From Mollicutes bacterium (GTDB lineage Bacteria > Bacillota_I > Bacilli_A > RF39 > UBA660): a stretch of DNA of 62,277 nucleotides. This document shows, one piece after another, positions 1-62,277 of the stretch. Both the position numbers and the translations under genes were made by a program. The notes beneath the pieces are model-generated. The model was not told where the DNA came from. It saw only the letters and a program-made list of their open reading frames with translations, and did not search any database. Where the stretch lies: positions 1-62,277 of the forward strand of contig JAAZKW010000028.1 in NCBI GenBank assembly GCA_012799635.1. Direction: 5' to 3'. Position 1 is the first letter of the stretch, and every line of letters starts with the position of its first letter.

Positions 1-760
1 GTAAGGGATTTTTTATCTCTTGGGCTGCTTCGAATAAGAAGTTTGCTTTATCATCATAGGTTTGTTCCATTATCGTTTTATTCTTATATAATTCATTTAA
101 TACTTTTATGTCGGGGTTTTCAATTGTGAAATACATTAGAAAAATAATGAATGCTATAGATGGATTAATCAAATAATTAAGTTGTGGAAAAATTATTTGA
201 ATTAATAAATTAATTATACTTAAAAAAACCAACGTAAAAATTGGATAATATTTTTTATTAATATTTTTAATATTCATTATTAATAATATAATCATAAATA
301 AAAATTCGATTCCTATAGCAAAAAATGTGAATTGCAAAGAAAGCCCAGACACAATCGCTTGCCCATCGATAAAATCATTATGAATGGGTAATAAAAAGAT
401 TAGAAGACAGCAAATTGAGCCCAACATTACAAATAATTTTAAAGGATTTTTAATATTTCTTTTAATTTTTGATACATGGAATGTATAATAAGTTAATGTT
501 AATCCCCACAATAATAAACCGCTTAAATAAATTTTATTAAGAAAATTTATAATTAAAATTGGTATTTTGGATATTTGTATTATACAAATGCCTAATATCA
601 AACCGCTTATGCTTGTTAATATAGTTATAATTAGTATTAATAAGTAAGTATTATCTTCAGTTTGACAAATTCTTCTTTTAGTAATAAATACTATGTAAAA
701 CAATATTAAAACTAATAAAGCAAATATTGTGAGTGAAATAAAACCGATGGAATTACTCAT
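1..760 (-). CDS. Multi-TM sensor histidine-kinase-like protein, 5' part (runs off the window); H-box His replaced by Gln
   Basis: Not in the ORF track. Hand translation from ATG at 760 is open to base 1: several hydrophobic helices, then YFTIENPD...KANFLFEAAQEIKNPL, which aligns with the HisKA H-box (FLxxMSHEIRTPL). Confidence 0.75.
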   Translation of the reverse strand, partial: MSNSIGFISLTIFALLVLILFYIVFITKRRICQTEDNTYLLILIITILTSISGLILGICIIQISKIPILIINFLNKIYLSGLLLWGLTLTYYTFHVSKIKRNIKNPLKLFVMLGSICCLLIFLLPIHNDFIDGQAIVSGLSLQFTFFAIGIEFLFMIILLIMNIKNINKKYYPIFTLVFLSIINLLIQIIFPQLNYLINPSIAFIIFLMYFTIENPDIKVLNELYKNKTIMEQTYDDKANFLFEAAQEIKNPL

Positions 761-864
761 AACCTCTCTCCTATTACTGTTTATTATATGATAACATTAT
801 AATAATAATATGTGAAGAATAAATACCATAATTATAAAGATAATAATGTTTCGTATTTACCAAA

Positions 865-2865
865 TTAAACAACTCGCTTTAGTACTTTTGTTTTTTGCAT
901 TTCTTCTGGCACTACTATTTGAACTGCTCCAATCGATATATTCGTCTCTGAAACTTTAACTAAAACATCATTATTAGAAATGCCCTGTTTAATTAAATTA
1001 AGATAATCGACCTTGCTATTCTTAGTAAATGGTAATTCTTTTTTATATTCTATTCTTGATGGAATTTGCCTTGAAGACATATCAGGATTTTGAATTATTT
1101 GTTCATTAATTATTCTTTTTGTCACTTCATAATAATCAATATCATAATTTTCATCCTCCAGTACAATATGTGCTTTTGGCATGTTTCCTCTTCTTTCAAC
1201 ATCATAATATGGAACAATTACACAATATTTAACTAAAGGATGTTCTTCAATAGCTTTTTCTATTTCATAAGTAATGACATTAAAGCCATCAAATCGAGAA
1301 AAAGCTCTTCCTTTCCTTTCATTAAAATAAAATACTCCATTTCTATCCATTTCAGCTAAATCTCTAGACCTAATATAACTTCTACCATCCATTTGATAAT
1401 GAGGAATAATTATTTTGCCATCAAGCACACCTTCAGTAACAGCATCTGATGAAACAACCAATTCTCCCGCCAACCTATCCATTTCTTTTTCAAATTTTAA
1501 AGGTACTAATCTATCTTCTACATTAGGATCTACGATTGAATAAATAGTGTTTGGCAAAGGTATACCAATTGAACCATATATATTATATTCTCTTTGAGCA
1601 TACGAACCACATCCACAAAATTCACTCATGCCATGCCCTTTTTCTATTCTTTTATTACAATTATGCTCTTTTAACCAAGCATTCATTTTTGCTTCATCAG
1701 CGCTAGTCATAGAATCACCACCATATATAATTCTATTTATAAAAGATAAATCCATATTATCTAAATATTTACACTTTGTTAATGCTAATAACCAACTTGG
1801 TGTTGAAAGGATAACATTGGGATGATATTTTTTTATTAAATAACCAAATTCATTAATTTTAAATTCAGGGACTTCAATATTTATAGCATTACTCGCTATA
1901 TTTAATGCATAGTTATTAAAAGCTCCAAAAGGTGCAAAAAATGGTAAAATATGTAATACTCTATCACCTTTTTTAAAATTAGCTTTTGCTTTAAATAACT
2001 GTTCGATTGATGATATTTGATTTCTACTAGTTAAAGGAATTGGCTTTGGTCTCGAACCAGTTGTCCCTGAAGTATGACCAATATAATTTATTAAATCACC
2101 AATGATTATTTCATTATATCTAAAACTTGTTGTATTATTTAAAACTTGTTGATATGTAACTATTTCTAATGGAGATTTTTTAATAGCATCTTCATATAAA
2201 CGAGTTAATTTATTTGCTTCTCTTATTTTATTTAATATTACTTGATAAAATCTTAATTTTTCAATATTCTCGTCTTTACGATTATTCTCTATCTTATTAT
2301 AAGCAAGTGCCTCTTTTAAATAGTCTATTTTTTGAAGGAGGTTCATTTCCTTACTTGCTGATACTGTTACTATTCTATCAATCCCAAGTTCTTTTAATTC
2401 ATTTTCTATTGGCTGTAACATACCTAAATAACATTGCTCCAATGCAACTATATGTTTGACTTTTTCACTCTCAAGTAATTGTAACATCTTTTTAGCATTT
2501 ACTTCAGGAATCATACTATCTGGTCTTGGATCCGAAAAATTACTGACAGCACCTATTTGAGCAGCTCCAAGCCACATTTCCCCTGCTTGAGGAATGTTTG
2601 GTACAAGAAACTTTATTCTTTCTTCAGGATTTAATCCCAAACCTGTAAAAGCATTTGAAGCTAAATCAACATCATGCCAAAATTGTCTATAATTTTTGGA
2701 GTGTCCATAATATTCACTTGCAATTAAATTATCGTTTCCTTTTGTTTTATTTTTTAAATATCGAGTAATATTAATGTTCTTATCTGGAACATTAATTATA
2801 CTCTGGTCATAATATTGTTGCCAAGGTTGGTCAATATGTGGATAACCAGTCTTATTTCTTGCCAT
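865..2865 (-). CDS. Class I adenylate-forming enzyme (acyl-CoA ligase / AMP-binding family)
   Basis: P-loop HTSGTTGSRPKP, GHGMSE, RSRDLAE (TGD equivalent) and C-terminal NSKVD catalytic Lys; GGAG RBS upstream. Confidence 0.85.
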   Translation of the reverse strand: MARNKTGYPHIDQPWQQYYDQSIINVPDKNINITRYLKNKTKGNDNLIASEYYGHSKNYRQFWHDVDLASNAFTGLGLNPEERIKFLVPNIPQAGEMWLGAAQIGAVSNFSDPRPDSMIPEVNAKKMLQLLESEKVKHIVALEQCYLGMLQPIENELKELGIDRIVTVSASKEMNLLQKIDYLKEALAYNKIENNRKDENIEKLRFYQVILNKIREANKLTRLYEDAIKKSPLEIVTYQQVLNNTTSFRYNEIIIGDLINYIGHTSGTTGSRPKPIPLTSRNQISSIEQLFKAKANFKKGDRVLHILPFFAPFGAFNNYALNIASNAINIEVPEFKINEFGYLIKKYHPNVILSTPSWLLALTKCKYLDNMDLSFINRIIYGGDSMTSADEAKMNAWLKEHNCNKRIEKGHGMSEFCGCGSYAQREYNIYGSIGIPLPNTIYSIVDPNVEDRLVPLKFEKEMDRLAGELVVSSDAVTEGVLDGKIIIPHYQMDGRSYIRSRDLAEMDRNGVFYFNERKGRAFSRFDGFNVITYEIEKAIEEHPLVKYCVIVPYYDVERRGNMPKAHIVLEDENYDIDYYEVTKRIINEQIIQNPDMSSRQIPSRIEYKKELPFTKNSKVDYLNLIKQGISNNDVLVKVSETNISIGAVQIVVPEEMQKTKVLKRVV

Positions 2866-2905
2866 TTTATTACTCCTTTTATAATTATTTTGTAACTAAT
2901 AAAGA

Positions 2906-4654
2906 TTATATTCTTTCTCTTGTATAATGATTTGATAAGTCTTCAACAGTAATTCCTCTTATCTTTGCTTCTTTTTTATCAGATTCATATTGAGCATAAA
3001 ATTTAATTAATTCAATTACACGATATTCCATAACCCTCACCGAAGCCATTGCTATTATTTCCAGCATTTCTTCTTCGGTTGTATAAATAGGAATTTTTAT
3101 CTCTTCAGGTTTTATTTTTCTTAATCTTTCTATTTCCCTTTGATGTTGTCTTTTTCTTAATATTTCATATTTTTCTTTTTCCATATCTCCCATAGAATTC
3201 ATCGCTATCATATTTTCAATATCTTCTGGAGTTGTAGGTAAAGAGCCATCTACCAATCCACTTGACATTCCCCCAATTTTTCTTATCTTCTCTTCAAGCA
3301 CTAATTTTTTTGAATATAATACAAAAACATCTTCCATAAATTTTATAATTTCTTTTTCTAATGAAAGCATTTCTTCTTCTTTAAAAATAATACTTTCTTT
3401 TACTTGCTGGATATACTTTTCTATTTTATCTAAATCATCAAATGGAATATTAGTTATACTAAGAATATCATAAATTGATGAATTAAGATACCAGTTAATT
3501 ATCGTAGTATATAATTTTGATAATATATACTCTAATTCAACATTTAAATCTAATATTTCCTCACGTTTAAATATACACCACTTATTTAATGATGCTCTTT
3601 TTTTATAAACACTTTTTAATTGTTCTAAATCATTGTTACTAATTTTATCACTATGCTTTTCAAAAAAATCAATATGACTAGTTATATCTTCAATATCAAA
3701 TAAGTATTTGTTCTTTGACTGATTTTCCCTAATTTCACTATAAGATAATCGCTCTTTACTTTTTCCAGCTAATTTTGAAAGCTTTGATAAAGTAAATTCA
3801 CTCTCAAACTCATCTTTAGCTTTTTGAAATTCTTCAACAAATTCATCAATAATTATTATTTTTATCTCATAAGGGTTTATAACTTCATTCTTATCTTCAT
3901 CATAATAAGGACTACTTTTAATCTTATTTATTAAAATTTTAGGTAATGAACCTTTTATTATTAAAGGATATTTAGGCTCACATAATGAAGCATACTGTTG
4001 TAATAACGTTAGCATTTGATCTAATTTTTCAGGATTATTAGAAGCCACCCCCAACATTTTATCTTCATTTGAAGGTAAATACTCTAAAGATGCTTCTAAT
4101 ATCATAGCTAAATCATCTTTATCTTTAATTTGAGATAATAAATAATCCCTTAACTCACAAGATTTACTAAATTCTATCCTTAATTTCTGTCTAGTTATAT
4201 CTTCTAATTGTTTTCTAATTAATGCTAATATCCCATAATTAATATCAGTATACCTATTTATTTTACTTTCTATCTCTTTACTTTCAGACTCAGCTTCCTT
4301 TAATTTTAATCTAAATAACTCATCATCTGCTTGTTTTTCTTCTAATAAAAGTTTTTGAATCTTACAATTTAATTCATTAAGTTTTAAATCTCTATGTTCT
4401 TCAAGTTCTAAATCAGACATTGTCTGAATCCTCATATATTCCATAAGATTAACATATTTTTTTAACATTCTTCGAGCATATTTTGCCTCACGTAATTTAT
4501 ATTTTTCATATAAATAAAAACTATAATTTTCTTCATTTAATTTATCTTGATAATATTTAATAGTTTTACTAGCTTGCTTAATTTCACTTTCTTGTGCATC
4601 AATCAAGCTTTCTATATAATTTGGTTTAGTTTGTTCATCAACGATTACATTCAT
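2906..4654 (-). CDS. Hypothetical coiled-coil protein with a C-terminal internal repeat
   Basis: 582-aa ORF with RBS AGGAAGGA; E/K/L-rich helical composition; no family recognised. Confidence 0.7.
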   Translation of the reverse strand: MNVIVDEQTKPNYIESLIDAQESEIKQASKTIKYYQDKLNEENYSFYLYEKYKLREAKYARRMLKKYVNLMEYMRIQTMSDLELEEHRDLKLNELNCKIQKLLLEEKQADDELFRLKLKEAESESKEIESKINRYTDINYGILALIRKQLEDITRQKLRIEFSKSCELRDYLLSQIKDKDDLAMILEASLEYLPSNEDKMLGVASNNPEKLDQMLTLLQQYASLCEPKYPLIIKGSLPKILINKIKSSPYYDEDKNEVINPYEIKIIIIDEFVEEFQKAKDEFESEFTLSKLSKLAGKSKERLSYSEIRENQSKNKYLFDIEDITSHIDFFEKHSDKISNNDLEQLKSVYKKRASLNKWCIFKREEILDLNVELEYILSKLYTTIINWYLNSSIYDILSITNIPFDDLDKIEKYIQQVKESIIFKEEEMLSLEKEIIKFMEDVFVLYSKKLVLEEKIRKIGGMSSGLVDGSLPTTPEDIENMIAMNSMGDMEKEKYEILRKRQHQREIERLRKIKPEEIKIPIYTTEEEMLEIIAMASVRVMEYRVIELIKFYAQYESDKKEAKIRGITVEDLSNHYTRERI

Positions 4655-4740
4655 ATTGTTTTCCTTCCTTTATATAACAATTGTGTCAATTATTATATAT
4701 GTTTTTTCTTATTATGTCTAGAAGATAACAAGCTTTCATA

Positions 4741-4766
4741 AAAAAAAGAGTGACTTTATCACTCTT
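4741..4766 (-). terminator. Intrinsic terminator closing the T7SS cluster
   Basis: AAGAGTGA-cttta-TCACTCTT hairpin, followed by a T-run on the minus strand. Confidence 0.7.
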
Positions 4767-5838
4767 ACTTTGTTCCTATTTGATTAATCAATATATTTAA
4801 TTTATTCTTAAAGCTTTTCTCCTCTTCATCTTTAAATCCATAGGCAATCACTTCTTCAACATCTTCATTATCAAACAAACATGTCTTATCTGCTGCCATA
4901 TATCCTTCTGGATAAAAGCATCCTGAATAATCATATACTTTTCCACTTTCTTCTTTAGATATTGAACAAAAACCCATTACCATAACTTTCTTATCAATAT
5001 TTTTTAATTTTACAATTGAACCAATTGGTAAAAAGTTATCTTTAATATCTTCAATTGTATCAAGCATATCTTTCGTAGCAGATCCAATTCCCATTCCCGC
5101 GATAGCTGCTCCAGCAGTTCCTATTGTAAGATTTTCAACGCCTTTAGAACCTGATGCAATTAAATCATTAATAGAAGTTAATCCTGAGTTAGATGCTCCA
5201 ACAGACATTCCTGGAATAGTAGAAGATACCACATTAGCCTTTGGCGTAATAACATCACCGCCTCCTACAATACTACTAACTGATTCATCAGTATTAACAA
5301 GTTGAGGTGGAGCAGTTTCAAATGAATACTGTGGTGTTACTGGTGGTAGTGGTTCTGAATATTTACCCACTGGCTGTGGTTTAGCAGCAGGAGCTGCTGC
5401 TGATAATCCTAGACCTGTAAGAATAATTTCTTCTGGCCCAACATTTGTAATTGTAATATCTGGTACAGTAGGTTTTTCTTTATCTGGTTCTTTTAATGGA
5501 CCCTCTATTCGATTTGTTGGTCCTGACACACCAGATGATCTTGATGAGCTAGCATATTTTGCACCTTCAATTTCGGCATTTTTATATTTTAAACCAACGT
5601 TCTGATAATTATTTTCAATTTTATTTATTTCATCATAATAGTCCAAATAATTTGCTTTTATATTATCCATCCATTTCATTGTAGATGTTTCTAACAAACC
5701 ATGTTGCTCAAAATAACCTCTTAATTTAAAATAAAATGTGTGAAATTTAGCTTTAGTTCGAGAAATATCATTATTGGCATCTCTTAAATAACCTTTTAAT
5801 GTGTTTAAATCATCATAATCAACATGAACTAAATTCAT
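4765..5838 (-). CDS. T7SS-associated fusion: WXG100-like helical N-terminus, Pro/Ser/Gly linker, C-terminal DUF4176 domain
   Basis: C-terminal FLPIGSIVKLK...VMVMG...YDYSGCFYPEG...LFDNEDVEEV..GFKDEEE matches the DUF4176 pattern; N-terminus VHVDYDDL...YKNAE resembles WXG100-superfamily proteins. Confidence 0.75.
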   Translation of the reverse strand: MNLVHVDYDDLNTLKGYLRDANNDISRTKAKFHTFYFKLRGYFEQHGLLETSTMKWMDNIKANYLDYYDEINKIENNYQNVGLKYKNAEIEGAKYASSSRSSGVSGPTNRIEGPLKEPDKEKPTVPDITITNVGPEEIILTGLGLSAAAPAAKPQPVGKYSEPLPPVTPQYSFETAPPQLVNTDESVSSIVGGGDVITPKANVVSSTIPGMSVGASNSGLTSINDLIASGSKGVENLTIGTAGAAIAGMGIGSATKDMLDTIEDIKDNFLPIGSIVKLKNIDKKVMVMGFCSISKEESGKVYDYSGCFYPEGYMAADKTCLFDNEDVEEVIAYGFKDEEEKSFKNKLNILINQIGTK

Positions 5839-5871
5839 TATTTCCTCCTTTCTAGTCTTGTCAAAACTTTA

Positions 5872-6540
5872 TTACTTTCCTTTAAAACTTTCAATACTTA
5901 ATATTAAATTTTCAAGATTTTTAATATGTAAAGTCATAGCCTTTATTCTATTAATGTTTTTATAAATTGAGGCTAATTCTTTTTTATCATGAATAGATTC
6001 TCCACCATTATTACACTTTAAATTATATCTGTAAAAACAATGTCCTTTAATTTTACAAAGATGTTCTCTTGTAAATGAATAAGTTTTATAATATTTTGTT
6101 TCCTCCCCTTCTTTAATACTACTTTTATTTTTATTATTTGCAACTATATTATAGTTTCTCAAAGATAAAACTACTTTCATTACTCGATTATCATATTCAT
6201 TATAAACTTTTTTAACTAATTCATTCGCCTCTTTTTCCATATGTGATACACAATCTCTTTTTATCATGGATGGCAATTGTTCCGTTATATTAGTAAAATC
6301 ACTATCAATTCTATTATTCAAAGAAATAATCCTTTCTCGCAAAGTTGCGGAACTATCATTTCCACTATAAGCATCTGAAGCAATTGAGATTGCCCTTGTC
6401 AAACTCTTTTTTATTTGAGCGGTATAACTTAAATATTCCTTTGCTTGATTCATAAATTCAGTTATTTCACTTTCTTTCATAAAACAAGTTGGAGGATTAC
6501 TTGCTGCAGCAGTATAATCCACACTAAGACACTTGGCCAT
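5872..6540 (-). CDS. Hypothetical protein in the T7SS cluster (possible substrate)
   Basis: Strong RBS (AAGGAGGA), lies between WXG100-like genes, helical N-half with DAYSG turn, Cys/His-containing C-half. Confidence 0.55.
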   Translation of the reverse strand: MAKCLSVDYTAAASNPPTCFMKESEITEFMNQAKEYLSYTAQIKKSLTRAISIASDAYSGNDSSATLRERIISLNNRIDSDFTNITEQLPSMIKRDCVSHMEKEANELVKKVYNEYDNRVMKVVLSLRNYNIVANNKNKSSIKEGEETKYYKTYSFTREHLCKIKGHCFYRYNLKCNNGGESIHDKKELASIYKNINRIKAMTLHIKNLENLILSIESFKGK

Positions 6541-6577
6541 AACACATTCCTCCTTTTTACATTATCTAATGTATTAT

Positions 6578-6630
6578 AAATGAAAGAATAGTTTCTTTCA
6601 TTTACAATACACTACATCTTTGTAGTGTAT
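6578..6630 (-). terminator. Two adjacent hairpins downstream of the WXG100 pair (terminator or mRNA stabiliser)
   Basis: AAATGAAAGAA-tagt-TTCTTTCATTT and ATACACTACA-tctt-TGTAGTGTAT inverted repeats. Confidence 0.5.
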
Positions 6631-6637
6631 ATAATAA

Positions 6638-6907
6638 TTAAACTTCCTCTACGCCAGCATATTCAAAAGCAGCTTTTTCAACTATAGCTGTTTGATGTGC
6701 GAAACTGGCAAGTATTGGTCCAAAATCTTTTGCAAAATCAACCCACTTTCTTTTAAAATCCGTTGCACTTTGCCCCATCCAAACTTTTGGATTGTCTACA
6801 TTTTCTTCTACCAACTTGTTCATTTCATTAAATATTTTAGTTAATTCAACTTGCTGTTCATCCATTTTTGTCCTGGCAGCACTAATAGCTAAATGATCTA
6901 AAGCCAT
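6638..6907 (-). CDS. WXG100 (ESAT-6/EsxA-like) protein
   Basis: 89 aa, central VWMGQSA WxG motif, C-terminal YAGVE (YxxxE) motif, downstream of essC. Confidence 0.85.
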   Translation of the reverse strand: MALDHLAISAARTKMDEQQVELTKIFNEMNKLVEENVDNPKVWMGQSATDFKRKWVDFAKDFGPILASFAHQTAIVEKAAFEYAGVEEV

Positions 6908-6945
6908 TATTTATCCCTCCTTTTAACAACAATATAACCCTCTTA

Positions 6946-7254
6946 TTAGACGTTCATAAATCTATTAATATTTTCTTCAGCTTGCTTATAATTATCTGCT
7001 TGTATATCAGATCTTTTACCAAATTTTTCTGCCATTGCACTCAACTCATCCATTTGTTTAGAAAGCGAGGTATACATAGATAAAAAATTGTTTAATACAC
7101 GCATAGCTTCTTGGTCATTGTCTACCCAATTAGCCTTAACCTTATTCACTTCATCAGATATTAACTTATGTGCCTTTCTTGCATCGTCAATGTTTTTAAG
7201 CATACGACTAGAAAATATACGCATTTCCTCTTTTTGATAATTTGTAACTTGCAT
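6946..7254 (-). CDS. WXG100-like protein (WxD variant)
   Basis: About 100 aa helix-turn-helix with central NWVDND and C-terminal YKQAE (YxxxE). Start moved to ATG 7254 behind GGAGGTG. Confidence 0.75.
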   Translation of the reverse strand: MQVTNYQKEEMRIFSSRMLKNIDDARKAHKLISDEVNKVKANWVDNDQEAMRVLNNFLSMYTSLSKQMDELSAMAEKFGKRSDIQADNYKQAEENINRFMNV

Positions 7255-7384
7255 TATTTCACCTCCCATTATATTTAAGAATATTAATCTAAGTTCTGTT
7301 GAACTATATCCTTATGATTTCATTTTATACTAAAAATAAATAAAAAGCAATGAAATTGAGTGTTTTTATACATGGATTTTACTT

Positions 7385-7639
7385 TTACATTAATATTAGT
7401 CTTGATCCATTCATAATTCGATTTTCTTTTATAGTATTATTTGGATCATATGGAAGTCCTGTATAACCATCTACTAAAACAAGTTCATTGTTAATAGGAA
7501 AACAACCTGTAGATAAATCATTAATAGCTTTATTTAATAAAAATATTATTTCAATTGTTTTTTTATTTACTGGTAAGAAAACATTAAATTTTTCCTCTAA
7601 AGATGGAACTATAATATCAACATTTATTTTATTTTTCAT
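7385..7639 (-). CDS. esaB: EsaB/YukD-like ubiquitin-fold T7SS protein
   Basis: 84 aa ending TIKENRIMNGSRLILM (YukD-type IxNGxxLxL); overlaps the essC stop codon. Confidence 0.75.
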   Translation of the reverse strand: MKNKINVDIIVPSLEEKFNVFLPVNKKTIEIIFLLNKAINDLSTGCFPINNELVLVDGYTGLPYDPNNTIKENRIMNGSRLILM

Positions 7640-10600
7640 AATAACTCTTCCTCTTCTCCATATTTTTCTATATATTTAAATAAGATATTCTTATTTGATA
7701 ATACATAATAAGCAAAATTATATGGTAAATTATTTTCAATATTTCTTGTAGAATATATTCTAAATAAAGATTGATCTGCAAGTCCATCACCAATCCAAAT
7801 ACCTTTTGATGGATTTATAATATCTTTATACCAACTATCATATTCAAACTTTTTAAGATTATCAGCAGAATCTACTATTACATAACTAATCTTACCTAAT
7901 TTTTTAGAATCAATCATCGGCGAAGATACTAATGATTCAAAATTATCATTAAGTATTGTCTTTATTTTATTAATACCTACTATTACAAATACCATATCAG
8001 CATATTTATCAAGCACTGAAGCATCATAACCATTATTTACATATTCTTCATTTAATTTAGCAACATTCTCCTTAAATGACTCAAAAACAGGTTCAAAAGA
8101 AGAGTTAAAATAATTAGTATGTTTTATATTATCAACTATCTTTTCAGCATCAATAACAAATACTTGAGTATTTTTTATTGTTGTAAATTGATAAACTAAG
8201 GAACTAATAAATCTTTTAGCATCTTTAATTTTTTGACATGAAACCATTAAAGAAAGATCATTTTTAAGATCATAAGTTAAAATATTAAGATCATCTTTAG
8301 CAACCCCTATTGGAATACTTGAAAGTCCATCTAAAGCACTTGCTACAAATGTTGTTGATACTACATCTGGAAGTGTTGGAATACTTAAAGCTCTTTTGGT
8401 ATATGTTTGATTTAAATTACTAATTGCTGTTTTTACTACTTCGGCAATATTATCATCTTCAGCAATACTTCCAGTTTGAAATTCAAATATACCTTCTCTT
8501 TTAACCATTCCTCTTCCTAAAACTTTACTTGGTAAAACATCAGTTTTACCTAAAATAGCACGATAATCATATTCATCATTCATTTGTAATAATATTTTTT
8601 CATTAAAGTTTTGTGTTATCTTAATACGCATATTATTTATTGCACTTACACTTACTACAAAGATAATACCATATTTTTGTCCTTCTCTTGTTAAAAGACT
8701 AAACTCATCCATATCATCATCATAAAGTTCATTAAATGATTCAAAACCATTTACAATAATTATATCAGTTGGAACAGTACTTCCACTGTTAGCACAATAA
8801 TAATCATAACTTCCATTATAATCAGCAAATAATTTCTTACGATCTTCAATCTTATATTGTAAGAACAAAAATAATGATTTTATTTTATCTATCTCACTTG
8901 AAGCAACAATACCTCCTACCTGAGGAGCCTTACTATACATTTTCATAAGTCCTGAACCAAAATCTAAAATATATAAGTTTAATTCTTCTGGAGTATATGT
9001 TGTAATAAGAGAATATACTAAAGAAGAAAGCGTTACTTCTTTACCAGAACCAACAGAACCATAAATAATAGTATTACCCATTTTAGATAATGGCATTGTT
9101 AAAATATTTTGTCTTTGTTCTTTTGGAACATCATACTCTCCAATTACAGGATTTATTTCAAATGGTTTCTTATTATACTTATATTTTATCTTCAATTTAT
9201 CAATATATATTATTGCAGGAATTGGATCAAGCCATAACTTTTCAATATTAATATTTTCTTGTCTTCCAACAGATTTAATATATTCTAAAATATTAGTTAT
9301 TTCTTCACCCTTATGAACTCCACGATCATCATGAGACTCATTATCTATTTGTTTAACAATTGATCCTACATTATCAACAAAATTAATGGAAGTATCCACT
9401 ATTTTCTTTAACTTCTCCGATTCATAATATGCTGCCCCACACCAAGCAGACTGTCCTTTAGCAAAAAAATCATTAAATCCTACTTGCAAGTAAAACCTAC
9501 CTGTCTCTTTAATATAAGCAGCATCTGGAGATTTAATCATATCATGACTATCTGATTTATCTTGAACTTTTAAACATACTCTAAACTTAGAGTTAGACCA
9601 TATTTGGTCATCTACTACGCCACTTGGCTTTTGAGTAGCTAAAATTAAATGCACTCCTAAAGATCTACCTATACGAGCTGTAGAAATAAGTTCATCCATA
9701 AAATCAGGTTGATCTGCTTTTAATTCTGCAAATTCATCTGAGATAATCATTAAATGAGATATCGGTTCTTTTACTCTTCCTTCTCTATAAAGTTTTTGAT
9801 ATTTATATATATCTATTGTACTTTCATTACAATCATCTCTTGCTTTATTAAACATTCTTTGTCTTCGTTTAAGTTCACTTTGAAGCGAAGATAAACTCCT
9901 ATTAATTTCATTTGTATCTAAGTTAGTAATAGTACCTGCAAGATGAGGAAGTTTTTCTCCGGTATCTTTATTTTCAAAAGCTCCAGCAAGTCCTCCACCT
10001 TTATAGTCTATTAAAACAAATTGTACTTCCTTAGGATCATAATTTACTGCCATTGATAATATATAAGTAATAATAAACTCTGATTTACCAGAACCTGTCA
10101 TACCAGCAATAAGTCCATGAGGACCATGAACTTTTTCATGTAAATCAAGTTTAAATAACTCACCATTTTCATCAATTCCTACGGGACATGATAAAGAAGT
10201 CGTTGGATCATTAGTCTTCCATCTATTATAAGCATTTAATTGTTCTACATTACCTGCATTATACATCTCCATAAAGGTATAAATAGTAGGTAATTCAAAA
10301 AAACCACCCTTTATTTCAATTGCAATATTAGATACCACAAAGATATAAGCATCAATCGTTGTCTGAATATATTCACATTTAAACTCTTGTATCTTATTTA
10401 TCTCTTCTTTAACAAATCTTTCTCCTGTTTCCGATGTTATATTAACAAAAGCCTGACACTGGGTTGGAAGTTTATTAATTCTTTCTGTTAAATAAAGTAA
10501 AGAAAAACCATGATTATCTTTATTTTCTAAAATACTATGAGTAATACTTATTTTACTTGCTATATCAAGACTATCAATAATTATCAAATAATTTTCTTCA

Positions 10601-12255
10601 TAATAATCTTCTTTTCTAAACTCTTCAATACCATATTCGGTCTCAACAGTAGATCTTTCTCGATATATTTCATCTAAATATGAAGAAAGTCTTGAAGCTT
10701 CATCTTGATTTGAAGCAAAAAACCTTACTTGTTTATCATTACTCCAACAATAAGGACTATTCTTAAGCTTACTCCAATAAGGTTCATTTCTCTTATTAGT
10801 AATAATAACTATTTTTAATTCATCATAAGATTGAAAAGCAATTAACTGTAATATAATCCCATCCATAAATCTTTTTAGATTAACCATATTACCTATAAAT
10901 CCATTAATAAATGATTTTCTTAAAGAAATATTAAATGGTACATCAATCAGTTTATTACTATTGTTTACAAGATCTTGTACTTCTTGTTTAAGATTATCTT
11001 CATCTAAACTAAACTGCTCTTTAGGAGCATTAATTACTATATCAGGATCAATATTACCTATTCCAAGTCTAACTGACATAAAATCATTATGTTCTGGTCT
11101 TCTTTCCCATAGATTCCTAGATTTTTGAAGTATAATATTACCAACTACTTCTAAAGTAGGACTATTAATCTTCAAAATACTCTTTTGATTTTCACACTCC
11201 GATTTAATATCATTACCAACTTTAACTAAATATTCATGATATTTTTTTTGTCTTAATTTTTCTAATTTTTTCCTTCGGTAATTTTGATAAGCTCTATTTA
11301 AACTAGGAAAAACAAGCATTGCAATAAGAAAAGTAAGTGCCGTAATAATTGAAGTCATATTTTCTTTAAAAGTTGTTTCTTTTCTTAAAACACCAACTAA
11401 AGCAATAATACCCGAAATTGAAGAACCCATTCCCATTACTAACATCGGGCCTAAAGTTAAAATCGCAGGAATATTTTGATCTGTCTGCTTCGAAGGAGGG
11501 GCATCAATATTTATGGTTTTCGTTTCAATAATTTGACTAAACCTAGGAGGTCTTATAAAATAATCTTTTTCTTCATATAAAACTTCATTTGATTCAGGAA
11601 AATCAGTATTAGTAAAATCAAGCTTATTTGGTTTATGAACTTCAAATTTCTTAGTAACATATTTTACTTTATCATCAACAGTTCCTAAAAGAAGTTTATT
11701 TCCAACAAAAGAAAAAGTAAGGCCTTCGATAAAGATAGCATCCCCATATGATACTGTCGCTTCGGTTACAAGACGATTATTAATATATAAATTAGCATTA
11801 TTATGTAAATTTTTAATATAATATAAACCATTTTTTCTTACAACTTCTAATTGATTATAAAACAAATTAGGATGTTCATATGAAATATAATTGATTTCTC
11901 CTCTTTGTTTATTCGCAGAATTTCCAATATAAAAAGTAAGCTCATCTTTTTCAACAAAATCAAGCATTAGCATTCTACTATCAAATGTTTCCCCAACAAA
12001 AACACGATAAGTTTCTTTAGTAGCATTTTCATAAAAATTATAAAAATGGTTCTGTTTTAACTCAGTAAACTCAATAATATTATTATTCTCAACTATTTTA
12101 ACATCATCATTGCTTTTAATAGTCCATTTACCATCTACACCACTAATGTTAATCAAGTTTTGATTTTGTTCATTAGTTATCCAATAATTACCGTATACTC
12201 TTGGTGGTAATATTAAATTAACTACTCGAGATTTCCCAATTAACTTAACCTTCAC
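7636..12255 (-). CDS. essC: Type VII secretion ATPase EssC (FHA-like N-terminus, TM hairpin, FtsK/SpoIIIE domains)
   Basis: [68 protein letters not shown]; D2 Walker A [8 protein letters not shown]; D3 degenerate; GTG start. Confidence 0.95.
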   Translation of the reverse strand: [1539 protein letters not shown]

Positions 12256-12320
12256 ACTTACTCCCTATTCTCCTATAAGTATATAATAAATAAGTTTAAA
12301 AAACAATATTGATTCTACAA

Positions 12321-12348
12321 TTGACAAATTTTTGTAATGTATTATAAT
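12321..12348 (+). promoter_or_regulatory. Sigma-A promoter of rpsD
   Basis: TTGACA-N16-TATAAT. Confidence 0.7.
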
Positions 12349-12354
12349 AATAGT

Positions 12355-12500
12355 GCAATTTCATTTGGCAGTGTTTTTAAAAATTATAACGTGTTTATGA
12401 AAAATAAAAGTAGCTTTCTGCCTAAAGCGAAATTTAATTTAAACTCCCTATAATTATTTAAAAATATTAACTTTTGTTTTTGTAATATTTTAAGAAAGGA
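12355..12500 (+). promoter_or_regulatory. Long rpsD 5' leader, possible S4 autoregulatory RNA
   Basis: About 160-nt UTR with a GC-richer core (gtagctttctgcctaaagcgaaa); S4 leaders are established upstream of rpsD in Bacilli. Structure not verified. Confidence 0.4.
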
Positions 12501-12512
12501 GATCTTTTAAAT

Positions 12513-13115
12513 ATGGCAAGATATACTGGTCCTACATATAAAAAATCTAGAAGATATGGCTTTTCAACATTAGAAACGGGAAAAGAACTAGCTAAAAAAC
12601 CATATCCACCTGGAGTTCATGGTAAAAGTCGTCGTAGAAAATTATCTGAATACGGTGTTCAATTACAAGAAAAACAAAAATGTAGAACATTATATGGACT
12701 AACAGAAAAACAATTTAGAAAAGTTTTTGAAAAAGCTTCTAAAATGAAAGGTATTGCTGGTGATAATTTATTTATTTTACTTGAAAGTAGAATTGATAAT
12801 TTAATTTATCGCATGGGAATGGCTAGAACTAGAAGAAGCGCAAGACAAATTGTTAATCATGGTCACATATTAGTAAATGATATTAAAGTAGATATTCCAT
12901 CATATACTTGTAAGCCTGGTGATATTATATCTGTTAAAGAAAATAGTAAAAATCATCCTGCAATTGTTGATGCTTTAGAACTTAAATTATCTACTCCAAA
13001 ATTTGTAGAATTTGATGCAAAAAAACTATCTGGTAAATATATTAGAACACCAGATAGATCTGAACTTAATCCCGATATTAATGAACAACTTATTGTTGAA
13101 TATTACAGCAGATAA
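12513..13115 (+). CDS. rpsD: 30S ribosomal protein S4
   Basis: MARYTGP, SEYGVQLQEKQK, LESRIDN, INEQLIVEYYSR. Confidence 0.98.
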   Translation: MARYTGPTYKKSRRYGFSTLETGKELAKKPYPPGVHGKSRRRKLSEYGVQLQEKQKCRTLYGLTEKQFRKVFEKASKMKGIAGDNLFILLESRIDNLIYRMGMARTRRSARQIVNHGHILVNDIKVDIPSYTCKPGDIISVKENSKNHPAIVDALELKLSTPKFVEFDAKKLSGKYIRTPDRSELNPDINEQLIVEYYSR

Positions 13116-13143
13116 AAAAAGAGCAAAATAGATGCTCTTTTTT
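13110..13143. repeat. 34-bp direct repeat copy 1: rpsD last codon, stop and bidirectional terminator
   Basis: agataaaaaaagagcaaaatagatgctctttttt; one mismatch with 16530-16563. Confidence 0.9.
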
Positions 13144-13151
13144 AATTTCTT

Positions 13152-13382
13152 TTAATTTTCGTTTTCTATATTATTTTCTTTTTTATTGATAACACTATTA
13201 TCATCAACACTAACATCTTCTTCGTTTAAATATATTCTTAAAGCATCATTATAATTACTAACTTTATTCCATATTTCTTTTAAATGATAAGATTTTATAC
13301 ATATTTCTTTATAAATATCTAATGCGTCATTAATACCTTTGTTTTTTAAATCATAAACTTTTAACATATTCTTCTTTACCAT
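13152..13382 (-). CDS. Small hypothetical ORF overlapping the end of the large island gene
   Basis: 76-aa ORF with an AAGG RBS-like element; may be a gene fragment. Confidence 0.35.
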   Translation of the reverse strand: MVKKNMLKVYDLKNKGINDALDIYKEICIKSYHLKEIWNKVSNYNDALRIYLNEEDVSVDDNSVINKKENNIENEN

Positions 13383-16300
13383 CCTTCGTTTGTAATCGCT
13401 CTATTTCATCTTTAACAATATTCTGGAATTGTATAAGATGCCTAAAATCTCCCTTTTCTTTTTTCCTTTTTTCTATTTCAATAGTCAATTCTTTTAATAA
13501 AACAGTTAAATGATTATATTTTATAGTATTATCATTAATATTCTTAATACCTTCAATTACTATTTCAAACATTTTTTTGAACCCTTTTGCATTAAAATAT
13601 TTATTATATTCTAAATTACCATCATTATAATCATGACAACCAATAATATTATTAAAATACGTTATTATTAACAAAGATAAATATGAAGGATCTTTCGTTT
13701 GTAATAGCTGTTCATATATTAAATAACATTTATCCATCTCTTTTTTAGCAAAATACAATCTATCTACTATAACAATTGGTAAATTCATATCTTTTGCTGC
13801 TTGAAGTGATTGTTCATAATAATATACACATCTAATTTTATGTGTATCTTCTTTACTTATCTTATGTTCTATTAACATTTCATATACAAAATACGCATCA
13901 TTTGCTTCTTTTAACAATTTTATAACATCCTTGCTTATATTTTTTACTTCAAATTCCTTAATTAATTCTTTCCTAGTCATAAAATTATATTTATTATTTA
14001 TATCATCTATTATGTATATTATATATGAAGGCATCCTTTTTAAAATCTTTCCGTCTTCATACTTCATTCTTTCAATTAAAACTTCATTATGTGTATGTCT
14101 AGTATTATTGATTAGTTCCGAAGGTGTTGAAAAAGCAAAATCTATATTTCTAGAAATATCATAATAATGTTTAAACCAATTGGAATTTGCATCGGTATCT
14201 GTAGACATTAATAATTCCTTTCCATTTAAATTATTGAAACCCAAAATAGGGTAGAATACTCTAGCAGTAGCTATTTGATTATTTCCTATGTAACTACAAG
14301 AGATTCCATGTAAATAAAGTTCTGGCCTATTCCAATCATCTAAAAAGCTGCCTTTTCTTGAATAATCACTATATGCTCCTAAAACATGGATTAATAAATT
14401 AAAATCATCTTTTAAAAGGAATATTTTACTTTGATTATTATTAATACTTCTTAGTCTACCTAAAATTTTTGGATCACCGATTAAACCTTCATTATTATCT
14501 AATTTTTCATCATCTGTTATATAATATAAAGTACTATCATAGAGTTTGGCATATTCATTTCTTAGATAGACTTCTAAATATAGATAATTATTAAAGCTTG
14601 GTAACATCATATCACTAGCACTAAACATAAACATTAATTCTTCAATATCATTACAATTAACAATATCATAAATATCAAACAATATAAGTTTAACGTTCTC
14701 ATCTATTTGTAAATTTAATACAAGATTTTTATCTTTAAAATATCGATTTAATATAAAAAGTGATTCCTTTAAATCAAAACCATATTTTTTTAATAAGAGC
14801 ATATTTTTTAAATTACTAATGTCTTGCGCCTCTTTAATCCTTAATTCATATTGTTTATATTTTTTGGTGATAATTCCTAAAAAATTGTTATCTTTTAAGT
14901 CTTCAATATTTTGAATCCCAAAAAAATTATGGGCTTTTTGTAATATATATATATAATTTATTAATTGCTCATCAGTTACATTTTCACTATTATTAATAAT
15001 TCCTTTATAATATAAAAAATGATTTATCACATTATACGATATTGATGAAGTATCATATGGCATTGTATCAATTATTTTTAACATTCTATTTAATAATAGT
15101 AATTCTCCATTAGTTAAGCTGACTACTTTATACTGCAACTTTGGAGATGTACATATTTTATGAAAATATTTTGAAGAAAAAATATTCATACGGGTTTCTA
15201 ACATTAAAGGATTTAAATAAGAAAGAAGTTCAGAGTCAATTAAAACTAAAGATTCTATTTTTTCTTTTATTTGATATGGATCAATAGCTAAAAAATGAGC
15301 GTATAAAGCTGTAAATTTTTCTACAGGTGTTTTTTCAGGAATTCTATTACGTTTACTATAATTTACAATTTTATTACAAAAATTTTCTAAATTATTATAA
15401 TAACAAATATCCTTAAACAAACCTGAATACAAAAGATTATCTGGTAAGATAAACTCTTTTTTATTTGCCATCCAATCAAACAATTCCTTTTGTTCTTCTT
15501 TAGAAGAATGACATTCAATAAGCGAGGGGTTAAGACGACACACTATATCATACCTTTTTAAATTCATAGCAAGTCTAAAAAATTTCTCGTTATACCATAA
15601 TTTTTCTAGCCATTCATCAGGAAGTTTATCAAATATTTCCAAGATCATTTGCAATGTTTCATCCGTATATGCTTTTTCTTTAAACTTAGTAACTAGATCA
15701 TATCTTTTAAATTCTATTGCTTTTTTTAAAAGTTTATCATTACCGGTTAACCTAGGTGAAGTTTTATATAGGTCCAAAGAAAAAAATGTAACACTAATTG
15801 TTCTCACAATATAATCACCATATTTCTCAACTATATAATCTTCAACGGTTTCGTCACAAATACTAATTAAATCATATCTAAATGACTTTACTAATATTTC
15901 AGAAAACTTTTCAATTTTTTCTACGCTTGCAAATTGAAAGTCCATTCTAAAAGGAACTTTTTATAGATTTTCTGCAATTTCATAACCATATTCTTCTATT
16001 ATTTCATCATTAAATGCATCAAAATAGAAAATACCTAAAAAGAAATATAAACCATTATTTAATATCTTTTTTAAAAATCTTGCACTATATCTTAAATTTT
16101 CTGGTATTGTTATGCCAAGTTTAATGACTTGTTCCATTAATTCATCGGTAAAAGTGTCCTCTTTAGCAAGGTCTAAAACAACATATATTCCATTATCCAA
16201 TGCTATTTTTAAAAAGTTAATGTCATTAATAGCTTTATCATATTTACTAAGTAATTCTTTTCTGCAATAAAAAGGAATTCCTGATAACTCGTATTGATGA

Positions 16301-16419
16301 CAAGTTTCAACTGCTGCAATATAATTGCCAACATCTACATAATCAAAAACTAGATGCCATTTTTTATGCTTTTCATCACTTTCTTGCTGTAATTTTTTAT
16401 AATCTATCTCTTTTTCCAC
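13351..16419 (-). pseudogene. About 1020-aa hypothetical protein split by one in-frame TAA (15961-15963); C-terminal domain with ART-like motifs
   Basis: ORFs 15961-16419 and 13351-15945 are in the same frame and read EIAENL*KVPFRMDFQ; motifs LLIHVLG, GISCSY, HNEVLIER. Confidence 0.7.
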
Positions 16420-16529
16420 TATAAATTCTCCAAAAATACGCTTGTTTTTTTCATAATTCCCATTCTATTATATAATATTATTTTTATTTTTTACCTATCT
16501 ACTACAATTTAATTATATCTTACTTTTGA

Positions 16530-16563
16530 AGATAAAAAAAGAGCAAAATAAATGCTCTTTTTT
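16530..16563. repeat. 34-bp direct repeat copy 2 (terminator of the YfcC-like gene)
   Basis: agataaaaaaagagcaaaataaatgctctttttt. Confidence 0.9.
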
Positions 16564-16581
16564 TATAATTATATATTTATT

Positions 16582-18117
16582 TTATTTTGCTACTGCTTGA
16601 GCAATTGGAATAAATATAATGAATATTGCTATTATGATTAACATAAATAACCAAATATATTTAATCCAAGATTTATAATTGATATCTAAATAAGAAAGAC
16701 CAATTAACAGTAAGCCACTTGTTGGTATAAACATATGAGCTAGTCCATAAGTAATCACATATATTGTATGAGTAATATCTACGTGTTTACCTAATACAGT
16801 AATACCAGGGCCAATTAAATATCCAGTATAACCAAGATCTGCATGGAATATAGATGTAACAAAAGCATTTATGGCAACAATATAAGCATTAAAGTTCTTT
16901 GTTAATCCCCAAGCCCAAGCTGTAATACCAGCGAATATTTGCGTCATATAACAGATAATAAATACTGTATAAGCCATAACATATAAACTTATAGGCTTCA
17001 TCATCTTTTTACAACCATCAGCAAAATTAGAAGCAAAATCGTTTAATTTCATCCTATTAATAATTGCAATTACTAAAGAGAATATTAATAAGATTATTGT
17101 TAAACTTGATATTTCCCATGAACCAGGAACAAGATTTTGACTATCTGCTGAACCAAGAATATACTTAAAAATAGTAAAATCTTTACCAAATTTAAGTGAC
17201 ATAAACCACTCATGAAGTTTTTCAAACCACAAAAGATTAAAATTAGTTTTCCAATCTACAAACCCTATTACTACTATTACAAATAATGCAATTAGAAGTA
17301 CTAGAATTGGCCAAATTTTAGCATCACTACGTGGCATTTCAACAGCAAATAAATCTTCTGCTTTTTCGCTAGCTACATTTTTAGCTTCTTTTGTTTTAGT
17401 TTTTCTTATTCCTTTAACAGCAGGCTTATTAGTTTTTCTTGACTTTACAAGTTTTATAACTACGAACAAAACAAATGCAAGTTCAACTAAACCAGCAAAT
17501 ACTAAACGATATTTTAGTGCTGAAGTTACTGAAAATTGCATATAATTGTTAAACCAGAAAAGACCTTCTGTACCATATGTAGCGCCAATTGTTCCAGCTA
17601 AAATTGAGCCAAAAGTAATTGCCATAGTTGTAGTTTTATCAAATTTCGCTCCTAAAAGCACCGTTACTAACAATGGTATAAATACAAATGTTGGTAATGT
17701 GATTCTAAAAATAGATGTTAAGAAAAATAACAATAACATAATAATAATTGCTGAAGTTATGTAATTTTTTTCAACAGTCTTTGTCATCTTTTTAACTAAC
17801 GTTTGATAACCTTTAGTTTCTTTTAGTACACCATATAGTCCGCCTAAAGTTAATAAGAAAATAATTGTTGATAAACCAAAATATATTGCATATAAATATA
17901 TTATTGGAATATCATTAAGTCCCAGACGACTCATTCCGCTTTCAACAAACTTAAGTCCTTGCATAGTACCATTTGGTAATATCCAAGTTAAAGTAAAGGC
18001 TATAAAAATAAATATAAATATCCACTTATATAAATCTTTACCTTTTGACTTCCAAGTAAGTATTGAAAAAAAGAGTGCTAAAACTAAAACAAGTATTATA
18101 CCTAAAACTTTTAACAT
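16582..18117 (-). CDS. YfcC/DcuC-like multi-pass membrane transporter
   Basis: LTWILPNG, GGLYGVL and PTSGLLLIGLSYLDINYKSWIKY are typical of the YfcC family; many TM helices. Confidence 0.7.
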   Translation of the reverse strand: MLKVLGIILVLVLALFFSILTWKSKGKDLYKWIFIFIFIAFTLTWILPNGTMQGLKFVESGMSRLGLNDIPIIYLYAIYFGLSTIIFLLTLGGLYGVLKETKGYQTLVKKMTKTVEKNYITSAIIIMLLLFFLTSIFRITLPTFVFIPLLVTVLLGAKFDKTTTMAITFGSILAGTIGATYGTEGLFWFNNYMQFSVTSALKYRLVFAGLVELAFVLFVVIKLVKSRKTNKPAVKGIRKTKTKEAKNVASEKAEDLFAVEMPRSDAKIWPILVLLIALFVIVVIGFVDWKTNFNLLWFEKLHEWFMSLKFGKDFTIFKYILGSADSQNLVPGSWEISSLTIILLIFSLVIAIINRMKLNDFASNFADGCKKMMKPISLYVMAYTVFIICYMTQIFAGITAWAWGLTKNFNAYIVAINAFVTSIFHADLGYTGYLIGPGITVLGKHVDITHTIYVITYGLAHMFIPTSGLLLIGLSYLDINYKSWIKYIWLFMLIIIAIFIIFIPIAQAVAK

Positions 18118-18179
18118 ACTTTACCTCCTTATCAGAATTATATCACTACAGGACATAAAAAAAAAGCAAAATTGCTTTT

Positions 18180-18980
18180 TTAGTCTAAAAATTCGATATT
18201 TATGGAGCCAAGACTACCATTTATGTCTATTTTTCTTTTACCATTTCCAATAATGGTACTTTTTTTAATTACTTGATTTTCAACTTTAAAATCACCTAAA
18301 CCAATATCAATATCAAGTTCATAATCATTTTTAGTGCCATAAAGTTTAATGTTTGACGATCCAACACCACATTCAATACTGCTATCGCCTTCTAAGTTAC
18401 CTGTAAAAAACAAAGTTCCTAAGCCAAGTTTAAGCTCTAAATCTTTAAAGGTACAATTATCAATTTTTAAACTACCTGCCCCACCATCAATTTGAGTATT
18501 ATCATAAGTAACAATATTTTTTATATCAACTTTTCCAGCACCCAAATCAAGTTCCAAATCTTCAGTTAATAAATAATCTATTTTTACTTTTCCAGCACCA
18601 GCTTCTATTTCAACTTCTTTAAAAACATAATCTTTTGGTACTGTAAGTTTTAATACATTACCCTTAATTAACTTTAAAGCATTAGAATGCTTCTCTTCAA
18701 CAGATAATTTATTATCTTTTTGTTTAATATTTATATTTTGATTATTAGTTTCAATTTTTATTTTTTCACCTTCTAAAATCATAAGTTCTGTATTTTCAAG
18801 TTCAATATCAATTTCTAAAATATCTTTATCAATTTCAAAAGATTGCATTTTACTTTTATTAGTCTTATTTATAATACTTAAAGGCTTTATCTCTTCCTTT
18901 TTAATAAATATTTTATAACCAATAAAAATAATAAATACAAATATAACTAAACTAATTACTCTAGATAAAATTTTAAACAT
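18180..18980 (-). CDS. DUF4097-type beta-strand repeat protein with N-terminal membrane anchor
   Basis: Repeats IEAGAGKVKI / LDLGAGKVDI / IDGGAGSLKI / IECGVGS. Confidence 0.8.
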   Translation of the reverse strand: MFKILSRVISLVIFVFIIFIGYKIFIKKEEIKPLSIINKTNKSKMQSFEIDKDILEIDIELENTELMILEGEKIKIETNNQNINIKQKDNKLSVEEKHSNALKLIKGNVLKLTVPKDYVFKEVEIEAGAGKVKIDYLLTEDLELDLGAGKVDIKNIVTYDNTQIDGGAGSLKIDNCTFKDLELKLGLGTLFFTGNLEGDSSIECGVGSSNIKLYGTKNDYELDIDIGLGDFKVENQVIKKSTIIGNGKRKIDINGSLGSINIEFLD

Positions 18981-19060
18981 ATATGATTATTCTCCTTTAT
19001 ATAAGTATAATATCATATTATTTATTTTATTTAAATTAAAAACCTTGCTTTTGTAAGGCT

Positions 19061-19936
19061 TTAATTATTTATTTGCTTCATCACTTCTTCAGCAAAGTTT
19101 TCAGATCTTTTCTCCATTCCTTCGCCTACTTCAAAACGACGCATTGTTATAATCGTTCCATCATTATTCTTAACAAATGTTTTAACATCAATACTATCAT
19201 CTTTTATAAAAGGTTGTTCTGCTAAACATACTTCTTGATAATATTTCTTAATTCTTCCTTCAACCATCTTCTTAGCTATTTCCTCAGGTTTTCCCTCTTC
19301 CATAGCTTTCTTTAATTGAACTTCTTTTTCATTATCTAAGATATCACCAGGAACATCTTCAGGAAATACATATAAAGGTTTCATTGCAGCTACTTGCATA
19401 GCAACATCCTTAGCTATATCTTCATTTGCTCCTTCAAGTAAAGCTAAAACAGCAATCTTACCTCCCATATGAATATATTCACCAAAAACTTCATTATCCT
19501 TTTTAGTTATTCTTTCAAATCTTCTTAAAGAAAGTTTTTCACCTATTCTAGCTGTCTTAGCAATAATAAAATCTGCTATACTTCCTTCTTCACATTTAAG
19601 TTTATTTGCTTCTTCTAAAGTTGTTACATCGCTTTTTAAAATAGTATTACCAATAGTATCGATCATTGATATAAACTCTTCATTTTTAGATACAAAATCA
19701 GTTTCACTATTTACTTCTAGAATAACAGCATTATTGCCCTTTATATATATATTAGCAAGACCTTCCGCAGCTATTCTACTTTCCTTTTTTAAAGACTTAG
19801 CAATGCCCTTTTCACGAAGATAATTAATTGCTTTTTCCATATCTCCATTTGTTTCACTTAGTGCCTTTTTACAATCCATCATTCCAGCACCAGTTGTTTC
19901 TCTTAATTCTTTAACTAAATTAGCTGTTATTGCCAT
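19061..19936 (-). CDS. tsf: Elongation factor Ts
   Basis: VKELRETTGAGMMDCKKAL, EVNSETDFV. Confidence 0.98.
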   Translation of the reverse strand: MAITANLVKELRETTGAGMMDCKKALSETNGDMEKAINYLREKGIAKSLKKESRIAAEGLANIYIKGNNAVILEVNSETDFVSKNEEFISMIDTIGNTILKSDVTTLEEANKLKCEEGSIADFIIAKTARIGEKLSLRRFERITKKDNEVFGEYIHMGGKIAVLALLEGANEDIAKDVAMQVAAMKPLYVFPEDVPGDILDNEKEVQLKKAMEEGKPEEIAKKMVEGRIKKYYQEVCLAEQPFIKDDSIDVKTFVKNNDGTIITMRRFEVGEGMEKRSENFAEEVMKQINN

Positions 19937-19946
19937 TATTTCCTCC

Positions 19947-21008
19947 TTACTTTAAAAGCTTTAAAAGATCATCTTTTCTTAGTGAAGAGTATCCCTTAAG
20001 ACCTCTTTCTTTAGCAATTGCTTTTAATTCTACTAAAGTTTTATCACTTAGATTTTCTTTTACTTCTTCCTTTTTAATCTCTTTCTTAGTTTCCTTAATT
20101 TCTTCTTTTTTATCTTTTTCTACTACTTTAATTTCTTCTTTTGGGGCTTCCTTCTTAGCTATCTTTTTATCTGTATCTTCATCAACAAAATCAGTTACGG
20201 TATAAACATCACTATCTTTTTCTTTTTTTACTTCTTCAGAAATATGTTCTTCTTTTATTAATTCTTCCATTGACTCATTTTTATTAATTTTATTTTTATC
20301 ATCTTCGGTAAGATAATCAACCATTTCTAAATTAGTTGCTTCACATATTGCATTAGCCAAAACTCCAAGTAATACTTTAATACTTCTTACAGCATCATCA
20401 TTACCAGGAATTACATGATCAACATCATCAGGATCACCATTTGTATCTACTATTCCAAATACTGGAATACGAAGCTTTCTTGCTTCTTTAATTGCATTAT
20501 ATTCTTTTTTAGGATCAACAATAATTAAAGCTTGTGGTCTTTTATCCATCCCACGAATACCCGCGAATAAACGGTTTAATTTTTCATATTCCTTTTTAAT
20601 TTTAATTACTTCTTTTTTAGGTAATACTTCAAACTTACCACTTTTTTCCATTTCTTCGATTTCATCTAATCTTTTAACACGACGACGAATATATGTAAAA
20701 TTAGTAAGTGTTCCGCCTAGCCATCTTTCTGTTATATAGTAAGAATTACTTCTGGTTGCTTCTTCGATTGCAACCTCTCCACTTTGTTTTTTAGTCCCTA
20801 CAAATAAGAACTTTCCCCCATTAGTTGCAATCGTCTTAATTGCTTCATAAGCCTCTTCTAACAACTTTTGAGTTTTTTCAAGATCAATAATATAGATATC
20901 ATCCCTTGAATTAAAAATATACTCTTTCATTTTAGGATTCCATCTTTTAGTTTGATGTCCAAAATGAACTCCAGCTTCTAATAAATAACTCATAGAAACT
21001 ACTGCCAT
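19947..21008 (-). CDS. rpsB: 30S ribosomal protein S2 with charged extension and C-terminal Rho-N-like helical domain
   Basis: [28 protein letters not shown]; tail [33 protein letters not shown]. Confidence 0.97.
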
Positions 21009-21019
21009 GAAATATCCCT

Positions 21020-21105
21020 CCTTCGTTATAACACCTTAATGCTTCATCCTACATCTTCACCCTTTGGGCACTTGAAGATAATAGTCCACATTAATGTTTA
21101 TTTGC
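21020..21105 (-). promoter_or_regulatory. Probable rpsB (S2) leader RNA
   Basis: Nested stems on the minus strand (ttaatg/cattaa enclosing atcttca/tgaagat) directly upstream of the rpsB RBS. Confidence 0.55.
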
Positions 21106-21246
21106 TTTCAATAGCACTTGTATTTTATCATATGTTATATAAAGATAGCAAGGACTAAATTCATACAATACCTTTTTTTGTTTATAAATCACCAATTTTA
21201 ATATAAAATAAATTAAAAATGATATATAATTAAAAAAGAGGTAAAA

Positions 21247-21741
21247 ATGGAATATAGAGATTTATACGATGAAAATAAGAAGTTAACTGGAGATAAGATA
21301 AAAAAAGAAAATAAAATACCAGGGGGTAAATATTATTTAACTGTAATTGTTTTTATTGAAAATAAAAATAACGAGTTTTTACTACAAATAAACAAGAAAT
21401 TTAATTTATGGTCAACTACAGGCGGACATCCTAAAAGTGGAAAATCTAGTTTAGAGGGAATAAAAACAGAATGTTATGAAGAACTTGGCTTAGATATTGA
21501 TTTAAAAGAATTTAATTTATTCAAAACAATAAAAACAGAGGATGATTTTGTTGACTTATATTATGTAAAAAAGGATATTGATTTAAAAAAAATAAAAAAA
21601 GAAAACAAAGAAGTTGAAGATGTTAAATGGTTTTCTAAAAAACAAATTACGAATTTAATAAAAAAGGGCAAGTTACTCCCTTCTCACATAGCGTTTTATT
21701 TGGATTGTTTAAATTACTTAAAACAAACGGATAATAATTGA
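21247..21741 (+). CDS. NUDIX hydrolase
   Basis: WSTTGGHPKSG...TECYEELGL Nudix box. Confidence 0.85.
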   Translation: MEYRDLYDENKKLTGDKIKKENKIPGGKYYLTVIVFIENKNNEFLLQINKKFNLWSTTGGHPKSGKSSLEGIKTECYEELGLDIDLKEFNLFKTIKTEDDFVDLYYVKKDIDLKKIKKENKEVEDVKWFSKKQITNLIKKGKLLPSHIAFYLDCLNYLKQTDNN

Positions 21742-21831
21742 ACTATTCAATCCTAATTTCTTACAATTAATAAATCTTCCTTATTTTCAAAAATACATTC
21801 CGTTACTTGTTAGTATTTTTATTTGTAATCT

Positions 21832-22032
21832 TTAGATTTTAAAAGTTGATAATAGCACTTCATAATCCTTTAACATAAGTTCATACATAATAATTGGATC
21901 ATAACAATCATATGTATATATTTCTTGTTTTACTTCTTTTTTGAATTTTATGCCCTCTAAAGATAATAGTTTTTCTTTAAAATCATTAATATCAATATTA
22001 AGTATTTTTATTTCTAATTCTTCATCATTCAT
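21832..22032 (-). pseudogene. N-terminal fragment of a CYTH-family protein
   Basis: EELEIKIL ExExK motif and QEIYTYD; truncated at 66 aa. Confidence 0.65.
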
Positions 22033-22067
22033 AAAATTTCTTTATAACGTTTTTAAAAGATTCATAT

Positions 22068-22538
22068 CTACCTATTTTTGATTAATGAATTATATTCTTT
22101 TAAACCATCTTCATAACTAATATAATCCTGCCAACATTTCCATTTCATTATAGGTAATTTTTCCTCAGACCAAGGTAGTTTTGTTATTGAATAAACATCT
22201 CCCAAATAAACAATTGGTTCAACTTTTTCTTTTCTTATCAATACTAATCCATAATCTTTTTTCAAAGCTTCTAAAAATTGTTCATGTGTTTTATTATAAC
22301 TATGATAAGAACCGTTTATAAGTCGTACATAGCCTAATGGAGTAAGTATACTTTCAGGTATGCCATAATAAAACTCTAATCCCATAGCTCCATTATCAAC
22401 AATTTGACTATGACAAGGAGATACTTCATCGGTACTTGGGCTATTGATTTCAAAAGTAACTTGACATTGGTTTTTTATTCTAGCAAAGATGTCTTTTCTT
22501 ACTTTTTCCACATTTGTCCAATACGTCATTTTATCCAT
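22068..22538 (-). CDS. Hypothetical protein (gene B of the duplicated unit)
   Basis: 156 aa with RBS AAAGGAGG; paralogous fragment at 23982-24385. Confidence 0.7.
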   Translation of the reverse strand: MDKMTYWTNVEKVRKDIFARIKNQCQVTFEINSPSTDEVSPCHSQIVDNGAMGLEFYYGIPESILTPLGYVRLINGSYHSYNKTHEQFLEALKKDYGLVLIRKEKVEPIVYLGDVYSITKLPWSEEKLPIMKWKCWQDYISYEDGLKEYNSLIKNR

Positions 22539-22583
22539 GGAAAAACCCTCCTTTAAGCGCCTGTTATTTTATATAATAAATTG

Positions 22584-23237
22584 TTATTTATTTGCAAATG
22601 ATCTTACTATATCATCCTTAACATGAATCGTCTCACTTATAAGTTTTGTTTTGATAATCTCTTTTGCTTGTTCATAAAAAACACGCAATAGCTTCGCATT
22701 ATTTTCTGCTTCTAAAAGCTTTTTTAAATATTCTAAGCCCTTTATTTTCTTATCTACTTCATAATTAGAAATACTCTCGATTGCTTCATTAACAAGTTCT
22801 ATTTTATCACTATGAGAAATTAATTCTTCATGATGTTCGTATTTTTCCAAACAATATATACTTTTTTGATTTCCTTCTAAAATCCCTGCTAAAATAAATG
22901 CTAAATAAGGCGGTGTTACTTTTATACCATCAACTCCAATATAGTCATGAAGAAAGCCGTAAATAGTATCACCGGATAAGTGATATATATTTTCTATGTT
23001 TTCAAACATAGGATCCCCATTAGGTAAGCTCGCTCCTGAAATAAATTCTTTTTTTTCTTCATCAAATTCTGCGAAAGAAAAAACTTCATGTTTTTTCCCA
23101 TAAGTTCTATTACTACATTTTCTTACCACTTCATCTAATAATTCTTTTAATTTTTCAGCATCAATTAAAACAGTATAACGACGCTCTATATTATCTTCTT
23201 GGATTATATATTCAATCCCTGTATCTGTATACTTCAC
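22584..23237 (-). CDS. Hypothetical protein (gene A, left copy)
   Basis: GGAGG-N7-GTG start at 23237; extended -10 TGTTATAAT promoter upstream. Confidence 0.75.
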   Translation of the reverse strand: MKYTDTGIEYIIQEDNIERRYTVLIDAEKLKELLDEVVRKCSNRTYGKKHEVFSFAEFDEEKKEFISGASLPNGDPMFENIENIYHLSGDTIYGFLHDYIGVDGIKVTPPYLAFILAGILEGNQKSIYCLEKYEHHEELISHSDKIELVNEAIESISNYEVDKKIKGLEYLKKLLEAENNAKLLRVFYEQAKEIIKTKLISETIHVKDDIVRSFANK

Positions 23238-23403
23238 AACAAAACCTCCGTTCAAAAGATATTATAACAGTCACATATATCTTTAGTCAATTCATTTATT
23301 CATCTTATTTATAAGTATATTAGCAGTTATATCTCCGGTTACATTTAATGTTGTATATGCCATATCCAATAATTTATATATATCCTAATTATAATCTTAC
23401 CTA

Positions 23404-23962
23404 TTAATCATCTTTTTTTATCGCTTCATCAAAAGTTAATATTTCATATTCATTTAAATTTATACCACTTTCTTCATATACATCATCAGTATTTATAACT
23501 CTAATATCTTTTTTAATATAACCTAATCTTTTAGCTAAATCATAAATATCTTTAACATTTTTCCTTTCAATTTCAACATATTGGTTTAATTAAAGGCCAT
23601 GAATCTATTTCTATTTGCATATCTTTATAAACATAGCTTATTCTTTTTTTCTCGACCAATTTTTTACGAAAATAACCAAATTCTTCAAGTAAAGAGTTTG
23701 CCATTTCAAAATTATCTACTTTAATTTCGATTTCTTTAACATTTTTTATATCATAATCTTTTAAAGTGCTATATATATATTTAATCTTAAGTTCACATGT
23801 ATCACCATTTTGTCTTAATCTTATCCATTTAAAAAATCTATTTTTAGTATCTTTATTGTTAAGAATATCTATATCTACATTTTTTATATTTTTATAAATA
23901 TAAGCATCTAAATAATCATATCTGGTTATCTTATAGATTATCTTTTTATCTTTTTCATTTAT
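23404..23962 (-). pseudogene. Frameshifted C-terminal part of the CYTH-family gene
   Basis: Hand translation gives WIRLRQNG, KEIEIKVDNFEMANSLLEEFGY, EKKRISY, IEIDSWP in shifting frames; not in the ORF track. Confidence 0.7.
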
Positions 23963-23981
23963 GTTTTTAAAAAATTCATAT

Positions 23982-24385
23982 CTACCTATTTTTTCTTAAT
24001 GAATTATATTCTTTTAAACCATCTTCATAACTAGTATAATCCTGCCAGCGTTTCCATTTCATTATAGGTAATTTTTCCTCAGACCAAGGTAGTTTTGTTA
24101 TTGAATAAACATCACCCAAATAAACAATTGGTTCAACTTTTTCTTTTCTTATCAATACTAATCCATAATCTTTTTTCAAAGCTTCTAAAAATTGTTCATG
24201 TGTTTCATTATAACTATGATAAGAACCGTTTATAAGTCGTACATAGCCTAATAGTATACTTTCAGATAACTCTAATCCCATAGCTCCATTATCAACAATT
24301 TGACTATGACAAAAAGATACTTCATCAGTACTTGGGCTATTGATTTCAAAAGTAACTTGACATTGGTTTTTTATTCTAGCAAATT
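23982..24385 (-). pseudogene. 5'-truncated copy of gene B
   Basis: Homology to 22068-22538 stops near 24382; RBS and start codon missing; internal deletion. Confidence 0.75.
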
Positions 24386-24415
24386 TGAATAGCTATTATT
24401 TTATATAATAAATTG

Positions 24416-25084
24416 TTATTTATTTGCAAATGATCTTACTATATCATCCTTAACATGAATCATCTCATTTATAAGTTTTATTTTAATAATCTCTTTTGCT
24501 TGTTCATAAAAAACACGTAATAGCTTCGCATCAAAATATTGCTTTTCTTTTTCTGCTTCCAAAAGTTTTTTTAAATATTCTAAACCCTTTATTTTTTTAT
24601 CTACCTCATAATCATCAATACTCTCGATTGCTTCCTTAACAAGTTCTATTTTATCACTATGAGAAATTAATTCTTCATGACGATCGTATTTTTCCAAATG
24701 ATATATACTTTCTTGGTTCCCTTTTAAAATCCCTGCTAAAATAAATGCTAAATAAGGCGGTGTTACTTTTATACCATCAACTCCAATAGAGTCACAATGA
24801 TAGCTGAAATGATTATTAGAGGTAAAGCGATATATCTTTTCTATGTTTTCAAACATAGGATCCCCATTAGGTAAGCATTCTCCTGAAATAAATTCTTTTT
24901 TTTCTTCATCAAATTCTGCAGAATAAGAAGCTTCATGTCTTTTCCCATGAGTTCTATAACTACATTTTCTTACCACTTCATCTAATAATTCTTTTAATTT
25001 TTCAGCATCAATTAAAACAGTATAACGACGCTCTATATTATCTTTTTGGATTATATATTCAATCCCTGTATCTGTATACTTCAC
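24416..25084 (-). CDS. Hypothetical protein (gene A, right copy)
   Basis: Same promoter and GTG start as the left copy; variable central block. Confidence 0.75.
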   Translation of the reverse strand: MKYTDTGIEYIIQKDNIERRYTVLIDAEKLKELLDEVVRKCSYRTHGKRHEASYSAEFDEEKKEFISGECLPNGDPMFENIEKIYRFTSNNHFSYHCDSIGVDGIKVTPPYLAFILAGILKGNQESIYHLEKYDRHEELISHSDKIELVKEAIESIDDYEVDKKIKGLEYLKKLLEAEKEKQYFDAKLLRVFYEQAKEIIKIKLINEMIHVKDDIVRSFANK

Positions 25085-25138
25085 AACAAAACCTCCGTTC
25101 AAAAGATATTATAACAGTCACATATATCTTTAGTCAAT

Positions 25139-26308
25139 TTATTTATTCATCTTATTTATAAGTATATTAGCAGTTATATCTCCAGTTACATTTAATGTTG
25201 TATATGCCATATCCAATAATTTATATATACCTGAATAAAAACCTATAAAAGATAAAGGTATATTAAAATAAGATAAGTATGTAGCACCAATTACAATACC
25301 ACCGCCGGGTATTCCTGGGGCTGCCATATTAATAAAAGTCGCTACAACAAGCATTAATAAATATGTTGTAAGGGTTATCTTTATTCCAAATAATGTAGCA
25401 TTAAATAAACCTAATAATGCAAAAGATACTGCTCCGCCACACATATGAATAGTGCATCCCAAAGGAACTACTATATCTGTTGTCTTTGAAGGTATATTAA
25501 AGCCTTCTTTACATGTTTTAATTGTATAGGGAAGAGTTGCCATTGAAGAACATGTTGTTAATGTAATAAGCCATACTTTACTAACTTTTTTTATATAAGT
25601 AATAGGATTAATCTTAGCAAAAAACCACACTGGTAAAATCATTATAAAAAACAAAACAATGATACTTGAAAAATATGCAATTCCTATATATTTTAAACCA
25701 TATTTAATAATACTTATCCCATAGGTTGCAACTGTATTTCCAACTAAAGAAAAAACTCCTATTGGTGTCAGAAGAATAATATCTTCCAAAAGTTTATTAA
25801 AAATATTTTTTAATCCCTCTAATAAATCAATTACTTTGTTACCATTTTTAACCTTATCTGCATATATTCCAAAAAACATAGCTAAAATAATACCCGGAAG
25901 AATTAAATTGTTTTGAAAGATATCAATTATATTACTTGGGAATAAATTTGTAACAATATCGGTCATTTTGAAAGATGTTAAAGTTCCATCCCAATCTTTA
26001 AGTTGATAATTAAAACCCTTCGAAGGATTTATTAAAGTTACAATTAATGATGTTATTAAAAAACTCATAATAAACATAACAATAAACAGTACCACCGTTT
26101 TTATTATTAATTTGCTACCTTTTTTAACTGATTTATTTATAGTTATAGAAATAGATGTAAATAAAATTGGAATGATAATAAATTTAAGAAGGTTTATATA
26201 TATGACTCCCAAAAAAGATAACTCTTGCATTAATTTAGGGAAAAACACACCAAATATAATACCTATTATTAAACCTATTATAATAAATATATTAAAATTT
26301 TTTCTCAT
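25139..26308 (-). CDS. Dicarboxylate/amino acid:cation symporter (DAACS)
   Basis: TCSSMATLP, PLGCTIHMCG, APGIPGG, LDMAYTTLNVTGD. Confidence 0.92.
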   Translation of the reverse strand: MRKNFNIFIIIGLIIGIIFGVFFPKLMQELSFLGVIYINLLKFIIIPILFTSISITINKSVKKGSKLIIKTVVLFIVMFIMSFLITSLIVTLINPSKGFNYQLKDWDGTLTSFKMTDIVTNLFPSNIIDIFQNNLILPGIILAMFFGIYADKVKNGNKVIDLLEGLKNIFNKLLEDIILLTPIGVFSLVGNTVATYGISIIKYGLKYIGIAYFSSIIVLFFIMILPVWFFAKINPITYIKKVSKVWLITLTTCSSMATLPYTIKTCKEGFNIPSKTTDIVVPLGCTIHMCGGAVSFALLGLFNATLFGIKITLTTYLLMLVVATFINMAAPGIPGGGIVIGATYLSYFNIPLSFIGFYSGIYKLLDMAYTTLNVTGDITANILINKMNK

Positions 26309-27464
26309 AATAATTCTCCATTCTTTTAATTGCTTTTAAAACAGATTCTCTAGTTCCTAAAGCAGATACTCTAAAATAATTATCTCCTTTGTTGCCAAAT
26401 ATAATACCTGGTATTACAATAATATTTAATTCTTTTAAAAAGAACTCAAAAGTTTCCCAAGAGTTTAAATTATTAGGATTTTTAATCCATAAAAAGGGAG
26501 AATCTATTCCACCCATAACAACAAATTGATACTTTTCAAAAACTTTTTTTAATAACTTTGCATTATCTTGATAATATTTAATATTTTTAGATATTAATCT
26601 TTTTGCTTTTGGTAAAAAGGTTGCTTCAGCACCTTTTTGTGCTATATAATCAGCCCCATTAAAACGATTAATTGTTCTTAATTTCCAAAGATCATTAATA
26701 TCTTTACAAATATCATTAGGAATTATAAAGTATGAACATCTTACTCCTGTAAAACTAGCATTTTTAGAAAAACTTCTAAATTCAATAGCAACCTTTTTAG
26801 CATCTTTTATATCATATATTGATTTAGGAACATCTTTATTTGTTATAAAACGATGATAAACATTATCATATAAAATAATAGCTTTATTTTTTAGTGCATA
26901 AGAAACCCATTTTTCTAACACATCTTTTGAATATGCAATACCAATAGGATTATTTGGTGAACACATATATATTAAATCATATTTTTCTTTTGGGATTATG
27001 GGATTAAAATTTTCATCAAAGTTATTTAAGATAGTTACTTTTCTATTAATACATAAAGATCCATCTTTATAAATAGGATATAATGGCTCATAGGCACATA
27101 TTTTACTATTGATATCAAATAATTCCAATATACTTGTTGTATCTGTTTTTGTACCATTAGAAATATATATTTCATTTAATGAAAAAGATTTATCTTTATA
27201 TTCGTTATCCAAAATAGCTTGTTTTAAAAAATCATGGCCATAATAAAAACCATATCCCTTAAATGTTTTAATATCCGCTAGGTCATTAATAGCTTTATGC
27301 ATAGCATCAACAACTGGTTTAACAATCGGTTTTGAAACATCACCAATACCAAGAGAAATTATTTTTTTATTAGGATATTCTTTTTTAAAGGCTTTTACCT
27401 TCTCACTAACATTTTTAAAACTATTTGTCCCTTGCAGTACATATATATCATTAAATTTAACCAT
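26292..27464 (-). CDS. dapL: LL-diaminopimelate aminotransferase-like (class I/II PLP)
   Basis: IISLGIGDV, CSPNNPIG, AIEFRSFSKNASFTGVRC. Confidence 0.8.
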   Translation of the reverse strand: MVKFNDIYVLQGTNSFKNVSEKVKAFKKEYPNKKIISLGIGDVSKPIVKPVVDAMHKAINDLADIKTFKGYGFYYGHDFLKQAILDNEYKDKSFSLNEIYISNGTKTDTTSILELFDINSKICAYEPLYPIYKDGSLCINRKVTILNNFDENFNPIIPKEKYDLIYMCSPNNPIGIAYSKDVLEKWVSYALKNKAIILYDNVYHRFITNKDVPKSIYDIKDAKKVAIEFRSFSKNASFTGVRCSYFIIPNDICKDINDLWKLRTINRFNGADYIAQKGAEATFLPKAKRLISKNIKYYQDNAKLLKKVFEKYQFVVMGGIDSPFLWIKNPNNLNSWETFEFFLKELNIIVIPGIIFGNKGDNYFRVSALGTRESVLKAIKRMENYYEKKF

Positions 27465-27481
27465 AGTATTATCACCCTAAT

Positions 27482-27994
27482 TTATATTTTTTTTATAAAA
27501 GCAATATTCACTCCTCTTTCATTTTCATATTTATTTACAATTTTATAATCAAGATCTTCAAAGTTTTTCTTTGAACGAATGTTTTTCTCCGATACTTTTG
27601 TAAAAATATATTTATAATTTTTACTTTTAGCATACTTTTCTAAAACTAAAATCATTTGTTTTTGAAGTTTATTTCCCCTATAATTAGGATGTACCATAAC
27701 AGGACCTACTGATGTAGTTTCTTTTTCATCATATGAAAGATTATGTTTATCAAGTGTTTTTCTCATTACTGGTATTAAAAAAATTGAACATACAGGAATA
27801 TTATTGTCATAATAAAGCCATATTTTTCCACCATTTTCTAAAATATTTATTACATCTTCTTTAGTAAAAGCGCCTAGTAAATCTTTATCATCCAAATTAT
27901 CTAAAACTATATTATATAAATTTAAATAATCATCTATATTAGTGGTTTTTTTTATTTTTAAATCTTTTAACTTTATCATCCTTTCTCCTTTCAT
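27482..27994 (-). CDS. GNAT N-acetyltransferase (likely start 27979)
   Basis: VHPNYRGNKLQ motif A, NIRSKKNF. Confidence 0.8.
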   Translation of the reverse strand: MKGERMIKLKDLKIKKTTNIDDYLNLYNIVLDNLDDKDLLGAFTKEDVINILENGGKIWLYYDNNIPVCSIFLIPVMRKTLDKHNLSYDEKETTSVGPVMVHPNYRGNKLQKQMILVLEKYAKSKNYKYIFTKVSEKNIRSKKNFEDLDYKIVNKYENERGVNIAFIKKI

Positions 27995-27996
27995 TT

Positions 27997-30900
27997 TTAA
28001 AACAAACTAAGTTGTGAAGATTCCGGCATTCCTTCAAAAATACCCATATCCTTCATCTTATCAACTAAGGTTTGAGAAGCTCTACAGCGATTTTGAAAGT
28101 CTTCAATAGAAATAAATGGTTGCTTTTTAGCCTCTTTTACAATATTATTTGCAACAGTTTCTCCAAGACCATCAATTGTTATAAACGGTGGTATTAAAGT
28201 AAAATCATCTTTAATATCAAAATTTTTTGCCTTACTTTGATATAAATCAATTGGAGCAAGTTTAATTTTTCTAGCAGCTGCTTCAAGAGCAACACTTAAA
28301 CATTCTAATGTACCAATTTCTTTATTAGTTGCCTCAAAACCTTTGTTCTTAATCTCTATTATTCTTTTCTTTATTTGGTCATATCCACCAAGCATAGCAA
28401 CAATATCAAAATCTGTTGCTTTAGTAGAAAACCATGAGGCATAAAAGCATGCTGGCATATGGACCTTATACCAAGCAATTCTAAAAGCACTCATAACATA
28501 AGCTGCAGCATGAGCTTTTGGAAACATATATTTAATTTTTTCACATGAATCGATAAACCATTCTTCGATTCCTGCATCTTGCATTGTCTTTCGATGCTCT
28601 TCCCAAGTAAGTTGATCTTTACTTGCCTTACCTCTTCTTACAAACTCCATTATCCTAAAAGCCTTTATCGGTTCTAAACCTTTATAGATAAGATAAACCA
28701 TTATGTCATCACGACAACCAATTACCTCTTTAAAAGGAACAATTTTATTTTTAATTAGTTCTTGAGCATTACCTCGCCAAACATCAGTACCATGTGATAG
28801 CCCTGCAATTTTAACTAGTTCTGCAAAGGATGTTGGTTTTATTTCATCTACCATTCCTATTGTAAAATTAGTACCAAATTCTGGAATACCTAAAGTACCT
28901 GTAGGACACATGATTTCTTCAGTAGTAACTCCTAAAGCATCAGTTGATGAAAAGATAGACATGGTCTTTTTATCATCCATTGGAACTTCTAAAACATTTG
29001 TATTAGAAAGCTCTTGAATTAAACGTAATTGGGTTGGATCTGAATGTCCTAAAATATCTAGTTTAAGAAGATTTTCTTCCAAAGATTGATAAGCAAAATG
29101 AGTTGTTCGCCATGAAGATTTATTCTCATCCGCAGGATATTGAAATGCAGTAAAATCAAAGACTTCTTTATAATCAGGAATAACTACAATTCCTCCGGGA
29201 TGTTGACCAGTAGTTCTTTTTACTCCAGTACATCCTAATGCAAGACGTTCTATTTCAATATTTTGTTTACCTAAAATACCATTATCTTCTAAATAACCTT
29301 TAACAAAACCAAAAGCCGTTCTATCTGCTACAGTAGTAATCGTTCCTGCACGATAAACATTATCAACACCAAACAATACCTTAGTATATTCATGAGCATC
29401 TGCTTGATTTAAATCTGAAAAGTTAAGATCAATATCAGGAACTTTATCGGCATTAAAACCTAAGAAAGTTGCAAATGGCATATCTTGACCATCTTTTTTT
29501 AATGGATTACCACAAACAGGACAATCTTTATCTGGAAGATCAAATCCTGAAGCATAATTTTGACCATAAGGAATATTTTCTTCATCTTCAAAAGAGGAAT
29601 ATTTACATTTTAAACAACGATAATGAGCTGGAAGAGCATTTACTTCGGTTATACCTATTAAATGAGCAACAAAACTTGAGCCAACACTTCCTCTTGAACC
29701 TACAATAAAACCAGCATCATTAGAATTTTTAACTAATCTTTGAGATATTAAATAAATAGCATCAAAACCGCCACCAATAATACCACCCAAAGATTTTTTA
29801 ATCTTTTTTTCTAAAATTTCATCAGTAAGCTTGCCATCTTTATCATCCCAATTTTCTTTAACATATTCTTTAGTTATCTTATAAACTTTATCATAACCCG
29901 AGAGTATCGTTTCATGGATATTATTAAAAATTAGTTTTTCTAACTCTTTTTCTTCCAATTTAGAATTTTCTTTTAATAATTTATCATGCCAATAATTATA
30001 TACAATATCACCATATAATTCTTTAGATATTCTTTCTTCAATATTATATGGTAAAACATCTCCATACCATTCTTTAGCAGTTTGATAAACAAGATCTGTA
30101 ACAACTTTTTGACAATCAATAAATTCCTTAGTATTTTCATCTCTAACTCTTGGGGAAAAAGGAACTCCTTTGGTATCAAGTATTACTTCAATATTTTCTA
30201 TCATATCAAATACTTTATTAGTATTAGTAACCACTATTTCATAAGCAAGGTCTTTATCAAGAAATTTAAAATCATCAAGCATTTCTTTTGTAGTTCTAAA
30301 ATGCATCGAAGGAATTTCTTTGATATCTTTTTTATTAAGAGGATGAAGTCCACCACCAGGTACTTTTTGATTAACAATTATTTTTCTAAATATTTTATCT
30401 TCTTTATCAAAATGATGAACATCTCCAGTAGCAACAATAATTTTACCATTTTGTTTAGTAGCATTAATTATCTTTTTAAGATGATTTTCAACCTCTTCTT
30501 TATTTTTAAAATCAGATGTTTGAATTAAATGATCATAACATTCTGGTGGCTGTACTTCTATATAATCATAGAAATTAATTATATTAGCAAGATCATCTTT
30601 ATCTTTACTTCTTGCTTCAATAAATACCTCTGATTCATAACAACCACTTCCAATAAGAAGCCCTTCTCTTAAGGAAGAAAGCTCACTTCTTGGTATTCGA
30701 GGGGTTTTATAAAGATATTTAGTTGATGCAAGAGAAATAAGTTTAAATAAATTTTTAAGACCAACCCTATCTTTACATAATAAATTAACATGATAAGTCT
30801 TACCAAATTTATATATTTCATCTTTAGATATTAATCTTTCAATATCATTTATATTCTCTATATTTTGATTAATTAATTTTTTAAGCATTTTATCAAATAC

Positions 30901-32577
30901 TAAAGCCGTAGCTTTGGCATCATAATCAGCTCGATGATGATGCTTTTCATCAAAGTCTACATTATATCTTTTAACAATCGCAGAAAGAGAGTGTCTTGCA
31001 AAACCTGAATCTAAAGTTCTTGATAATTCTAAAGTATCTATTACGGTATGATTAAATTCCCCAAGATTATATTTTTGCATGGCCCTTTTAATAAAAGAGA
31101 TATCAAATTTAGCATTATGAGCAACCATAGGATTATCCCCCACCCATTTTAAAAACCTTGTAGTAACCTCTTTTTCATTATCAGCATCCTTAACCATTTC
31201 ATCAGTTATTTCTGTTATTGCAGTAATATGATCAGGAAGATGATAGCCAGGATTAATAAATTCATCAAAAGTATCAATAATTTCTCCATCGATAATTTTA
31301 ACAGCCCCAATTTCAATCATTTGATCTCCAACTGCTGCATTAAAACCTGTTGTTTCTGTATCAAAAACCACAAATGTAGTGCCTTTTAAGGGTAAATCCA
31401 TGGAATTTGTAACAATATTAATCATATCTTCTACTAAAACAAGTTCCGCACCATAAAGTCCTTTAAATGCTTTTGATTTATCTTCAATATTTTTATTATA
31501 TTTTTTAATAAGTTCATAACAAACCGGAAATGCTTGACAACCATTATGATCAGTTATAGCAACACCTCTATATCCCATATCAATACATCTTGTTATCAGT
31601 TCACATGTATGAGCATCTAAATCAAGTTTAGTTAAGCCATCCATTTGACTCATCATTGTATGAGCATGAAGTTCAACTCTTTTTACTTTTTCATCGTCAG
31701 TAATGGCCTTTTCTTTAGAAGGTATAATTTCAATTGCTTTAGGAGTTAAAATATATGTTTTAGTATAATCATCTTCTTTGATATCTCCAAAGACTCTTAT
31801 CCATAATCCTTCTTTTAATCTTGACATAATACGATTATTTTCTTCTTTATTATATTTAACAATTTTCATTAAATAACTATCCGTTTTATCACTTACTTTA
31901 ATATTATTAATAAAAACAGGGCCTAACTTACTAGTTCTTTCTAAAGTCTCTATTCCAAATATATAGCATTCAAAAACACTTTTTAAAGCTTCCCCATACA
32001 CATCAATAAACTTAGTTATCTCTCCTTTTACATGTTTTCCCATAACATAAGGGGACTCTTTCTTCTTCAAATCTATTTCTTTATTATTCTCATCTTCAAT
32101 TTCTTTTTTTGTTTCTTTTAAAACATCTTTATCCACAATAACATTTAAATTAATATCACCAAACCCATAAGCTTTATAAGTATTTAATATTTTATTTTTA
32201 TTAGTATCAAAAAACTTAGCAACTATTTCACTTAATAAATTTACTGTTAAATTATTATCTTTTAAACTAATTTTGTTACCCTTCAAAGAAGGTTTGTTTT
32301 TAATTAAGTCATTAAATACCTCTTGAGCATATTCTTCATCACTAAGGTCCTTTTTATATTCAAGATATATTTGACATTTTTTCTCACCATTTATTTTATT
32401 CTTGGCAGCTAAAAATAACTCATCTACTTCTTCTTTAGTCTTAACTTTCTTACATGATAAAAAAACATCATAACTATCTTTACTTTTATAAAAGATAACC
32501 TTTTTAAGTTCTGTATCATCAAAACTACTACCCTTATATTTAATACTATCTAAGAATCTTTTTACATCTTCATTCAT
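27997..32577 (-). CDS. polC: DNA polymerase III PolC
   Basis: ELHAHTMMS PHP domain, VFDTETTG exonuclease, GSRGSVGSS, DKVPDIDLNF, KYMFPKAHAAAY, C-terminal QLSLF clamp motif. Confidence 0.98.
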   Translation of the reverse strand: MNEDVKRFLDSIKYKGSSFDDTELKKVIFYKSKDSYDVFLSCKKVKTKEEVDELFLAAKNKINGEKKCQIYLEYKKDLSDEEYAQEVFNDLIKNKPSLKGNKISLKDNNLTVNLLSEIVAKFFDTNKNKILNTYKAYGFGDINLNVIVDKDVLKETKKEIEDENNKEIDLKKKESPYVMGKHVKGEITKFIDVYGEALKSVFECYIFGIETLERTSKLGPVFINNIKVSDKTDSYLMKIVKYNKEENNRIMSRLKEGLWIRVFGDIKEDDYTKTYILTPKAIEIIPSKEKAITDDEKVKRVELHAHTMMSQMDGLTKLDLDAHTCELITRCIDMGYRGVAITDHNGCQAFPVCYELIKKYNKNIEDKSKAFKGLYGAELVLVEDMINIVTNSMDLPLKGTTFVVFDTETTGFNAAVGDQMIEIGAVKIIDGEIIDTFDEFINPGYHLPDHITAITEITDEMVKDADNEKEVTTRFLKWVGDNPMVAHNAKFDISFIKRAMQKYNLGEFNHTVIDTLELSRTLDSGFARHSLSAIVKRYNVDFDEKHHHRADYDAKATALVFDKMLKKLINQNIENINDIERLISKDEIYKFGKTYHVNLLCKDRVGLKNLFKLISLASTKYLYKTPRIPRSELSSLREGLLIGSGCYESEVFIEARSKDKDDLANIINFYDYIEVQPPECYDHLIQTSDFKNKEEVENHLKKIINATKQNGKIIVATGDVHHFDKEDKIFRKIIVNQKVPGGGLHPLNKKDIKEIPSMHFRTTKEMLDDFKFLDKDLAYEIVVTNTNKVFDMIENIEVILDTKGVPFSPRVRDENTKEFIDCQKVVTDLVYQTAKEWYGDVLPYNIEERISKELYGDIVYNYWHDKLLKENSKLEEKELEKLIFNNIHETILSGYDKVYKITKEYVKENWDDKDGKLTDEILEKKIKKSLGGIIGGGFDAIYLISQRLVKNSNDAGFIVGSRGSVGSSFVAHLIGITEVNALPAHYRCLKCKYSSFEDEENIPYGQNYASGFDLPDKDCPVCGNPLKKDGQDMPFATFLGFNADKVPDIDLNFSDLNQADAHEYTKVLFGVDNVYRAGTITTVADRTAFGFVKGYLEDNGILGKQNIEIERLALGCTGVKRTTGQHPGGIVVIPDYKEVFDFTAFQYPADENKSSWRTTHFAYQSLEENLLKLDILGHSDPTQLRLIQELSNTNVLEVPMDDKKTMSIFSSTDALGVTTEEIMCPTGTLGIPEFGTNFTIGMVDEIKPTSFAELVKIAGLSHGTDVWRGNAQELIKNKIVPFKEVIGCRDDIMVYLIYKGLEPIKAFRIMEFVRRGKASKDQLTWEEHRKTMQDAGIEEWFIDSCEKIKYMFPKAHAAAYVMSAFRIAWYKVHMPACFYASWFSTKATDFDIVAMLGGYDQIKKRIIEIKNKGFEATNKEIGTLECLSVALEAAARKIKLAPIDLYQSKAKNFDIKDDFTLIPPFITIDGLGETVANNIVKEAKKQPFISIEDFQNRCRASQTLVDKMKDMGIFEGMPESSQLSLF

Positions 32578-32594
32578 ATTACACCCATCCTGCT

Positions 32595-35417
32595 TTATCT
32601 TCTTTTAATATTATTAACAATTATTTGGTACTTGTCAAACCTTTTGGAAGATTTCCCCTCAATAAATATTATTTCATTTTCTTTTAAATCACTAACTGTT
32701 TCAAACACCTCTGGAAACAAGGTAAGTTCCACTATTCCCGTTTCATCAGAAGCAACCACAAAAGCCATATTATCACCCTTTTTAGTAGTAATTATAGTTA
32801 TTTTCTCTATTAATAAAGCCATCTTAATATTTTTAAATAAATATTTAATAGTATCTTTTGCTTTTACTACTTTGGTATATATACTTACAGGATGATTACC
32901 AAGATAAGTCCCATAATATTTTATTTCATCTTTAAGAAGCGTTTTATCATCATATTCATCTTTTACATCAATAATTGGTTTATCAAAAGAAAGATCTTCT
33001 AAAGAAGCATAATTAAATATTTCATATTTTTTTTCAATTAAAGCTTTATTAGTAATCTTAAAAGAAAAAAATACTGATGATCTTACTAAAATCTCATATA
33101 TATTATCATTAATAATACTTTTATTTTTAATTAAAAAATCATATATATCTAGATATTCTTCTTCTCTATTATTTATTATTTCATTTATAATATTTTCATT
33201 TAATCCTTTAATCATATTAAAAGGAAGTAATAAATAATTGTTTTTAAATTGAAAATCATTATGCGATTTATTAATATTAGGTTTTAATATCTTAATACCG
33301 CTTTTCTTAAGTTCATTTAAATAATATTTTCTTTTTAAATCATCTTTAGTTTCACTTAAAAGACTTATATAAAAATATACAGGATAATTTGCTTTCAGGT
33401 ATGCAAGACGATATGATATAAGTGAATATGATACTGAATGAGCTTTATTAAAACCATATTCAGCAAATCTTTTAATTTGATTAAATAAATCGTTTAAAAA
33501 CTCTTTATCATAACCATTTTTTATCCCTTTAGCAATAAAATTTTCTTCTTCCTTTATAATAATATCTTCTTTTTTCTTAGATATTGCATTTCTGATATTA
33601 TCTGCTTCATATTCAGTATATCCTGCTATTTTTACAAGTATTCTCATAACTTGTTCTTGATAAATAATAACTCCCCAAGTGCTTTTTAAGATATCTTTCA
33701 AGCTATCATGAACATCTATTTTCCCTTTTTCTTTATTATTTACATATAAATCAATTTGATTACTTGGTCCTGGTCTTACTAATGCCATTGCAATAGAAAG
33801 TTCTTCAAAAGAAGACGGTTTTATCTTTATTAAAGTCTTTTTAGCATAATTTGACTCAAATTGAAAAATATCATTTGTTTCACCATTTTTAAACAACTCA
33901 TAAGTTTTTTTATCATCTAAAGGTATATTATCAAAAGAAATATTTGGTATCTTTTCAATAATATTTTTTATTGTAGTTAAATTCTTTAATGCTAAGAAAT
34001 CCATTTTAAGAAGACCTAACTTTTCTAAATAATCCATAGTTATACCAGTTCGATTTATAACATCATCTTTAATTATAGGAATAATATTTTTTAAAGGTAC
34101 TGATGATATAACTACCCCAGCTGCATGAGTAGAAATGTTTTTCTTTAAATTCTCAAGATGCATTGCAACATCATATAATTCATTAAGTTCACTATACATC
34201 CTTAAATATCTATGTACTACATCTTCTTCTTTATTAGTTTTTAAACTTTTTCTATTATCAATACATTTAATAAACTTATTAAATAAATATATATCTATCT
34301 TAAATACTTTTGCTAAATCCCTTAATATTAATCTTGCTTTATAAGTATTAAAGGTAAGTCCTAAAGCAACAAAATCATCCCCATATTTTTCTTTAACATA
34401 GTTTGTTACTTCGCCTCTTTTAGAATCTTCAAAATCAATATCAATATCAGGCATTTTATTTCGATAGGGATTCAAAAATCTTGCAAAAGATAAATCATAT
34501 TCTATAGGGTCAATATCAGTAATTCCAACAGAATAGCTTACTAAGGAACCTGCAGCACTACCTCTTCCAGGACCTACTAAAATATTGTTTTTCTTTGCAT
34601 ATAAAACATAATCATAAACAATTAAAAAGTAATCAACAAAGTTCATTTCTTTAATTATTTTTAATTCTTCTTCTAATCTTTTTTGATATCTTTTATTTAC
34701 TTTATTATTCAATCTTTTCTCAAGACCAGTCTGAGCAAGCTTACTTAAATATATAAATGAATTAATATTCTTTCTATATACTGGAATATATCTTTTATCA
34801 AAAGGAATTTCAATATTAATATGGTTACTAAATTCTAATAAATATTCATAATCATCTTTAGATATACGATCATTTAAATAATCATTATCACTATGTTCAA
34901 AAGATTTACCCAATAATTTTAAATAATCTATATATTTAATATCTTCTTTAAAAAGACATCTTATATTATTAAGATATACTATTTTATCAGTTAGTATTAA
35001 GGCTACTTTCTTTTCATCATTAGTATTATATGAAATATATATATTATCTTTATTTTCAAACTCTTGGTAAAGATTAATTTCTTTATTTGGTAAAACAACT
35101 AAAATATTATCATCTATTATATCTTTTAAAAGAAGACTTTCTTTTTCATAATTAATAGCAATTAATTTTTGATACCCAATATAATTCTTAGCATATAAAT
35201 ATACCGTATGATCTTCTATTTTTATTTCCATGCCTATTAATGGCTTTATATTATTATTTTTACATTTAAGGTAAAATTCAATACTTCCATAAAGTTCATC
35301 ATCACATATTCCACAAATCTTAATATTTTTTTCAATTAAAACTTTAATTAAATCATCAATTTTAATTAAACTCTTAAGAAGGGAATATTCCGTGATAACT
35401 TTAATTGGAATTAACAT
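32595..35417 (-). CDS. dnaE: DNA polymerase III alpha subunit DnaE
   Basis: GPGRGSAAGSLV, MPDIDIDF, HAAGVVI, YGFNKAHS. Confidence 0.97.
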   Translation of the reverse strand: MLIPIKVITEYSLLKSLIKIDDLIKVLIEKNIKICGICDDELYGSIEFYLKCKNNNIKPLIGMEIKIEDHTVYLYAKNYIGYQKLIAINYEKESLLLKDIIDDNILVVLPNKEINLYQEFENKDNIYISYNTNDEKKVALILTDKIVYLNNIRCLFKEDIKYIDYLKLLGKSFEHSDNDYLNDRISKDDYEYLLEFSNHINIEIPFDKRYIPVYRKNINSFIYLSKLAQTGLEKRLNNKVNKRYQKRLEEELKIIKEMNFVDYFLIVYDYVLYAKKNNILVGPGRGSAAGSLVSYSVGITDIDPIEYDLSFARFLNPYRNKMPDIDIDFEDSKRGEVTNYVKEKYGDDFVALGLTFNTYKARLILRDLAKVFKIDIYLFNKFIKCIDNRKSLKTNKEEDVVHRYLRMYSELNELYDVAMHLENLKKNISTHAAGVVISSVPLKNIIPIIKDDVINRTGITMDYLEKLGLLKMDFLALKNLTTIKNIIEKIPNISFDNIPLDDKKTYELFKNGETNDIFQFESNYAKKTLIKIKPSSFEELSIAMALVRPGPSNQIDLYVNNKEKGKIDVHDSLKDILKSTWGVIIYQEQVMRILVKIAGYTEYEADNIRNAISKKKEDIIIKEEENFIAKGIKNGYDKEFLNDLFNQIKRFAEYGFNKAHSVSYSLISYRLAYLKANYPVYFYISLLSETKDDLKRKYYLNELKKSGIKILKPNINKSHNDFQFKNNYLLLPFNMIKGLNENIINEIINNREEEYLDIYDFLIKNKSIINDNIYEILVRSSVFFSFKITNKALIEKKYEIFNYASLEDLSFDKPIIDVKDEYDDKTLLKDEIKYYGTYLGNHPVSIYTKVVKAKDTIKYLFKNIKMALLIEKITIITTKKGDNMAFVVASDETGIVELTLFPEVFETVSDLKENEIIFIEGKSSKRFDKYQIIVNNIKRR

Positions 35418-35456
35418 ATATCATTTACCTCCTTAATAATATTTTATCATATATAA
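35386..35456. repeat. 71-bp direct repeat copy 1 (dnaE -10 region, RBS, first 10 codons)
   Basis: One mismatch with 40314-40384. Confidence 0.92.
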
Positions 35457-35487
35457 TACTTATATGTATTAAAAATGAGCTACTCGC

Positions 35488-36045
35488 TCATTTATAATCT
35501 TCCCTAATAATTGAATATGACTCCAAGTTAGCATATTTATTGGTATTCTTATCTATTAATCTATTTCTTAATGTTCCTTCATGTTTCATACCCACTTTTT
35601 CCATTACTTTACCACTTCCTATATTTGTAGGAATAAATTGGGCATATATTGTCTCTACTGGGGTTTCTTCAAATAAATAATTAATAACTGCTCTTAGTGC
35701 TTCTGTTGCATAACCTTTGTTCCACCACAAAGACCCATATGCATAACCTATTTCAACAGTATTGTTTGTTTTATCGCAATTTACAGATGTTATAGTACCA
35801 ATTAATGTGTTCGTTTCTTTTAAAATAACAACCCATCTAAATTTATTGTAGTCTTTATATTCGCGAACCCATTTTTCAATTAAATTTTCTGCAACTTTTA
35901 CATCATCATATTTATTCCAAACTGTATATTTTGATACTTTATTATCTCTTCCCACATTAAGAAACAACTCTGCTGCATCGTTTAATTTTGCCTTTCTTAA
36001 TATTAAATTTTTTGTTTCAATTTTTTTAGTTATCGCTTTCTCCAT
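35488..36045 (-). CDS. GNAT acetyltransferase, RimJ/RimL family
   Basis: IETKNLILR, VEIGY, WWNKGYATEAL, NIGSGKVMEKVGMKHEG. Confidence 0.9.
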   Translation of the reverse strand: MEKAITKKIETKNLILRKAKLNDAAELFLNVGRDNKVSKYTVWNKYDDVKVAENLIEKWVREYKDYNKFRWVVILKETNTLIGTITSVNCDKTNNTVEIGYAYGSLWWNKGYATEALRAVINYLFEETPVETIYAQFIPTNIGSGKVMEKVGMKHEGTLRNRLIDKNTNKYANLESYSIIREDYK

Positions 36046-36102
36046 AATATTTTACTTAATAGAAATTAATTCTATTATTTCCTCCTTTATTTGAATTTCT
36101 TT

Positions 36103-37272
36103 TTAATTATTATTATATTCATCTAATAATTCAAGAATTATTTTATTAACCTGCTTTATTTTTACCTGAATATCTTTAATTATATTTTTACCATTAAACA
36201 TTTCTTTGTATTTTTTATTTAATAAATCTATTTCAATTTTACATAAACTATAACTACTAAAATCGTATCCTAATTCATATAATATTATTTCAAATTTAGC
36301 AATTAATGAAAAATATGAGTATATATGTATATATAGTTCTTCTCTTATTCCTAAAATAGCTTTTTTATTTTCATATTCAATAATATCAATAGCATTAATG
36401 GGCACTCCTTTTTTAATGCATATTTTATAAACTAATGCAAAATAACCATAAATTATATCACATTCATGATTCTTAAGCTGTTTTTTTAAGTCTCTAATTA
36501 GGATAACGTCTTTAGTAACACTTGTCTTTTTCTTTATTTTTTTTACAATGTCTATTATTGCACTATTAAAGTCTATTTTACTACAATCAAGCTTTTTTTC
36601 AAGTATCTTAATTTGAGCATTAATATCAAATTCATTATTATCATAAATAGTTTCAAAGCAATTTGTCCACTCATTAAAACCCAACATACTTTTTTCTAAA
36701 TATTTTACTAATTCATCAAAATTTTTCGTTGAATTTAATACAACCATCATTATTTCCTCTGTATTATCTCTACATGAATAATCAAGTACGCCATCTTAAA
36801 AGTGTAAGCTATATTTATTGTTTTTGATATTATCTAAATAATTATTTGATATTATTGGTAAATAATTCGTAATACCGTGTACTCTATCCCTTCCTTTATA
36901 TCCTAAAACATAAGAAATCATATAGGATATTTTATTTTCTAAATTTAATTTTTTTGCAATATCAGAATCACCATAAATAAAACTAATATCAACGTCACTA
37001 AATATTAGATTAGTATTGCGAGCTAAACTACCAGTTAAAAAAATACGCCAATCTTTTATTTTTTCTTGAGGAAAAAAGGAAATTATTTTTTGAATAGTTT
37101 TAATAATAATTTTTTTATGTTTGCTCATAATATATCTCATTTTTTCTTTTGAATAATCATTTAAAACATGTAAATATTCTTCATATAAACTATTGAATTT
37201 TTTTGAATAACTTTTTCTTAATGAATTTATTTTTTTCTGATATTCCCTTTTGCTAATACTTTTATCAACCAA
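36103..37272 (-). pseudogene. Pol-beta-superfamily nucleotidyltransferase with helical C-domain, split by in-frame TAA at 36796-36798
   Basis: LTGSLARN...SDVD motif; ORFs 36796-37272 and 36103-36750 are in frame and read KYSLHF*DGVLDYSCRDNTEEIMMVV. Confidence 0.75.
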
Positions 37273-37400
37273 AATAATTCCCTACTAACAATTAAATGTA
37301 ATTCTAAATTAACATGCTCTTATATACTGTTTTTTAGCCTATCTTTATTTTTTCGATTTTACTTAATAGAAATTATTACTATTGCTTTTTTCTTAGCTTT

Positions 37401-38441
37401 TTATGTCTTTATTTTATAAATATCTTTTTGAAAAATTAGTTGCTTTTTTAAATATTCGTTTAAAAATTCATAAATATCAATGTATTCTTCTTCTTGTATA
37501 ATTTTGTTATATAATTTTTCTCTACCTATTTTTCTCTTTTTTGCTAAATATTTTAACATTCCTTTATTAAAACTGCTTTCTGATGAAAACCACTTGTTAT
37601 TATAAATAAAATATAATTTCATAAACAAATGATCATATTTAAAAACTTCTTTTTCTAAAACAATGTTTTCTTTATTTTCAATATATGGATGAATTAAATA
37701 AATAACTTTTTTGTGAAAAATATGGGCTAAATAATCTACAATATAAATATTAAATAAATGTTTATTACATATAACTGCAATAATGTTTTCTTCATTAAAT
37801 GTTGTTAAAAATAAACTCCAGAAAAAGTCTATATCTAAGTTGTAATCTTTAAACATAACTCCTGTTTTTCTTGATTTAGAAATTAATAACTCTTGTTTTG
37901 AATAATATTCATTAAATTGTTGAAAATTATTATTATATAATTGAGGAATACATTTTATTTTTTTTATATATCTAGGTGAAATTTTTAGAAATAATCTTTT
38001 TTCTTTTTTTTCTTGGCATCCTTTCTTACATTTCGTACATATATATTTATTATTAATTTTTTTAAATAACTTATTGTTATAATATTTCAATGCTTTTTTA
38101 GGAAAATCTATTAATCCACAATCACACTGTATTATTGTTTCACTTTTTTCAATTATTATTTTTTCATCATATAGTCTTTGAATTTTTTCAATAATAATAT
38201 TAATATTATCATTATCTATAAAATAATCATCGAATGTTAACTGTATTTCGTTTAAAAATTTAATAAATCCATTTGTCTTTTTATTCTTAAAACTATGAAG
38301 TAGATTAATTGATAATATATTTTTTATTTTTAATTTTTCAGAAATTAATTTAGATAAAATAATAGATGTTAGCCTTGCGGTTTTTTCTTTAGTAAATGGT
38401 GCTATAGGGAAATTTGTAACAACATAATTATCTTTTTTCAT
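37401..38441 (-). CDS. Degenerate class I aaRS (MetRS-like) catalytic-domain protein
   Basis: Ordered MetRS-like segments (LTFDDY, QRLYDEKII, CDCG/CTKC knuckle, EKRLFLKI, LLISKSRKTGV, IHPYI); no HIGH, KMSKS or anticodon-binding domain. Confidence 0.55.
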   Translation of the reverse strand: MKKDNYVVTNFPIAPFTKEKTARLTSIILSKLISEKLKIKNILSINLLHSFKNKKTNGFIKFLNEIQLTFDDYFIDNDNINIIIEKIQRLYDEKIIIEKSETIIQCDCGLIDFPKKALKYYNNKLFKKINNKYICTKCKKGCQEKKEKRLFLKISPRYIKKIKCIPQLYNNNFQQFNEYYSKQELLISKSRKTGVMFKDYNLDIDFFWSLFLTTFNEENIIAVICNKHLFNIYIVDYLAHIFHKKVIYLIHPYIENKENIVLEKEVFKYDHLFMKLYFIYNNKWFSSESSFNKGMLKYLAKKRKIGREKLYNKIIQEEEYIDIYEFLNEYLKKQLIFQKDIYKIKT

Positions 38442-39327
38442 TTAAAACTCTCTTCATATTTCGGCATAATATTTTTTCTTTTTCTCCTTGAGTAAAAACA
38501 TTACTTGAAGTAAAAGCATTCAATTCTAAGCTATGTGAAGAAAATGGATAATCCGAACCCCAAACAACTTTGGTAATATCTACATTTTCTAAAATAACAG
38601 TATATAAATCATCTAAACTTGCATATTTCTCTATATCAAAAATAATTGCATTTTTAGGCCTTTTTATATAACGATCATATATTCTTTTAGATGGTGCTAT
38701 ATCAATAATAGTATTATCAAGATGGTTCATTTGTTTTATTGCCGGTATATTTAACGCTGCAAAATGAGCGAGTTGGAAGTAATTTTCATATGATTTAATA
38801 AAGTTTATCATATTACTTGGATTTTGGTTGTCAAAGATACCACAATGAACTAACATAGGAACCTTTCCAACAAAAGATGAAACATCATCAAGATTATATC
38901 CACTTAGACCAGTATACGCTTTAATACCCTTTACTAATTTACCATACTTTTCTAAATAATAATCTATTAACCATTTCATTGAAGTTTTTGTCACAGATAC
39001 TAGCAGATAAAAATATAAATTTTTTTCATATTTTAGCAGTTCAAATAAAATATCATTGTATTTTATGTAAGGGTCAATACCACTATATGTTATTAAACCA
39101 CAATTCATACATTTACATAATATTTCTCCTGGCTTATTGCCATCAAACATTGCAATTCTATGATTTTTATTGTTCTTACAACTAATATCTTCAATATAAG
39201 GGTCAATCATTATTACAGACTTATCAATTCCGTTAATTTTCATTAGTTCTTTAAATTCTTCTAATTTTTGTTTAGATTCTTCAACATTTTTTGTTATTGC
39301 AATATGTGCATGTGAATCTATAATCAT
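38428..39327 (-). CDS. Amidohydrolase-superfamily metallohydrolase
   Basis: IIDSHAH, GIKAY, LVHCG, LAHFA, VVWGSDYP, KEKILCRN. Confidence 0.85.
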   Translation of the reverse strand: MIIDSHAHIAITKNVEESKQKLEEFKELMKINGIDKSVIMIDPYIEDISCKNNKNHRIAMFDGNKPGEILCKCMNCGLITYSGIDPYIKYNDILFELLKYEKNLYFYLLVSVTKTSMKWLIDYYLEKYGKLVKGIKAYTGLSGYNLDDVSSFVGKVPMLVHCGIFDNQNPSNMINFIKSYENYFQLAHFAALNIPAIKQMNHLDNTIIDIAPSKRIYDRYIKRPKNAIIFDIEKYASLDDLYTVILENVDITKVVWGSDYPFSSHSLELNAFTSSNVFTQGEKEKILCRNMKRVLNEKR

Positions 39328-39339
39328 ATAATAGCCCTC

Positions 39340-40053
39340 CTATTTATTAAATTCTCTTATTCTTTTTTTAGCCAAGGTAGTATGTGCTTTATTTAACCAA
39401 TTATTTCTTAGTCTATATGTGAATTTGTCAGTAATAACTCTCACTATATCCTTATTATTTAAAGTATAAGTCACAGGAACATAATTACCATTAACAACAA
39501 CTCCAACCATAGTATTTCCAATTTCAGAACTAATATAATAAGCAAGTGGCGCAAATATTTCTATTGTTTCAAGCGCATTTTCTTTTTGCTTAATTTCTAA
39601 TTTATATTCTAACGTTCTCATATTATGTAATCTATCAGCAAGTTTTATTATAATTATTCTAACATCATCGGTTATACTCGTTATTATTTTTCTTGTATTA
39701 GCTACGTCTTGATCTTCTTTACACACAAAGTTAACTTTAGATAATTTTCTAGCCCCATCAACTAATAATGCAATATCCTGATTAAAATAATAAACAATGT
39801 CCTCTTTAGTACATTTTGTATCTTCAAAAACATCATGCAATAATCCAGCACATACTGTATCACAATCAGCATGTAAATCAGCAAGTATGAAGGCAACATT
39901 AATTGGATGCGTTATATATTCTTCTCCACTAATTCTAAATTGTCCATCATGATATTTTTTTACAAATTCATAAGCTTTATTTATTATTTCTAATTCTTCT
40001 GGATTATATTCTCTTATTTTATTAAGTAAATCTTTAATAGTTATTTCTTTCAT
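39340..40053 (-). CDS. RelA/SpoT-derived HD-TGS protein lacking the synthetase domain
   Basis: HDGQFRISGEEYITHP, LLHDVFED, IKLADRLHNMRT, then directly TGS-like EIGNTMVGVVVNG. Confidence 0.85.
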   Translation of the reverse strand: MKEITIKDLLNKIREYNPEELEIINKAYEFVKKYHDGQFRISGEEYITHPINVAFILADLHADCDTVCAGLLHDVFEDTKCTKEDIVYYFNQDIALLVDGARKLSKVNFVCKEDQDVANTRKIITSITDDVRIIIIKLADRLHNMRTLEYKLEIKQKENALETIEIFAPLAYYISSEIGNTMVGVVVNGNYVPVTYTLNNKDIVRVITDKFTYRLRNNWLNKAHTTLAKKRIREFNK

Positions 40054-40073
40054 TTTAACTCCTTTCTAAACAA

Positions 40074-40220
40074 TTAAAAAACGGCGTAAAAAATCTCTTT
40101 TTTTACGCCGCTTATCTTTGCCTCCATATTTATAAGGCATAAACAAGATGTGATAAAACAATATTTCAATTTATTAATAATTTTAATAATAAAATATTTA
40201 ATATAATTAAAACTTATCAT
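40074..40220 (-). CDS. Putative 48-aa leader peptide overlapping an attenuator
   Basis: AGGAG RBS; MISFNYIKYFIIKIINKLKYCFITSCLCLINMEAKISGVKKEIFYAVF*; the last codons form the terminator hairpin. Confidence 0.5.
   Translation of the reverse strand: MISFNYIKYFIIKIINKLKYCFITSCLCLINMEAKISGVKKEIFYAVF
40076..40110 (-). terminator. Intrinsic terminator/attenuator upstream of the HD-TGS gene
   Basis: CGGCGTAAAAAA-agaga-TTTTTTACGCCG followed by TTTTTT, about 20 nt before the ATG. Confidence 0.8.
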
Positions 40221-40313
40221 ATATGCTCCTTTTTATATAAATTAAATTCATACTATAACAAAATTTAATAAAAAGCAAGCTTTAAGATGCTGTTTATGTT
40301 GAAAATATATGAT

Positions 40314-40384
40314 TATTCCGTTATAACTTTAATTGGAATTAACATATATCATTTACCTCCTTAATAATATTTTATCATATATAA
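40314..40384. repeat. 71-bp direct repeat copy 2 (orphan dnaE 5' end encoding MLIPIKVITE*)
   Basis: Matches 35386-35456. Confidence 0.92.
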
Positions 40385-40410
40385 AAATTTTATAAATATA
40401 AAGTACATCT

Positions 40411-40692
40411 TTAATTAAAATGTTTTTTATATCTAGATTGAATTCTTTTCTGATTTGAATTTCTTTCAAGTATTGTTCCACGAATATTATTACATACCTC
40501 TTTATTAATTGCTATCCTTGAGTCAAAAACTAAAACTATCATATTATCATCTGTAATATTAATAACTTTTATGATTGAAGATGGAATAAAACCCAAGTTT
40601 TGCAAACGCCTTTTTTCTGCTTCAGCACCATCTAAATATCTAATAATAAACTGATCATTTATATTACAGTCATTTAATTTATTTATAATCAT
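40411..40692 (-). CDS. feoA: FeoA-family protein
   Basis: KRRLQNLGFIPSSIIKVI...SRIAI. Confidence 0.8.
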   Translation of the reverse strand: MIINKLNDCNINDQFIIRYLDGAEAEKRRLQNLGFIPSSIIKVINITDDNMIVLVFDSRIAINKEVCNNIRGTILERNSNQKRIQSRYKKHFN

Positions 40693-40818
40693 ATCCTAAA
40701 CCTCCAACTATTTTAACAAATTTTTAATAAAAAGATGTTTCCACTATTAATGAAAACATCTAGTAAAATTCAATAATCAATATTTAAGTTATCAATTATT
40801 TTTAATAGATAAAAGTCT

Positions 40819-41424
40819 TTATAATACAGCTCGTAATCTTACATGTGGGTCTTTATCCCTTATTTTTAACTCACGTTTAACTGTTTTCAATAATAATTCA
40901 AATTCCTGTATCTTATTATTCAAAATTCTAATTTGTATTAAAAGCTCCTTTTCTTCTGCTTTCGACTCTGCACATTCTTTTGAGTTACGTAAAATATCAT
41001 CATAGGAATCTCCGCTGTTAACCTCAAAACGCATATCACATCTTTCACATAAATGTTCACATAAATCATTATATACCTTTTTGCAGTCTTCTAATCGCTT
41101 CTCATATGATTTAATAATATTTAAAATCGTGGCTTTTTCTTCATCCGTTAAAATTCTATCATGATTAACTAGATATACGTTCCCAGTATTTACATCATAT
41201 TCTACAATATTCCCAAGAACAAAGTTGTTTGAACCTAAAGTATTAAAATTAATTTTCTCACAAACTTCTCCATCAAGATCACTAACACTAACAGTACCTA
41301 TAACAAGTCTCAAATTCGAATCATCAAGTTGTTCAATTACACTTTTATTAGCAAATTCAAAATAACTTTCAGGAGTAATTTCCTCGTTATAAGGAATTAA
41401 TCTACTTATTACTCCAATTTTCAT
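40819..41424 (-). CDS. Array paralog 4 (most divergent), hypothetical
   Basis: MKIGVIS start, TGNV, LTDEEK, NKIQEFELLL. Confidence 0.8.
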   Translation of the reverse strand: MKIGVISRLIPYNEEITPESYFEFANKSVIEQLDDSNLRLVIGTVSVSDLDGEVCEKINFNTLGSNNFVLGNIVEYDVNTGNVYLVNHDRILTDEEKATILNIIKSYEKRLEDCKKVYNDLCEHLCERCDMRFEVNSGDSYDDILRNSKECAESKAEEKELLIQIRILNNKIQEFELLLKTVKRELKIRDKDPHVRLRAVL

Positions 41425-41548
41425 ATTTTCCTCCCTATAAATATTTTAGCATATATAATATTTTATTCAAATAAAAAAGATGTCTTCACTATTAATGAAA
41501 ACATCTCTTAAAAACTTTTAGAAAAAAAATGTTATTTATCTGGTTTTC

Positions 41549-42190
41549 TTATTTGCCATAATGTTTAAACTTTTTATAAAAAGAATCTAACCTAATCCTA
41601 GCTGTTGTTTTTTCTTCCTCTGTTTCAGCTCTTTTTTCTAAAATTGTTGCAAGTTTTATTAATAACACTTCTTCTATTTCTCTTATTTTATAATCCAGCA
41701 ACTTATTAAACTCAAGATCATCATCTCTTTTTGCTTTTAAAGTTTTATATTTTTCCCAATTATTATTAACATCTTCAGGTGTCACCCCCAAATCTACATG
41801 ATAAAGCTCAATGTCATCATCTACTTTACGCCTCAAGCCCTTATAAGTGCGTAACATTTTTTGATACACTTCAATTAAAACTAAAACCTGCTTTTTTTCA
41901 TCATCTGTAAAAGGTCTGAAGTCTCCATAACCATATACATCCTTTGGGCTTTCATCAAGTGAAAATACTTCGCCAGTTTCTTCGTTAAATTTTATAACTT
42001 CGCCAAAGTAATGAGGTTTTGAAAAAAATTTTTCATATACTATTCCAGTATTTAAATTTCCTTTGCTATCAACAAAACTAATAATTAACTCCATAGGCAA
42101 ATGTCCATATGAGTCAGATATGCATTTAAAATATTCGTCAACAGTAGGATCCCATGCATAGGATATTCCGCTTATAACTCCAATTTTCAT
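41549..42190 (-). CDS. Array paralog 3, hypothetical
   Basis: MKIGVISG, FGEVI, TGEVFSLDE, LDYKIREIE. Confidence 0.8.
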   Translation of the reverse strand: MKIGVISGISYAWDPTVDEYFKCISDSYGHLPMELIISFVDSKGNLNTGIVYEKFFSKPHYFGEVIKFNEETGEVFSLDESPKDVYGYGDFRPFTDDEKKQVLVLIEVYQKMLRTYKGLRRKVDDDIELYHVDLGVTPEDVNNNWEKYKTLKAKRDDDLEFNKLLDYKIREIEEVLLIKLATILEKRAETEEEKTTARIRLDSFYKKFKHYGK

Positions 42191-42285
42191 ATTTTCCTCC
42201 TTGCAAACATTATAGCATACATAATATTTTATTTAAATAAAAAGATGTCTTCACTATTAATGAAAACATCTCTTAAAAACTTTAT

Positions 42286-42927
42286 TTATCTAATCCTAGC
42301 CGCTGGTCTTGATGTCCCTATCTTGATTCTTTGTTCTGAAACTGTTATAACTCTTTCTAATAACAACTCTATTTCTCTTATTTTATAATCCAGCATTTTA
42401 TTAAAAGCAATATTATCTGATATTTCTTTTTTTGTTCTTTTAAATTTTTCCCAGTTATTATTGATATCTTTCTTTGTAACCCCAAAATTTACGTGATGAA
42501 TTCTATCGTCAACAGGTATTATACGTTTAGTTTTCCTATAATCAATTAACAATTTTTGATACGCTTGAATTAAAACTAAAACCTGCTTTATTTCATCATC
42601 TGTAAAATTCCTTAAGTTTTCTGGATTACTATAAATATCATCAACGTTCATTGGTTCTTCATCAAGTGACAATACTTCACCAGTTTTTTTGTCATATAAT
42701 ATAACTTCGCCAAAGAAATGACGTTCTGAAGAAAAATTTTTAGTAAATATTTCTGGTTGTAGTCTTCCTATTATATTAACACAACTAATAATTAGTTCAT
42801 CATAACAAATCCTAGGTGTTAAAGGCTTAATCATTTCTTCATAATATGTTTGTTCATCAATAACCTTTCCAACACAATCCCAGTACCACAAGTACCGGTT
42901 GAATCCGCTTATAACTCCAATTTTCAT
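42286..42927 (-). CDS. Array paralog 2, hypothetical
   Basis: MKIGVISG, HFFGEVILYD, LDYKIREIE. Confidence 0.8.
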   Translation of the reverse strand: MKIGVISGFNRYLWYWDCVGKVIDEQTYYEEMIKPLTPRICYDELIISCVNIIGRLQPEIFTKNFSSERHFFGEVILYDKKTGEVLSLDEEPMNVDDIYSNPENLRNFTDDEIKQVLVLIQAYQKLLIDYRKTKRIIPVDDRIHHVNFGVTKKDINNNWEKFKRTKKEISDNIAFNKMLDYKIREIELLLERVITVSEQRIKIGTSRPAARIR

Positions 42928-43022
42928 ATTTTCCTCCCTGCAAATATTATAGCATACATAATATTTTATTTAAATAAAAAAGATGTCTTCACTATTAATG
43001 AAAACATCTCCTAAAAAACTTT

Positions 43023-43673
43023 TCAAAGAGAATTAAATCTAATCCTAGCTATAGAGCTTGTGTTCTCAATTCTTCTTTTTGAAATTGTTATAACTCTTTT
43101 TAATAACAACTTTATTTCTCTTATTTTATAATCCAGCATTTTATTATATTCAAGATCATTTTCTCTTTGTGCTTTTAACTGCTTGTGTTTTTTCCAGTTA
43201 TTATCAATATCTCTCTTTTTCCCCCCAAAATCTGCGAAATGAATTTTACTGTCATCAAATATTATACGCTTGCTTTTTTCATAATTACTTAACCTTTCTT
43301 TATACGCTTGAATTAAAACTACAACCTGCGCTAATTCAACATCTGTAAAATTAATTAATTTTTCTGGATGACAGTCAATATCATCAAGGTTCATTGGTTC
43401 TTCATCAAGTGACAATACTTCACCAGTTTCTTTGTCATATAATATAACTTCGCCAAAAAAATGACGTTTTGAAGAAAAGTTTTTAGTAAGTATTTGTGTT
43501 TGTAGGTTTCCTTTTCCATCAACATAACTAATCATTAGATGATCATAATGAAGCTCAGGTGTTAAAGGCTCAATCATTTTTTCATAATATGTTTGTTCAT
43601 CAATAATAACCCCTCCAATACTACCTCCAAACCACCAGTACCGACATAACCCGCTTATAACTCCAATTTCCAT
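43023..43673 (-). CDS. Array paralog 1, hypothetical
   Basis: Start reassigned to ATG 43673 (MEIGVISG) by homology and RBS. Confidence 0.8.
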   Translation of the reverse strand: MEIGVISGLCRYWWFGGSIGGVIIDEQTYYEKMIEPLTPELHYDHLMISYVDGKGNLQTQILTKNFSSKRHFFGEVILYDKETGEVLSLDEEPMNLDDIDCHPEKLINFTDVELAQVVVLIQAYKERLSNYEKSKRIIFDDSKIHFADFGGKKRDIDNNWKKHKQLKAQRENDLEYNKMLDYKIREIKLLLKRVITISKRRIENTSSIARIRFNSL

Positions 43674-43714
43674 ATTTTCCTCCCTACAAATATTATAGCA
43701 TACATAATATTTAA

Positions 43715-43743
43715 TTGACAACTCCTTATTATTTTGATAAACT
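43715..43743 (+). promoter_or_regulatory. rpmB promoter, divergent from the array promoter
   Basis: TTGACA-N17-TAAACT with TG extension. Confidence 0.55.
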
Positions 43744-43766
43744 TATACCGACTAGGAGGTATATTC

Positions 43767-43937
43767 ATGGCTACTAAAGTAACAACAAAAAAACCTTTAA
43801 AAGGTAATAGACGTTCTCATGCACTTAATAAAACTAAAAGGGCGCAAAAACCAAACTTACAAAAGAAAACCATTGATGGTGAAAAAATAATAACTTCTGC
43901 AAGAGAAGCTAGAACCTTTAGAAAAGAAGAAAAGTAA
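43767..43937 (+). CDS. rpmB: 50S ribosomal protein L28 (Cys-free type)
   Basis: KKPLKGNRRSHALNKTKRAQKPNLQ; ATG 43767 after AGGAGG. Confidence 0.93.
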   Translation: MATKVTTKKPLKGNRRSHALNKTKRAQKPNLQKKTIDGEKIITSAREARTFRKEEK

Positions 43938-43957
43938 AGCTGCAAATAATGCGGTTT

Positions 43958-45448
43958 TTATTTTGATGAATATATTCTTGTTCTAATAGTTTTTGAAGCT
44001 TCAATATCTTGATATTTAAAATTAGTAATTTCATTATGAAGAGCAAATCTTACTGTATCATCACTTCTAAGTATTTTATTAAATGGTACTATTTTATTAT
44101 TTACAAGAACAAATGATGTATGCCTAAAAGCATCCTCTCCTATGGCAGCTAAATAATCGATAATATTGGAATTAACTGGTAAATCAACAACATCTCCATT
44201 CATATCATTATATACATATATTCTACCCATAAAAAGTTCTTGATATAATTGTTCTACATACATTTGGTTATCACCATAATATTCATCAATATCTTTTAAA
44301 GTTTGAAAAAAACTATAATTTTCTTGCAATGTTTTTTGAATACTTTCTTTATTATTATTTCCATCATAATATCTAATGATACCCCTAAGATTATTTTGAT
44401 CCATTTCATAAGTTTTTATTCTGGCTTGGACAAGATGATTACATGGCCCAAATAAAGTTGTATGAATTGCAGAATACATATTAGTTTTAGGATCACGAAT
44501 ATGGTCTTTAATTAGATTTTTTTTATGCTTATATAACTGATGAATCTCGCCTAAAGTAACATAACAATCCCCAATACTATTAACTAATATCTTTAAAGCT
44601 ATTAAATCATTGATTTCTTGTAATTCTTTACCCTGACGTTGTAGTTCATAAATGTTACTAACATTTTTAAAGCGTTCTATTATCTTAAAATTCATTTTTA
44701 TATTATATAACACTTCTGCATGCTGTAATCTTTCAGAAATAGCACATGTCATTGTTTTTAAAATATGATCATGTTTTTCATTAAGACTATTTAATTTAGT
44801 TGTAATAGATAAAAACTTATTAGGATTTAAATATTTAAAAGCAAGGTCATTTAATTCATCGCGAATATAATATGCTCCGATAAAATTTGCAAGAGGAACA
44901 TATATTTCTTTTGTCTCTTCGGCTTTAAGAATTTGTTTTTCAGATGGCATATATTTTAAAGTTAACATGTTATGAAGTCTGTCTGCAAGTTTAACGATTA
45001 TAACCCTAGCATCTTTATCAATATATCGCATCAGTTTTCTTAAATTAGCATAATCAAGATCCTTCATTGACTTATATTCTTCATTTGGAAACTTTGATAC
45101 GCCTTCAACTAAAAGATATATTTCTTCACCAAGACTTTCTCCGAAAACTTCAATAATATTATCTTTAGTACAACAAGTATCTTCGATAACATCATGCAAA
45201 AGACCAGCACAAAGCATTGTTGTATCTGCTTTCATATGAGCTAAAATAATAGCTACACAAAGAGGATGCGTTATATATGGAGTTCCTTCTTTTCGTTTTT
45301 GTCCTTCATGGAATTTTTGTGCCAATAAATATGCCTTATTAACATTAGTTTTAGTTTCCAAATTATAAGAATTTACTTTTTCATTAAGTATTTTAAATAA
45401 TTTTTCTTCACTAACTATTTCGATAATCAGTTCATATAAATTTTTCAC
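43958..45448 (-). CDS. RelA/SpoT homolog (HD, degenerate synthetase, TGS; no ACT domain)
   Basis: HEGQKRKEGTPYITHP, LLHDVIED, KLADRLHN, DLIALKI, PKTNMYSAIHTT, VQARIKT; likely GTG start at 45448. Confidence 0.85.
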   Translation of the reverse strand: MKNLYELIIEIVSEEKLFKILNEKVNSYNLETKTNVNKAYLLAQKFHEGQKRKEGTPYITHPLCVAIILAHMKADTTMLCAGLLHDVIEDTCCTKDNIIEVFGESLGEEIYLLVEGVSKFPNEEYKSMKDLDYANLRKLMRYIDKDARVIIVKLADRLHNMLTLKYMPSEKQILKAEETKEIYVPLANFIGAYYIRDELNDLAFKYLNPNKFLSITTKLNSLNEKHDHILKTMTCAISERLQHAEVLYNIKMNFKIIERFKNVSNIYELQRQGKELQEINDLIALKILVNSIGDCYVTLGEIHQLYKHKKNLIKDHIRDPKTNMYSAIHTTLFGPCNHLVQARIKTYEMDQNNLRGIIRYYDGNNNKESIQKTLQENYSFFQTLKDIDEYYGDNQMYVEQLYQELFMGRIYVYNDMNGDVVDLPVNSNIIDYLAAIGEDAFRHTSFVLVNNKIVPFNKILRSDDTVRFALHNEITNFKYQDIEASKTIRTRIYSSK

Positions 45449-45594
45449 ATTAACTCCTTTCTTAAAATATAAAAAACAACCAATATGTGATTGCTTTGTA
45501 ACTATCGTTTTTGCCAAAATCCCCACATATCCTGTTAATTCATACTATCATTTTATATTATTTAATATAAAAATGCAAGAATTTAAAAAAGTAT

Positions 45595-47706
45595 CTAGTT
45601 TTTATTAGATACTTTTATTATAAATTCATTATCATAATCAATAACTAATTTATCATTTTCATGTATTTTTTCTTCAACTAAAGATTTAGCAATCAATGTT
45701 TCAATATTTTTAGTAACATACCTTTTAATAGGTCTTGCACCAAACTCTTTTTCATAAGCATCATTAATGATTTTATCTTTAGCTTTATTTGTCAACACAA
45801 CATTTAAATTAACATGTCTTAAGTTTTCATTAAGAACTTCAATTATTCTATCCAAAACCTTAACAATTACTTCTTTAGATAAAGAATTAAAGACAACTAT
45901 TTCGTCTATTCTATTGATAAGTTCTGGCCTAAACTTTGATTTTAAAATATTTAGCACTAAATCATTTTTATTTTCTTCTTTACTATTTAAAATAATTTCT
46001 GATCCTAAATTAGATGTCATAATAATAATGGTATTTTTAAAATCAATTAATCTTCCTTTAGCATCAGTAATTCTTCCATCATCAAGTATCTGAAGTAAAA
46101 TATTAAAAACATCAGGATGAGCTTTTTCTATTTCATCAAATAATACTATTGAATATGGGTTTCTTCTTACAGCTTCGGTTAATTCTCCGCCTTCATCATA
46201 ACCAACATAACCCGGAGGAGCTCCAACTAACCTTGATACATTAAACGCTTCCATATATTCGGAGCAGTCTATTCTAATCATATGTTTTTCATCATCAAAA
46301 AGTTCATAAGCAAGTGATTTGGCAACTTCAGTTTTACCTACTCCAGTTGGCCCCATAAAAATAAAGGAACCAATTGGTCTTTTAGGGTCTTTAATCCCAC
46401 TCCTTGCCCTTATAATAGCATTTGTTACAAGTTTAATTGCTTCATCTTGACCTTTAACACGTTTTTTAAGATTATCTTCAAGTGATAATAATTTAGCTTT
46501 TTCACCACCAACAAGCTTAGCTATTGGAACATTAGTCCAACGTGAAACAATTTCAGCAATTAAGTTTTCATCAACGGTATCCGATAATATTTGATTTTGC
46601 ATAGCAAGTTTAGCTTGGGAAAGTTCCATTTCTATTTGAGGTATTTTTCCATGTTTTATTTCGGCAGCTTTTGTTAAATCATATTCATTTTCAGCCCTTT
46701 CTAAAGCAAATTTCAATTCTTCCAGCTCAGCTTTTTTAGTATTTATTTCTTCTTTTAGTTTTTTCTCTTCTTCCCATGTCTTTTGATATTCCTTTTGCTT
46801 TATTTTTAAATCTTCCATCTTGTTAGCAATATCTACTACTTTAGATTTAGATACTTCATCTTTTTCTTTTTTTAATGCTTCATATTCTATTTCTAAAGTC
46901 ATAAGACTTCTATTTATTTCATCAAGTGATGCAGGAACAGAATTTGCTTGCATTTTAATAGTAGCACATGCCTCATCAACTAAATCTATTGCTTTATCTG
47001 GTAAGAAACGATCTGTAATATATCTATTTGATAAATTAACTGCTGCAACTAAAGCTCCATCTTTTATAGTTACACCATGAAAGACTTCAAATCTTTCTTT
47101 TAAACCCCTTAGTATAGTAAGCGTATCAACATCACTAGGCTCTTTTATTAAAATCTTTTGTAATCTTCTTTCTAAAGCTCCATCTTTTTCAATATATTCA
47201 CGATACTCATTTAAAGTAGTTGCTCCAATAAGGCGCATTTCACCTCTAGCAAGCATTGGTTTTAACATATTTCCAACATTCATTGCTGAAGAAGAACCTG
47301 CTCCGGTTATCATATGTATTTCATCAATAAACATAATAATATTTCCATCTGAAGATTCTATTTCCTTTAAAACTGCTTTAAATCTTTCTTCAAATTCACC
47401 TTGATATTTTGCTCCAGCTATTAAAGCAGATAAATCAAGCTCCCATATCTTTTTATTTTTTAAATCACTTGGAACATCGCCTTTATTAATTCTTTGAGCA
47501 AGGCCTTCAACAATAGCAGTTTTACCTACCCCAGCCTCTCCAATTAAACAAGGATTATTTTTTGTTTTACGTGATAAAATCCTAATTAAATTGCGTATCT
47601 CTTCATCTCTTCCTATAACAGGATCAATTTTATTATTAGAGGCAAGATAAGTAATATCTCTTCCAAATTTTTCAAGTGGGTTTGTATTTGTATCTTCTAT
47701 ATTCAT
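45595..47706 (-). CDS. clpB: ClpB chaperone lacking the N-terminal Clp-repeat domain
   Basis: [17 protein letters not shown], coiled-coil M-domain, [18 protein letters not shown]. Confidence 0.93.
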
Positions 47707-47731
47707 AAATCCTCCCTTTCTATTAACCAAA

Positions 47732-47755
47732 AACTAGTGAAATAATTCACTAGTT
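47732..47755 (-). terminator. Hairpin between hsp20 and clpB
   Basis: AACTAGTGAA-N4-TTCACTAGTT followed by T residues on the minus strand. Confidence 0.6.
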
Positions 47756-47760
47756 CGTTA

Positions 47761-48156
47761 TTATTTTATATTAATATATTTTTTAGTTGAATCTTCTTTT
47801 GGAACTGTTACAAATAATGTACCATTTTTAAATTCTGCCTTAACATCTTCTTCTTTGACATTTCCAACATAGACTTGTCTTTCACATTTTTCATGATATT
47901 TTCTTTCGCGATGTAAATATTTTTTACTGTCCTCTTCTTTTTCTTCTGAACGTCTTTCAGCATGAATTGTTAAATAACCATTTGTAATATCCATTTTAAT
48001 ATCTTCTTTTTTAAATCCTGGAACATCTACTTCAATAGTATATAAACCATCCTTTTCATAAATGTCCATTCGCATTAAATTTTTAAAACTCCTAGTACTA
48101 AAATCAGAATCATCTAAAAAACTATCAAATAATAATCTGCTTGGTAACATATACAT
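47761..48156 (-). CDS. Hsp20/alpha-crystallin small heat-shock protein
   Basis: MRMDIYE, VDVPGFKKEDI, YLHRER, AEFKNGTLFVTVPK. Confidence 0.93.
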   Translation of the reverse strand: MYMLPSRLLFDSFLDDSDFSTRSFKNLMRMDIYEKDGLYTIEVDVPGFKKEDIKMDITNGYLTIHAERRSEEKEEDSKKYLHRERKYHEKCERQVYVGNVKEEDVKAEFKNGTLFVTVPKEDSTKKYINIK

Positions 48157-48177
48157 TCCTTCCTTTCATATAACCTA

Positions 48178-48220
48178 ATTATATAACAACAATTAGCACT
48201 TGTCAACCCTTGAGTGCTAA
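48178..48220 (-). promoter_or_regulatory. Sigma-A promoter overlapped by a CIRCE-like HrcA operator
   Basis: Minus strand TTAGCACTC-N10-AAGTGCTAA (48220-48193) overlapping TTGACA-N17-TATAAT. Confidence 0.85.
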
Positions 48221-49906
48221 TTATTGTTTTTTATATAATTCCCGATATTTCCTTGATGTTTTCATTAATGTTTTATGATCTCCAGAAGCAATTATATTAC
48301 CCTCCTCTAATAAAAATATCTTTTTAGCATCAATAATTGTAGATAAACGATGAGCTATAGTAATAACCACTCGGTCTTTAGAAACAGCTTTAATTGCTTC
48401 TTGAACTTCTTCCTGAGTCTTATTATCCAAAGCGCTAGTTGCTTCATCAAATAATATAATCTTACTATTTTTAAGAAGTGCTCTTGCAATAGCAAGTCTT
48501 TGCTTTTGCCCACCCGAAAGTTTTACTCCACCTTCTCCTATTATTTGATCATATCCCTTTGGAAAAGATTTAATATATTCATCAATTCTAGCAATCTTAC
48601 ATACTCTAATAATATCTTCCTTTGTTGCTTTATTATTAACTAATTTCAAATTATCTTTAATAGATAAATTAAATAAATAGGGATTTTGACTTATTATTGA
48701 AATACTATTATTAAGGGTCTTTTTACTTAATTTCTTTATATCAAATCCATCAATAGTAATTAATCCTTCATAATTATCATAACTTTTAGTAATCAAATTA
48801 AAGATTGTTGTTTTACCAGCACCGCTTTTACCAACAATTGCAACATCTTCATGTGAGGAAATTTTAAAAGATAAGTTATCTATTACTTTTTTATTTTCAT
48901 AAGCAAAACTTACATTTTTAAACTCAATGTCACCCTTTATATTTTCGATTTCTATTACTCCAAAATCTTCAACAGGAAATAGTTTATCATCAAATATTTC
49001 AGCAATTCTGTTTTTAGCAACATTATATTTAATTAAATGTTCTTTTAAAGAAGCATAACTATTAGCAAGCGAGAAAACTTCATTTCGATAAAAAATAACA
49101 ATCAAAAAGTTAGTTAATAAAAGCAGATTGTTTTTAACAAGATAAATTCCTACTGTAAAAACTATAAATGTTATAATTATTTTCATAATTTCAACTAAAA
49201 TAAAGACATTCATACTTGAAAAAGTCAACTTTGTTTCTAATTTTGTAGTATTATCAAGAGCTTCTCCAACATTATGATTAACTTTTTCAGAAATACCTAA
49301 TTGTTTTATATCCTTAATTCCTTTTAAAATTTCATTTATTAATGTACCACTTTTCTCTCGCTCTGCTTTCGTTTCTTTAGAAATCCTCTTATATATTTTA
49401 AATTGTTTTTCACCCAAATAATATATAAGAAATATACCCAAACAAAATATTAAGCCTAAATATATATTTACATATAATATATAAAATAAAATAAATACTT
49501 CAGTTATAATATTAAAAAGATTATATTGAACGATACTAAATACAGAAAAAACATCTTCGGGGTCACTTTTTATTCTTTCTTGAAATTCACCAGTTGTTCT
49601 TTTATCAAAGTTAGAAGTTTTTAGTCTAAATACTCTTTGAACAATATCATATCTTATATCATATAAAAGGGTTTCTTGAATATTTCTTAAAACTTTAGTA
49701 GCAATATATTCTGTAAAAGCCGATAGTATTGAAAGAACTGAAAATAAAGTAATTAAGATATATGTTGCTTTAATATTAAATTCTGTTATACTTACAACCA
49801 TTTTAGCACCCAAAACAGGTCTTACAATATTAAACGCTGAAAGCATTCCATATATAAAGAACATCAATATTATAGGCCCTTTAACTTTTTTTAGATACTT
49901 TTTCAT
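48221..49906 (-). CDS. ABC exporter (fused TMD and NBD)
   Basis: GKSGAGKTT, LSGGQKQRLAIARA, ILFDEATSALD. Confidence 0.93.
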   Translation of the reverse strand: MKKYLKKVKGPIILMFFIYGMLSAFNIVRPVLGAKMVVSITEFNIKATYILITLFSVLSILSAFTEYIATKVLRNIQETLLYDIRYDIVQRVFRLKTSNFDKRTTGEFQERIKSDPEDVFSVFSIVQYNLFNIITEVFILFYILYVNIYLGLIFCLGIFLIYYLGEKQFKIYKRISKETKAEREKSGTLINEILKGIKDIKQLGISEKVNHNVGEALDNTTKLETKLTFSSMNVFILVEIMKIIITFIVFTVGIYLVKNNLLLLTNFLIVIFYRNEVFSLANSYASLKEHLIKYNVAKNRIAEIFDDKLFPVEDFGVIEIENIKGDIEFKNVSFAYENKKVIDNLSFKISSHEDVAIVGKSGAGKTTIFNLITKSYDNYEGLITIDGFDIKKLSKKTLNNSISIISQNPYLFNLSIKDNLKLVNNKATKEDIIRVCKIARIDEYIKSFPKGYDQIIGEGGVKLSGGQKQRLAIARALLKNSKIILFDEATSALDNKTQEEVQEAIKAVSKDRVVITIAHRLSTIIDAKKIFLLEEGNIIASGDHKTLMKTSRKYRELYKKQ

Positions 49907-50750
49907 TTTTCTCCTTTTTATTATAATCATCTAGAAAACTTTTATATTTACCATCTTTTTTTGTTCCTAATACACAATTTAAATTAATATTACTCATCGA
50001 AGCAAAGATATTCTTATCAACATCAATGTTTATTTTCTTCAGTTCTGCTATTAAATCTTTTATTTCTTTTCTTTTACTATCAAGCTCATCTAGATTACTA
50101 TTTTCTAAAAACTTACATGCACAATTTAAAAAACACAACTCATGGTCTTTAGCCCAAGCAATAATAGCTTTTTCTCTAACTAAATATAGTGGTCTTATAA
50201 GTTCAATTCCCTCATAATTATCACTGTGAAGTTTGGGTAACATTGTTTGAACCTCCCCAGCATAAAAAATTGATAAAAGTGTTGTTTCTATTACATCATT
50301 GAAATGATGACCTAAAGCTATTTTATTACAACCCATCGCTTTAGCTTTGCTATATAAAGCTCCTCTTCTCATTCTAGCACATAAATAACAAGGTGCTTTT
50401 TCATTTAAAGCATTACTACTTTCAAATATATTTGTAGAAAACACCTCTAAAGGAAGATTTAACTTTCTAGCATTTTCCTTTATTAAGGATATGTTTTCAT
50501 CATTATATCCTGGATTCATACAAACATAGCTAACTTTTATTTTACAAGGGCCATGCAACGCTAATTCTTCCATACATTTTGCAAGTAAGAAAGAATCTTT
50601 CCCTCCAGATATACAAACCATAATATGATCATTATCACTAACCAATTTATAATCACTTATTGCCTTTGTAAAAAGACGCCAAATATCTTTACGAAATTTA
50701 GTGATAATACTTCTTGATACTTTTTCATTATATTTTAATTTCTTTTTCAT
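49881..50750 (-). CDS. ttcA: tRNA 2-thiocytidine biosynthesis protein TtcA
   Basis: SGGKDS PP-loop, PCYLCARMRRG, IALGHHFND, LIRPL. Confidence 0.9.
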   Translation of the reverse strand: MKKKLKYNEKVSRSIITKFRKDIWRLFTKAISDYKLVSDNDHIMVCISGGKDSFLLAKCMEELALHGPCKIKVSYVCMNPGYNDENISLIKENARKLNLPLEVFSTNIFESSNALNEKAPCYLCARMRRGALYSKAKAMGCNKIALGHHFNDVIETTLLSIFYAGEVQTMLPKLHSDNYEGIELIRPLYLVREKAIIAWAKDHELCFLNCACKFLENSNLDELDSKRKEIKDLIAELKKINIDVDKNIFASMSNINLNCVLGTKKDGKYKSFLDDYNKKEKNEKVSKKS

Positions 50751-50751
50751 T

Positions 50752-51390
50752 TTACCCTTTAAATGATGCATCAACATAATATATTGGTCTTTTCTCTTTT
50801 AAATATTGTTTTTCATAATTAGTCATTATATTCGGAATAGGATTTTCATCATTATGTAAATCTAAAGAAACTCTATCAAATGAATACCAATATTGACTAA
50901 GTGTTTCTAAAGAATATGCAAAAAATCCTTTATTATCAGTTTTTAATATAATTCGTTTGTGTTTTCTAAATACCTTATCGTATCGTTTTAAAAAACTTTC
51001 ATGAGTAAGACGCCTTCTTATATCATGTTTTTTAGGCCAAGGATCACAAAAAGTTAAATATATAGTATCTATTTCTTTTCCAAAGATATGATCTATTTCT
51101 TGAGCATCTGCGTTTATTAATCGCAAATTTTTTAAATTTACTTTTTCTAAATTGTTAACAGCCATCACCATTTGAGAATCTATTTGCTCAAGACCAATAA
51201 AGTTAATATTCGGATAACTTTTAGCCATATCAATAATAAAATCCCCTCTTCCCATTCCTAACTCTAGTTTAATAGGGTTATTATTATTAAATAACGTATG
51301 CCATTTTCCCTTATACTTTTCTGGATTTTTAACTAAATATTTGCTTTTAGATATTATTATATCAGCATTTTTTATTACATTATATTTCAT
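50752..51390 (-). CDS. trmB: tRNA (guanine-N7)-methyltransferase
   Basis: LELGMGRG, FCDPWPKK, LKTDN, MTNYE. Confidence 0.92.
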   Translation of the reverse strand: MKYNVIKNADIIISKSKYLVKNPEKYKGKWHTLFNNNNPIKLELGMGRGDFIIDMAKSYPNINFIGLEQIDSQMVMAVNNLEKVNLKNLRLINADAQEIDHIFGKEIDTIYLTFCDPWPKKHDIRRRLTHESFLKRYDKVFRKHKRIILKTDNKGFFAYSLETLSQYWYSFDRVSLDLHNDENPIPNIMTNYEKQYLKEKRPIYYVDASFKG

Positions 51391-51799
51391 TTATCTTCCT
51401 TTTTTCTAAATAATCGATTGCTTTTGTAAAAAGTTCTTTAATATCTTCATATGTAATTTTTATAAAGACTTCTTCTTTTGAAAACCACCCATAATCACTT
51501 ACTTCACTTTCCTGAACAGTGATTTCTTGATTCAAAGCTTTAGCTATAAAAAAGACCACTTCTTTTTGGACATCCTTTGCTTCAATATAATAACTTATAA
51601 CAAATTTTTTATCAGATAATATTTGAACATCAATATTTGTCTCTTCTTTAGTTTCTCTTATAGCAGTTTGTTTTTCATGTTCCTTTTCTTCCATATGTCT
51701 TTTGGGAAATCCCCAATAATTGGCTTCTTTTTGTTTAATAAGTAAAAATTGTTTCTTATCATTTATAACGATACATCCACAGCACTTTTCTTTTTTCAT
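51380..51799 (-). CDS. NUDIX hydrolase (Ap4A-hydrolase-like)
   Basis: WGFPKRHME...TAIRETKEETNI. Confidence 0.85.
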   Translation of the reverse strand: MKKEKCCGCIVINDKKQFLLIKQKEANYWGFPKRHMEEKEHEKQTAIRETKEETNIDVQILSDKKFVISYYIEAKDVQKEVVFFIAKALNQEITVQESEVSDYGWFSKEEVFIKITYEDIKELFTKAIDYLEKRKINEI

Positions 51800-51800
51800 T

Positions 51801-53168
51801 TTATTTTCCTTTTAAAATATCTATTATAGGAAGAAGATTCATACCAAAAGAACCTTTAAACAAAATAGCATCATCTTTTTCTAAAACTTCGTCTAAATAA
51901 GGCAAAATATCATAAGCCTTCTTAAACCATTTAACATTCTCTTTATTATATCCCTTATTAAGAATTATACTTAATGTATCTTTACAAGCATCTCCAACTA
52001 AAATAATTTTATCAAAATTATATTTAATAACTTCTTTACCCAGGTCTTCATGAATGCTTTTGGAAAACTTTCCTAATTCTAACATATCCGCTAAACATAT
52101 CAATTTTCTCTTACTAGGCAAACTATTAAACTGTCTTAAAGCAAGTTTCATAGAATCTATATTAGCATTATAAGCATCATTTACTATTTTAACACCACTT
52201 TTATTAATTAATATTTCTCCTCTTCCAGAGCTTACACTATAACTTCTTAATGCCTTTTTAATTGAAGAGCTATCTACATTATATAAATCTCCAACTGCAT
52301 AAGCAATTAAACTATTATATATAAAACCCTTTCCCAAAATATTTATAACTATTTTTTCATTATTAATCAAAAAAGTATTATGACCATCTTTTTCTATAAT
52401 ATTAGTAGCATTATAATCACAATTCGAATTAATTCCTACAGTAAGTATATTATATTTATCTTTAAGTTTATTATAAGCTTGATGAAGTAAGTCATTATCT
52501 TTATTAATAAGTAATTTACCTTCTTTTTTAAGACCATCTAAAATTTCAAGTTTTGCTTTTAAAATATTTTCTCTTGATCCTAGATTACCAATATGAGCAG
52601 TCCCCACATTTGTAATAATAGCTAAATCAGGTTTACCTATTTTTGATAAAACAGATATTTCTCCTAAAGAATTCATCCCCATTTCACTAACAATTATCTC
52701 TTCATCTTTTAATCTTAATATCGTAAGAGGAAATCCTATCGCATTGTTCAAATTTCCTTCATTTTTTAATACCTTATATTTCTTGGAAAGAACACTTGCT
52801 ACCATTTCTTTAGTAGTTGTTTTTCCTACACTTCCAGTTATACCAATAAGAGGAATGTTTGTCATACTTAATTTATATTCTGCAAGCTTTTGTAAAAATA
52901 AAATAGTATTTTCTGTAAGAATAATAGTATTTCTCTTATTTTTAATCACATCTTTATTATCTAAAATACATATCTTTGCACCTTTTTCAAAAGCATCTTC
53001 ATAAAAAGTATTACCATCTATTATCTCACCCTTAATACCAACAAAAACATCTCCTTGTTGAAGTTTTCGTGTATCAATACAAAAATTATCTAATACTAGG
53101 TTTTCATTTCCGCAAATAATTTTTGCATTTAGTTTTTCTAAAATATCCTTAATTACTATTTGCTTCAT
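51801..53168 (-). CDS. murF: UDP-MurNAc-tripeptide D-Ala-D-Ala ligase
   Basis: ITGSVGKTTTKE, EMGMN, NDAYNAN, DMLELG, LFKGS. Confidence 0.95.
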   Translation of the reverse strand: MKQIVIKDILEKLNAKIICGNENLVLDNFCIDTRKLQQGDVFVGIKGEIIDGNTFYEDAFEKGAKICILDNKDVIKNKRNTIILTENTILFLQKLAEYKLSMTNIPLIGITGSVGKTTTKEMVASVLSKKYKVLKNEGNLNNAIGFPLTILRLKDEEIIVSEMGMNSLGEISVLSKIGKPDLAIITNVGTAHIGNLGSRENILKAKLEILDGLKKEGKLLINKDNDLLHQAYNKLKDKYNILTVGINSNCDYNATNIIEKDGHNTFLINNEKIVINILGKGFIYNSLIAYAVGDLYNVDSSSIKKALRSYSVSSGRGEILINKSGVKIVNDAYNANIDSMKLALRQFNSLPSKRKLICLADMLELGKFSKSIHEDLGKEVIKYNFDKIILVGDACKDTLSIILNKGYNKENVKWFKKAYDILPYLDEVLEKDDAILFKGSFGMNLLPIIDILKGK

Positions 53169-53302
53169 AACAATCCCCTTTCAAAATAATTAACTAAATC
53201 TATTGTATCACGTAAGTAATAAAAACAAAACTTTTTATTGCTTGACATTTTATCTGTTCTTATGTAGTATAAAGCTTAATTAACTTGGAAAGGAAATTTA
53301 AA

Positions 53303-53716
53303 ATGGAACAAAAAAAGAAAGAAGTTACTGGCCTTAGAAAAGGAAATCGTCTTAAAAAAATTACAGCTGCAGCTTTAATTGGTTGTAGTTTAATTACTTT
53401 ATGTGGATGTGATAGTGGGAATAGAAAAAGTTCATATAGTTATAACTATACCTTTAATAAAGCAATAATAAATAATTACGATGGCAATGTTATGATTGTT
53501 GATGTTAAAACTTGGGATTATATTACTTATGAAGAAACACAACAACTATTGATAACCACAACAGATGATTTAGTTATTTTCACTAATACTATTGACACAA
53601 GGATCTTTGGTGATAAGAATTCACAAACCTCAGTTGAAGATTTTGCAAGAGCTTGCTTTGGTGAAGATAGGAATATTGTTTATTATAATGATATAAATAA
53701 AAGTCACGAAAGATAA
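53303..53716 (+). CDS. Putative lipoprotein, hypothetical
   Basis: Basic N-terminus, hydrophobic stretch and LCGC lipobox-like motif; TTGACA at 53243. Confidence 0.6.
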   Translation: MEQKKKEVTGLRKGNRLKKITAAALIGCSLITLCGCDSGNRKSSYSYNYTFNKAIINNYDGNVMIVDVKTWDYITYEETQQLLITTTDDLVIFTNTIDTRIFGDKNSQTSVEDFARACFGEDRNIVYYNDINKSHER

Positions 53717-53842
53717 ACCATATCTATTTGCTTTAAAAAACTGTGATTATTAGTTTCACAGTTTTATTTTGGTTTTTATATATTCATAAACTTTTGATAT
53801 AAAAGTTCACACTTTTCTTGACCCATTTTTTTAAATTTACAT

Positions 53843-54742
53843 TTAATTGGTATTCTCCTCAAATAATGATTTTGTTATTGAACCAATGCCAACCCCTATA
53901 GCGGTAATAAATAAATACCATGCACTATGAATTAAAACAAACTTATTGTAAAAAATAAAAACCGAAGGTATAAAAAGTAAAGATACTATCATAGGATAAA
54001 ACGCTTTATTTTTTAGATTAGATTTATAACCAAATATTATTGATAAGAAAAAAGCTAATAACATATTTAATAAAATAGTTCCCATATGATTAAATTTCAA
54101 AAAGAACATCGGCAAAAGATAAAACAATAGAAGTTGAATAAACAAAATATTTGAATCCCATAAATTTATTTTAAATTTTTTTGACATTTTACTAACAACT
54201 TCATTTACTTCATCCCACGAAGAAACCCTATCATATGGAAGATACAAATCTTTATTGTAATAACTGGTAAATAAATAACAGGTCGTTTTAGTATTAGATA
54301 CTTCCTCAATGTTGAAATGTGAATCATCAAAGAATAAATCTATTCCATATTCTTCACAAGCTTTTGCTTTTTCTTTATCACAGATTAGTTTATCATATTT
54401 AATTCCATATTTTTTCAATTGCTTTGCAGTTGATCTATAAGCATCCTTTAAATGTTTATTATTTCTTGCAGTAATTATATATATTTTATGACCTTTTTCT
54501 TTTAAAGAATTTATTACTTTAACAGCATTTTCTTTAGCGGGTATTTTATCAAAACTTTTCTCAAACAACTCAAAAACCGCCTTAATATCTTCCTTTTTCA
54601 GATATTTAGTTAATTGCATATAATAAATACCATCTTTAATTAAAGAAGAAACATCAATATTAAATTTCTTATTCAAAATATGTTTATTAAAGTATTCACA
54701 TGTTGACGATATTGTATCATCTATATCAAATCCTATTTTCAT
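53843..54742 (-). CDS. HAD 5'-nucleotidase-like domain fused to a four-TM C-terminal domain
   Basis: IGFDIDDT, IITAR, FFDDS, then a hydrophobic tail. Confidence 0.75.
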   Translation of the reverse strand: MKIGFDIDDTISSTCEYFNKHILNKKFNIDVSSLIKDGIYYMQLTKYLKKEDIKAVFELFEKSFDKIPAKENAVKVINSLKEKGHKIYIITARNNKHLKDAYRSTAKQLKKYGIKYDKLICDKEKAKACEEYGIDLFFDDSHFNIEEVSNTKTTCYLFTSYYNKDLYLPYDRVSSWDEVNEVVSKMSKKFKINLWDSNILFIQLLLFYLLPMFFLKFNHMGTILLNMLLAFFLSIIFGYKSNLKNKAFYPMIVSLLFIPSVFIFYNKFVLIHSAWYLFITAIGVGIGSITKSLFEENTN

Positions 54743-54755
54743 TTTATACTCCTTT

Positions 54756-55370
54756 TTATCTATTTCTAACCTTTTGGTAAAACTCATATAAAGAATTTTC
54801 ATCTTTAATAAAATAACTATCTATTCCAGCATTCTTAGCACCATCGATATCATCTTTTTGATCATTTCCAATCATAATACATTTATCTTTTGGTGTATCT
54901 CCTATAGCGAGTAAAAAAGCTTCAAGATGGGGCTTTATAGCATCATCTCCGGTTATAACCTCATCTATATATTCATATAATCCCATTTTCCTAAGTCTAG
55001 GCACTTGAGTTTCTCTAAACCAACTAGTAAGAACAACAATGCTTTTATTATTATTTTTTAAATAACCGAAAAGTTCCCGAACCCCTTTGGGATGTGTATC
55101 AATAATATTTTCTCCTTGATAAACAAGCCATTTATGTATTAACTTTTCAGATATATTAAAACCATAAAATTTAAAACAAGAAATTAAGAGTTCTACATCA
55201 TATTTTTTAGCTTCGCTATAAAATTTATCAATTACTAATTCTTTTTTACTTAAAAAATCTTCTAAAATGCTAGGTTCTAAATTATCTTCAAAAAATTTTT
55301 TTTCTTTAGACCAATTTGGTATTAATAGAGTATAATCTAAATCAAAAATATATTTATCATAATCTTTCAT
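54756..55370 (-). CDS. HAD-family hydrolase
   Basis: IFDLDYTL, KPHLEAF, MIGNDQKDDIDGA. Confidence 0.88.
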   Translation of the reverse strand: MKDYDKYIFDLDYTLLIPNWSKEKKFFEDNLEPSILEDFLSKKELVIDKFYSEAKKYDVELLISCFKFYGFNISEKLIHKWLVYQGENIIDTHPKGVRELFGYLKNNNKSIVVLTSWFRETQVPRLRKMGLYEYIDEVITGDDAIKPHLEAFLLAIGDTPKDKCIMIGNDQKDDIDGAKNAGIDSYFIKDENSLYEFYQKVRNR

Positions 55371-55485
55371 GTAATCTCCTATTTATTATTATAAAGCATT
55401 TCCATAATAAAGGAAACTGTAAATATTCCAAAATAAAAGTCGCAAATAAATTTTAAGCGACAAAATTAACTGTTAAATCAATTAT

Positions 55486-55842
55486 TTAATTAAAACGAGG
55501 TCCTCGTCCCTGCCTTTGACATCCTCTTCCACAACTTTTATTTTGCCCATCACAAAGTCGATACTCTCCACCTTCAATTGTTAAAGATTTTCCATTAACT
55601 AAAACTTCTGCTAGTTTTTTTCTTGCTTCAACATAAATACCTTGAACAGTGCTACGAGCAACATTCATTTGCAAAGCGCATTCTTCTTGAGTAAAACCCT
55701 CTAAGTCAATAAGTCTTATAGCTTCATACTCATCTACACTCATAATTATATGTCCTTCTTTTTTTAACAAAGGATTAAGAGGACCAAAACTATTACTTAT
55801 AGGAAGACAACATACTCTTCTTCTTTTTCTTGGTCTTGCCAT
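55486..55842 (-). CDS. DUF134 HTH DNA-binding protein
   Basis: [40 protein letters not shown]. Confidence 0.9.
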
Positions 55843-55888
55843 ACTAAATCAACTCCATTTCACTTAAAGACTAACCAATAATTTTTGG

Positions 55889-56158
55889 TTAGTCTTTAAG
55901 GTTTTCTAATTGTTTATCGACTGCTTCAAGTTCATCTTGTAAAATGTCTTTTTGTTCTTTAAGGATTTCTTTTTTTGTTTTTGAAGATACTTGATTCATT
56001 CTAAAACATCTTCTCCCACCACGTCTGCAGCCAAACCCTAGGCCTAATCCCATTCCAGTTCCAACATCATTTTGTTGTCCATTATCTGTACAATTTCCTA
56101 AGCCTCTTCCTGTTGCTGGGCCTTTACCTGTTGGACCCATTCCATCTTTCTTCGGCAT
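55889..56158 (-). CDS. DUF5320-like Gly/Arg-rich small protein
   Basis: MPKKDGMGPTGKGPATGRGLGNC and a C-terminal coiled coil; start 56158 after AGGAGGTG. Confidence 0.8.
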   Translation of the reverse strand: MPKKDGMGPTGKGPATGRGLGNCTDNGQQNDVGTGMGLGLGFGCRRGGRRCFRMNQVSSKTKKEILKEQKDILQDELEAVDKQLENLKD

Positions 56159-56177
56159 GTTATTCACCTCCTTATAA

Positions 56178-56236
56178 TTTCTGACATATGTCAATAACCA
56201 CTTATAGTATATCACATTTCTGGCATATGTCAATAA
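56178..56236 (-). promoter_or_regulatory. Promoter with two palindromic operators TG(A/G)CATATGTCA
   Basis: 20-bp repeats at 56178-56197 and 56217-56236; one overlaps TTGACA, the other lies between the extended -10 and the RBS. Confidence 0.75.
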
Positions 56237-56352
56237 TTATTTGGTTATTTTATTCAATTAAACTTTTAGCATCTTTTCTAGCTTTTCTATCTGTTTCAAT
56301 TAAATCATATTATTCTTTAAATAAAAATAATATAAAAAAAGGTAAAATGTGT

Positions 56353-57930
56353 TTACTTTTTACCTTTATCTTTTTTATTAACAGATGTGTTAGTAATATT
56401 ATCCTGAACTTTTGTCATTTCCTCAGCATTCTTTAAAGAAGCCTCATATTGTTCTTCGATAATTTTAATTTCTTCTACCGTAAATAAATCCCTTCTAGCA
56501 TAAAGTCTTACTCCAACTCTACCTTCTTCATAAATAATAATATATTTTTCATTATCTATATTATAAAATAATGCATCAGATGTATCTACTAGTATATGAG
56601 TAAAATCATATTTTTTAATAAATTCTTGATAATCTAATTGTCCTGTTTGAAGTTTATAGTTTTCTTCAAAAATATCTTCTTTATGATTATTCTTTTTCAA
56701 AAACACTTCTGCTCTTGGATCTATATATGATTTAAATCCTGCAAACTCCACTGTTCCACCATTATTAAATGATGAATATACTGTCGAAGTTTTAGGATCC
56801 GCATACATTTGAAGCACTGCCATTGCATTAGAAAGCCCATTAGAAAGAGCAATGTTCTTACTATTAATAGCAAATAATACCATCGTTCCCCCCATAGAGG
56901 CAATTGCTAAAATTATAGTAAAAACCTGGATTATTGTCTTCAAAACTTTATTGTTTATTTTTATATTTTTAGGATATATGTCCCTAAAGAAATATGCAAA
57001 GGGAAAGAAAGCTACTAGAATAAAATGACTTAATGCTTTAATAGTTATAAAGCCTAATATTAAAGTGCCTGCGATTAAACATAAATATCTAACACGCATA
57101 CGTCCATTTTTGAAATATCCAAAACATAACATAATTGTAAGAGCTATACCAAAAATTATATAGCAAGTTAAGGAATTAAAAGTAAAAGGTCCTAATTCTA
57201 ATATATATAAATGCATTAACTTATTACCATAACTTCTAAATATAAATGTTATTGCATCTACCGTATAGGGATTAATAAAACCTACTAATAAAGAAACTAC
57301 TATTGCTAAAAAGAACGGCTTTTTCTCAAATCCTTGAAGCTTTAATTTTTCACACTTAAAGGAATCAATTACATATGGAAGAATAAATAAGAACATCATC
57401 CACCATAGTGAAGCATGTAAATTAATTTCAAGCAGTGATAAAAAAGGAAGCCATAATAAATATCTTTTCTTCTTAGTTTTAATATAGAGTTCTAATACAT
57501 AAATAACTGCCAATAATATAGCGAAGCTAAATATTTGAGGTCTAGTTACTATATAATTAATACTTAATATAAAATCACAAAGTAACATTATAATAAGAGA
57601 TAAGTTTTCATTATTATCACTTAATAACATTGATATTTTAAATAATAATAAACATATTATAAAATTAACACCAATAACAAGAACAATAAGTCCTATTTCT
57701 TTGAAAAAATCAAATACGAGCCAAAATATAACTGCTGAAAGCCAATTTTGAACTACTATATCTAATCCCTGATGAATAGAAAGAACATCTTGATAATAAA
57801 TGCCATTATTAACAATTTCTCTGCCTTCAGCAAGAATATACCATAGATCATTATCAAGTATACCTTTTAATAAAATAAATAATGCGGGCAAACTAAAAAA
57901 TAATAAATATTTCCATATTTTCTTTTTCAT
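56353..57930 (-). CDS. Polytopic membrane protein, GT-C glycosyltransferase-like
   Basis: DNDLWY..EGREI, RPQIFS, INLH, YIDPRAEVF; many TM segments. Confidence 0.6.
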   Translation of the reverse strand: MKKKIWKYLLFFSLPALFILLKGILDNDLWYILAEGREIVNNGIYYQDVLSIHQGLDIVVQNWLSAVIFWLVFDFFKEIGLIVLVIGVNFIICLLLFKISMLLSDNNENLSLIIMLLCDFILSINYIVTRPQIFSFAILLAVIYVLELYIKTKKKRYLLWLPFLSLLEINLHASLWWMMFLFILPYVIDSFKCEKLKLQGFEKKPFFLAIVVSLLVGFINPYTVDAITFIFRSYGNKLMHLYILELGPFTFNSLTCYIIFGIALTIMLCFGYFKNGRMRVRYLCLIAGTLILGFITIKALSHFILVAFFPFAYFFRDIYPKNIKINNKVLKTIIQVFTIILAIASMGGTMVLFAINSKNIALSNGLSNAMAVLQMYADPKTSTVYSSFNNGGTVEFAGFKSYIDPRAEVFLKKNNHKEDIFEENYKLQTGQLDYQEFIKKYDFTHILVDTSDALFYNIDNEKYIIIYEEGRVGVRLYARRDLFTVEEIKIIEEQYEASLKNAEEMTKVQDNITNTSVNKKDKGKK

Positions 57931-58017
57931 AAAAAAACTCCTTATAATTTACTAGTCTAATCCCTAAGTAAATTATAAGGGTATTTGCTTATTAAAGTCA
58001 AGTAAATATGCTTAAAA

Positions 58018-58386
58018 CTATATCCACCTTGAAATAGAAACTATTCTTGTAGTATATTCTTGATAGTTAGTAAATAATTTAATAATTACATTAATAAATT
58101 CTTTAACCATTTCTTTATAATCTTTTTTAACATTTATTTTAATCATTTGTTTTTGAACTTCTTTTCTAAAAGCATAATCATTTATATACTTTGCTACTGC
58201 ACTATCTAAATTGGTAATTTTTTCAACACTTACTGAATCATTGATATCAACATTAAAAATGTATTCACGATATATCCGAATAATACTTTTAGTTATTTCA
58301 TCCTCTTTTAAAGGATTAAATTCAATAATACTATAATAATTTGGACAATATTTTAAAACTTTTTTACTGTATTCCAACTTTATCAC
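58018..58386 (-). CDS. Hypothetical protein
   Basis: 122-aa ORF with GTG start; no family recognised. Confidence 0.6.
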   Translation of the reverse strand: MIKLEYSKKVLKYCPNYYSIIEFNPLKEDEITKSIIRIYREYIFNVDINDSVSVEKITNLDSAVAKYINDYAFRKEVQKQMIKINVKKDYKEMVKEFINVIIKLFTNYQEYTTRIVSISRWI

Positions 58387-58498
58387 TACCTTATCTTTAA
58401 TACATCATATACTAAAAGTTAGTTTTTGTAAATACAAATTAAAAAAATTTTATACCTTAAAATAAAAAAAGCCCTTAATTATGGACTATTTTTAAAAA

Positions 58499-58574
58499 TG
58501 GTGTCCTGTTGGGAGCTCGAATCCCAGACCCCTTGATTAAAAGTCAAGTGCTCTACCTACTGAGCTAACAGGAC
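58499..58574 (-). tRNA. tRNA-Lys(UUU)
   Basis: Cloverleaf, anticodon loop CTTTTAA, encoded CCA. Confidence 0.95.
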
Positions 58575-58586
58575 ATAAAACGAAAA

Positions 58587-58662
58587 TGGCTGCCTCGGGT
58601 GGACTCGAACCACCGGAATGTCAGAGTCAAAGTCTGATGCCTTACCACTTGGCTACGAGGCA
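58587..58662 (-). tRNA. tRNA-Gln(UUG)
   Basis: Cloverleaf, anticodon loop CTTTGAC, encoded CCA. Confidence 0.95.
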
Positions 58663-58666
58663 ATAA

Positions 58667-58750
58667 TGGTGGAAGGAGACGGATTTGAACCATCGTACCC
58701 AAGGGAACAGATTTACAGTCTGCCGCGTTTGACCACTTCGCTATCCTTCC
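58667..58750 (-). tRNA. tRNA-Tyr(GUA)
   Basis: Cloverleaf with long variable arm, anticodon loop CTGTAAA, encoded CCA. Confidence 0.95.
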
Positions 58751-58913
58751 AAATTATTAAAAATCGCGCATAAAAAATAACCGCCTTTTTCAATACAAGC
58801 ACTATATTATCATGAAATTCTCTTTTTGTGAATACTTTTTTAACAATTTGCTTGAATTTTACGATAATATTATATTAAAAATTATACTAATTAAAATAAT
58901 ATTTCTTTTATTT

Positions 58914-59954
58914 TTAACTTTTTTCTCCAATAAAAATTAATTCTCTTTGAATAATAAAATTAACAACAAATATTACTAGATCAACTACTATCTTAATTAA
59001 AGTTGGATTAATACTAATGAGTGTTGCTAAGTATTCTACCGTTAATCCAGATACAAACATTTGAATAATAACTAATAAGACGTATTTAATAAAAGATGTT
59101 TTATTTTCTTTTTTAAATACTAATTTAGCATTAACCATATAATTATATAAACTTGATATAACTCTTGCACAAATTGTTGCTAATAAAATATTGTAATTAA
59201 ACTTAAATAATATCCAAAACAAAGAAAAAAACAAAATATCAACAACAAATGATGAAATTGATGCAAAAATATATTTTAAAAATAATTTATATATTGAAAT
59301 AGAATCTTTAATAGGATTAAAATGACTTTCACTATTTCCAGATATATAAATCGTTTCAATATCAACTTCATAAATAGGAACATTCTTATTAATAGTTTCT
59401 ATTAACATATTTGTTTCATATTCAAACCTTTCCCCTAGTGTATCTATAAACTTAACCATAACATCTTTTGGGTACCCTCTTAAACCTGTTTGAGTATCAG
59501 TAATACTAAGTCCTATAAAGAGCTTAAAAACTCTTCTTGTTATCTTATTTCCAAACTTATTTCTTGTTGGAACATTTTTACTATCAAAATTACGACAACC
59601 CAAAATTAAACTATTTGGATGTCGTTCTATTTCACTTGCTACTTTCTTTATATCTTTAATGCTATGTTGTCCATCACTATCAGCGGTAACAACACCCTTT
59701 AGTTTAGGATAAGTATTTAAAAGATAATTAAAAGCATCCTTCATAGCCCTACCTTTTCCTAAATTAATGTAATGATGTAAAACTATTATACCTTTTTTCT
59801 CTATCTTTTTAAAAAAATCATTATATTCTTTTCTACATCCATCATTAATTACTAAAATATTTTTAGTTTCTTTTAATAAGTTATCTAAAAAAGCTTCGAA
59901 AATTTGAATATTAGGATTAAGGGTTGGAATTACTACAAAAATATTATCATTCAT
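58914..59954 (-). CDS. Bifunctional GT2 glycosyltransferase / GtrA-like flippase
   Basis: VVIPTLNP, INDG, TADSDGQH, DTQTGLRG, RFEYE, C-terminal GtrA-like TMs. Confidence 0.9.
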   Translation of the reverse strand: MNDNIFVVIPTLNPNIQIFEAFLDNLLKETKNILVINDGCRKEYNDFFKKIEKKGIIVLHHYINLGKGRAMKDAFNYLLNTYPKLKGVVTADSDGQHSIKDIKKVASEIERHPNSLILGCRNFDSKNVPTRNKFGNKITRRVFKLFIGLSITDTQTGLRGYPKDVMVKFIDTLGERFEYETNMLIETINKNVPIYEVDIETIYISGNSESHFNPIKDSISIYKLFLKYIFASISSFVVDILFFSLFWILFKFNYNILLATICARVISSLYNYMVNAKLVFKKENKTSFIKYVLLVIIQMFVSGLTVEYLATLISINPTLIKIVVDLVIFVVNFIIQRELIFIGEKS

Positions 59955-59956
59955 AT

Positions 59957-61087
59957 TTAATCTCCATTATTTTGCATACTAACTACACGATAAGCACCTT
60001 CGTAATAAACAAAATATAATGTTTCATTAAACTTATCTGCTCTTTTTATACCATTAGCTATTGTCATATTCTTTTCAAATGATATATCAACTGAAAATGC
60101 AATATCACTATATATTTTATAATTACTTACTTTAATATTAGTAAAAGTTTCTTTATCCAAGGTATGTCTTGAAGTAAAAGTAATATCAACCTTTGTTGCC
60201 CAATCATATGCTCTTTTATAAAGAGATGTTCCTTCGATTAAGTTAGGAGTCAGTTTATAAAGTCCATATTTAGGACCACCTAAGTCTGCCGTTAAAAATA
60301 AACTCCAATTTTTAGCAAATTCTAATGGATCATAATCCTTATTAGCTAATTTCTCAAAAGCTTTATCTTTATCATCCGTTGTAAAATAACTAGTTACATT
60401 ATATTCTAAACCACTAGATGTTACCTCTATTTTATTTTCATTCTCTTTTGCTGTTATTTTAGGTTTAGTTGTAAGTCCAGTTATAGTAAAATGTTTTTCA
60501 TAAGGAAGATCTACCATTTCATATATTTCACTATAACCTTCAATCTGAACCTTTTCTTCTAAATAATCATCTGTTACTTTAATATCGTTAACATAAATAT
60601 CATATTTATCACTAGCATATATATCAACACTAAATATACCATTAGAATTATATGCATCTATTTTTTTAATTTTATACTTATTAAAATTTAAAAGCCCCAA
60701 TCTATTTTCTTTTTTACTTGTTAAACTAACGGTAGCAACCCTTATTTTCCCTGCAAAAACATCATATTTATTAACATCTTCTTTATCTTCAACATAAGTT
60801 ATTTTATTTTCTTTAAATAATTTTGCATATCCTGATTTATAAGAAGTATTTTCAAATTCACTTGTTTTACTAGGATATTTAAAATAATCATTAGCTCGCC
60901 CATTAACACATGCTTTTTTAATATCTGTTACTAATGCTTTCATATAACTATCAGCATTTCCGTTCTCATATAATTTAAGAGAACTAGTTACATAAATCAA
61001 AATTGCTTCAGATAAAATAAGTAATATCAAAAAGAATATTAACAAACTACTTTTATATAACGATTTTTTCTTCTGTTTCTTAGCCAT
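59957..61087 (-). CDS. Membrane-anchored extracellular hypothetical protein
   Basis: N-terminal TM anchor; within an envelope operon. Confidence 0.6.
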   Translation of the reverse strand: MAKKQKKKSLYKSSLLIFFLILLILSEAILIYVTSSLKLYENGNADSYMKALVTDIKKACVNGRANDYFKYPSKTSEFENTSYKSGYAKLFKENKITYVEDKEDVNKYDVFAGKIRVATVSLTSKKENRLGLLNFNKYKIKKIDAYNSNGIFSVDIYASDKYDIYVNDIKVTDDYLEEKVQIEGYSEIYEMVDLPYEKHFTITGLTTKPKITAKENENKIEVTSSGLEYNVTSYFTTDDKDKAFEKLANKDYDPLEFAKNWSLFLTADLGGPKYGLYKLTPNLIEGTSLYKRAYDWATKVDITFTSRHTLDKETFTNIKVSNYKIYSDIAFSVDISFEKNMTIANGIKRADKFNETLYFVYYEGAYRVVSMQNNGD

Positions 61088-61095
61088 TTAACCTC

Positions 61096-62124
61096 CTACT
61101 TCCTAATTAAAAATGCCTCAGGTAAACGCCATGAAGAATTAGAATAATAAAACGTTACCGAAGTCATTAAATATTGATCTTGATAATACATAACCGATGA
61201 TGAGCCACCATCAAGATTTGCAGCATTTACTGCCCCATATTTTTCCATAACTTCAATTAAATCGCTTGCTGTTGCTCCAAGATGAGAAGATGCACCTCTA
61301 CCATCAGTAACAAGTAAAAGTAATGTGCCATCTTTTCTTTGACCTATTGCTGTTCTAGGGTTTGCACCACTACCAAAGCCTTTAGCAATTCTTTTTTCAC
61401 CATTAATTATTAATTTAACAAAATGATTATTAACATCAGAACTTTCTTCTTGAAAGGTTACAGCATCTCTAATTTTTTCTGTTTCAACTAATTTTTTAAC
61501 CCCTTCTTGGTTTAAACCTTCCAAAGAAAGAATCTTTAAAATATTATTTTCATCAAGACCTATTAAATGATAACCAACTCCATGTGGAGCATTCCAAACA
61601 ATTTGTCCTTTAGAAACTACAACACCCATGGGATATCCACCCTCATTACCAGTACTTTTATATATTCCACCATTTATTCCTCCTAGGGCATCATTTTCTT
61701 TAACAAGCTCATCTAAAGTCTTACCATATTGAGTAAAGGGATACGTTGTTGCGACATAAACTGTTGACGGATCTGGAACAATCATCATTGTAGCAAAAAA
61801 ATTAGCTCCATGTATTTTTTCAATTTTAATTTCATTCTTACTATCCTCTTGAACCTCAATTAAGTCAGCATCTACATCTTTTGTCATTTCCTGAAGAGAA
61901 TTACTATCTACTATTTTTTGAATATCTTTGCTTGGTAAAACTAAATGAACCACAAACTTCAATGCTCCTGTTTCAAGAAACGTTGTAACAAAGATATTAC
62001 GGGCCGACTTTGATGGACCATAACAAATAATAAGTAATGATGAATACAAAGTAATAATGGTCATTAAAAGAAAAACACCAATAAATGACAATGCTTTTAA
62101 AATAAATAGTAGAAGTTTTTTCAT
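61096..62124 (-). CDS. Phosphodiester glycosidase (NAGPA/DUF2233) family protein
   Basis: GINGG, NPRTAIGQRKDG, AANLDGGSS. Confidence 0.9.
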   Translation of the reverse strand: MKKLLLFILKALSFIGVFLLMTIITLYSSLLIICYGPSKSARNIFVTTFLETGALKFVVHLVLPSKDIQKIVDSNSLQEMTKDVDADLIEVQEDSKNEIKIEKIHGANFFATMMIVPDPSTVYVATTYPFTQYGKTLDELVKENDALGGINGGIYKSTGNEGGYPMGVVVSKGQIVWNAPHGVGYHLIGLDENNILKILSLEGLNQEGVKKLVETEKIRDAVTFQEESSDVNNHFVKLIINGEKRIAKGFGSGANPRTAIGQRKDGTLLLLVTDGRGASSHLGATASDLIEVMEKYGAVNAANLDGGSSSVMYYQDQYLMTSVTFYYSNSSWRLPEAFLIRK

Positions 62125-62277
62125 AATAACACCATCCCTTGAAAATTTATTAATCTCCTATACGATAATATTATATCCTTACTTTCACTTTTTAGCAATT
62201 ATAACTTGATATAATGTAATAGTTTTATGATAATGTCAGTATAGTTAGTTTTTTGAAAATGTCAGTCTTATATAATA

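Follow-up and report, generated by a model that had tools for sequence, protein, structure and literature searches.

A putative reduced relative of T7SSe-type secretion loci in the genome of an uncultured member of the Bacilli

In T7SSb, known from the Ess system of S. aureus and the Yuk/Yue system of B. subtilis, EssB, EsaA and EssA are described as conserved core components (PMC12637312, introduction). The subtype T7SSe was described by Garrett, Higginson and Palmer in 2024 (PMC11217815). In the literature that we searched, T7SSe, T7SSf, T7SSg and T7SSj are named only in that survey, which searched RefSeq and the main text of which does not contain the string "metagenom". As to how substrates pass the membrane and the wall in Bacillota T7SS, the B. 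subtilis core structure of 2025 lacks YueB and YueC, and no stable hexamer was obtained (PMC12637312). Our literature search found no paper on reduced loci of the kind described below in uncultured Bacilli; the supplementary locus lists of PMC11217815 may hold similar ones.

We analyzed a stretch of 62,277 nucleotides from a Mollicutes bacterium (hereafter the window; contig JAAZKW010000028.1), to which all coordinates refer. The locus is a single bounded block on the minus strand (4746-12255) with six intact ORFs. ORF calls and profile searches agree with the content given in the initial annotation, that is, essC, an esaB-like gene, two WXG100-like genes, a 222-aa ORF and a DUF4176 fusion, with essC first and the esaB-like gene downstream of it. 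Both boundaries were likewise confirmed: on one side lies the divergent rpsD (12513-13115, plus strand; 282.7 bits on NF003717), and on the other side the terminator placed earlier at 4741 fits a terminator-like hairpin (4766-4746, minus strand) with a 9-pair stem, three GC pairs and the T-run tail TTTTTTAT, one of five such sites found in the region against 2.3 expected. The intergenic gaps of the block contain no coding-strand ORFs of 20 or more aa, and a promoter scan, with 70 sites against 76.7 expected, was uninformative. Hydrophobic helices occur within the block only in EssC, at approximately residues 272 and 301. Three genes past rpsD (152, 864 and 76 aa; 13152-16419), which are missing at the syntenic site of the closest relative (G001), and a 582-aa gene downstream of the block were considered as a hidden EsaA, EssA or EssB and rejected, as none of the four has a hydrophobic helix; searches for Pfam, NCBIfam, PADLOC and PHROGs families found none in them.

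The first gene (7636-12255, minus strand) encodes a TseC-like membrane ATPase of 1539 aa with two N-terminal FHA-like domains, two hydrophobic helices and FtsK/SpoIIIE ATPase domains. It scores 993.4 bits on TIGR03928, the NCBIfam model of T7SSb EssC (cut-off 778.4), and matches Pfam FtsK_SpoIIIE with E 4.7e-50; its Walker A motif (G718 to K724) and D840/E841 are invariant across 16 aligned EssCs. By these sequence criteria it is a bona fide EssC. It groups with approximately 86 similar loci of low-GC uncultured Bacilli. Against 79 loci fetched from public genomes its identity is 37-62%; for T7SSe-like loci from Clostridia, Paenibacillaceae and Neobacillus the value is 37-40%, and for a canonical EssC of T7SSb it is 27%.

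The second gene (7385-7639, minus strand), the start of which overlaps the essC stop by 4 nt, encodes an 84-aa protein resembling EsaB, YukD and TseB. The protein itself has no Pfam match, Pfam YukD being found at E <= 0.01 in 12 of 43 aligned members of its family, and a profile of the family retrieved nothing from PDB sequences (best E 0.58). The fold search did find a match: the AlphaFold2 model (pLDDT 95.3) has a ubiquitin fold, and the best Foldseek TM-scores (TMq 0.79-0.81) were to the ubiquitin-like domain of EccD5 from the ESX-5 T7SS. Of the 100 loci in the EssC group to which the window belongs, 96 have a member of this family. A predicted complex of EssC residues 1-250 with the 84-aa protein scored 0.84, as compared with 0.00 for the best of three controls, on a scale where the mark is reached by 58 of 80 solved complexes and by two of 110 mismatched pairs; at least 61% of contacts recur between runs, and the partner has a pLDDT of at least 88. 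Since the like B. subtilis complex YukB-YukD has already been solved (PMC12637312), this result may reflect likeness alone.

The next two genes encode a non-identical WXG100 pair. The first protein (107 aa; 6946-7269, minus strand) has no clear WxG motif and matches Pfam WXG100 (E 0.0049) and WXG100_2 (E 0.0026) weakly, but reaches E 1.5e-6 against a profile of 140 WXG-like proteins from related loci, of which it is not a member. The second (89 aa; 6638-6907, minus strand) has a W-M-G motif in KVWMGQSA, a weak TIGR03930 match (E 0.0068), and clusters with those 140 proteins; it is a member of the profile, so its good score there is true by construction. The 222-aa protein (5872-6540, minus strand) has a conserved N-terminal domain of approximately 135 aa and a variable C-terminus; residues 1-131 align with 31% identity (E 2e-14) to residues 1-133 of a protein of 570 aa that the closest relative encodes at the same locus position. 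No Pfam, NCBIfam or PHROGs family was found above noise and Atlas gave no usable match; in particular, Pfam and NCBIfam searches detected no LXG domain. The architecture is thus polymorphic-toxin-like only, and we regard the protein as a candidate substrate. The last protein (357 aa; 4765-5838, minus strand) combines a C-terminal DUF4176 domain of chaperone type (residues 269-343, E 5.6e-26) with an N-terminus weakly resembling the locus WXG profile (residues 6-99, E 0.0066) and a low-complexity Ser/Gly/Pro/Ala linker in the middle. DUF4176 proteins have been described as chaperones of LXG toxins (PMC12482557).

According to the initial annotation, the locus is a minimal type VIIb locus without EssA, EssB and EsaA. 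A profile search of the genome of the window and of its relatives upheld the absence of two of these components and left the third uncertain. EssB/YukC (TIGR03926) and EsaA/YueB (TIGR03929) have no matches in this genome, while the same searches found both proteins beside essC in a control genome with a canonical T7SSb locus (G038, locus L043). The EssB model PF10140 is above its cut-off in one of 61 genomes, the control, and in none of the 37 family genomes; among relatives, the EsaA model picks up the control and, in G029 and G034, YhgE/Pip-like ORFs that are not linked to essC. Of the 37 genomes, 15 carry essC, and the searches retrieved neither EssB nor EsaA homologs from these. For EssA, the only TIGR03927 match (13.9 bits) lies inside a 382-aa ORF on another contig, whereas PF10661 has weak matches in larger ORFs of seven family genomes with or without essC and misses the EssA of the control. 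These negatives apply to an assembly of 61 contigs that is 88.65% complete, so that a partner could fall in the missing part, and to sequence profiles, which are blind to non-homologous or very divergent partners and hardly detect small single-helix proteins such as TseH, TseK and EssA.

Across all 100 loci in this EssC group, members with large genomes included, no homologs of the control EssB, EsaA, EssA and EsaB are found. The lack of recognisable EssA, EssB and EsaA genes at the locus is therefore a property of the whole subtype; the locus is indeed stripped down, as had been proposed, but this lack is not specific to small-genome Bacilli. The type VIIb frame, read as a T7SSb locus that lost the three components in genome reduction, is consistent with the score on the T7SSb EssC model, with the presence of an EsaB-like gene and DUF4176, and with FHA domains that have no phosphothreonine motif, as reported for T7SSb EssC (PMC11217815). 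However, the window EssC is closer to T7SSe-like EssCs than to the control T7SSb (37-40% vs 27%); the locus has its genes in the same sequence as T7SSe-like loci (essC, tseB, WXG pair), not as the control (esxA-esaA-essA-esaB-essB-essC); and in the EssC phylogeny, which has a single T7SSb outgroup, the window groups with T7SSe-like loci, well away from T7SSb. This origin is very improbable.

The nearest described relatives, judged by sequence, are T7SSe-like loci of Clostridia, Paenibacillaceae and Neobacillus, in which homologs of EssA, EssB and EsaA are likewise missing. Twelve of these, including Neobacillus niacini, are full loci (L077, L082, L083, L089, L100, L108, L110, L112, L116, L117, L118 and L120) with essC, a YukD-like gene and two WXG genes. 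They additionally encode PP2C phosphatases, a protein that combines DUF6382 with FHA, and a Ser/Thr kinase of the membrane or a large protein anchored by its N-terminus. Their T7SSe label rests on the published description, which their content matches down to the lipase-like gene in Neobacillus (PMC11217815), and not on the reference sequences of the survey. Two further loci were rejected as full: the large-protein profile picks up a Big_2/CHAP wall hydrolase in L069, and in L097 the kinase match is a 222-aa soluble protein.

The additional module was not detected in the genome of the window. DUF6382 (PF19909), the marker of TseJ, has no match there or in any of the 37 family genomes, while the same pipeline found it in all three genomes of full loci used as a positive control. 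Neither a TseD membrane Ser/Thr kinase nor a TseF PPM phosphatase is encoded at the locus; the only PP2C phosphatase and the only membrane kinase of the genome make up a housekeeping pair, PASTA PrkC/PrpC, next to a radical-SAM gene (contig C19), and a second kinase-domain protein is soluble (256 aa; contig C42, beside an integrase fragment). Custom profiles of TseJ and of other full-locus families have no matches in this genome. The same holds for the profile of a family of approximately 780 aa from eight full loci, and a small-protein profile matches only a zinc-ribbon protein in a mobile element; these two families are equated with TseI, a large secreted and anchored Ig-like protein, and with the single-helix TseH/TseK, respectively, from the description in the paper and not by sequence comparison. 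Profiles of FHA, DUF6382-FHA and small zinc-ribbon proteins were used un-iterated because iterated ones drifted onto the FHA region of EssC itself.

This FHA region is alignable to the canonical FHA domains of related EssCs, but Pfam FHA reaches only 18.9 bits, under its cut-off, on the window EssC, which is the sole FHA match in the genome. In the alignment, the motif columns read G-N..F..Q..A-N-L in the window and G-R..S..H..N-G-T in full loci. The complete phosphothreonine motif is present in 10 of 12 full loci and in none of 86 reduced loci, and its Arg in 11 of 12 and 2 of 86, respectively; the domain is partly retained and variously degraded in reduced EssCs, many of which keep S, H, G or T. 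The kinase module and the phosphothreonine pocket are missing together, which suggests that in T7SSe-type EssC the kinase signal is received by the FHA domain. The 2024 survey raised this role only as a possibility (PMC11217815), and the paired loss would be comparative evidence for it.

The EssC tree unites the 12 full loci in a single clade (support 100) and places the window among 86 low-GC rows without the additional genes. When rooted with T7SSb, the tree nests the full clade within reduced loci and, taken literally, therefore favours gain of the kinase module over its loss: the minimal layout would be ancestral, and the T7SSe-like loci of larger genomes would have gained kinase, phosphatase, FHA and envelope genes later, one gain being more parsimonious than many losses. 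However, this root is a single T7SSb sequence on a long branch (2.35-2.55), and a root between the full and the reduced groups is not rejected by the AU test (delta lnL 3.66, p 0.446), so either direction is compatible with the test. Partly retained, variously degraded FHA motifs look like repeated decay of a working pocket, and actinobacterial T7SSd has the kinase, TsdH and TsdI in common with T7SSe (PMC11217815), suggesting an old module. We consider late gain of the module to be quite unlikely; the reduced state would rather have arisen by loss.

The host makes peptidoglycan, as indicated by MraY (302.5 bits), two transpeptidase PBPs and a kinase with PASTA domains. These genes rule out a wall-less host in which an envelope conduit would be needless, and the cargo must therefore cross a wall without a recognisable conduit. 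Together with the incompleteness of the assembly, the core role of EssB, EsaA and EssA in T7SSb (PMC12637312) and the extra membrane parts of every subtype except perhaps T7SSg (PMC11217815), this could mean that the machine is not minimal and needs one or several membrane partners encoded elsewhere and unrelated in sequence to known T7SS components. Some loci of the genus do have lineage-specific helix proteins, for example a family of 820-870 aa in L026, L029, L031 and L032. Yet no family with a hydrophobic helix is common to more than four of 81 distinct reduced loci; upstream of essC lie unrelated housekeeping genes, different ones in different loci (rpsD, AlaRS, SufB, SSB, DnaD, Veg); the genomes, at 0.8-1.3 Mb, have little room; and profile searches of the genome gave no candidate. 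The dependence on such a partner is unlikely, although less so than late gain of the module. A single-helix family of 350-430 aa upstream of essC in L026, L027, L029 and L032 was rejected as a divergent EssB: it has no Pfam match, its helix is near the N-terminus, and it is absent from the window and present in four of 81 loci.

To what extent is the locus functional? Its distribution is patchy, with essC in 15 of 37 family genomes; in the closest relative the gene is interrupted by TAA, and the accessory genes are gone, as would be expected of a decaying remnant without secretion function. On the other hand, each of the six ORFs is intact, the ATPase motifs do not vary, and purifying selection acts on essC and on the ubiquitin-like gene, with dN/dS of 0.04-0.22 in 10 of 10 close pairs and 0.04-0.27 in nine of nine pairs, respectively. 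Five genomes of approximately 1 Mb each keep two such essC loci. Contigs of two metatranscriptome libraries from two studies match without differences and cover the two WXG genes (6647-7298), as well as essC and the genes of the 222-aa and DUF4176 proteins; such libraries may contain DNA, the contigs show neither strand nor level, and locus parts outside them carry no evidential weight. These observations make a remnant hardly credible.

In summary, we think it somewhat better than an even chance that the locus is a reduced relative of kinase/FHA-associated, T7SSe-type systems, pared down to what nearly all type VII systems have: an ATPase (EssC/TseC), a ubiquitin-like protein (TseB/EsaB), two non-identical WXG100 proteins and, as cargo module, a small protein resembling polymorphic toxins together with a chaperone domain (DUF4176). 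In such a machine, EssC would oligomerise in the membrane, its own two helices per subunit forming the channel; TseB would dock on the FHA region and stabilise the assembly in the manner of B. subtilis YukD on YukB; the WXG100 pair would be exported and license export of the 222-aa protein, which the DUF4176 domain may hold stable beforehand. The phosphorylation switch of T7SSe (kinase, phosphatase and DUF6382-FHA adaptor) and the envelope-spanning protein would have been dispensed with, and the phosphothreonine pocket of EssC would have decayed in step with the loss of the switch.

The kept set would then suffice for secretion. That EssC with its ubiquitin-like clamp is a self-sufficient protein translocase is a tentative proposal, which we hold to be possible but on balance doubtful. 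If it is true, dozens of uncultured, wall-bearing Bacilli with genomes of approximately 1 Mb run type VII secretion without an accessory membrane subunit, an envelope conduit or a phospho-switch, and a natural minimal core of the whole T7SS superfamily is defined. Across approximately 80 loci, sometimes twice in a 1-Mb genome, selection kept only EssC, the ubiquitin-like protein and WXG proteins, so the reduced lineage may be a natural answer to the question of the indispensable core, and a small construct for reconstitution and cryo-EM.

Compared with known systems, the locus shares with T7SSb an EssC that scores above the cut-off of the NCBIfam EssC model and bears FHA domains lacking a phosphothreonine pocket, the use of WXG100 and DUF4176 proteins, and a ubiquitin-like partner predicted to dock on the FHA region; it differs in the 27% identity of EssC, in having no detected EssB and EsaA, in two WXG100 genes instead of one, and in essC being first and not last in the operon. 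T7SSg of Acetivibrio and Paenibacillus (PMC11217815) is likewise relatively simple, with two WXG100 proteins, a ubiquitin-like protein and an ATPase, but by its description TsgC has no FHA domain and the beta-propeller protein TsgL and adjacent Tad pilus genes are present, none of which applies to the window. From T7SSe it differs in that neither the locus nor the genome has a TseD kinase, a TseF phosphatase, TseJ (DUF6382-FHA) or a recognisable TseI, TseH or TseK, in the loss of the EssC phosphothreonine motif that is conserved in TseC, and in the hosts of reduced loci, which are low-GC uncultured Bacilli of roughly 1 Mb known from metagenomes only. With T7SSe it has in common the lack of EssB, EsaA and a recognisable EssA, an EssC of approximately 1530 aa with N-terminal FHA domains and 37-40% identity, a YukD-like gene and two non-identical WXG100 genes directly after essC, and DUF4176 and polymorphic cargo nearby.

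The secretion locus consists of six minus-strand ORFs arranged head to tail from position 12255 to 4765, all translated with table 11. The first, essC, encodes a TseC-like ATPase of 1539 aa that matches TIGR03928 at 993.4 bits (cut-off 778.4) and has two FtsK_SpoIIIE stretches as well as hydrophobic helices near residues 272 and 301. An 84-aa ORF overlaps its stop codon, and the other products, all encoded on the same strand, are proteins of 107 and 89 aa, each with a weak WXG100 match, a 222-aa protein of no family and a 357-aa protein with a C-terminal DUF4176 domain (E 5.6e-26). The coding-strand gaps between the six genes hold no additional ORF of at least 20 aa. The initial annotation had described a bounded block with essC, small genes and a DUF4176 fusion; the ORFs, the divergent rpsD upstream of essC and a closing hairpin with a T run (4766-4746) confirm it.

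The predicted structure of the 84-aa protein, obtained with 43 relatives, is a ubiquitin fold (pLDDT 95.3) that comes closest, with TM-scores of 0.79-0.81, to the ubiquitin-like domain of EccD5 of ESX-5. Pfam YukD is matched by 12 of the 43 relatives and not by the protein of the window itself. The 107-aa protein is recognised at 1.5e-6 by a profile that combines 140 WXG-like proteins of related loci and does not include it; the same locus profile finds the N-terminus fused to DUF4176 in the 357-aa protein weakly WXG-like (E 0.0066). DUF4176 proteins are described as chaperones stabilising LXG toxins (PMC12482557). No LXG domain was detected in the 222-aa protein. Over residues 1-131 it shares 31% identity with the beginning of a 570-aa protein that takes the same place in the closest relative (G001), and the remainder is unrelated; judged by sequence, this architecture is that of a polymorphic toxin.

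Two further observations concern this part of such loci. DNA run X7, from another biogas metagenome, contains a related strain about 99% identical over essC and the flanks. At about 5458-7254, the stretch of the 222-aa and WXG genes, its read depth is low and joints occur (one of them from 5587 to 6505, with a side of 73), suggesting that the cargo module is replaced at the level of strains. Elsewhere in the genus, a family of 818-868-aa proteins with hydrophobic helices at about residues 150-250 is placed between two WXG pairs (L026 3823-6965; L029 12904-15699; L031 3963-6959; L032 4021-6976). A 146-170-aa protein of a single family comes before it in three of these four loci; in L029 this place is taken by a 106-aa protein, which does not cluster with that family. 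These proteins, which have no Pfam match and do not occur in the window, may be either membrane-active toxins or components specific to the lineage.

Just downstream of the terminator, a minus-strand gene (2906-4654) with its own promoter-like site (4720-4692, 11/12 matches) encodes a highly charged, coiled-coil-looking protein of 582 aa, for which no family was found and which is not conserved in G001. On the other side, between rpsD and a conserved transporter gene, three minus-strand ORFs (152, 864 and 76 aa; 13152-16419) lack hydrophobic helices and, with the exception of an 18.9-bit PHROG match of the 76-aa ORF, belong to no Pfam, NCBIfam, PADLOC or PHROGs family. The block is missing from the syntenic site in G001 (L035) and is an insertion adjoining the secretion locus.

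The genome assembly (1.15 Mb, 88.65% complete, 61 contigs with the window as C6) has about 26% G+C, except for seven short contigs (C7, C13, C17, C44, C52, C55 and C60; 1.5-4.3 kb) with 39-61% G+C, which are probably binning contaminants. Models of EssB and EsaA had no match in it, and the EssA model gave only 13.9 bits, inside a 382-aa ORF. We extended the search to a panel of 61 genomes, comprising this one and 60 relatives. EssC exceeded the cut-off in 16 of them: 9 of 22 in the genus, 6 of 15 in the other genera of the family, and a control genome from another family (G038) with a canonical T7SSb locus. YukC/EssB exceeded it in G038 only, directly upstream of essC; the EsaA N-terminal model likewise found the G038 gene adjoining essC, and within the family it found YhgE/Pip-like ORFs only, unlinked to essC. 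Since EssB and EsaA were recovered in the control, the search method is sound, and both are absent from the family as sampled. The Pfam EssA model missed even the EssA of G038, so that an EssA homolog may have escaped these searches.

We also fetched 20 essC neighbourhoods from relatives and 79 from public genome records; the set of 100 loci contains three duplicates. Queries with EssB, EsaA, EssA and EsaB of G038 found no homolog among the 1803 proteins of the 100 loci, whereas the 84-aa family is present in 96 of them. Uncultured low-GC Bacilli, Candidatus Coprovivens and Ca. Onthousia among them, account for most of the public loci; others come from Clostridia MAGs, from one Paenibacillaceae MAG and from Neobacillus niacini. 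Twelve loci (34-50% G+C), called full here, have more genes after essC, the YukD-like gene and the two WXG genes. These encode a protein with DUF6382 and FHA, another with FHA, PP2C phosphatases (one or two), a membrane Ser/Thr kinase, an N-terminally anchored protein of roughly 780 aa and small zinc-ribbon proteins with a single helix. The reduced loci, including the one in the window, are those without kinase, phosphatase and FHA genes.

We looked for this equipment elsewhere in the genome. DUF6382 had no match there or in any of the 37 family genomes, while the same pipeline detected it in three of three genomes of full loci. The sole FHA match is EssC itself. The kinase and PP2C matches are a PASTA-domain PrkC and a PrpC adjoining a radical-SAM gene, which are the housekeeping pair, and one soluble kinase. 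Profiles from the other families of the full loci had no match except a 180-aa single-helix zinc-ribbon protein in a mobile element, where its neighbours are a serine recombinase and an HTH gene (C22:10314-10856, L133); this protein and the soluble 256-aa Ser/Thr-kinase-like protein, which lies next to an integrase fragment (C42:7026-7796, L134), look like mobile-element cargo. Across 81 distinct reduced loci, no hydrophobic-helix family recurs in more than four, and 38 have none in the co-directional block; the upstream neighbours of essC are unrelated housekeeping genes that vary by locus. A wall-less host was ruled out by MraY, two PBPs and PASTA domains.

The phosphothreonine-binding residues of the second FHA domain of EssC (G-R..S..H..N-G-T) are complete in 10 of the 12 full loci and in none of 86 reduced rows, and the arginine is kept in 11 of 12 versus 2 of 86. 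The window EssC reads G-N..F..Q..A-N-L at these columns. Many reduced EssCs retain some of the residues in differing combinations, a pattern that, on the alignment, may reflect repeated decay after loss of a phospho-switch. In EssC trees (FastTree, n=99; IQ-TREE, n=52) the full loci form a single clade with support of 100 by both methods, and the window EssC falls into a well-supported group with its genus, among the 86 reduced rows. With the T7SSb EssC of G038, whose branch measures 2.35-2.55, as the single outgroup, the full loci branch from within the reduced ones. However, rooting between the two groups is not rejected by an AU test (delta lnL 3.66, p 0.446), so that the tree is compatible with change in either direction.

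The dN/dS ratios for close pairs are 0.04-0.22 for essC (10/10) and 0.04-0.27 for the ubiquitin-like gene (9/9), and the EssC ATPase motifs are invariant. Five family genomes of about 1-1.3 Mb (G003, G009, G018, G025 and G029) have two full-length essC loci each, both with their own ubiquitin-like gene. The window stretch is present in biogas-fermenter metagenomes, and two metatranscriptome libraries from two studies contain contigs that match it with zero differences and cover the WXG pair, essC, the 222-aa gene and the DUF4176 gene, one 652-nt contig spanning both WXG genes; these may represent DNA carry-over. Counting against a living locus are the presence of essC in only 15 of 37 family genomes and a TAA that splits essC of G001 (L035 7318-11949) into ORFs of 810 and 729 aa, which could mean a pseudogene or a sequencing error.

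In B. subtilis, YukD touches the FHA and DUF domains of YukB, enabling YukC recruitment, according to PMC12637312. When EssC residues 1-250 were modelled in complex with the 84-aa protein, the score was 0.84, compared with 0.00 for the best of three controls, with at least 61% contact agreement between runs and partner pLDDT of at least 88; the EssC side of the modelled interface comprises residues 169-189 and 209-217. Of 80 solved complexes 58 attained that mark, as did 2 of 110 mismatched pairs. Because a like complex has already been solved, the score indicates likeness more than proof. Based on the precedent and the model, we propose that the translocon would consist of EssC and a ubiquitin-like clamp. 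The WXG pair would serve as obligatory co-substrate, the 222-aa protein as cargo and the DUF4176 domain as its putative chaperone.

No paper on such reduced loci was found in the literature searched, in which the T7SS subtype names are used by PMC11217815 alone and which covered that survey in its main text. The survey is based on RefSeq, and its main text never uses the word "metagenom". The gene set of the 12 full loci is the composition it names T7SSe (Garrett, Higginson and Palmer 2024, PMC11217815), T7SSj being similar. The survey reports T7SSe in Neobacillus alongside a "reverse" lipase toxin; in our set, a lipase-like Mbeg1 gene follows tseB in the locus of N. niacini.

Follow-up and report, generated by a model that had tools for sequence, protein, structure and literature searches.

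The DNA considered here, a stretch of 62,277 nucleotides (hereafter the window), comes from an uncultured low-GC bacterium of a biogas reactor and carries three pairs of direct repeats at the ends of core genes. The reading that we favor, and to which we give about an even chance of being correct, is that insertion with long target duplication left the segments beside rpsD and dnaE, through one homologous and one illegitimate joint, that the segment beside a symporter gene arose by segmental duplication, and that the three do not include a dedicated mobile element. The host genome (G000) is a metagenome-type assembly of 1.147 Mb in 61 contigs, 88.65% complete; it was compared with its closest congener (G001), a separate species at about 80–84% nucleotide identity, whose genome is smaller (0.92 Mb of fetched sequence, against 1.15 Mb for the host). 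The initial annotation had described three segments bounded by duplicates of core-gene ends; all three pairs were recovered in place and are mutually unrelated, as it had held, but the symporter pair proved to be the edge of a segmental duplication. Each repeat (R1, R2 and R3) is present as two copies, with no third copy in the 1.147-Mb assembly.

Repeat-bounded blocks at the ends of rpsD and dnaE

The first target gene, rpsD (12513–13115, plus strand), encodes ribosomal protein S4 and is an intact open reading frame of 200 amino acids with 95% amino acid identity to the G001 copy. The left copy of R1 (13110–13146) comprises the last codon and stop of rpsD and a bidirectional terminator hairpin, in which a 7-nt spacer separates two inverted arms of 11 nt. 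The right copy (16530–16566) is the same terminator, now serving a DcuC-family carrier gene (16582–18117, minus strand) that lies 33 nt from rpsD in G001. The copies are 95% alike over 37 nt, with a core of 34 nt at 97% and a longest identical run of 21 nt, and between 12900 and 16800 no terminator-like site was detected besides these two hairpins (2 found, 0.4 expected). They enclose a cargo of 3.4 kb (13147–16529, minus strand) with open reading frames of 76 (13152–13382), 864 (13351–15945) and 152 (15961–16419) amino acids, which gave no family matches; the 864-residue protein was not found in five congeners.

The second target gene, dnaE (32595–35417, minus strand), is likewise intact, and the left copy of R3 (35383–35465) consists of its first 35 nt, its ribosome-binding site and 48 nt of upstream sequence. 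The right copy (40311–40393) is a dead dnaE start, in which 10 codons run into a stop created by the junction; beyond it lies a feoA-like gene (40411–40692, minus strand) that is directly upstream of dnaE in G001. The copies are 94% alike over 83 nt (E = 1.6e-29), with a core of 71 nt at 98.6%. The six genes of the 4.85-kb cargo (35466–40310, minus strand) are those for a GNAT protein (35488–36045), a 215-residue protein (36103–36750), a nucleotidyltransferase of 158 residues (36796–37272), a 346-residue protein (37401–38441), an amidohydrolase-like protein of 299 residues (38428–39327) and a 237-residue HD+TGS protein, here called mini-Rel (39340–40053); the cargo also holds a strong terminator at 40079–40113.

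Occupied and empty alleles can be compared at both sites, as the initial annotation had proposed, and the comparison bears it out: G001 is without both blocks and has colinear flanks around a single copy of each repeat. At its rpsD site the terminator has diverged, and R1 aligns only in part. At its dnaE site the matches from the dnaE side and the feoA side overlap by 78 nt. Identity of dnaE to its G001 counterpart is uniform at 79–89% up to the 5′ end, and the gene shows no foreign tract, a point against the favored reading.

The composition of the second cargo gives insight into its origin. The HD domain of mini-Rel shares 58–71% identity with the Rel usual in congeners but 41% with the host's own Rel, and mini-Rel groups with the congeners' usual Rel in a tree; by these comparisons it is a remnant of a genus-typical Rel gene. 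In two of the eight congener loci examined (G009 and G003), this usual Rel is the gene immediately upstream of dnaE, and together these observations suggest that the cargo probably came from the dnaE neighborhood of a relative. In other genera, the nucleotidyltransferase and 346-residue genes adjoin a Rel or HD gene, and in one of seven such related loci a large serine recombinase gene lies 2.1 kb away. The 346-residue gene was not found in five congeners. No relative emerged when metagenome and genome collections were scanned with the 864-, 299- and 346-residue proteins, and no donor genome carrying either cargo beside rpsD or dnaE was found; both results count against the favored reading.

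Cargo open reading frames of at least 60 amino acids, other than the truncated frame B2 of the symporter segment (23982–24281), were searched with the Pfam, PADLOC, NCBIfam and PHROGs profile libraries. No recombinase family and no restriction or modification family was matched in the scanned frames, and tblastn of the host's own 12 recombinases against the window gave no match, which supports the earlier statement that the segments encode no recombinase. There is no tRNA or other Rfam match near the inserts, and there are no terminal inverted repeats at the cargo ends. The recombinase inventory of the host, seven tyrosine and five serine recombinases, lies entirely outside the window. DDE_Tnp_1 has no match in the host genome, and its two rve-family genes are on contig C46 only. 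Elsewhere in the genome there is a 7.2-kb block without an integrase, whose flanking repeats include the 3′ end of tRNA-Arg.

The segment at the symporter end

The gene for an SDF sodium:dicarboxylate symporter (25139–26308, minus strand; PF00375, E = 3.4e-89) is intact, and its last 30 codons form R2, with 89 of 91 positions identical between 23292–23382 and 25139–25229. The similarity extends well past this repeat: 22049–23382 and 23963–25229 lie in the same orientation, measure 1.27–1.33 kb and are 91–93% alike. R2 is the edge of this duplication, so that the segment within its bounds repeats the neighboring two-gene unit. The first copy (minus strand) contains genes B1 (22068–22538) and A1 (22584–23255) and the duplicated symporter codons; the second (minus strand) contains the truncated B2, A2 (24416–25102) and the true symporter 3′ end. 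A 271-residue gene that is intact in G001 is present in the host as two pieces in swapped order. Its frameshifted C-terminal remnant (23391–23962, minus strand; 86% alike to 39960–40551 of G001 contig C3) lies between the copies, and its N-terminal remnant, a 66-residue open reading frame (21832–22032, minus strand), follows them, preceded by what is left of the final codons of a G001-type GNAT gene (approximately 22041–22067).

Judged by this arrangement, the segment is a tandem-type duplication of a unit made up of symporter end, A, B and the 271-residue gene, with subsequent deletions. Foreign cargo was rejected as an explanation. The proposal that such events keep the target gene intact holds for rpsD, dnaE and the symporter itself, but here the duplication split the neighboring 271-residue gene.

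Frequency of boundary repeats and competing explanations

The initial annotation had suggested one general route of insertion. We compared the whole genomes of the host and G001 and checked the gaps for boundary repeats (at least 30 nt for G001-specific indels). Two of 12 host-specific indels have such repeats, those at rpsD and dnaE only, and none of the 35 G001-specific indels does. Long-repeat insertion is not a genome-wide route in this organism, and the general form of the suggestion does not stand.

Decayed islands are one alternative, which we consider unlikely. The blocks would have been inserted by a tyrosine integrase since lost (CIME-like), with the repeats as attL and attR, and might remain mobile in trans. 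Among the classic targets of integrases are the 3′ ends of housekeeping and ribosomal-protein genes. The arms and spacer of R1 have the shape of a recombinase core, and equally that of a plain terminator; the 12 recombinases elsewhere in the genome, the tRNA-Arg block and the serine recombinase near one related locus would also fit. However, the window holds no integrase remnant, and the dnaE 5′ end would be an unusual target. Related islands with integrases had been named as evidence that would count against the original proposal: no integrase was found in the 60 kb examined of the syntenic G001 contig nor, in nine congeners, within 1.5 kb of rpsD, and what remains of the objection is the serine recombinase at one of the seven more distant loci. 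The content of the dnaE cargo resembles the chromosomal neighborhood of a relative rather than an element. Finally, the repeats are mutually unrelated and limited to two copies each, with no third copy to serve as the att site of a resident element, which disfavors mobilization in trans, as suggested earlier, where it would act through a shared att site.

The blocks and repeats could instead be ancestral, with G001 having lost the blocks by recombination between repeats and the likeness of the host copies maintained by gene conversion or by constraint on the terminator and promoter; this too seems improbable to us. The smaller genome of G001 is in line with loss, and deletion between direct repeats would leave exactly a single-copy site. 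Mini-Rel shares 72–77% nucleotide identity with the congeners' Rel, about the divergence of native orthologues (71–73% for polC and dnaE), and could be the host's own decayed Rel. Against loss, the host copies agree at 94–97% with each other but at only about 80% with the G001 copy. The same contrast extends to the 35 nt of dnaE coding sequence in the dead start, where no constraint is evident. Unless gene conversion acted, the duplication would thus be younger than the species split. The failure to find the 346- and 864-residue genes in five congeners also speaks against ancestry, and the same insertion event would still be needed at an earlier date. We infer a gain in the host rather than a loss in G001, although loss combined with gene conversion in the host would look no different.

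A true target-site duplication, by ligation across a long staggered break or by replication template switching, would make both copies the recipient's and would need no homology. The copies are nearly identical with sharp outer borders, and their differences are not sorted by donor and recipient. Those in R3 are few, do not fall into donor-like and recipient-like edges, and include a strain polymorphism at 35394; with two to five differences available for assigning the copies to donor or recipient there is no clean sorting, and on the cargo side the dnaE-proximal copy is more G001-like than a simple Campbell model predicts. Furuta et al. (2010) suggest double-strand breakage in this class of insertion. 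We nevertheless doubt this explanation, as no Ku gene was found in the 88.65%-complete assembly and, with neither a DDE_Tnp_1 match nor terminal inverted repeats, no long-duplication transposase; it also leaves unexplained why a gene of the dnaE cargo is the natural neighbor of dnaE in relatives.

An assembly artefact, such as a circular element joined to the chromosome by way of shared sequence, is very improbable. In its favor, the assembly is of the metagenome type, contigs of public runs assembled at short k break in the identical 63-nt core of R3, and at short k an integrated form looks like an empty site plus a circle. Against it, X11 record 8 (35283–35964), from another study, extends from dnaE across the repeat and into the cargo, and contigs of X4 and X5 (23353–24025) connect the symporter-end copy with the second unit across the spacer; the two repeat copies differ in sequence, which assemblers do not invent, and the 21-nt identical run of R1 would be too short to confuse usual k-mers. 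The symporter-segment junctions and the cargo-side dnaE junction (the left R3 copy), bridged by these independent contigs, are not assembly artefacts, which answers that reservation of the initial annotation.

Relation to known systems and proposed mechanism

Insertion with long target duplication was reportedly the subject of an early paper by Nobusato et al. in 2000 (Gene 259:99). Several other systems share features with the insertions at rpsD and dnaE. Streptococcal cis-mobilizable elements are integrase-less islands whose att repeats are shared with a mobilizing resident element; like the present segments they place cargo between direct repeats at a housekeeping-gene end with no integrase inside, but here neither a third repeat copy nor a related integrase-bearing element was found. 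Neisseria has minimal mobile elements, whole-gene cassettes that lie between conserved genes and are exchanged without a recombinase; a double crossover in the genes on either side moves them, and a duplicated target is no part of their definition. Transposons of the IS1634 type, too, leave long, variable direct repeats around an insertion in a low-GC bacterium, but they require a transposase and terminal inverted repeats; IS1634-like transposition was rejected, since there are no inverted repeats at the cargo ends and no DDE_Tnp_1 in the host genome.

The closest correspondence is with the class defined by Furuta, Abe and Kobayashi (2010, NAR 38:2428; PMC2853133). The criteria given there are an insert of less than 20 kb, a direct target duplication of more than 30 bp, no linked mobility gene, and a repeat that is single-copy in a related genome and not multi-copy. 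Inserts of a few kb with duplications of 30–400 bp are described there, often at gene 3′ ends and by a mechanism given as unknown; the comparisons are between strains of the same species, restriction and modification genes are a criterion of the screen and not part of the rearrangement itself, and a 'transposon of Mycoplasma' is mentioned. The present inserts measure 3.4 and 4.85 kb, with duplications of 34–37 nt (R1, just above the limit) and 71–83 nt (R3); neither has a linked mobility gene or a multi-copy repeat, and the related genome that lacks the insert and has a single repeat copy (G001 contig C3) belongs to another species. In these sequence features, namely few-kb inserts, direct repeats unique in the genome, overlap with a gene 3′ end and absence of a mobility gene, the two insertions match the published class. 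They differ from it in that the cargo is not restriction-modification, one target is the 5′ end of a gene together with its leader, a portion of one cargo apparently derives from the homologous neighborhood of a relative, and the insertions are in an uncultured low-GC bacterium from biogas, of putative competence.

Two further processes offer likenesses: homology-facilitated illegitimate recombination (Kirchberger et al., 2017; PMC5361080) and transformation-driven unequal crossing-over between sister chromatids (Johnston et al., 2013; PMC3784515). Both combine a homologous anchor with an illegitimate or misplaced joint, need no dedicated enzyme and leave displaced gene remnants. As described, the former usually couples insertion with deletion and does not duplicate the anchor, and the pneumococcal duplications of the latter span 100–900 kb between pre-existing repeats. 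For this locus we would treat either process as a likeness only.

We propose that, in the two insertions, DNA of a relative carried the cargo beside the relative's version of the same core-gene end. RecA-type homologous pairing within the shared gene end would have formed one joint. The other, illegitimate, would have landed some tens of bases deeper, on a second target copy, which may have been a sister chromatid or, equivalently, a fragment closed into a circle. The overlap of the two joints would have become the direct repeat, and the essential gene with its terminator or promoter would thus have stayed whole. One homologous and one illegitimate joint are most likely; we infer their order and nature. 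The scheme is formally the same as Campbell integration, so that the short-homology integration originally suggested survives as one of two equivalent descriptions for rpsD and dnaE, but not for the symporter segment. Neither a circle nor an empty-site joint was seen, although contigs that break within the repeat could scarcely have revealed one. Genes for RecA and ComEC were found in the host genome, and DprA gave a sub-threshold partial match; natural competence is thus putative.

A bolder reading, which we hold tentatively, is that these scars reveal how insertions with long target duplication, unexplained since 2000, arise: a slice of a relative's homologous neighborhood is captured, as a regular route in small-genome anaerobes. 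If this is true, the cargo would be a slice of a relative's chromosomal neighborhood rather than a selfish cassette, and accessory operons would be stacked regularly beside essential genes in small-genome anaerobes with few mobile elements. It would also account for the clustering of three such scars within 27 kb.

Duplicated gene ends around two accessory segments

The window is contig C6 of the Mollicutes bacterium assembly (G000; 1,146,780 bases in 61 contigs, 88.65% complete, approximately 26% G+C), and the public runs containing the region are labelled mostly as biogas-fermenter metagenomes. Between 7.6 and 45.5 kb it carries rpsD, a DcuC-family carrier gene, tsf and rpsB (both identities read from the open reading frames), genes for an SDF symporter, an aminotransferase and a GNAT protein, polC, dnaE, feoA and a RelA/SpoT-type gene. 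The initial annotation described repeat pairs at the rpsD end, the symporter end and the dnaE start, and all three pairs exist at these sites, with exactly two copies apiece in the G000 assembly. The R1 pair (13110-13146 and 16530-16566) is 95% alike over 37 nt, with a 34-nt core at 97%, and comprises the last codon and stop of rpsD and a hairpin; apart from the two R1 hairpins, 12900-16800 contains no terminator-like site (2 found, 0.4 expected). The R3 pair (35383-35465 and 40311-40393) is 94% alike over 83 nt (E 1.6e-29), with a 71-nt core at 98.6%, and holds the first 35 nt of dnaE with its ribosome-binding site and 48 nt upstream. The segments enclosed by R1 and R3 are referred to here as cargo 1 (13147-16529) and cargo 3 (35466-40310).

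The closest genome among those available for comparison is G001, a member of the same genus with approximately 80-84% nucleotide identity, in which contig C3 is syntenic with the window in reverse orientation. The distance from rpsD to the DcuC gene in G001 is 33 nt, and the dnaE-side and feoA-side matches share a 78-nt overlap, which implies a single copy of R3; cargo 1 and cargo 3 are therefore absent from G001 exactly between the repeats. Searches of five congeners, G001 among them, recovered neither the 346-aa gene of cargo 3 nor the 864-aa gene of cargo 1. The dnaE gene itself contains no foreign tract, with 79-89% identity to G001 up to its 5′ end in 150-nt windows. The repeat copies in G000 are 94-97% alike to each other, compared with approximately 80% to the G001 copy, and because of this difference we read the duplications as probably younger than the split between the two species, a picture that gene conversion could mimic. 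It is possible that the segments were present ancestrally and then lost from G001, a history to be set beside the apparent youth of the duplications. An assembly artefact is ruled out as the source of the layout, since contigs from other studies cross one junction of R3 (X11, 35283-35964, from dnaE through the repeat into the cargo) and of the symporter-end case (X4 and X5, 23353-24025, from the symporter-end copy through a spacer into a second unit); the stretch covered by this comparison excluded R1. The public-run contigs end inside the R3 core, so they cannot join its two sides and are silent on empty sites and circles, and the joints listed from these runs, none of which skips from 35465 to 40393, have sides of 21-38 nt and resemble noise.

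Divergent from rpsD lies a putative type VII secretion set (6946-12255), read from the open reading frames, which encodes a 1,539-aa EssC-type ATPase (7636-12255), an 84-aa YukD-like protein and a 107-aa WXG100-like protein. The DNA downstream of this set (1-7384) aligns only patchily to G001. Four tandem paralogues of 201-232 aa (40819-43721), without a family match, are missing from G001; their inter-unit promoters, first codons and terminators are 90-92% alike, compared with 67-76% for the gene bodies, so that the junctions seem to have been kept alike, or exchanged, independently of the bodies.

A segmental duplication at the symporter end

The three cargo insertions proposed initially include a case at the symporter end, where the R2 pair (23292-23382 and 25139-25229; 89 of 91 positions alike) comprises the last 30 codons of the symporter gene. 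Cases 1 and 3 are clean; R2, in contrast, is the mere edge of a larger duplication (22049-23382 and 23963-25229) whose copies are 91-93% alike. An intact 271-aa gene comes after the GNAT gene in G001; the window holds this gene as two pieces on the minus strand: an N-terminal piece (22032-21832), with a short remnant of a G001-type GNAT end in front of it, and a frameshifted C-terminal piece (23962-23391) between two copies of a unit of two open reading frames, A and B. The order on the minus strand is symporter, A2, B2, C-terminal piece, symporter-end copy, A1, B1, N-terminal piece. Most simply, a block made up of the symporter end, A, B and the 271-aa gene would have been duplicated in tandem, after which one copy lost the N-terminal part of this gene and the other copy the C-terminal part. 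Case 2 is a local rearrangement that destroyed a neighbouring gene, and not a delivery of cargo to the symporter end.

The GNAT remnant (22041-22067, matching 27482-27511) retains the last codons of a G001-type GNAT gene and lies 5.4 kb away from the intact GNAT gene of G000; it is a possible fourth duplicated gene end, weaker than the other three. Compared with G001, the aminotransferase-symporter block is on the opposite side of the GNAT gene.

Cargo content and the origin of cargo 3

The suggestion that the segments encode no recombinase is borne out. No recombinase, transposase or integrase family matched the scanned cargo open reading frames, a set that left out the truncated B2, in the Pfam, PADLOC, NCBIfam and PHROGs libraries. 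G000 encodes seven tyrosine and five large serine recombinases, every one outside the window contig, and a tblastn search of the window with all 12 gave no match. No terminal inverted repeats were found at the cargo ends; DDE_Tnp_1 had no match in the genome, and its two rve-family genes are both on contig C46. It is possible that the segments are decayed integrase islands.

The first gene of cargo 3 (39340-40053) encodes a 237-aa protein in which an HD domain is fused to a TGS-domain end, in effect a Rel protein minus its synthetase part. Across eight congener loci, usual Rel shares 58-71% identity with this HD domain, whereas the 522-aa Rel of G000 shares only 41%, and in a tree the 237-aa protein clusters with usual Rel (support 87/89). 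Usual Rel lies directly upstream of dnaE in two of the eight congener loci (G009 and G003). Of 300 other genomes in the family, 7 have a homologue of the 346-aa gene (23-32% identity); a nucleotidyltransferase gene adjoins the homologue in six of the seven loci, and a Rel or HD gene adjoins it in three. Taken together, the Rel-type HD domain, the Rel-dnaE neighbourhood and the neighbours of the 346-aa gene make cargo 3 look like a slice of a relative's chromosome that once adjoined that relative's dnaE, and unlike a mobile element. Between the dead dnaE start and the cargo 3 genes there is a strong terminator (40079-40113).

Metagenome contigs scanned with the 864-aa and 299-aa proteins, and genome contigs scanned with the 346-aa protein, yielded no relative, in searches from which records near G000 were possibly excluded. 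DNA searches of cargo 1 against phages and of cargo 3 against plasmids returned nothing useful, and in the ESM Atlas A2 and the 864-aa protein matched nothing beyond unnamed clusters or weak, sub-threshold leads; for the 864-aa protein, the large homologues (1,329-1,610 aa) have a C-terminal HD domain at most.

The divergent 522-aa Rel (43958-45526) is common to G000 and G001 and shares approximately 41% identity with Rel from other congeners. The 237-aa HD-TGS protein, which has no synthetase domain, is the sole relative of usual Rel in G000 and could be a small alarmone hydrolase. In another genus (G119, contig C30), the nucleotidyltransferase/346-aa module of locus L042 lies between direct repeats of 191 nt, 95% alike (5841-6031 and 10036-10226), with a third copy 2.3 kb beyond; we take these repeats to be the 5′ parts of small SpoVS-like paralogues. 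L042 is alone among the seven related loci in having a strong flanking repeat. In the distant relative G382, a large serine recombinase gene (locus L046 on contig C7, 268-1905) lies 2.1 kb downstream of a cluster of Rel, nucleotidyltransferase and 346-aa genes.

Frequency, mechanism and relation to a known class

A scan of G000 for repeat pairs of 30-160 nt, at least 80% alike and 0.5-10 kb apart, gave 27 direct and 2 inverted pairs, and many direct pairs come from arrays of tandem paralogues or from multi-copy families. Among the rejected candidates, the C45 pair (6414-8483) reflects a conserved motif common to two paralogous ABC-transporter genes and not an insertion, the C12 and C48 pairs are members of a multi-copy family at contig ends, and the C19 and C20 pairs belong to an 11-member family. 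We also took a census of gaps of at least 400 nt between adjacent colinear matches of at least 250 nt, covering 917,297 bases of G001. This yielded 12 G000-specific and 35 G001-specific gaps, some of which are perhaps divergent stretches instead of true insertions. Boundary repeats flank two of the 12 G000-specific gaps, namely R1 and R3, and the 35 G001-specific gaps have two trivial repeats only (14 nt, and 25 nt with copies 270 nt apart); no flanking repeats were found at the G001-specific blocks of the contig syntenic with the window.

A relaxed census with short flanking matches was swamped by internally repetitive genes and tandem paralogues (contigs C10, C45, C53 and C11) and was used solely to pick out two further blocks. 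The first, 7.2 kb without an integrase (C41 17276-24485; 2276-9485 of locus L018), lies between direct repeats of 71 nt, 21 nt of which correspond to the tRNA-Arg(CCT) 3′ end. It encodes a PfkB-like kinase, an APH-type kinase, a DHH phosphoesterase, a 773-aa protein and an NT5C-like protein; the site is uninterrupted in G001, and the genes occur elsewhere in the genome G031 at 73-75% identity. The second, 12.3 kb on C42, has integrase genes and 25-nt repeats. On these counts the insertion route is rare in this genome pair, and the clear cases with neither integrase nor tRNA gene all lie inside the window, so that the single general route envisaged in the initial annotation finds no support.

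Other repeats in G000 coincide with contig ends. A stretch of approximately 90 nt that holds a promoter, a ribosome-binding site and the first part of an open reading frame, 98% alike, lies at no fewer than 12 contig ends (for example C12 14055-14146 and window 62249-62277); it probably marks the terminus of an insertion sequence whose many copies break up the assembly. Contig C32 (3,673 nt; recA, a DnaI-like ATPase gene and a DnaB_2/DnaD-like gene) looks circular despite its core genes, because both ends are one exact 85-nt repeat, further copies of which lie on C35, C54, C58 and C8.

For cases 1 and 3 we favour a mechanism in which one homologous joint would form within the shared gene end and one illegitimate joint on a second copy of the target. 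Three points favour it: cargo 3 apparently originated in a relative's neighbourhood, neither an enzyme nor an att family was found, and G000 has RecA and ComEC. Counting against it, the donor arrangement was not found, the differences between copies are few and uninformative, DprA gives only a sub-threshold match, and Ku was not found in the 88.65%-complete assembly. In formal terms, such a pair of joints is equivalent to the entry of a circularised fragment by Campbell integration, and the initial proposal of Campbell-type integration through short homology therefore survives as one way of writing the favoured mechanism. A true staggered-break duplication of the target is possible as well. 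Parallels to a homologous plus an illegitimate joint exist in homology-facilitated illegitimate recombination, discussed for immunity-gene arrays (PMC5361080), and in transformation-driven unequal crossing-over between sister chromatids (PMC3784515); a literature search on "Campbell-like" events with transformation, or on integrase-less islands with direct repeats, found nothing relevant.

R1 and R3 have all the structural features of insertion with long target duplication, originally described by Nobusato et al. (2000, via PMC2853133). The criteria of Furuta, Abe and Kobayashi (2010; PMC2853133) include an insert of less than 20 kb, a target duplication of more than 30 bp, no other linked mobile element and a repeat that aligns to one copy in an insert-free genome. 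In some of their examples the repeats are 46 bp long, overlap the 3′ ends of genes and are unique in the genome; the class is found mostly in naturally competent species, and their account leaves its mechanism open (PMC2853133). The sole difference is that the R1 and R3 cargo contains no restriction-modification system. Cases 1 and 3 thus belong to a known but mechanistically unexplained class, and case 2 does not.

Since the pattern has been published before and is rare in this pair of genomes, the finding alone leaves the understanding of gene transfer unchanged. For recombinase-free gene gain of a class that has been little studied, it adds examples without restriction-modification from an uncultured bacterium of biogas reactors, and it offers a concrete clue to the source of a cargo, in that cargo 3 keeps a remnant of Rel, a gene naturally found beside dnaE in relatives. 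The duplicated ends leave behind dead gene starts, spare terminators and repeats able to delete or amplify the block later, and they matter for annotation and for the reading of gene gain and loss in metagenome-assembled genomes.
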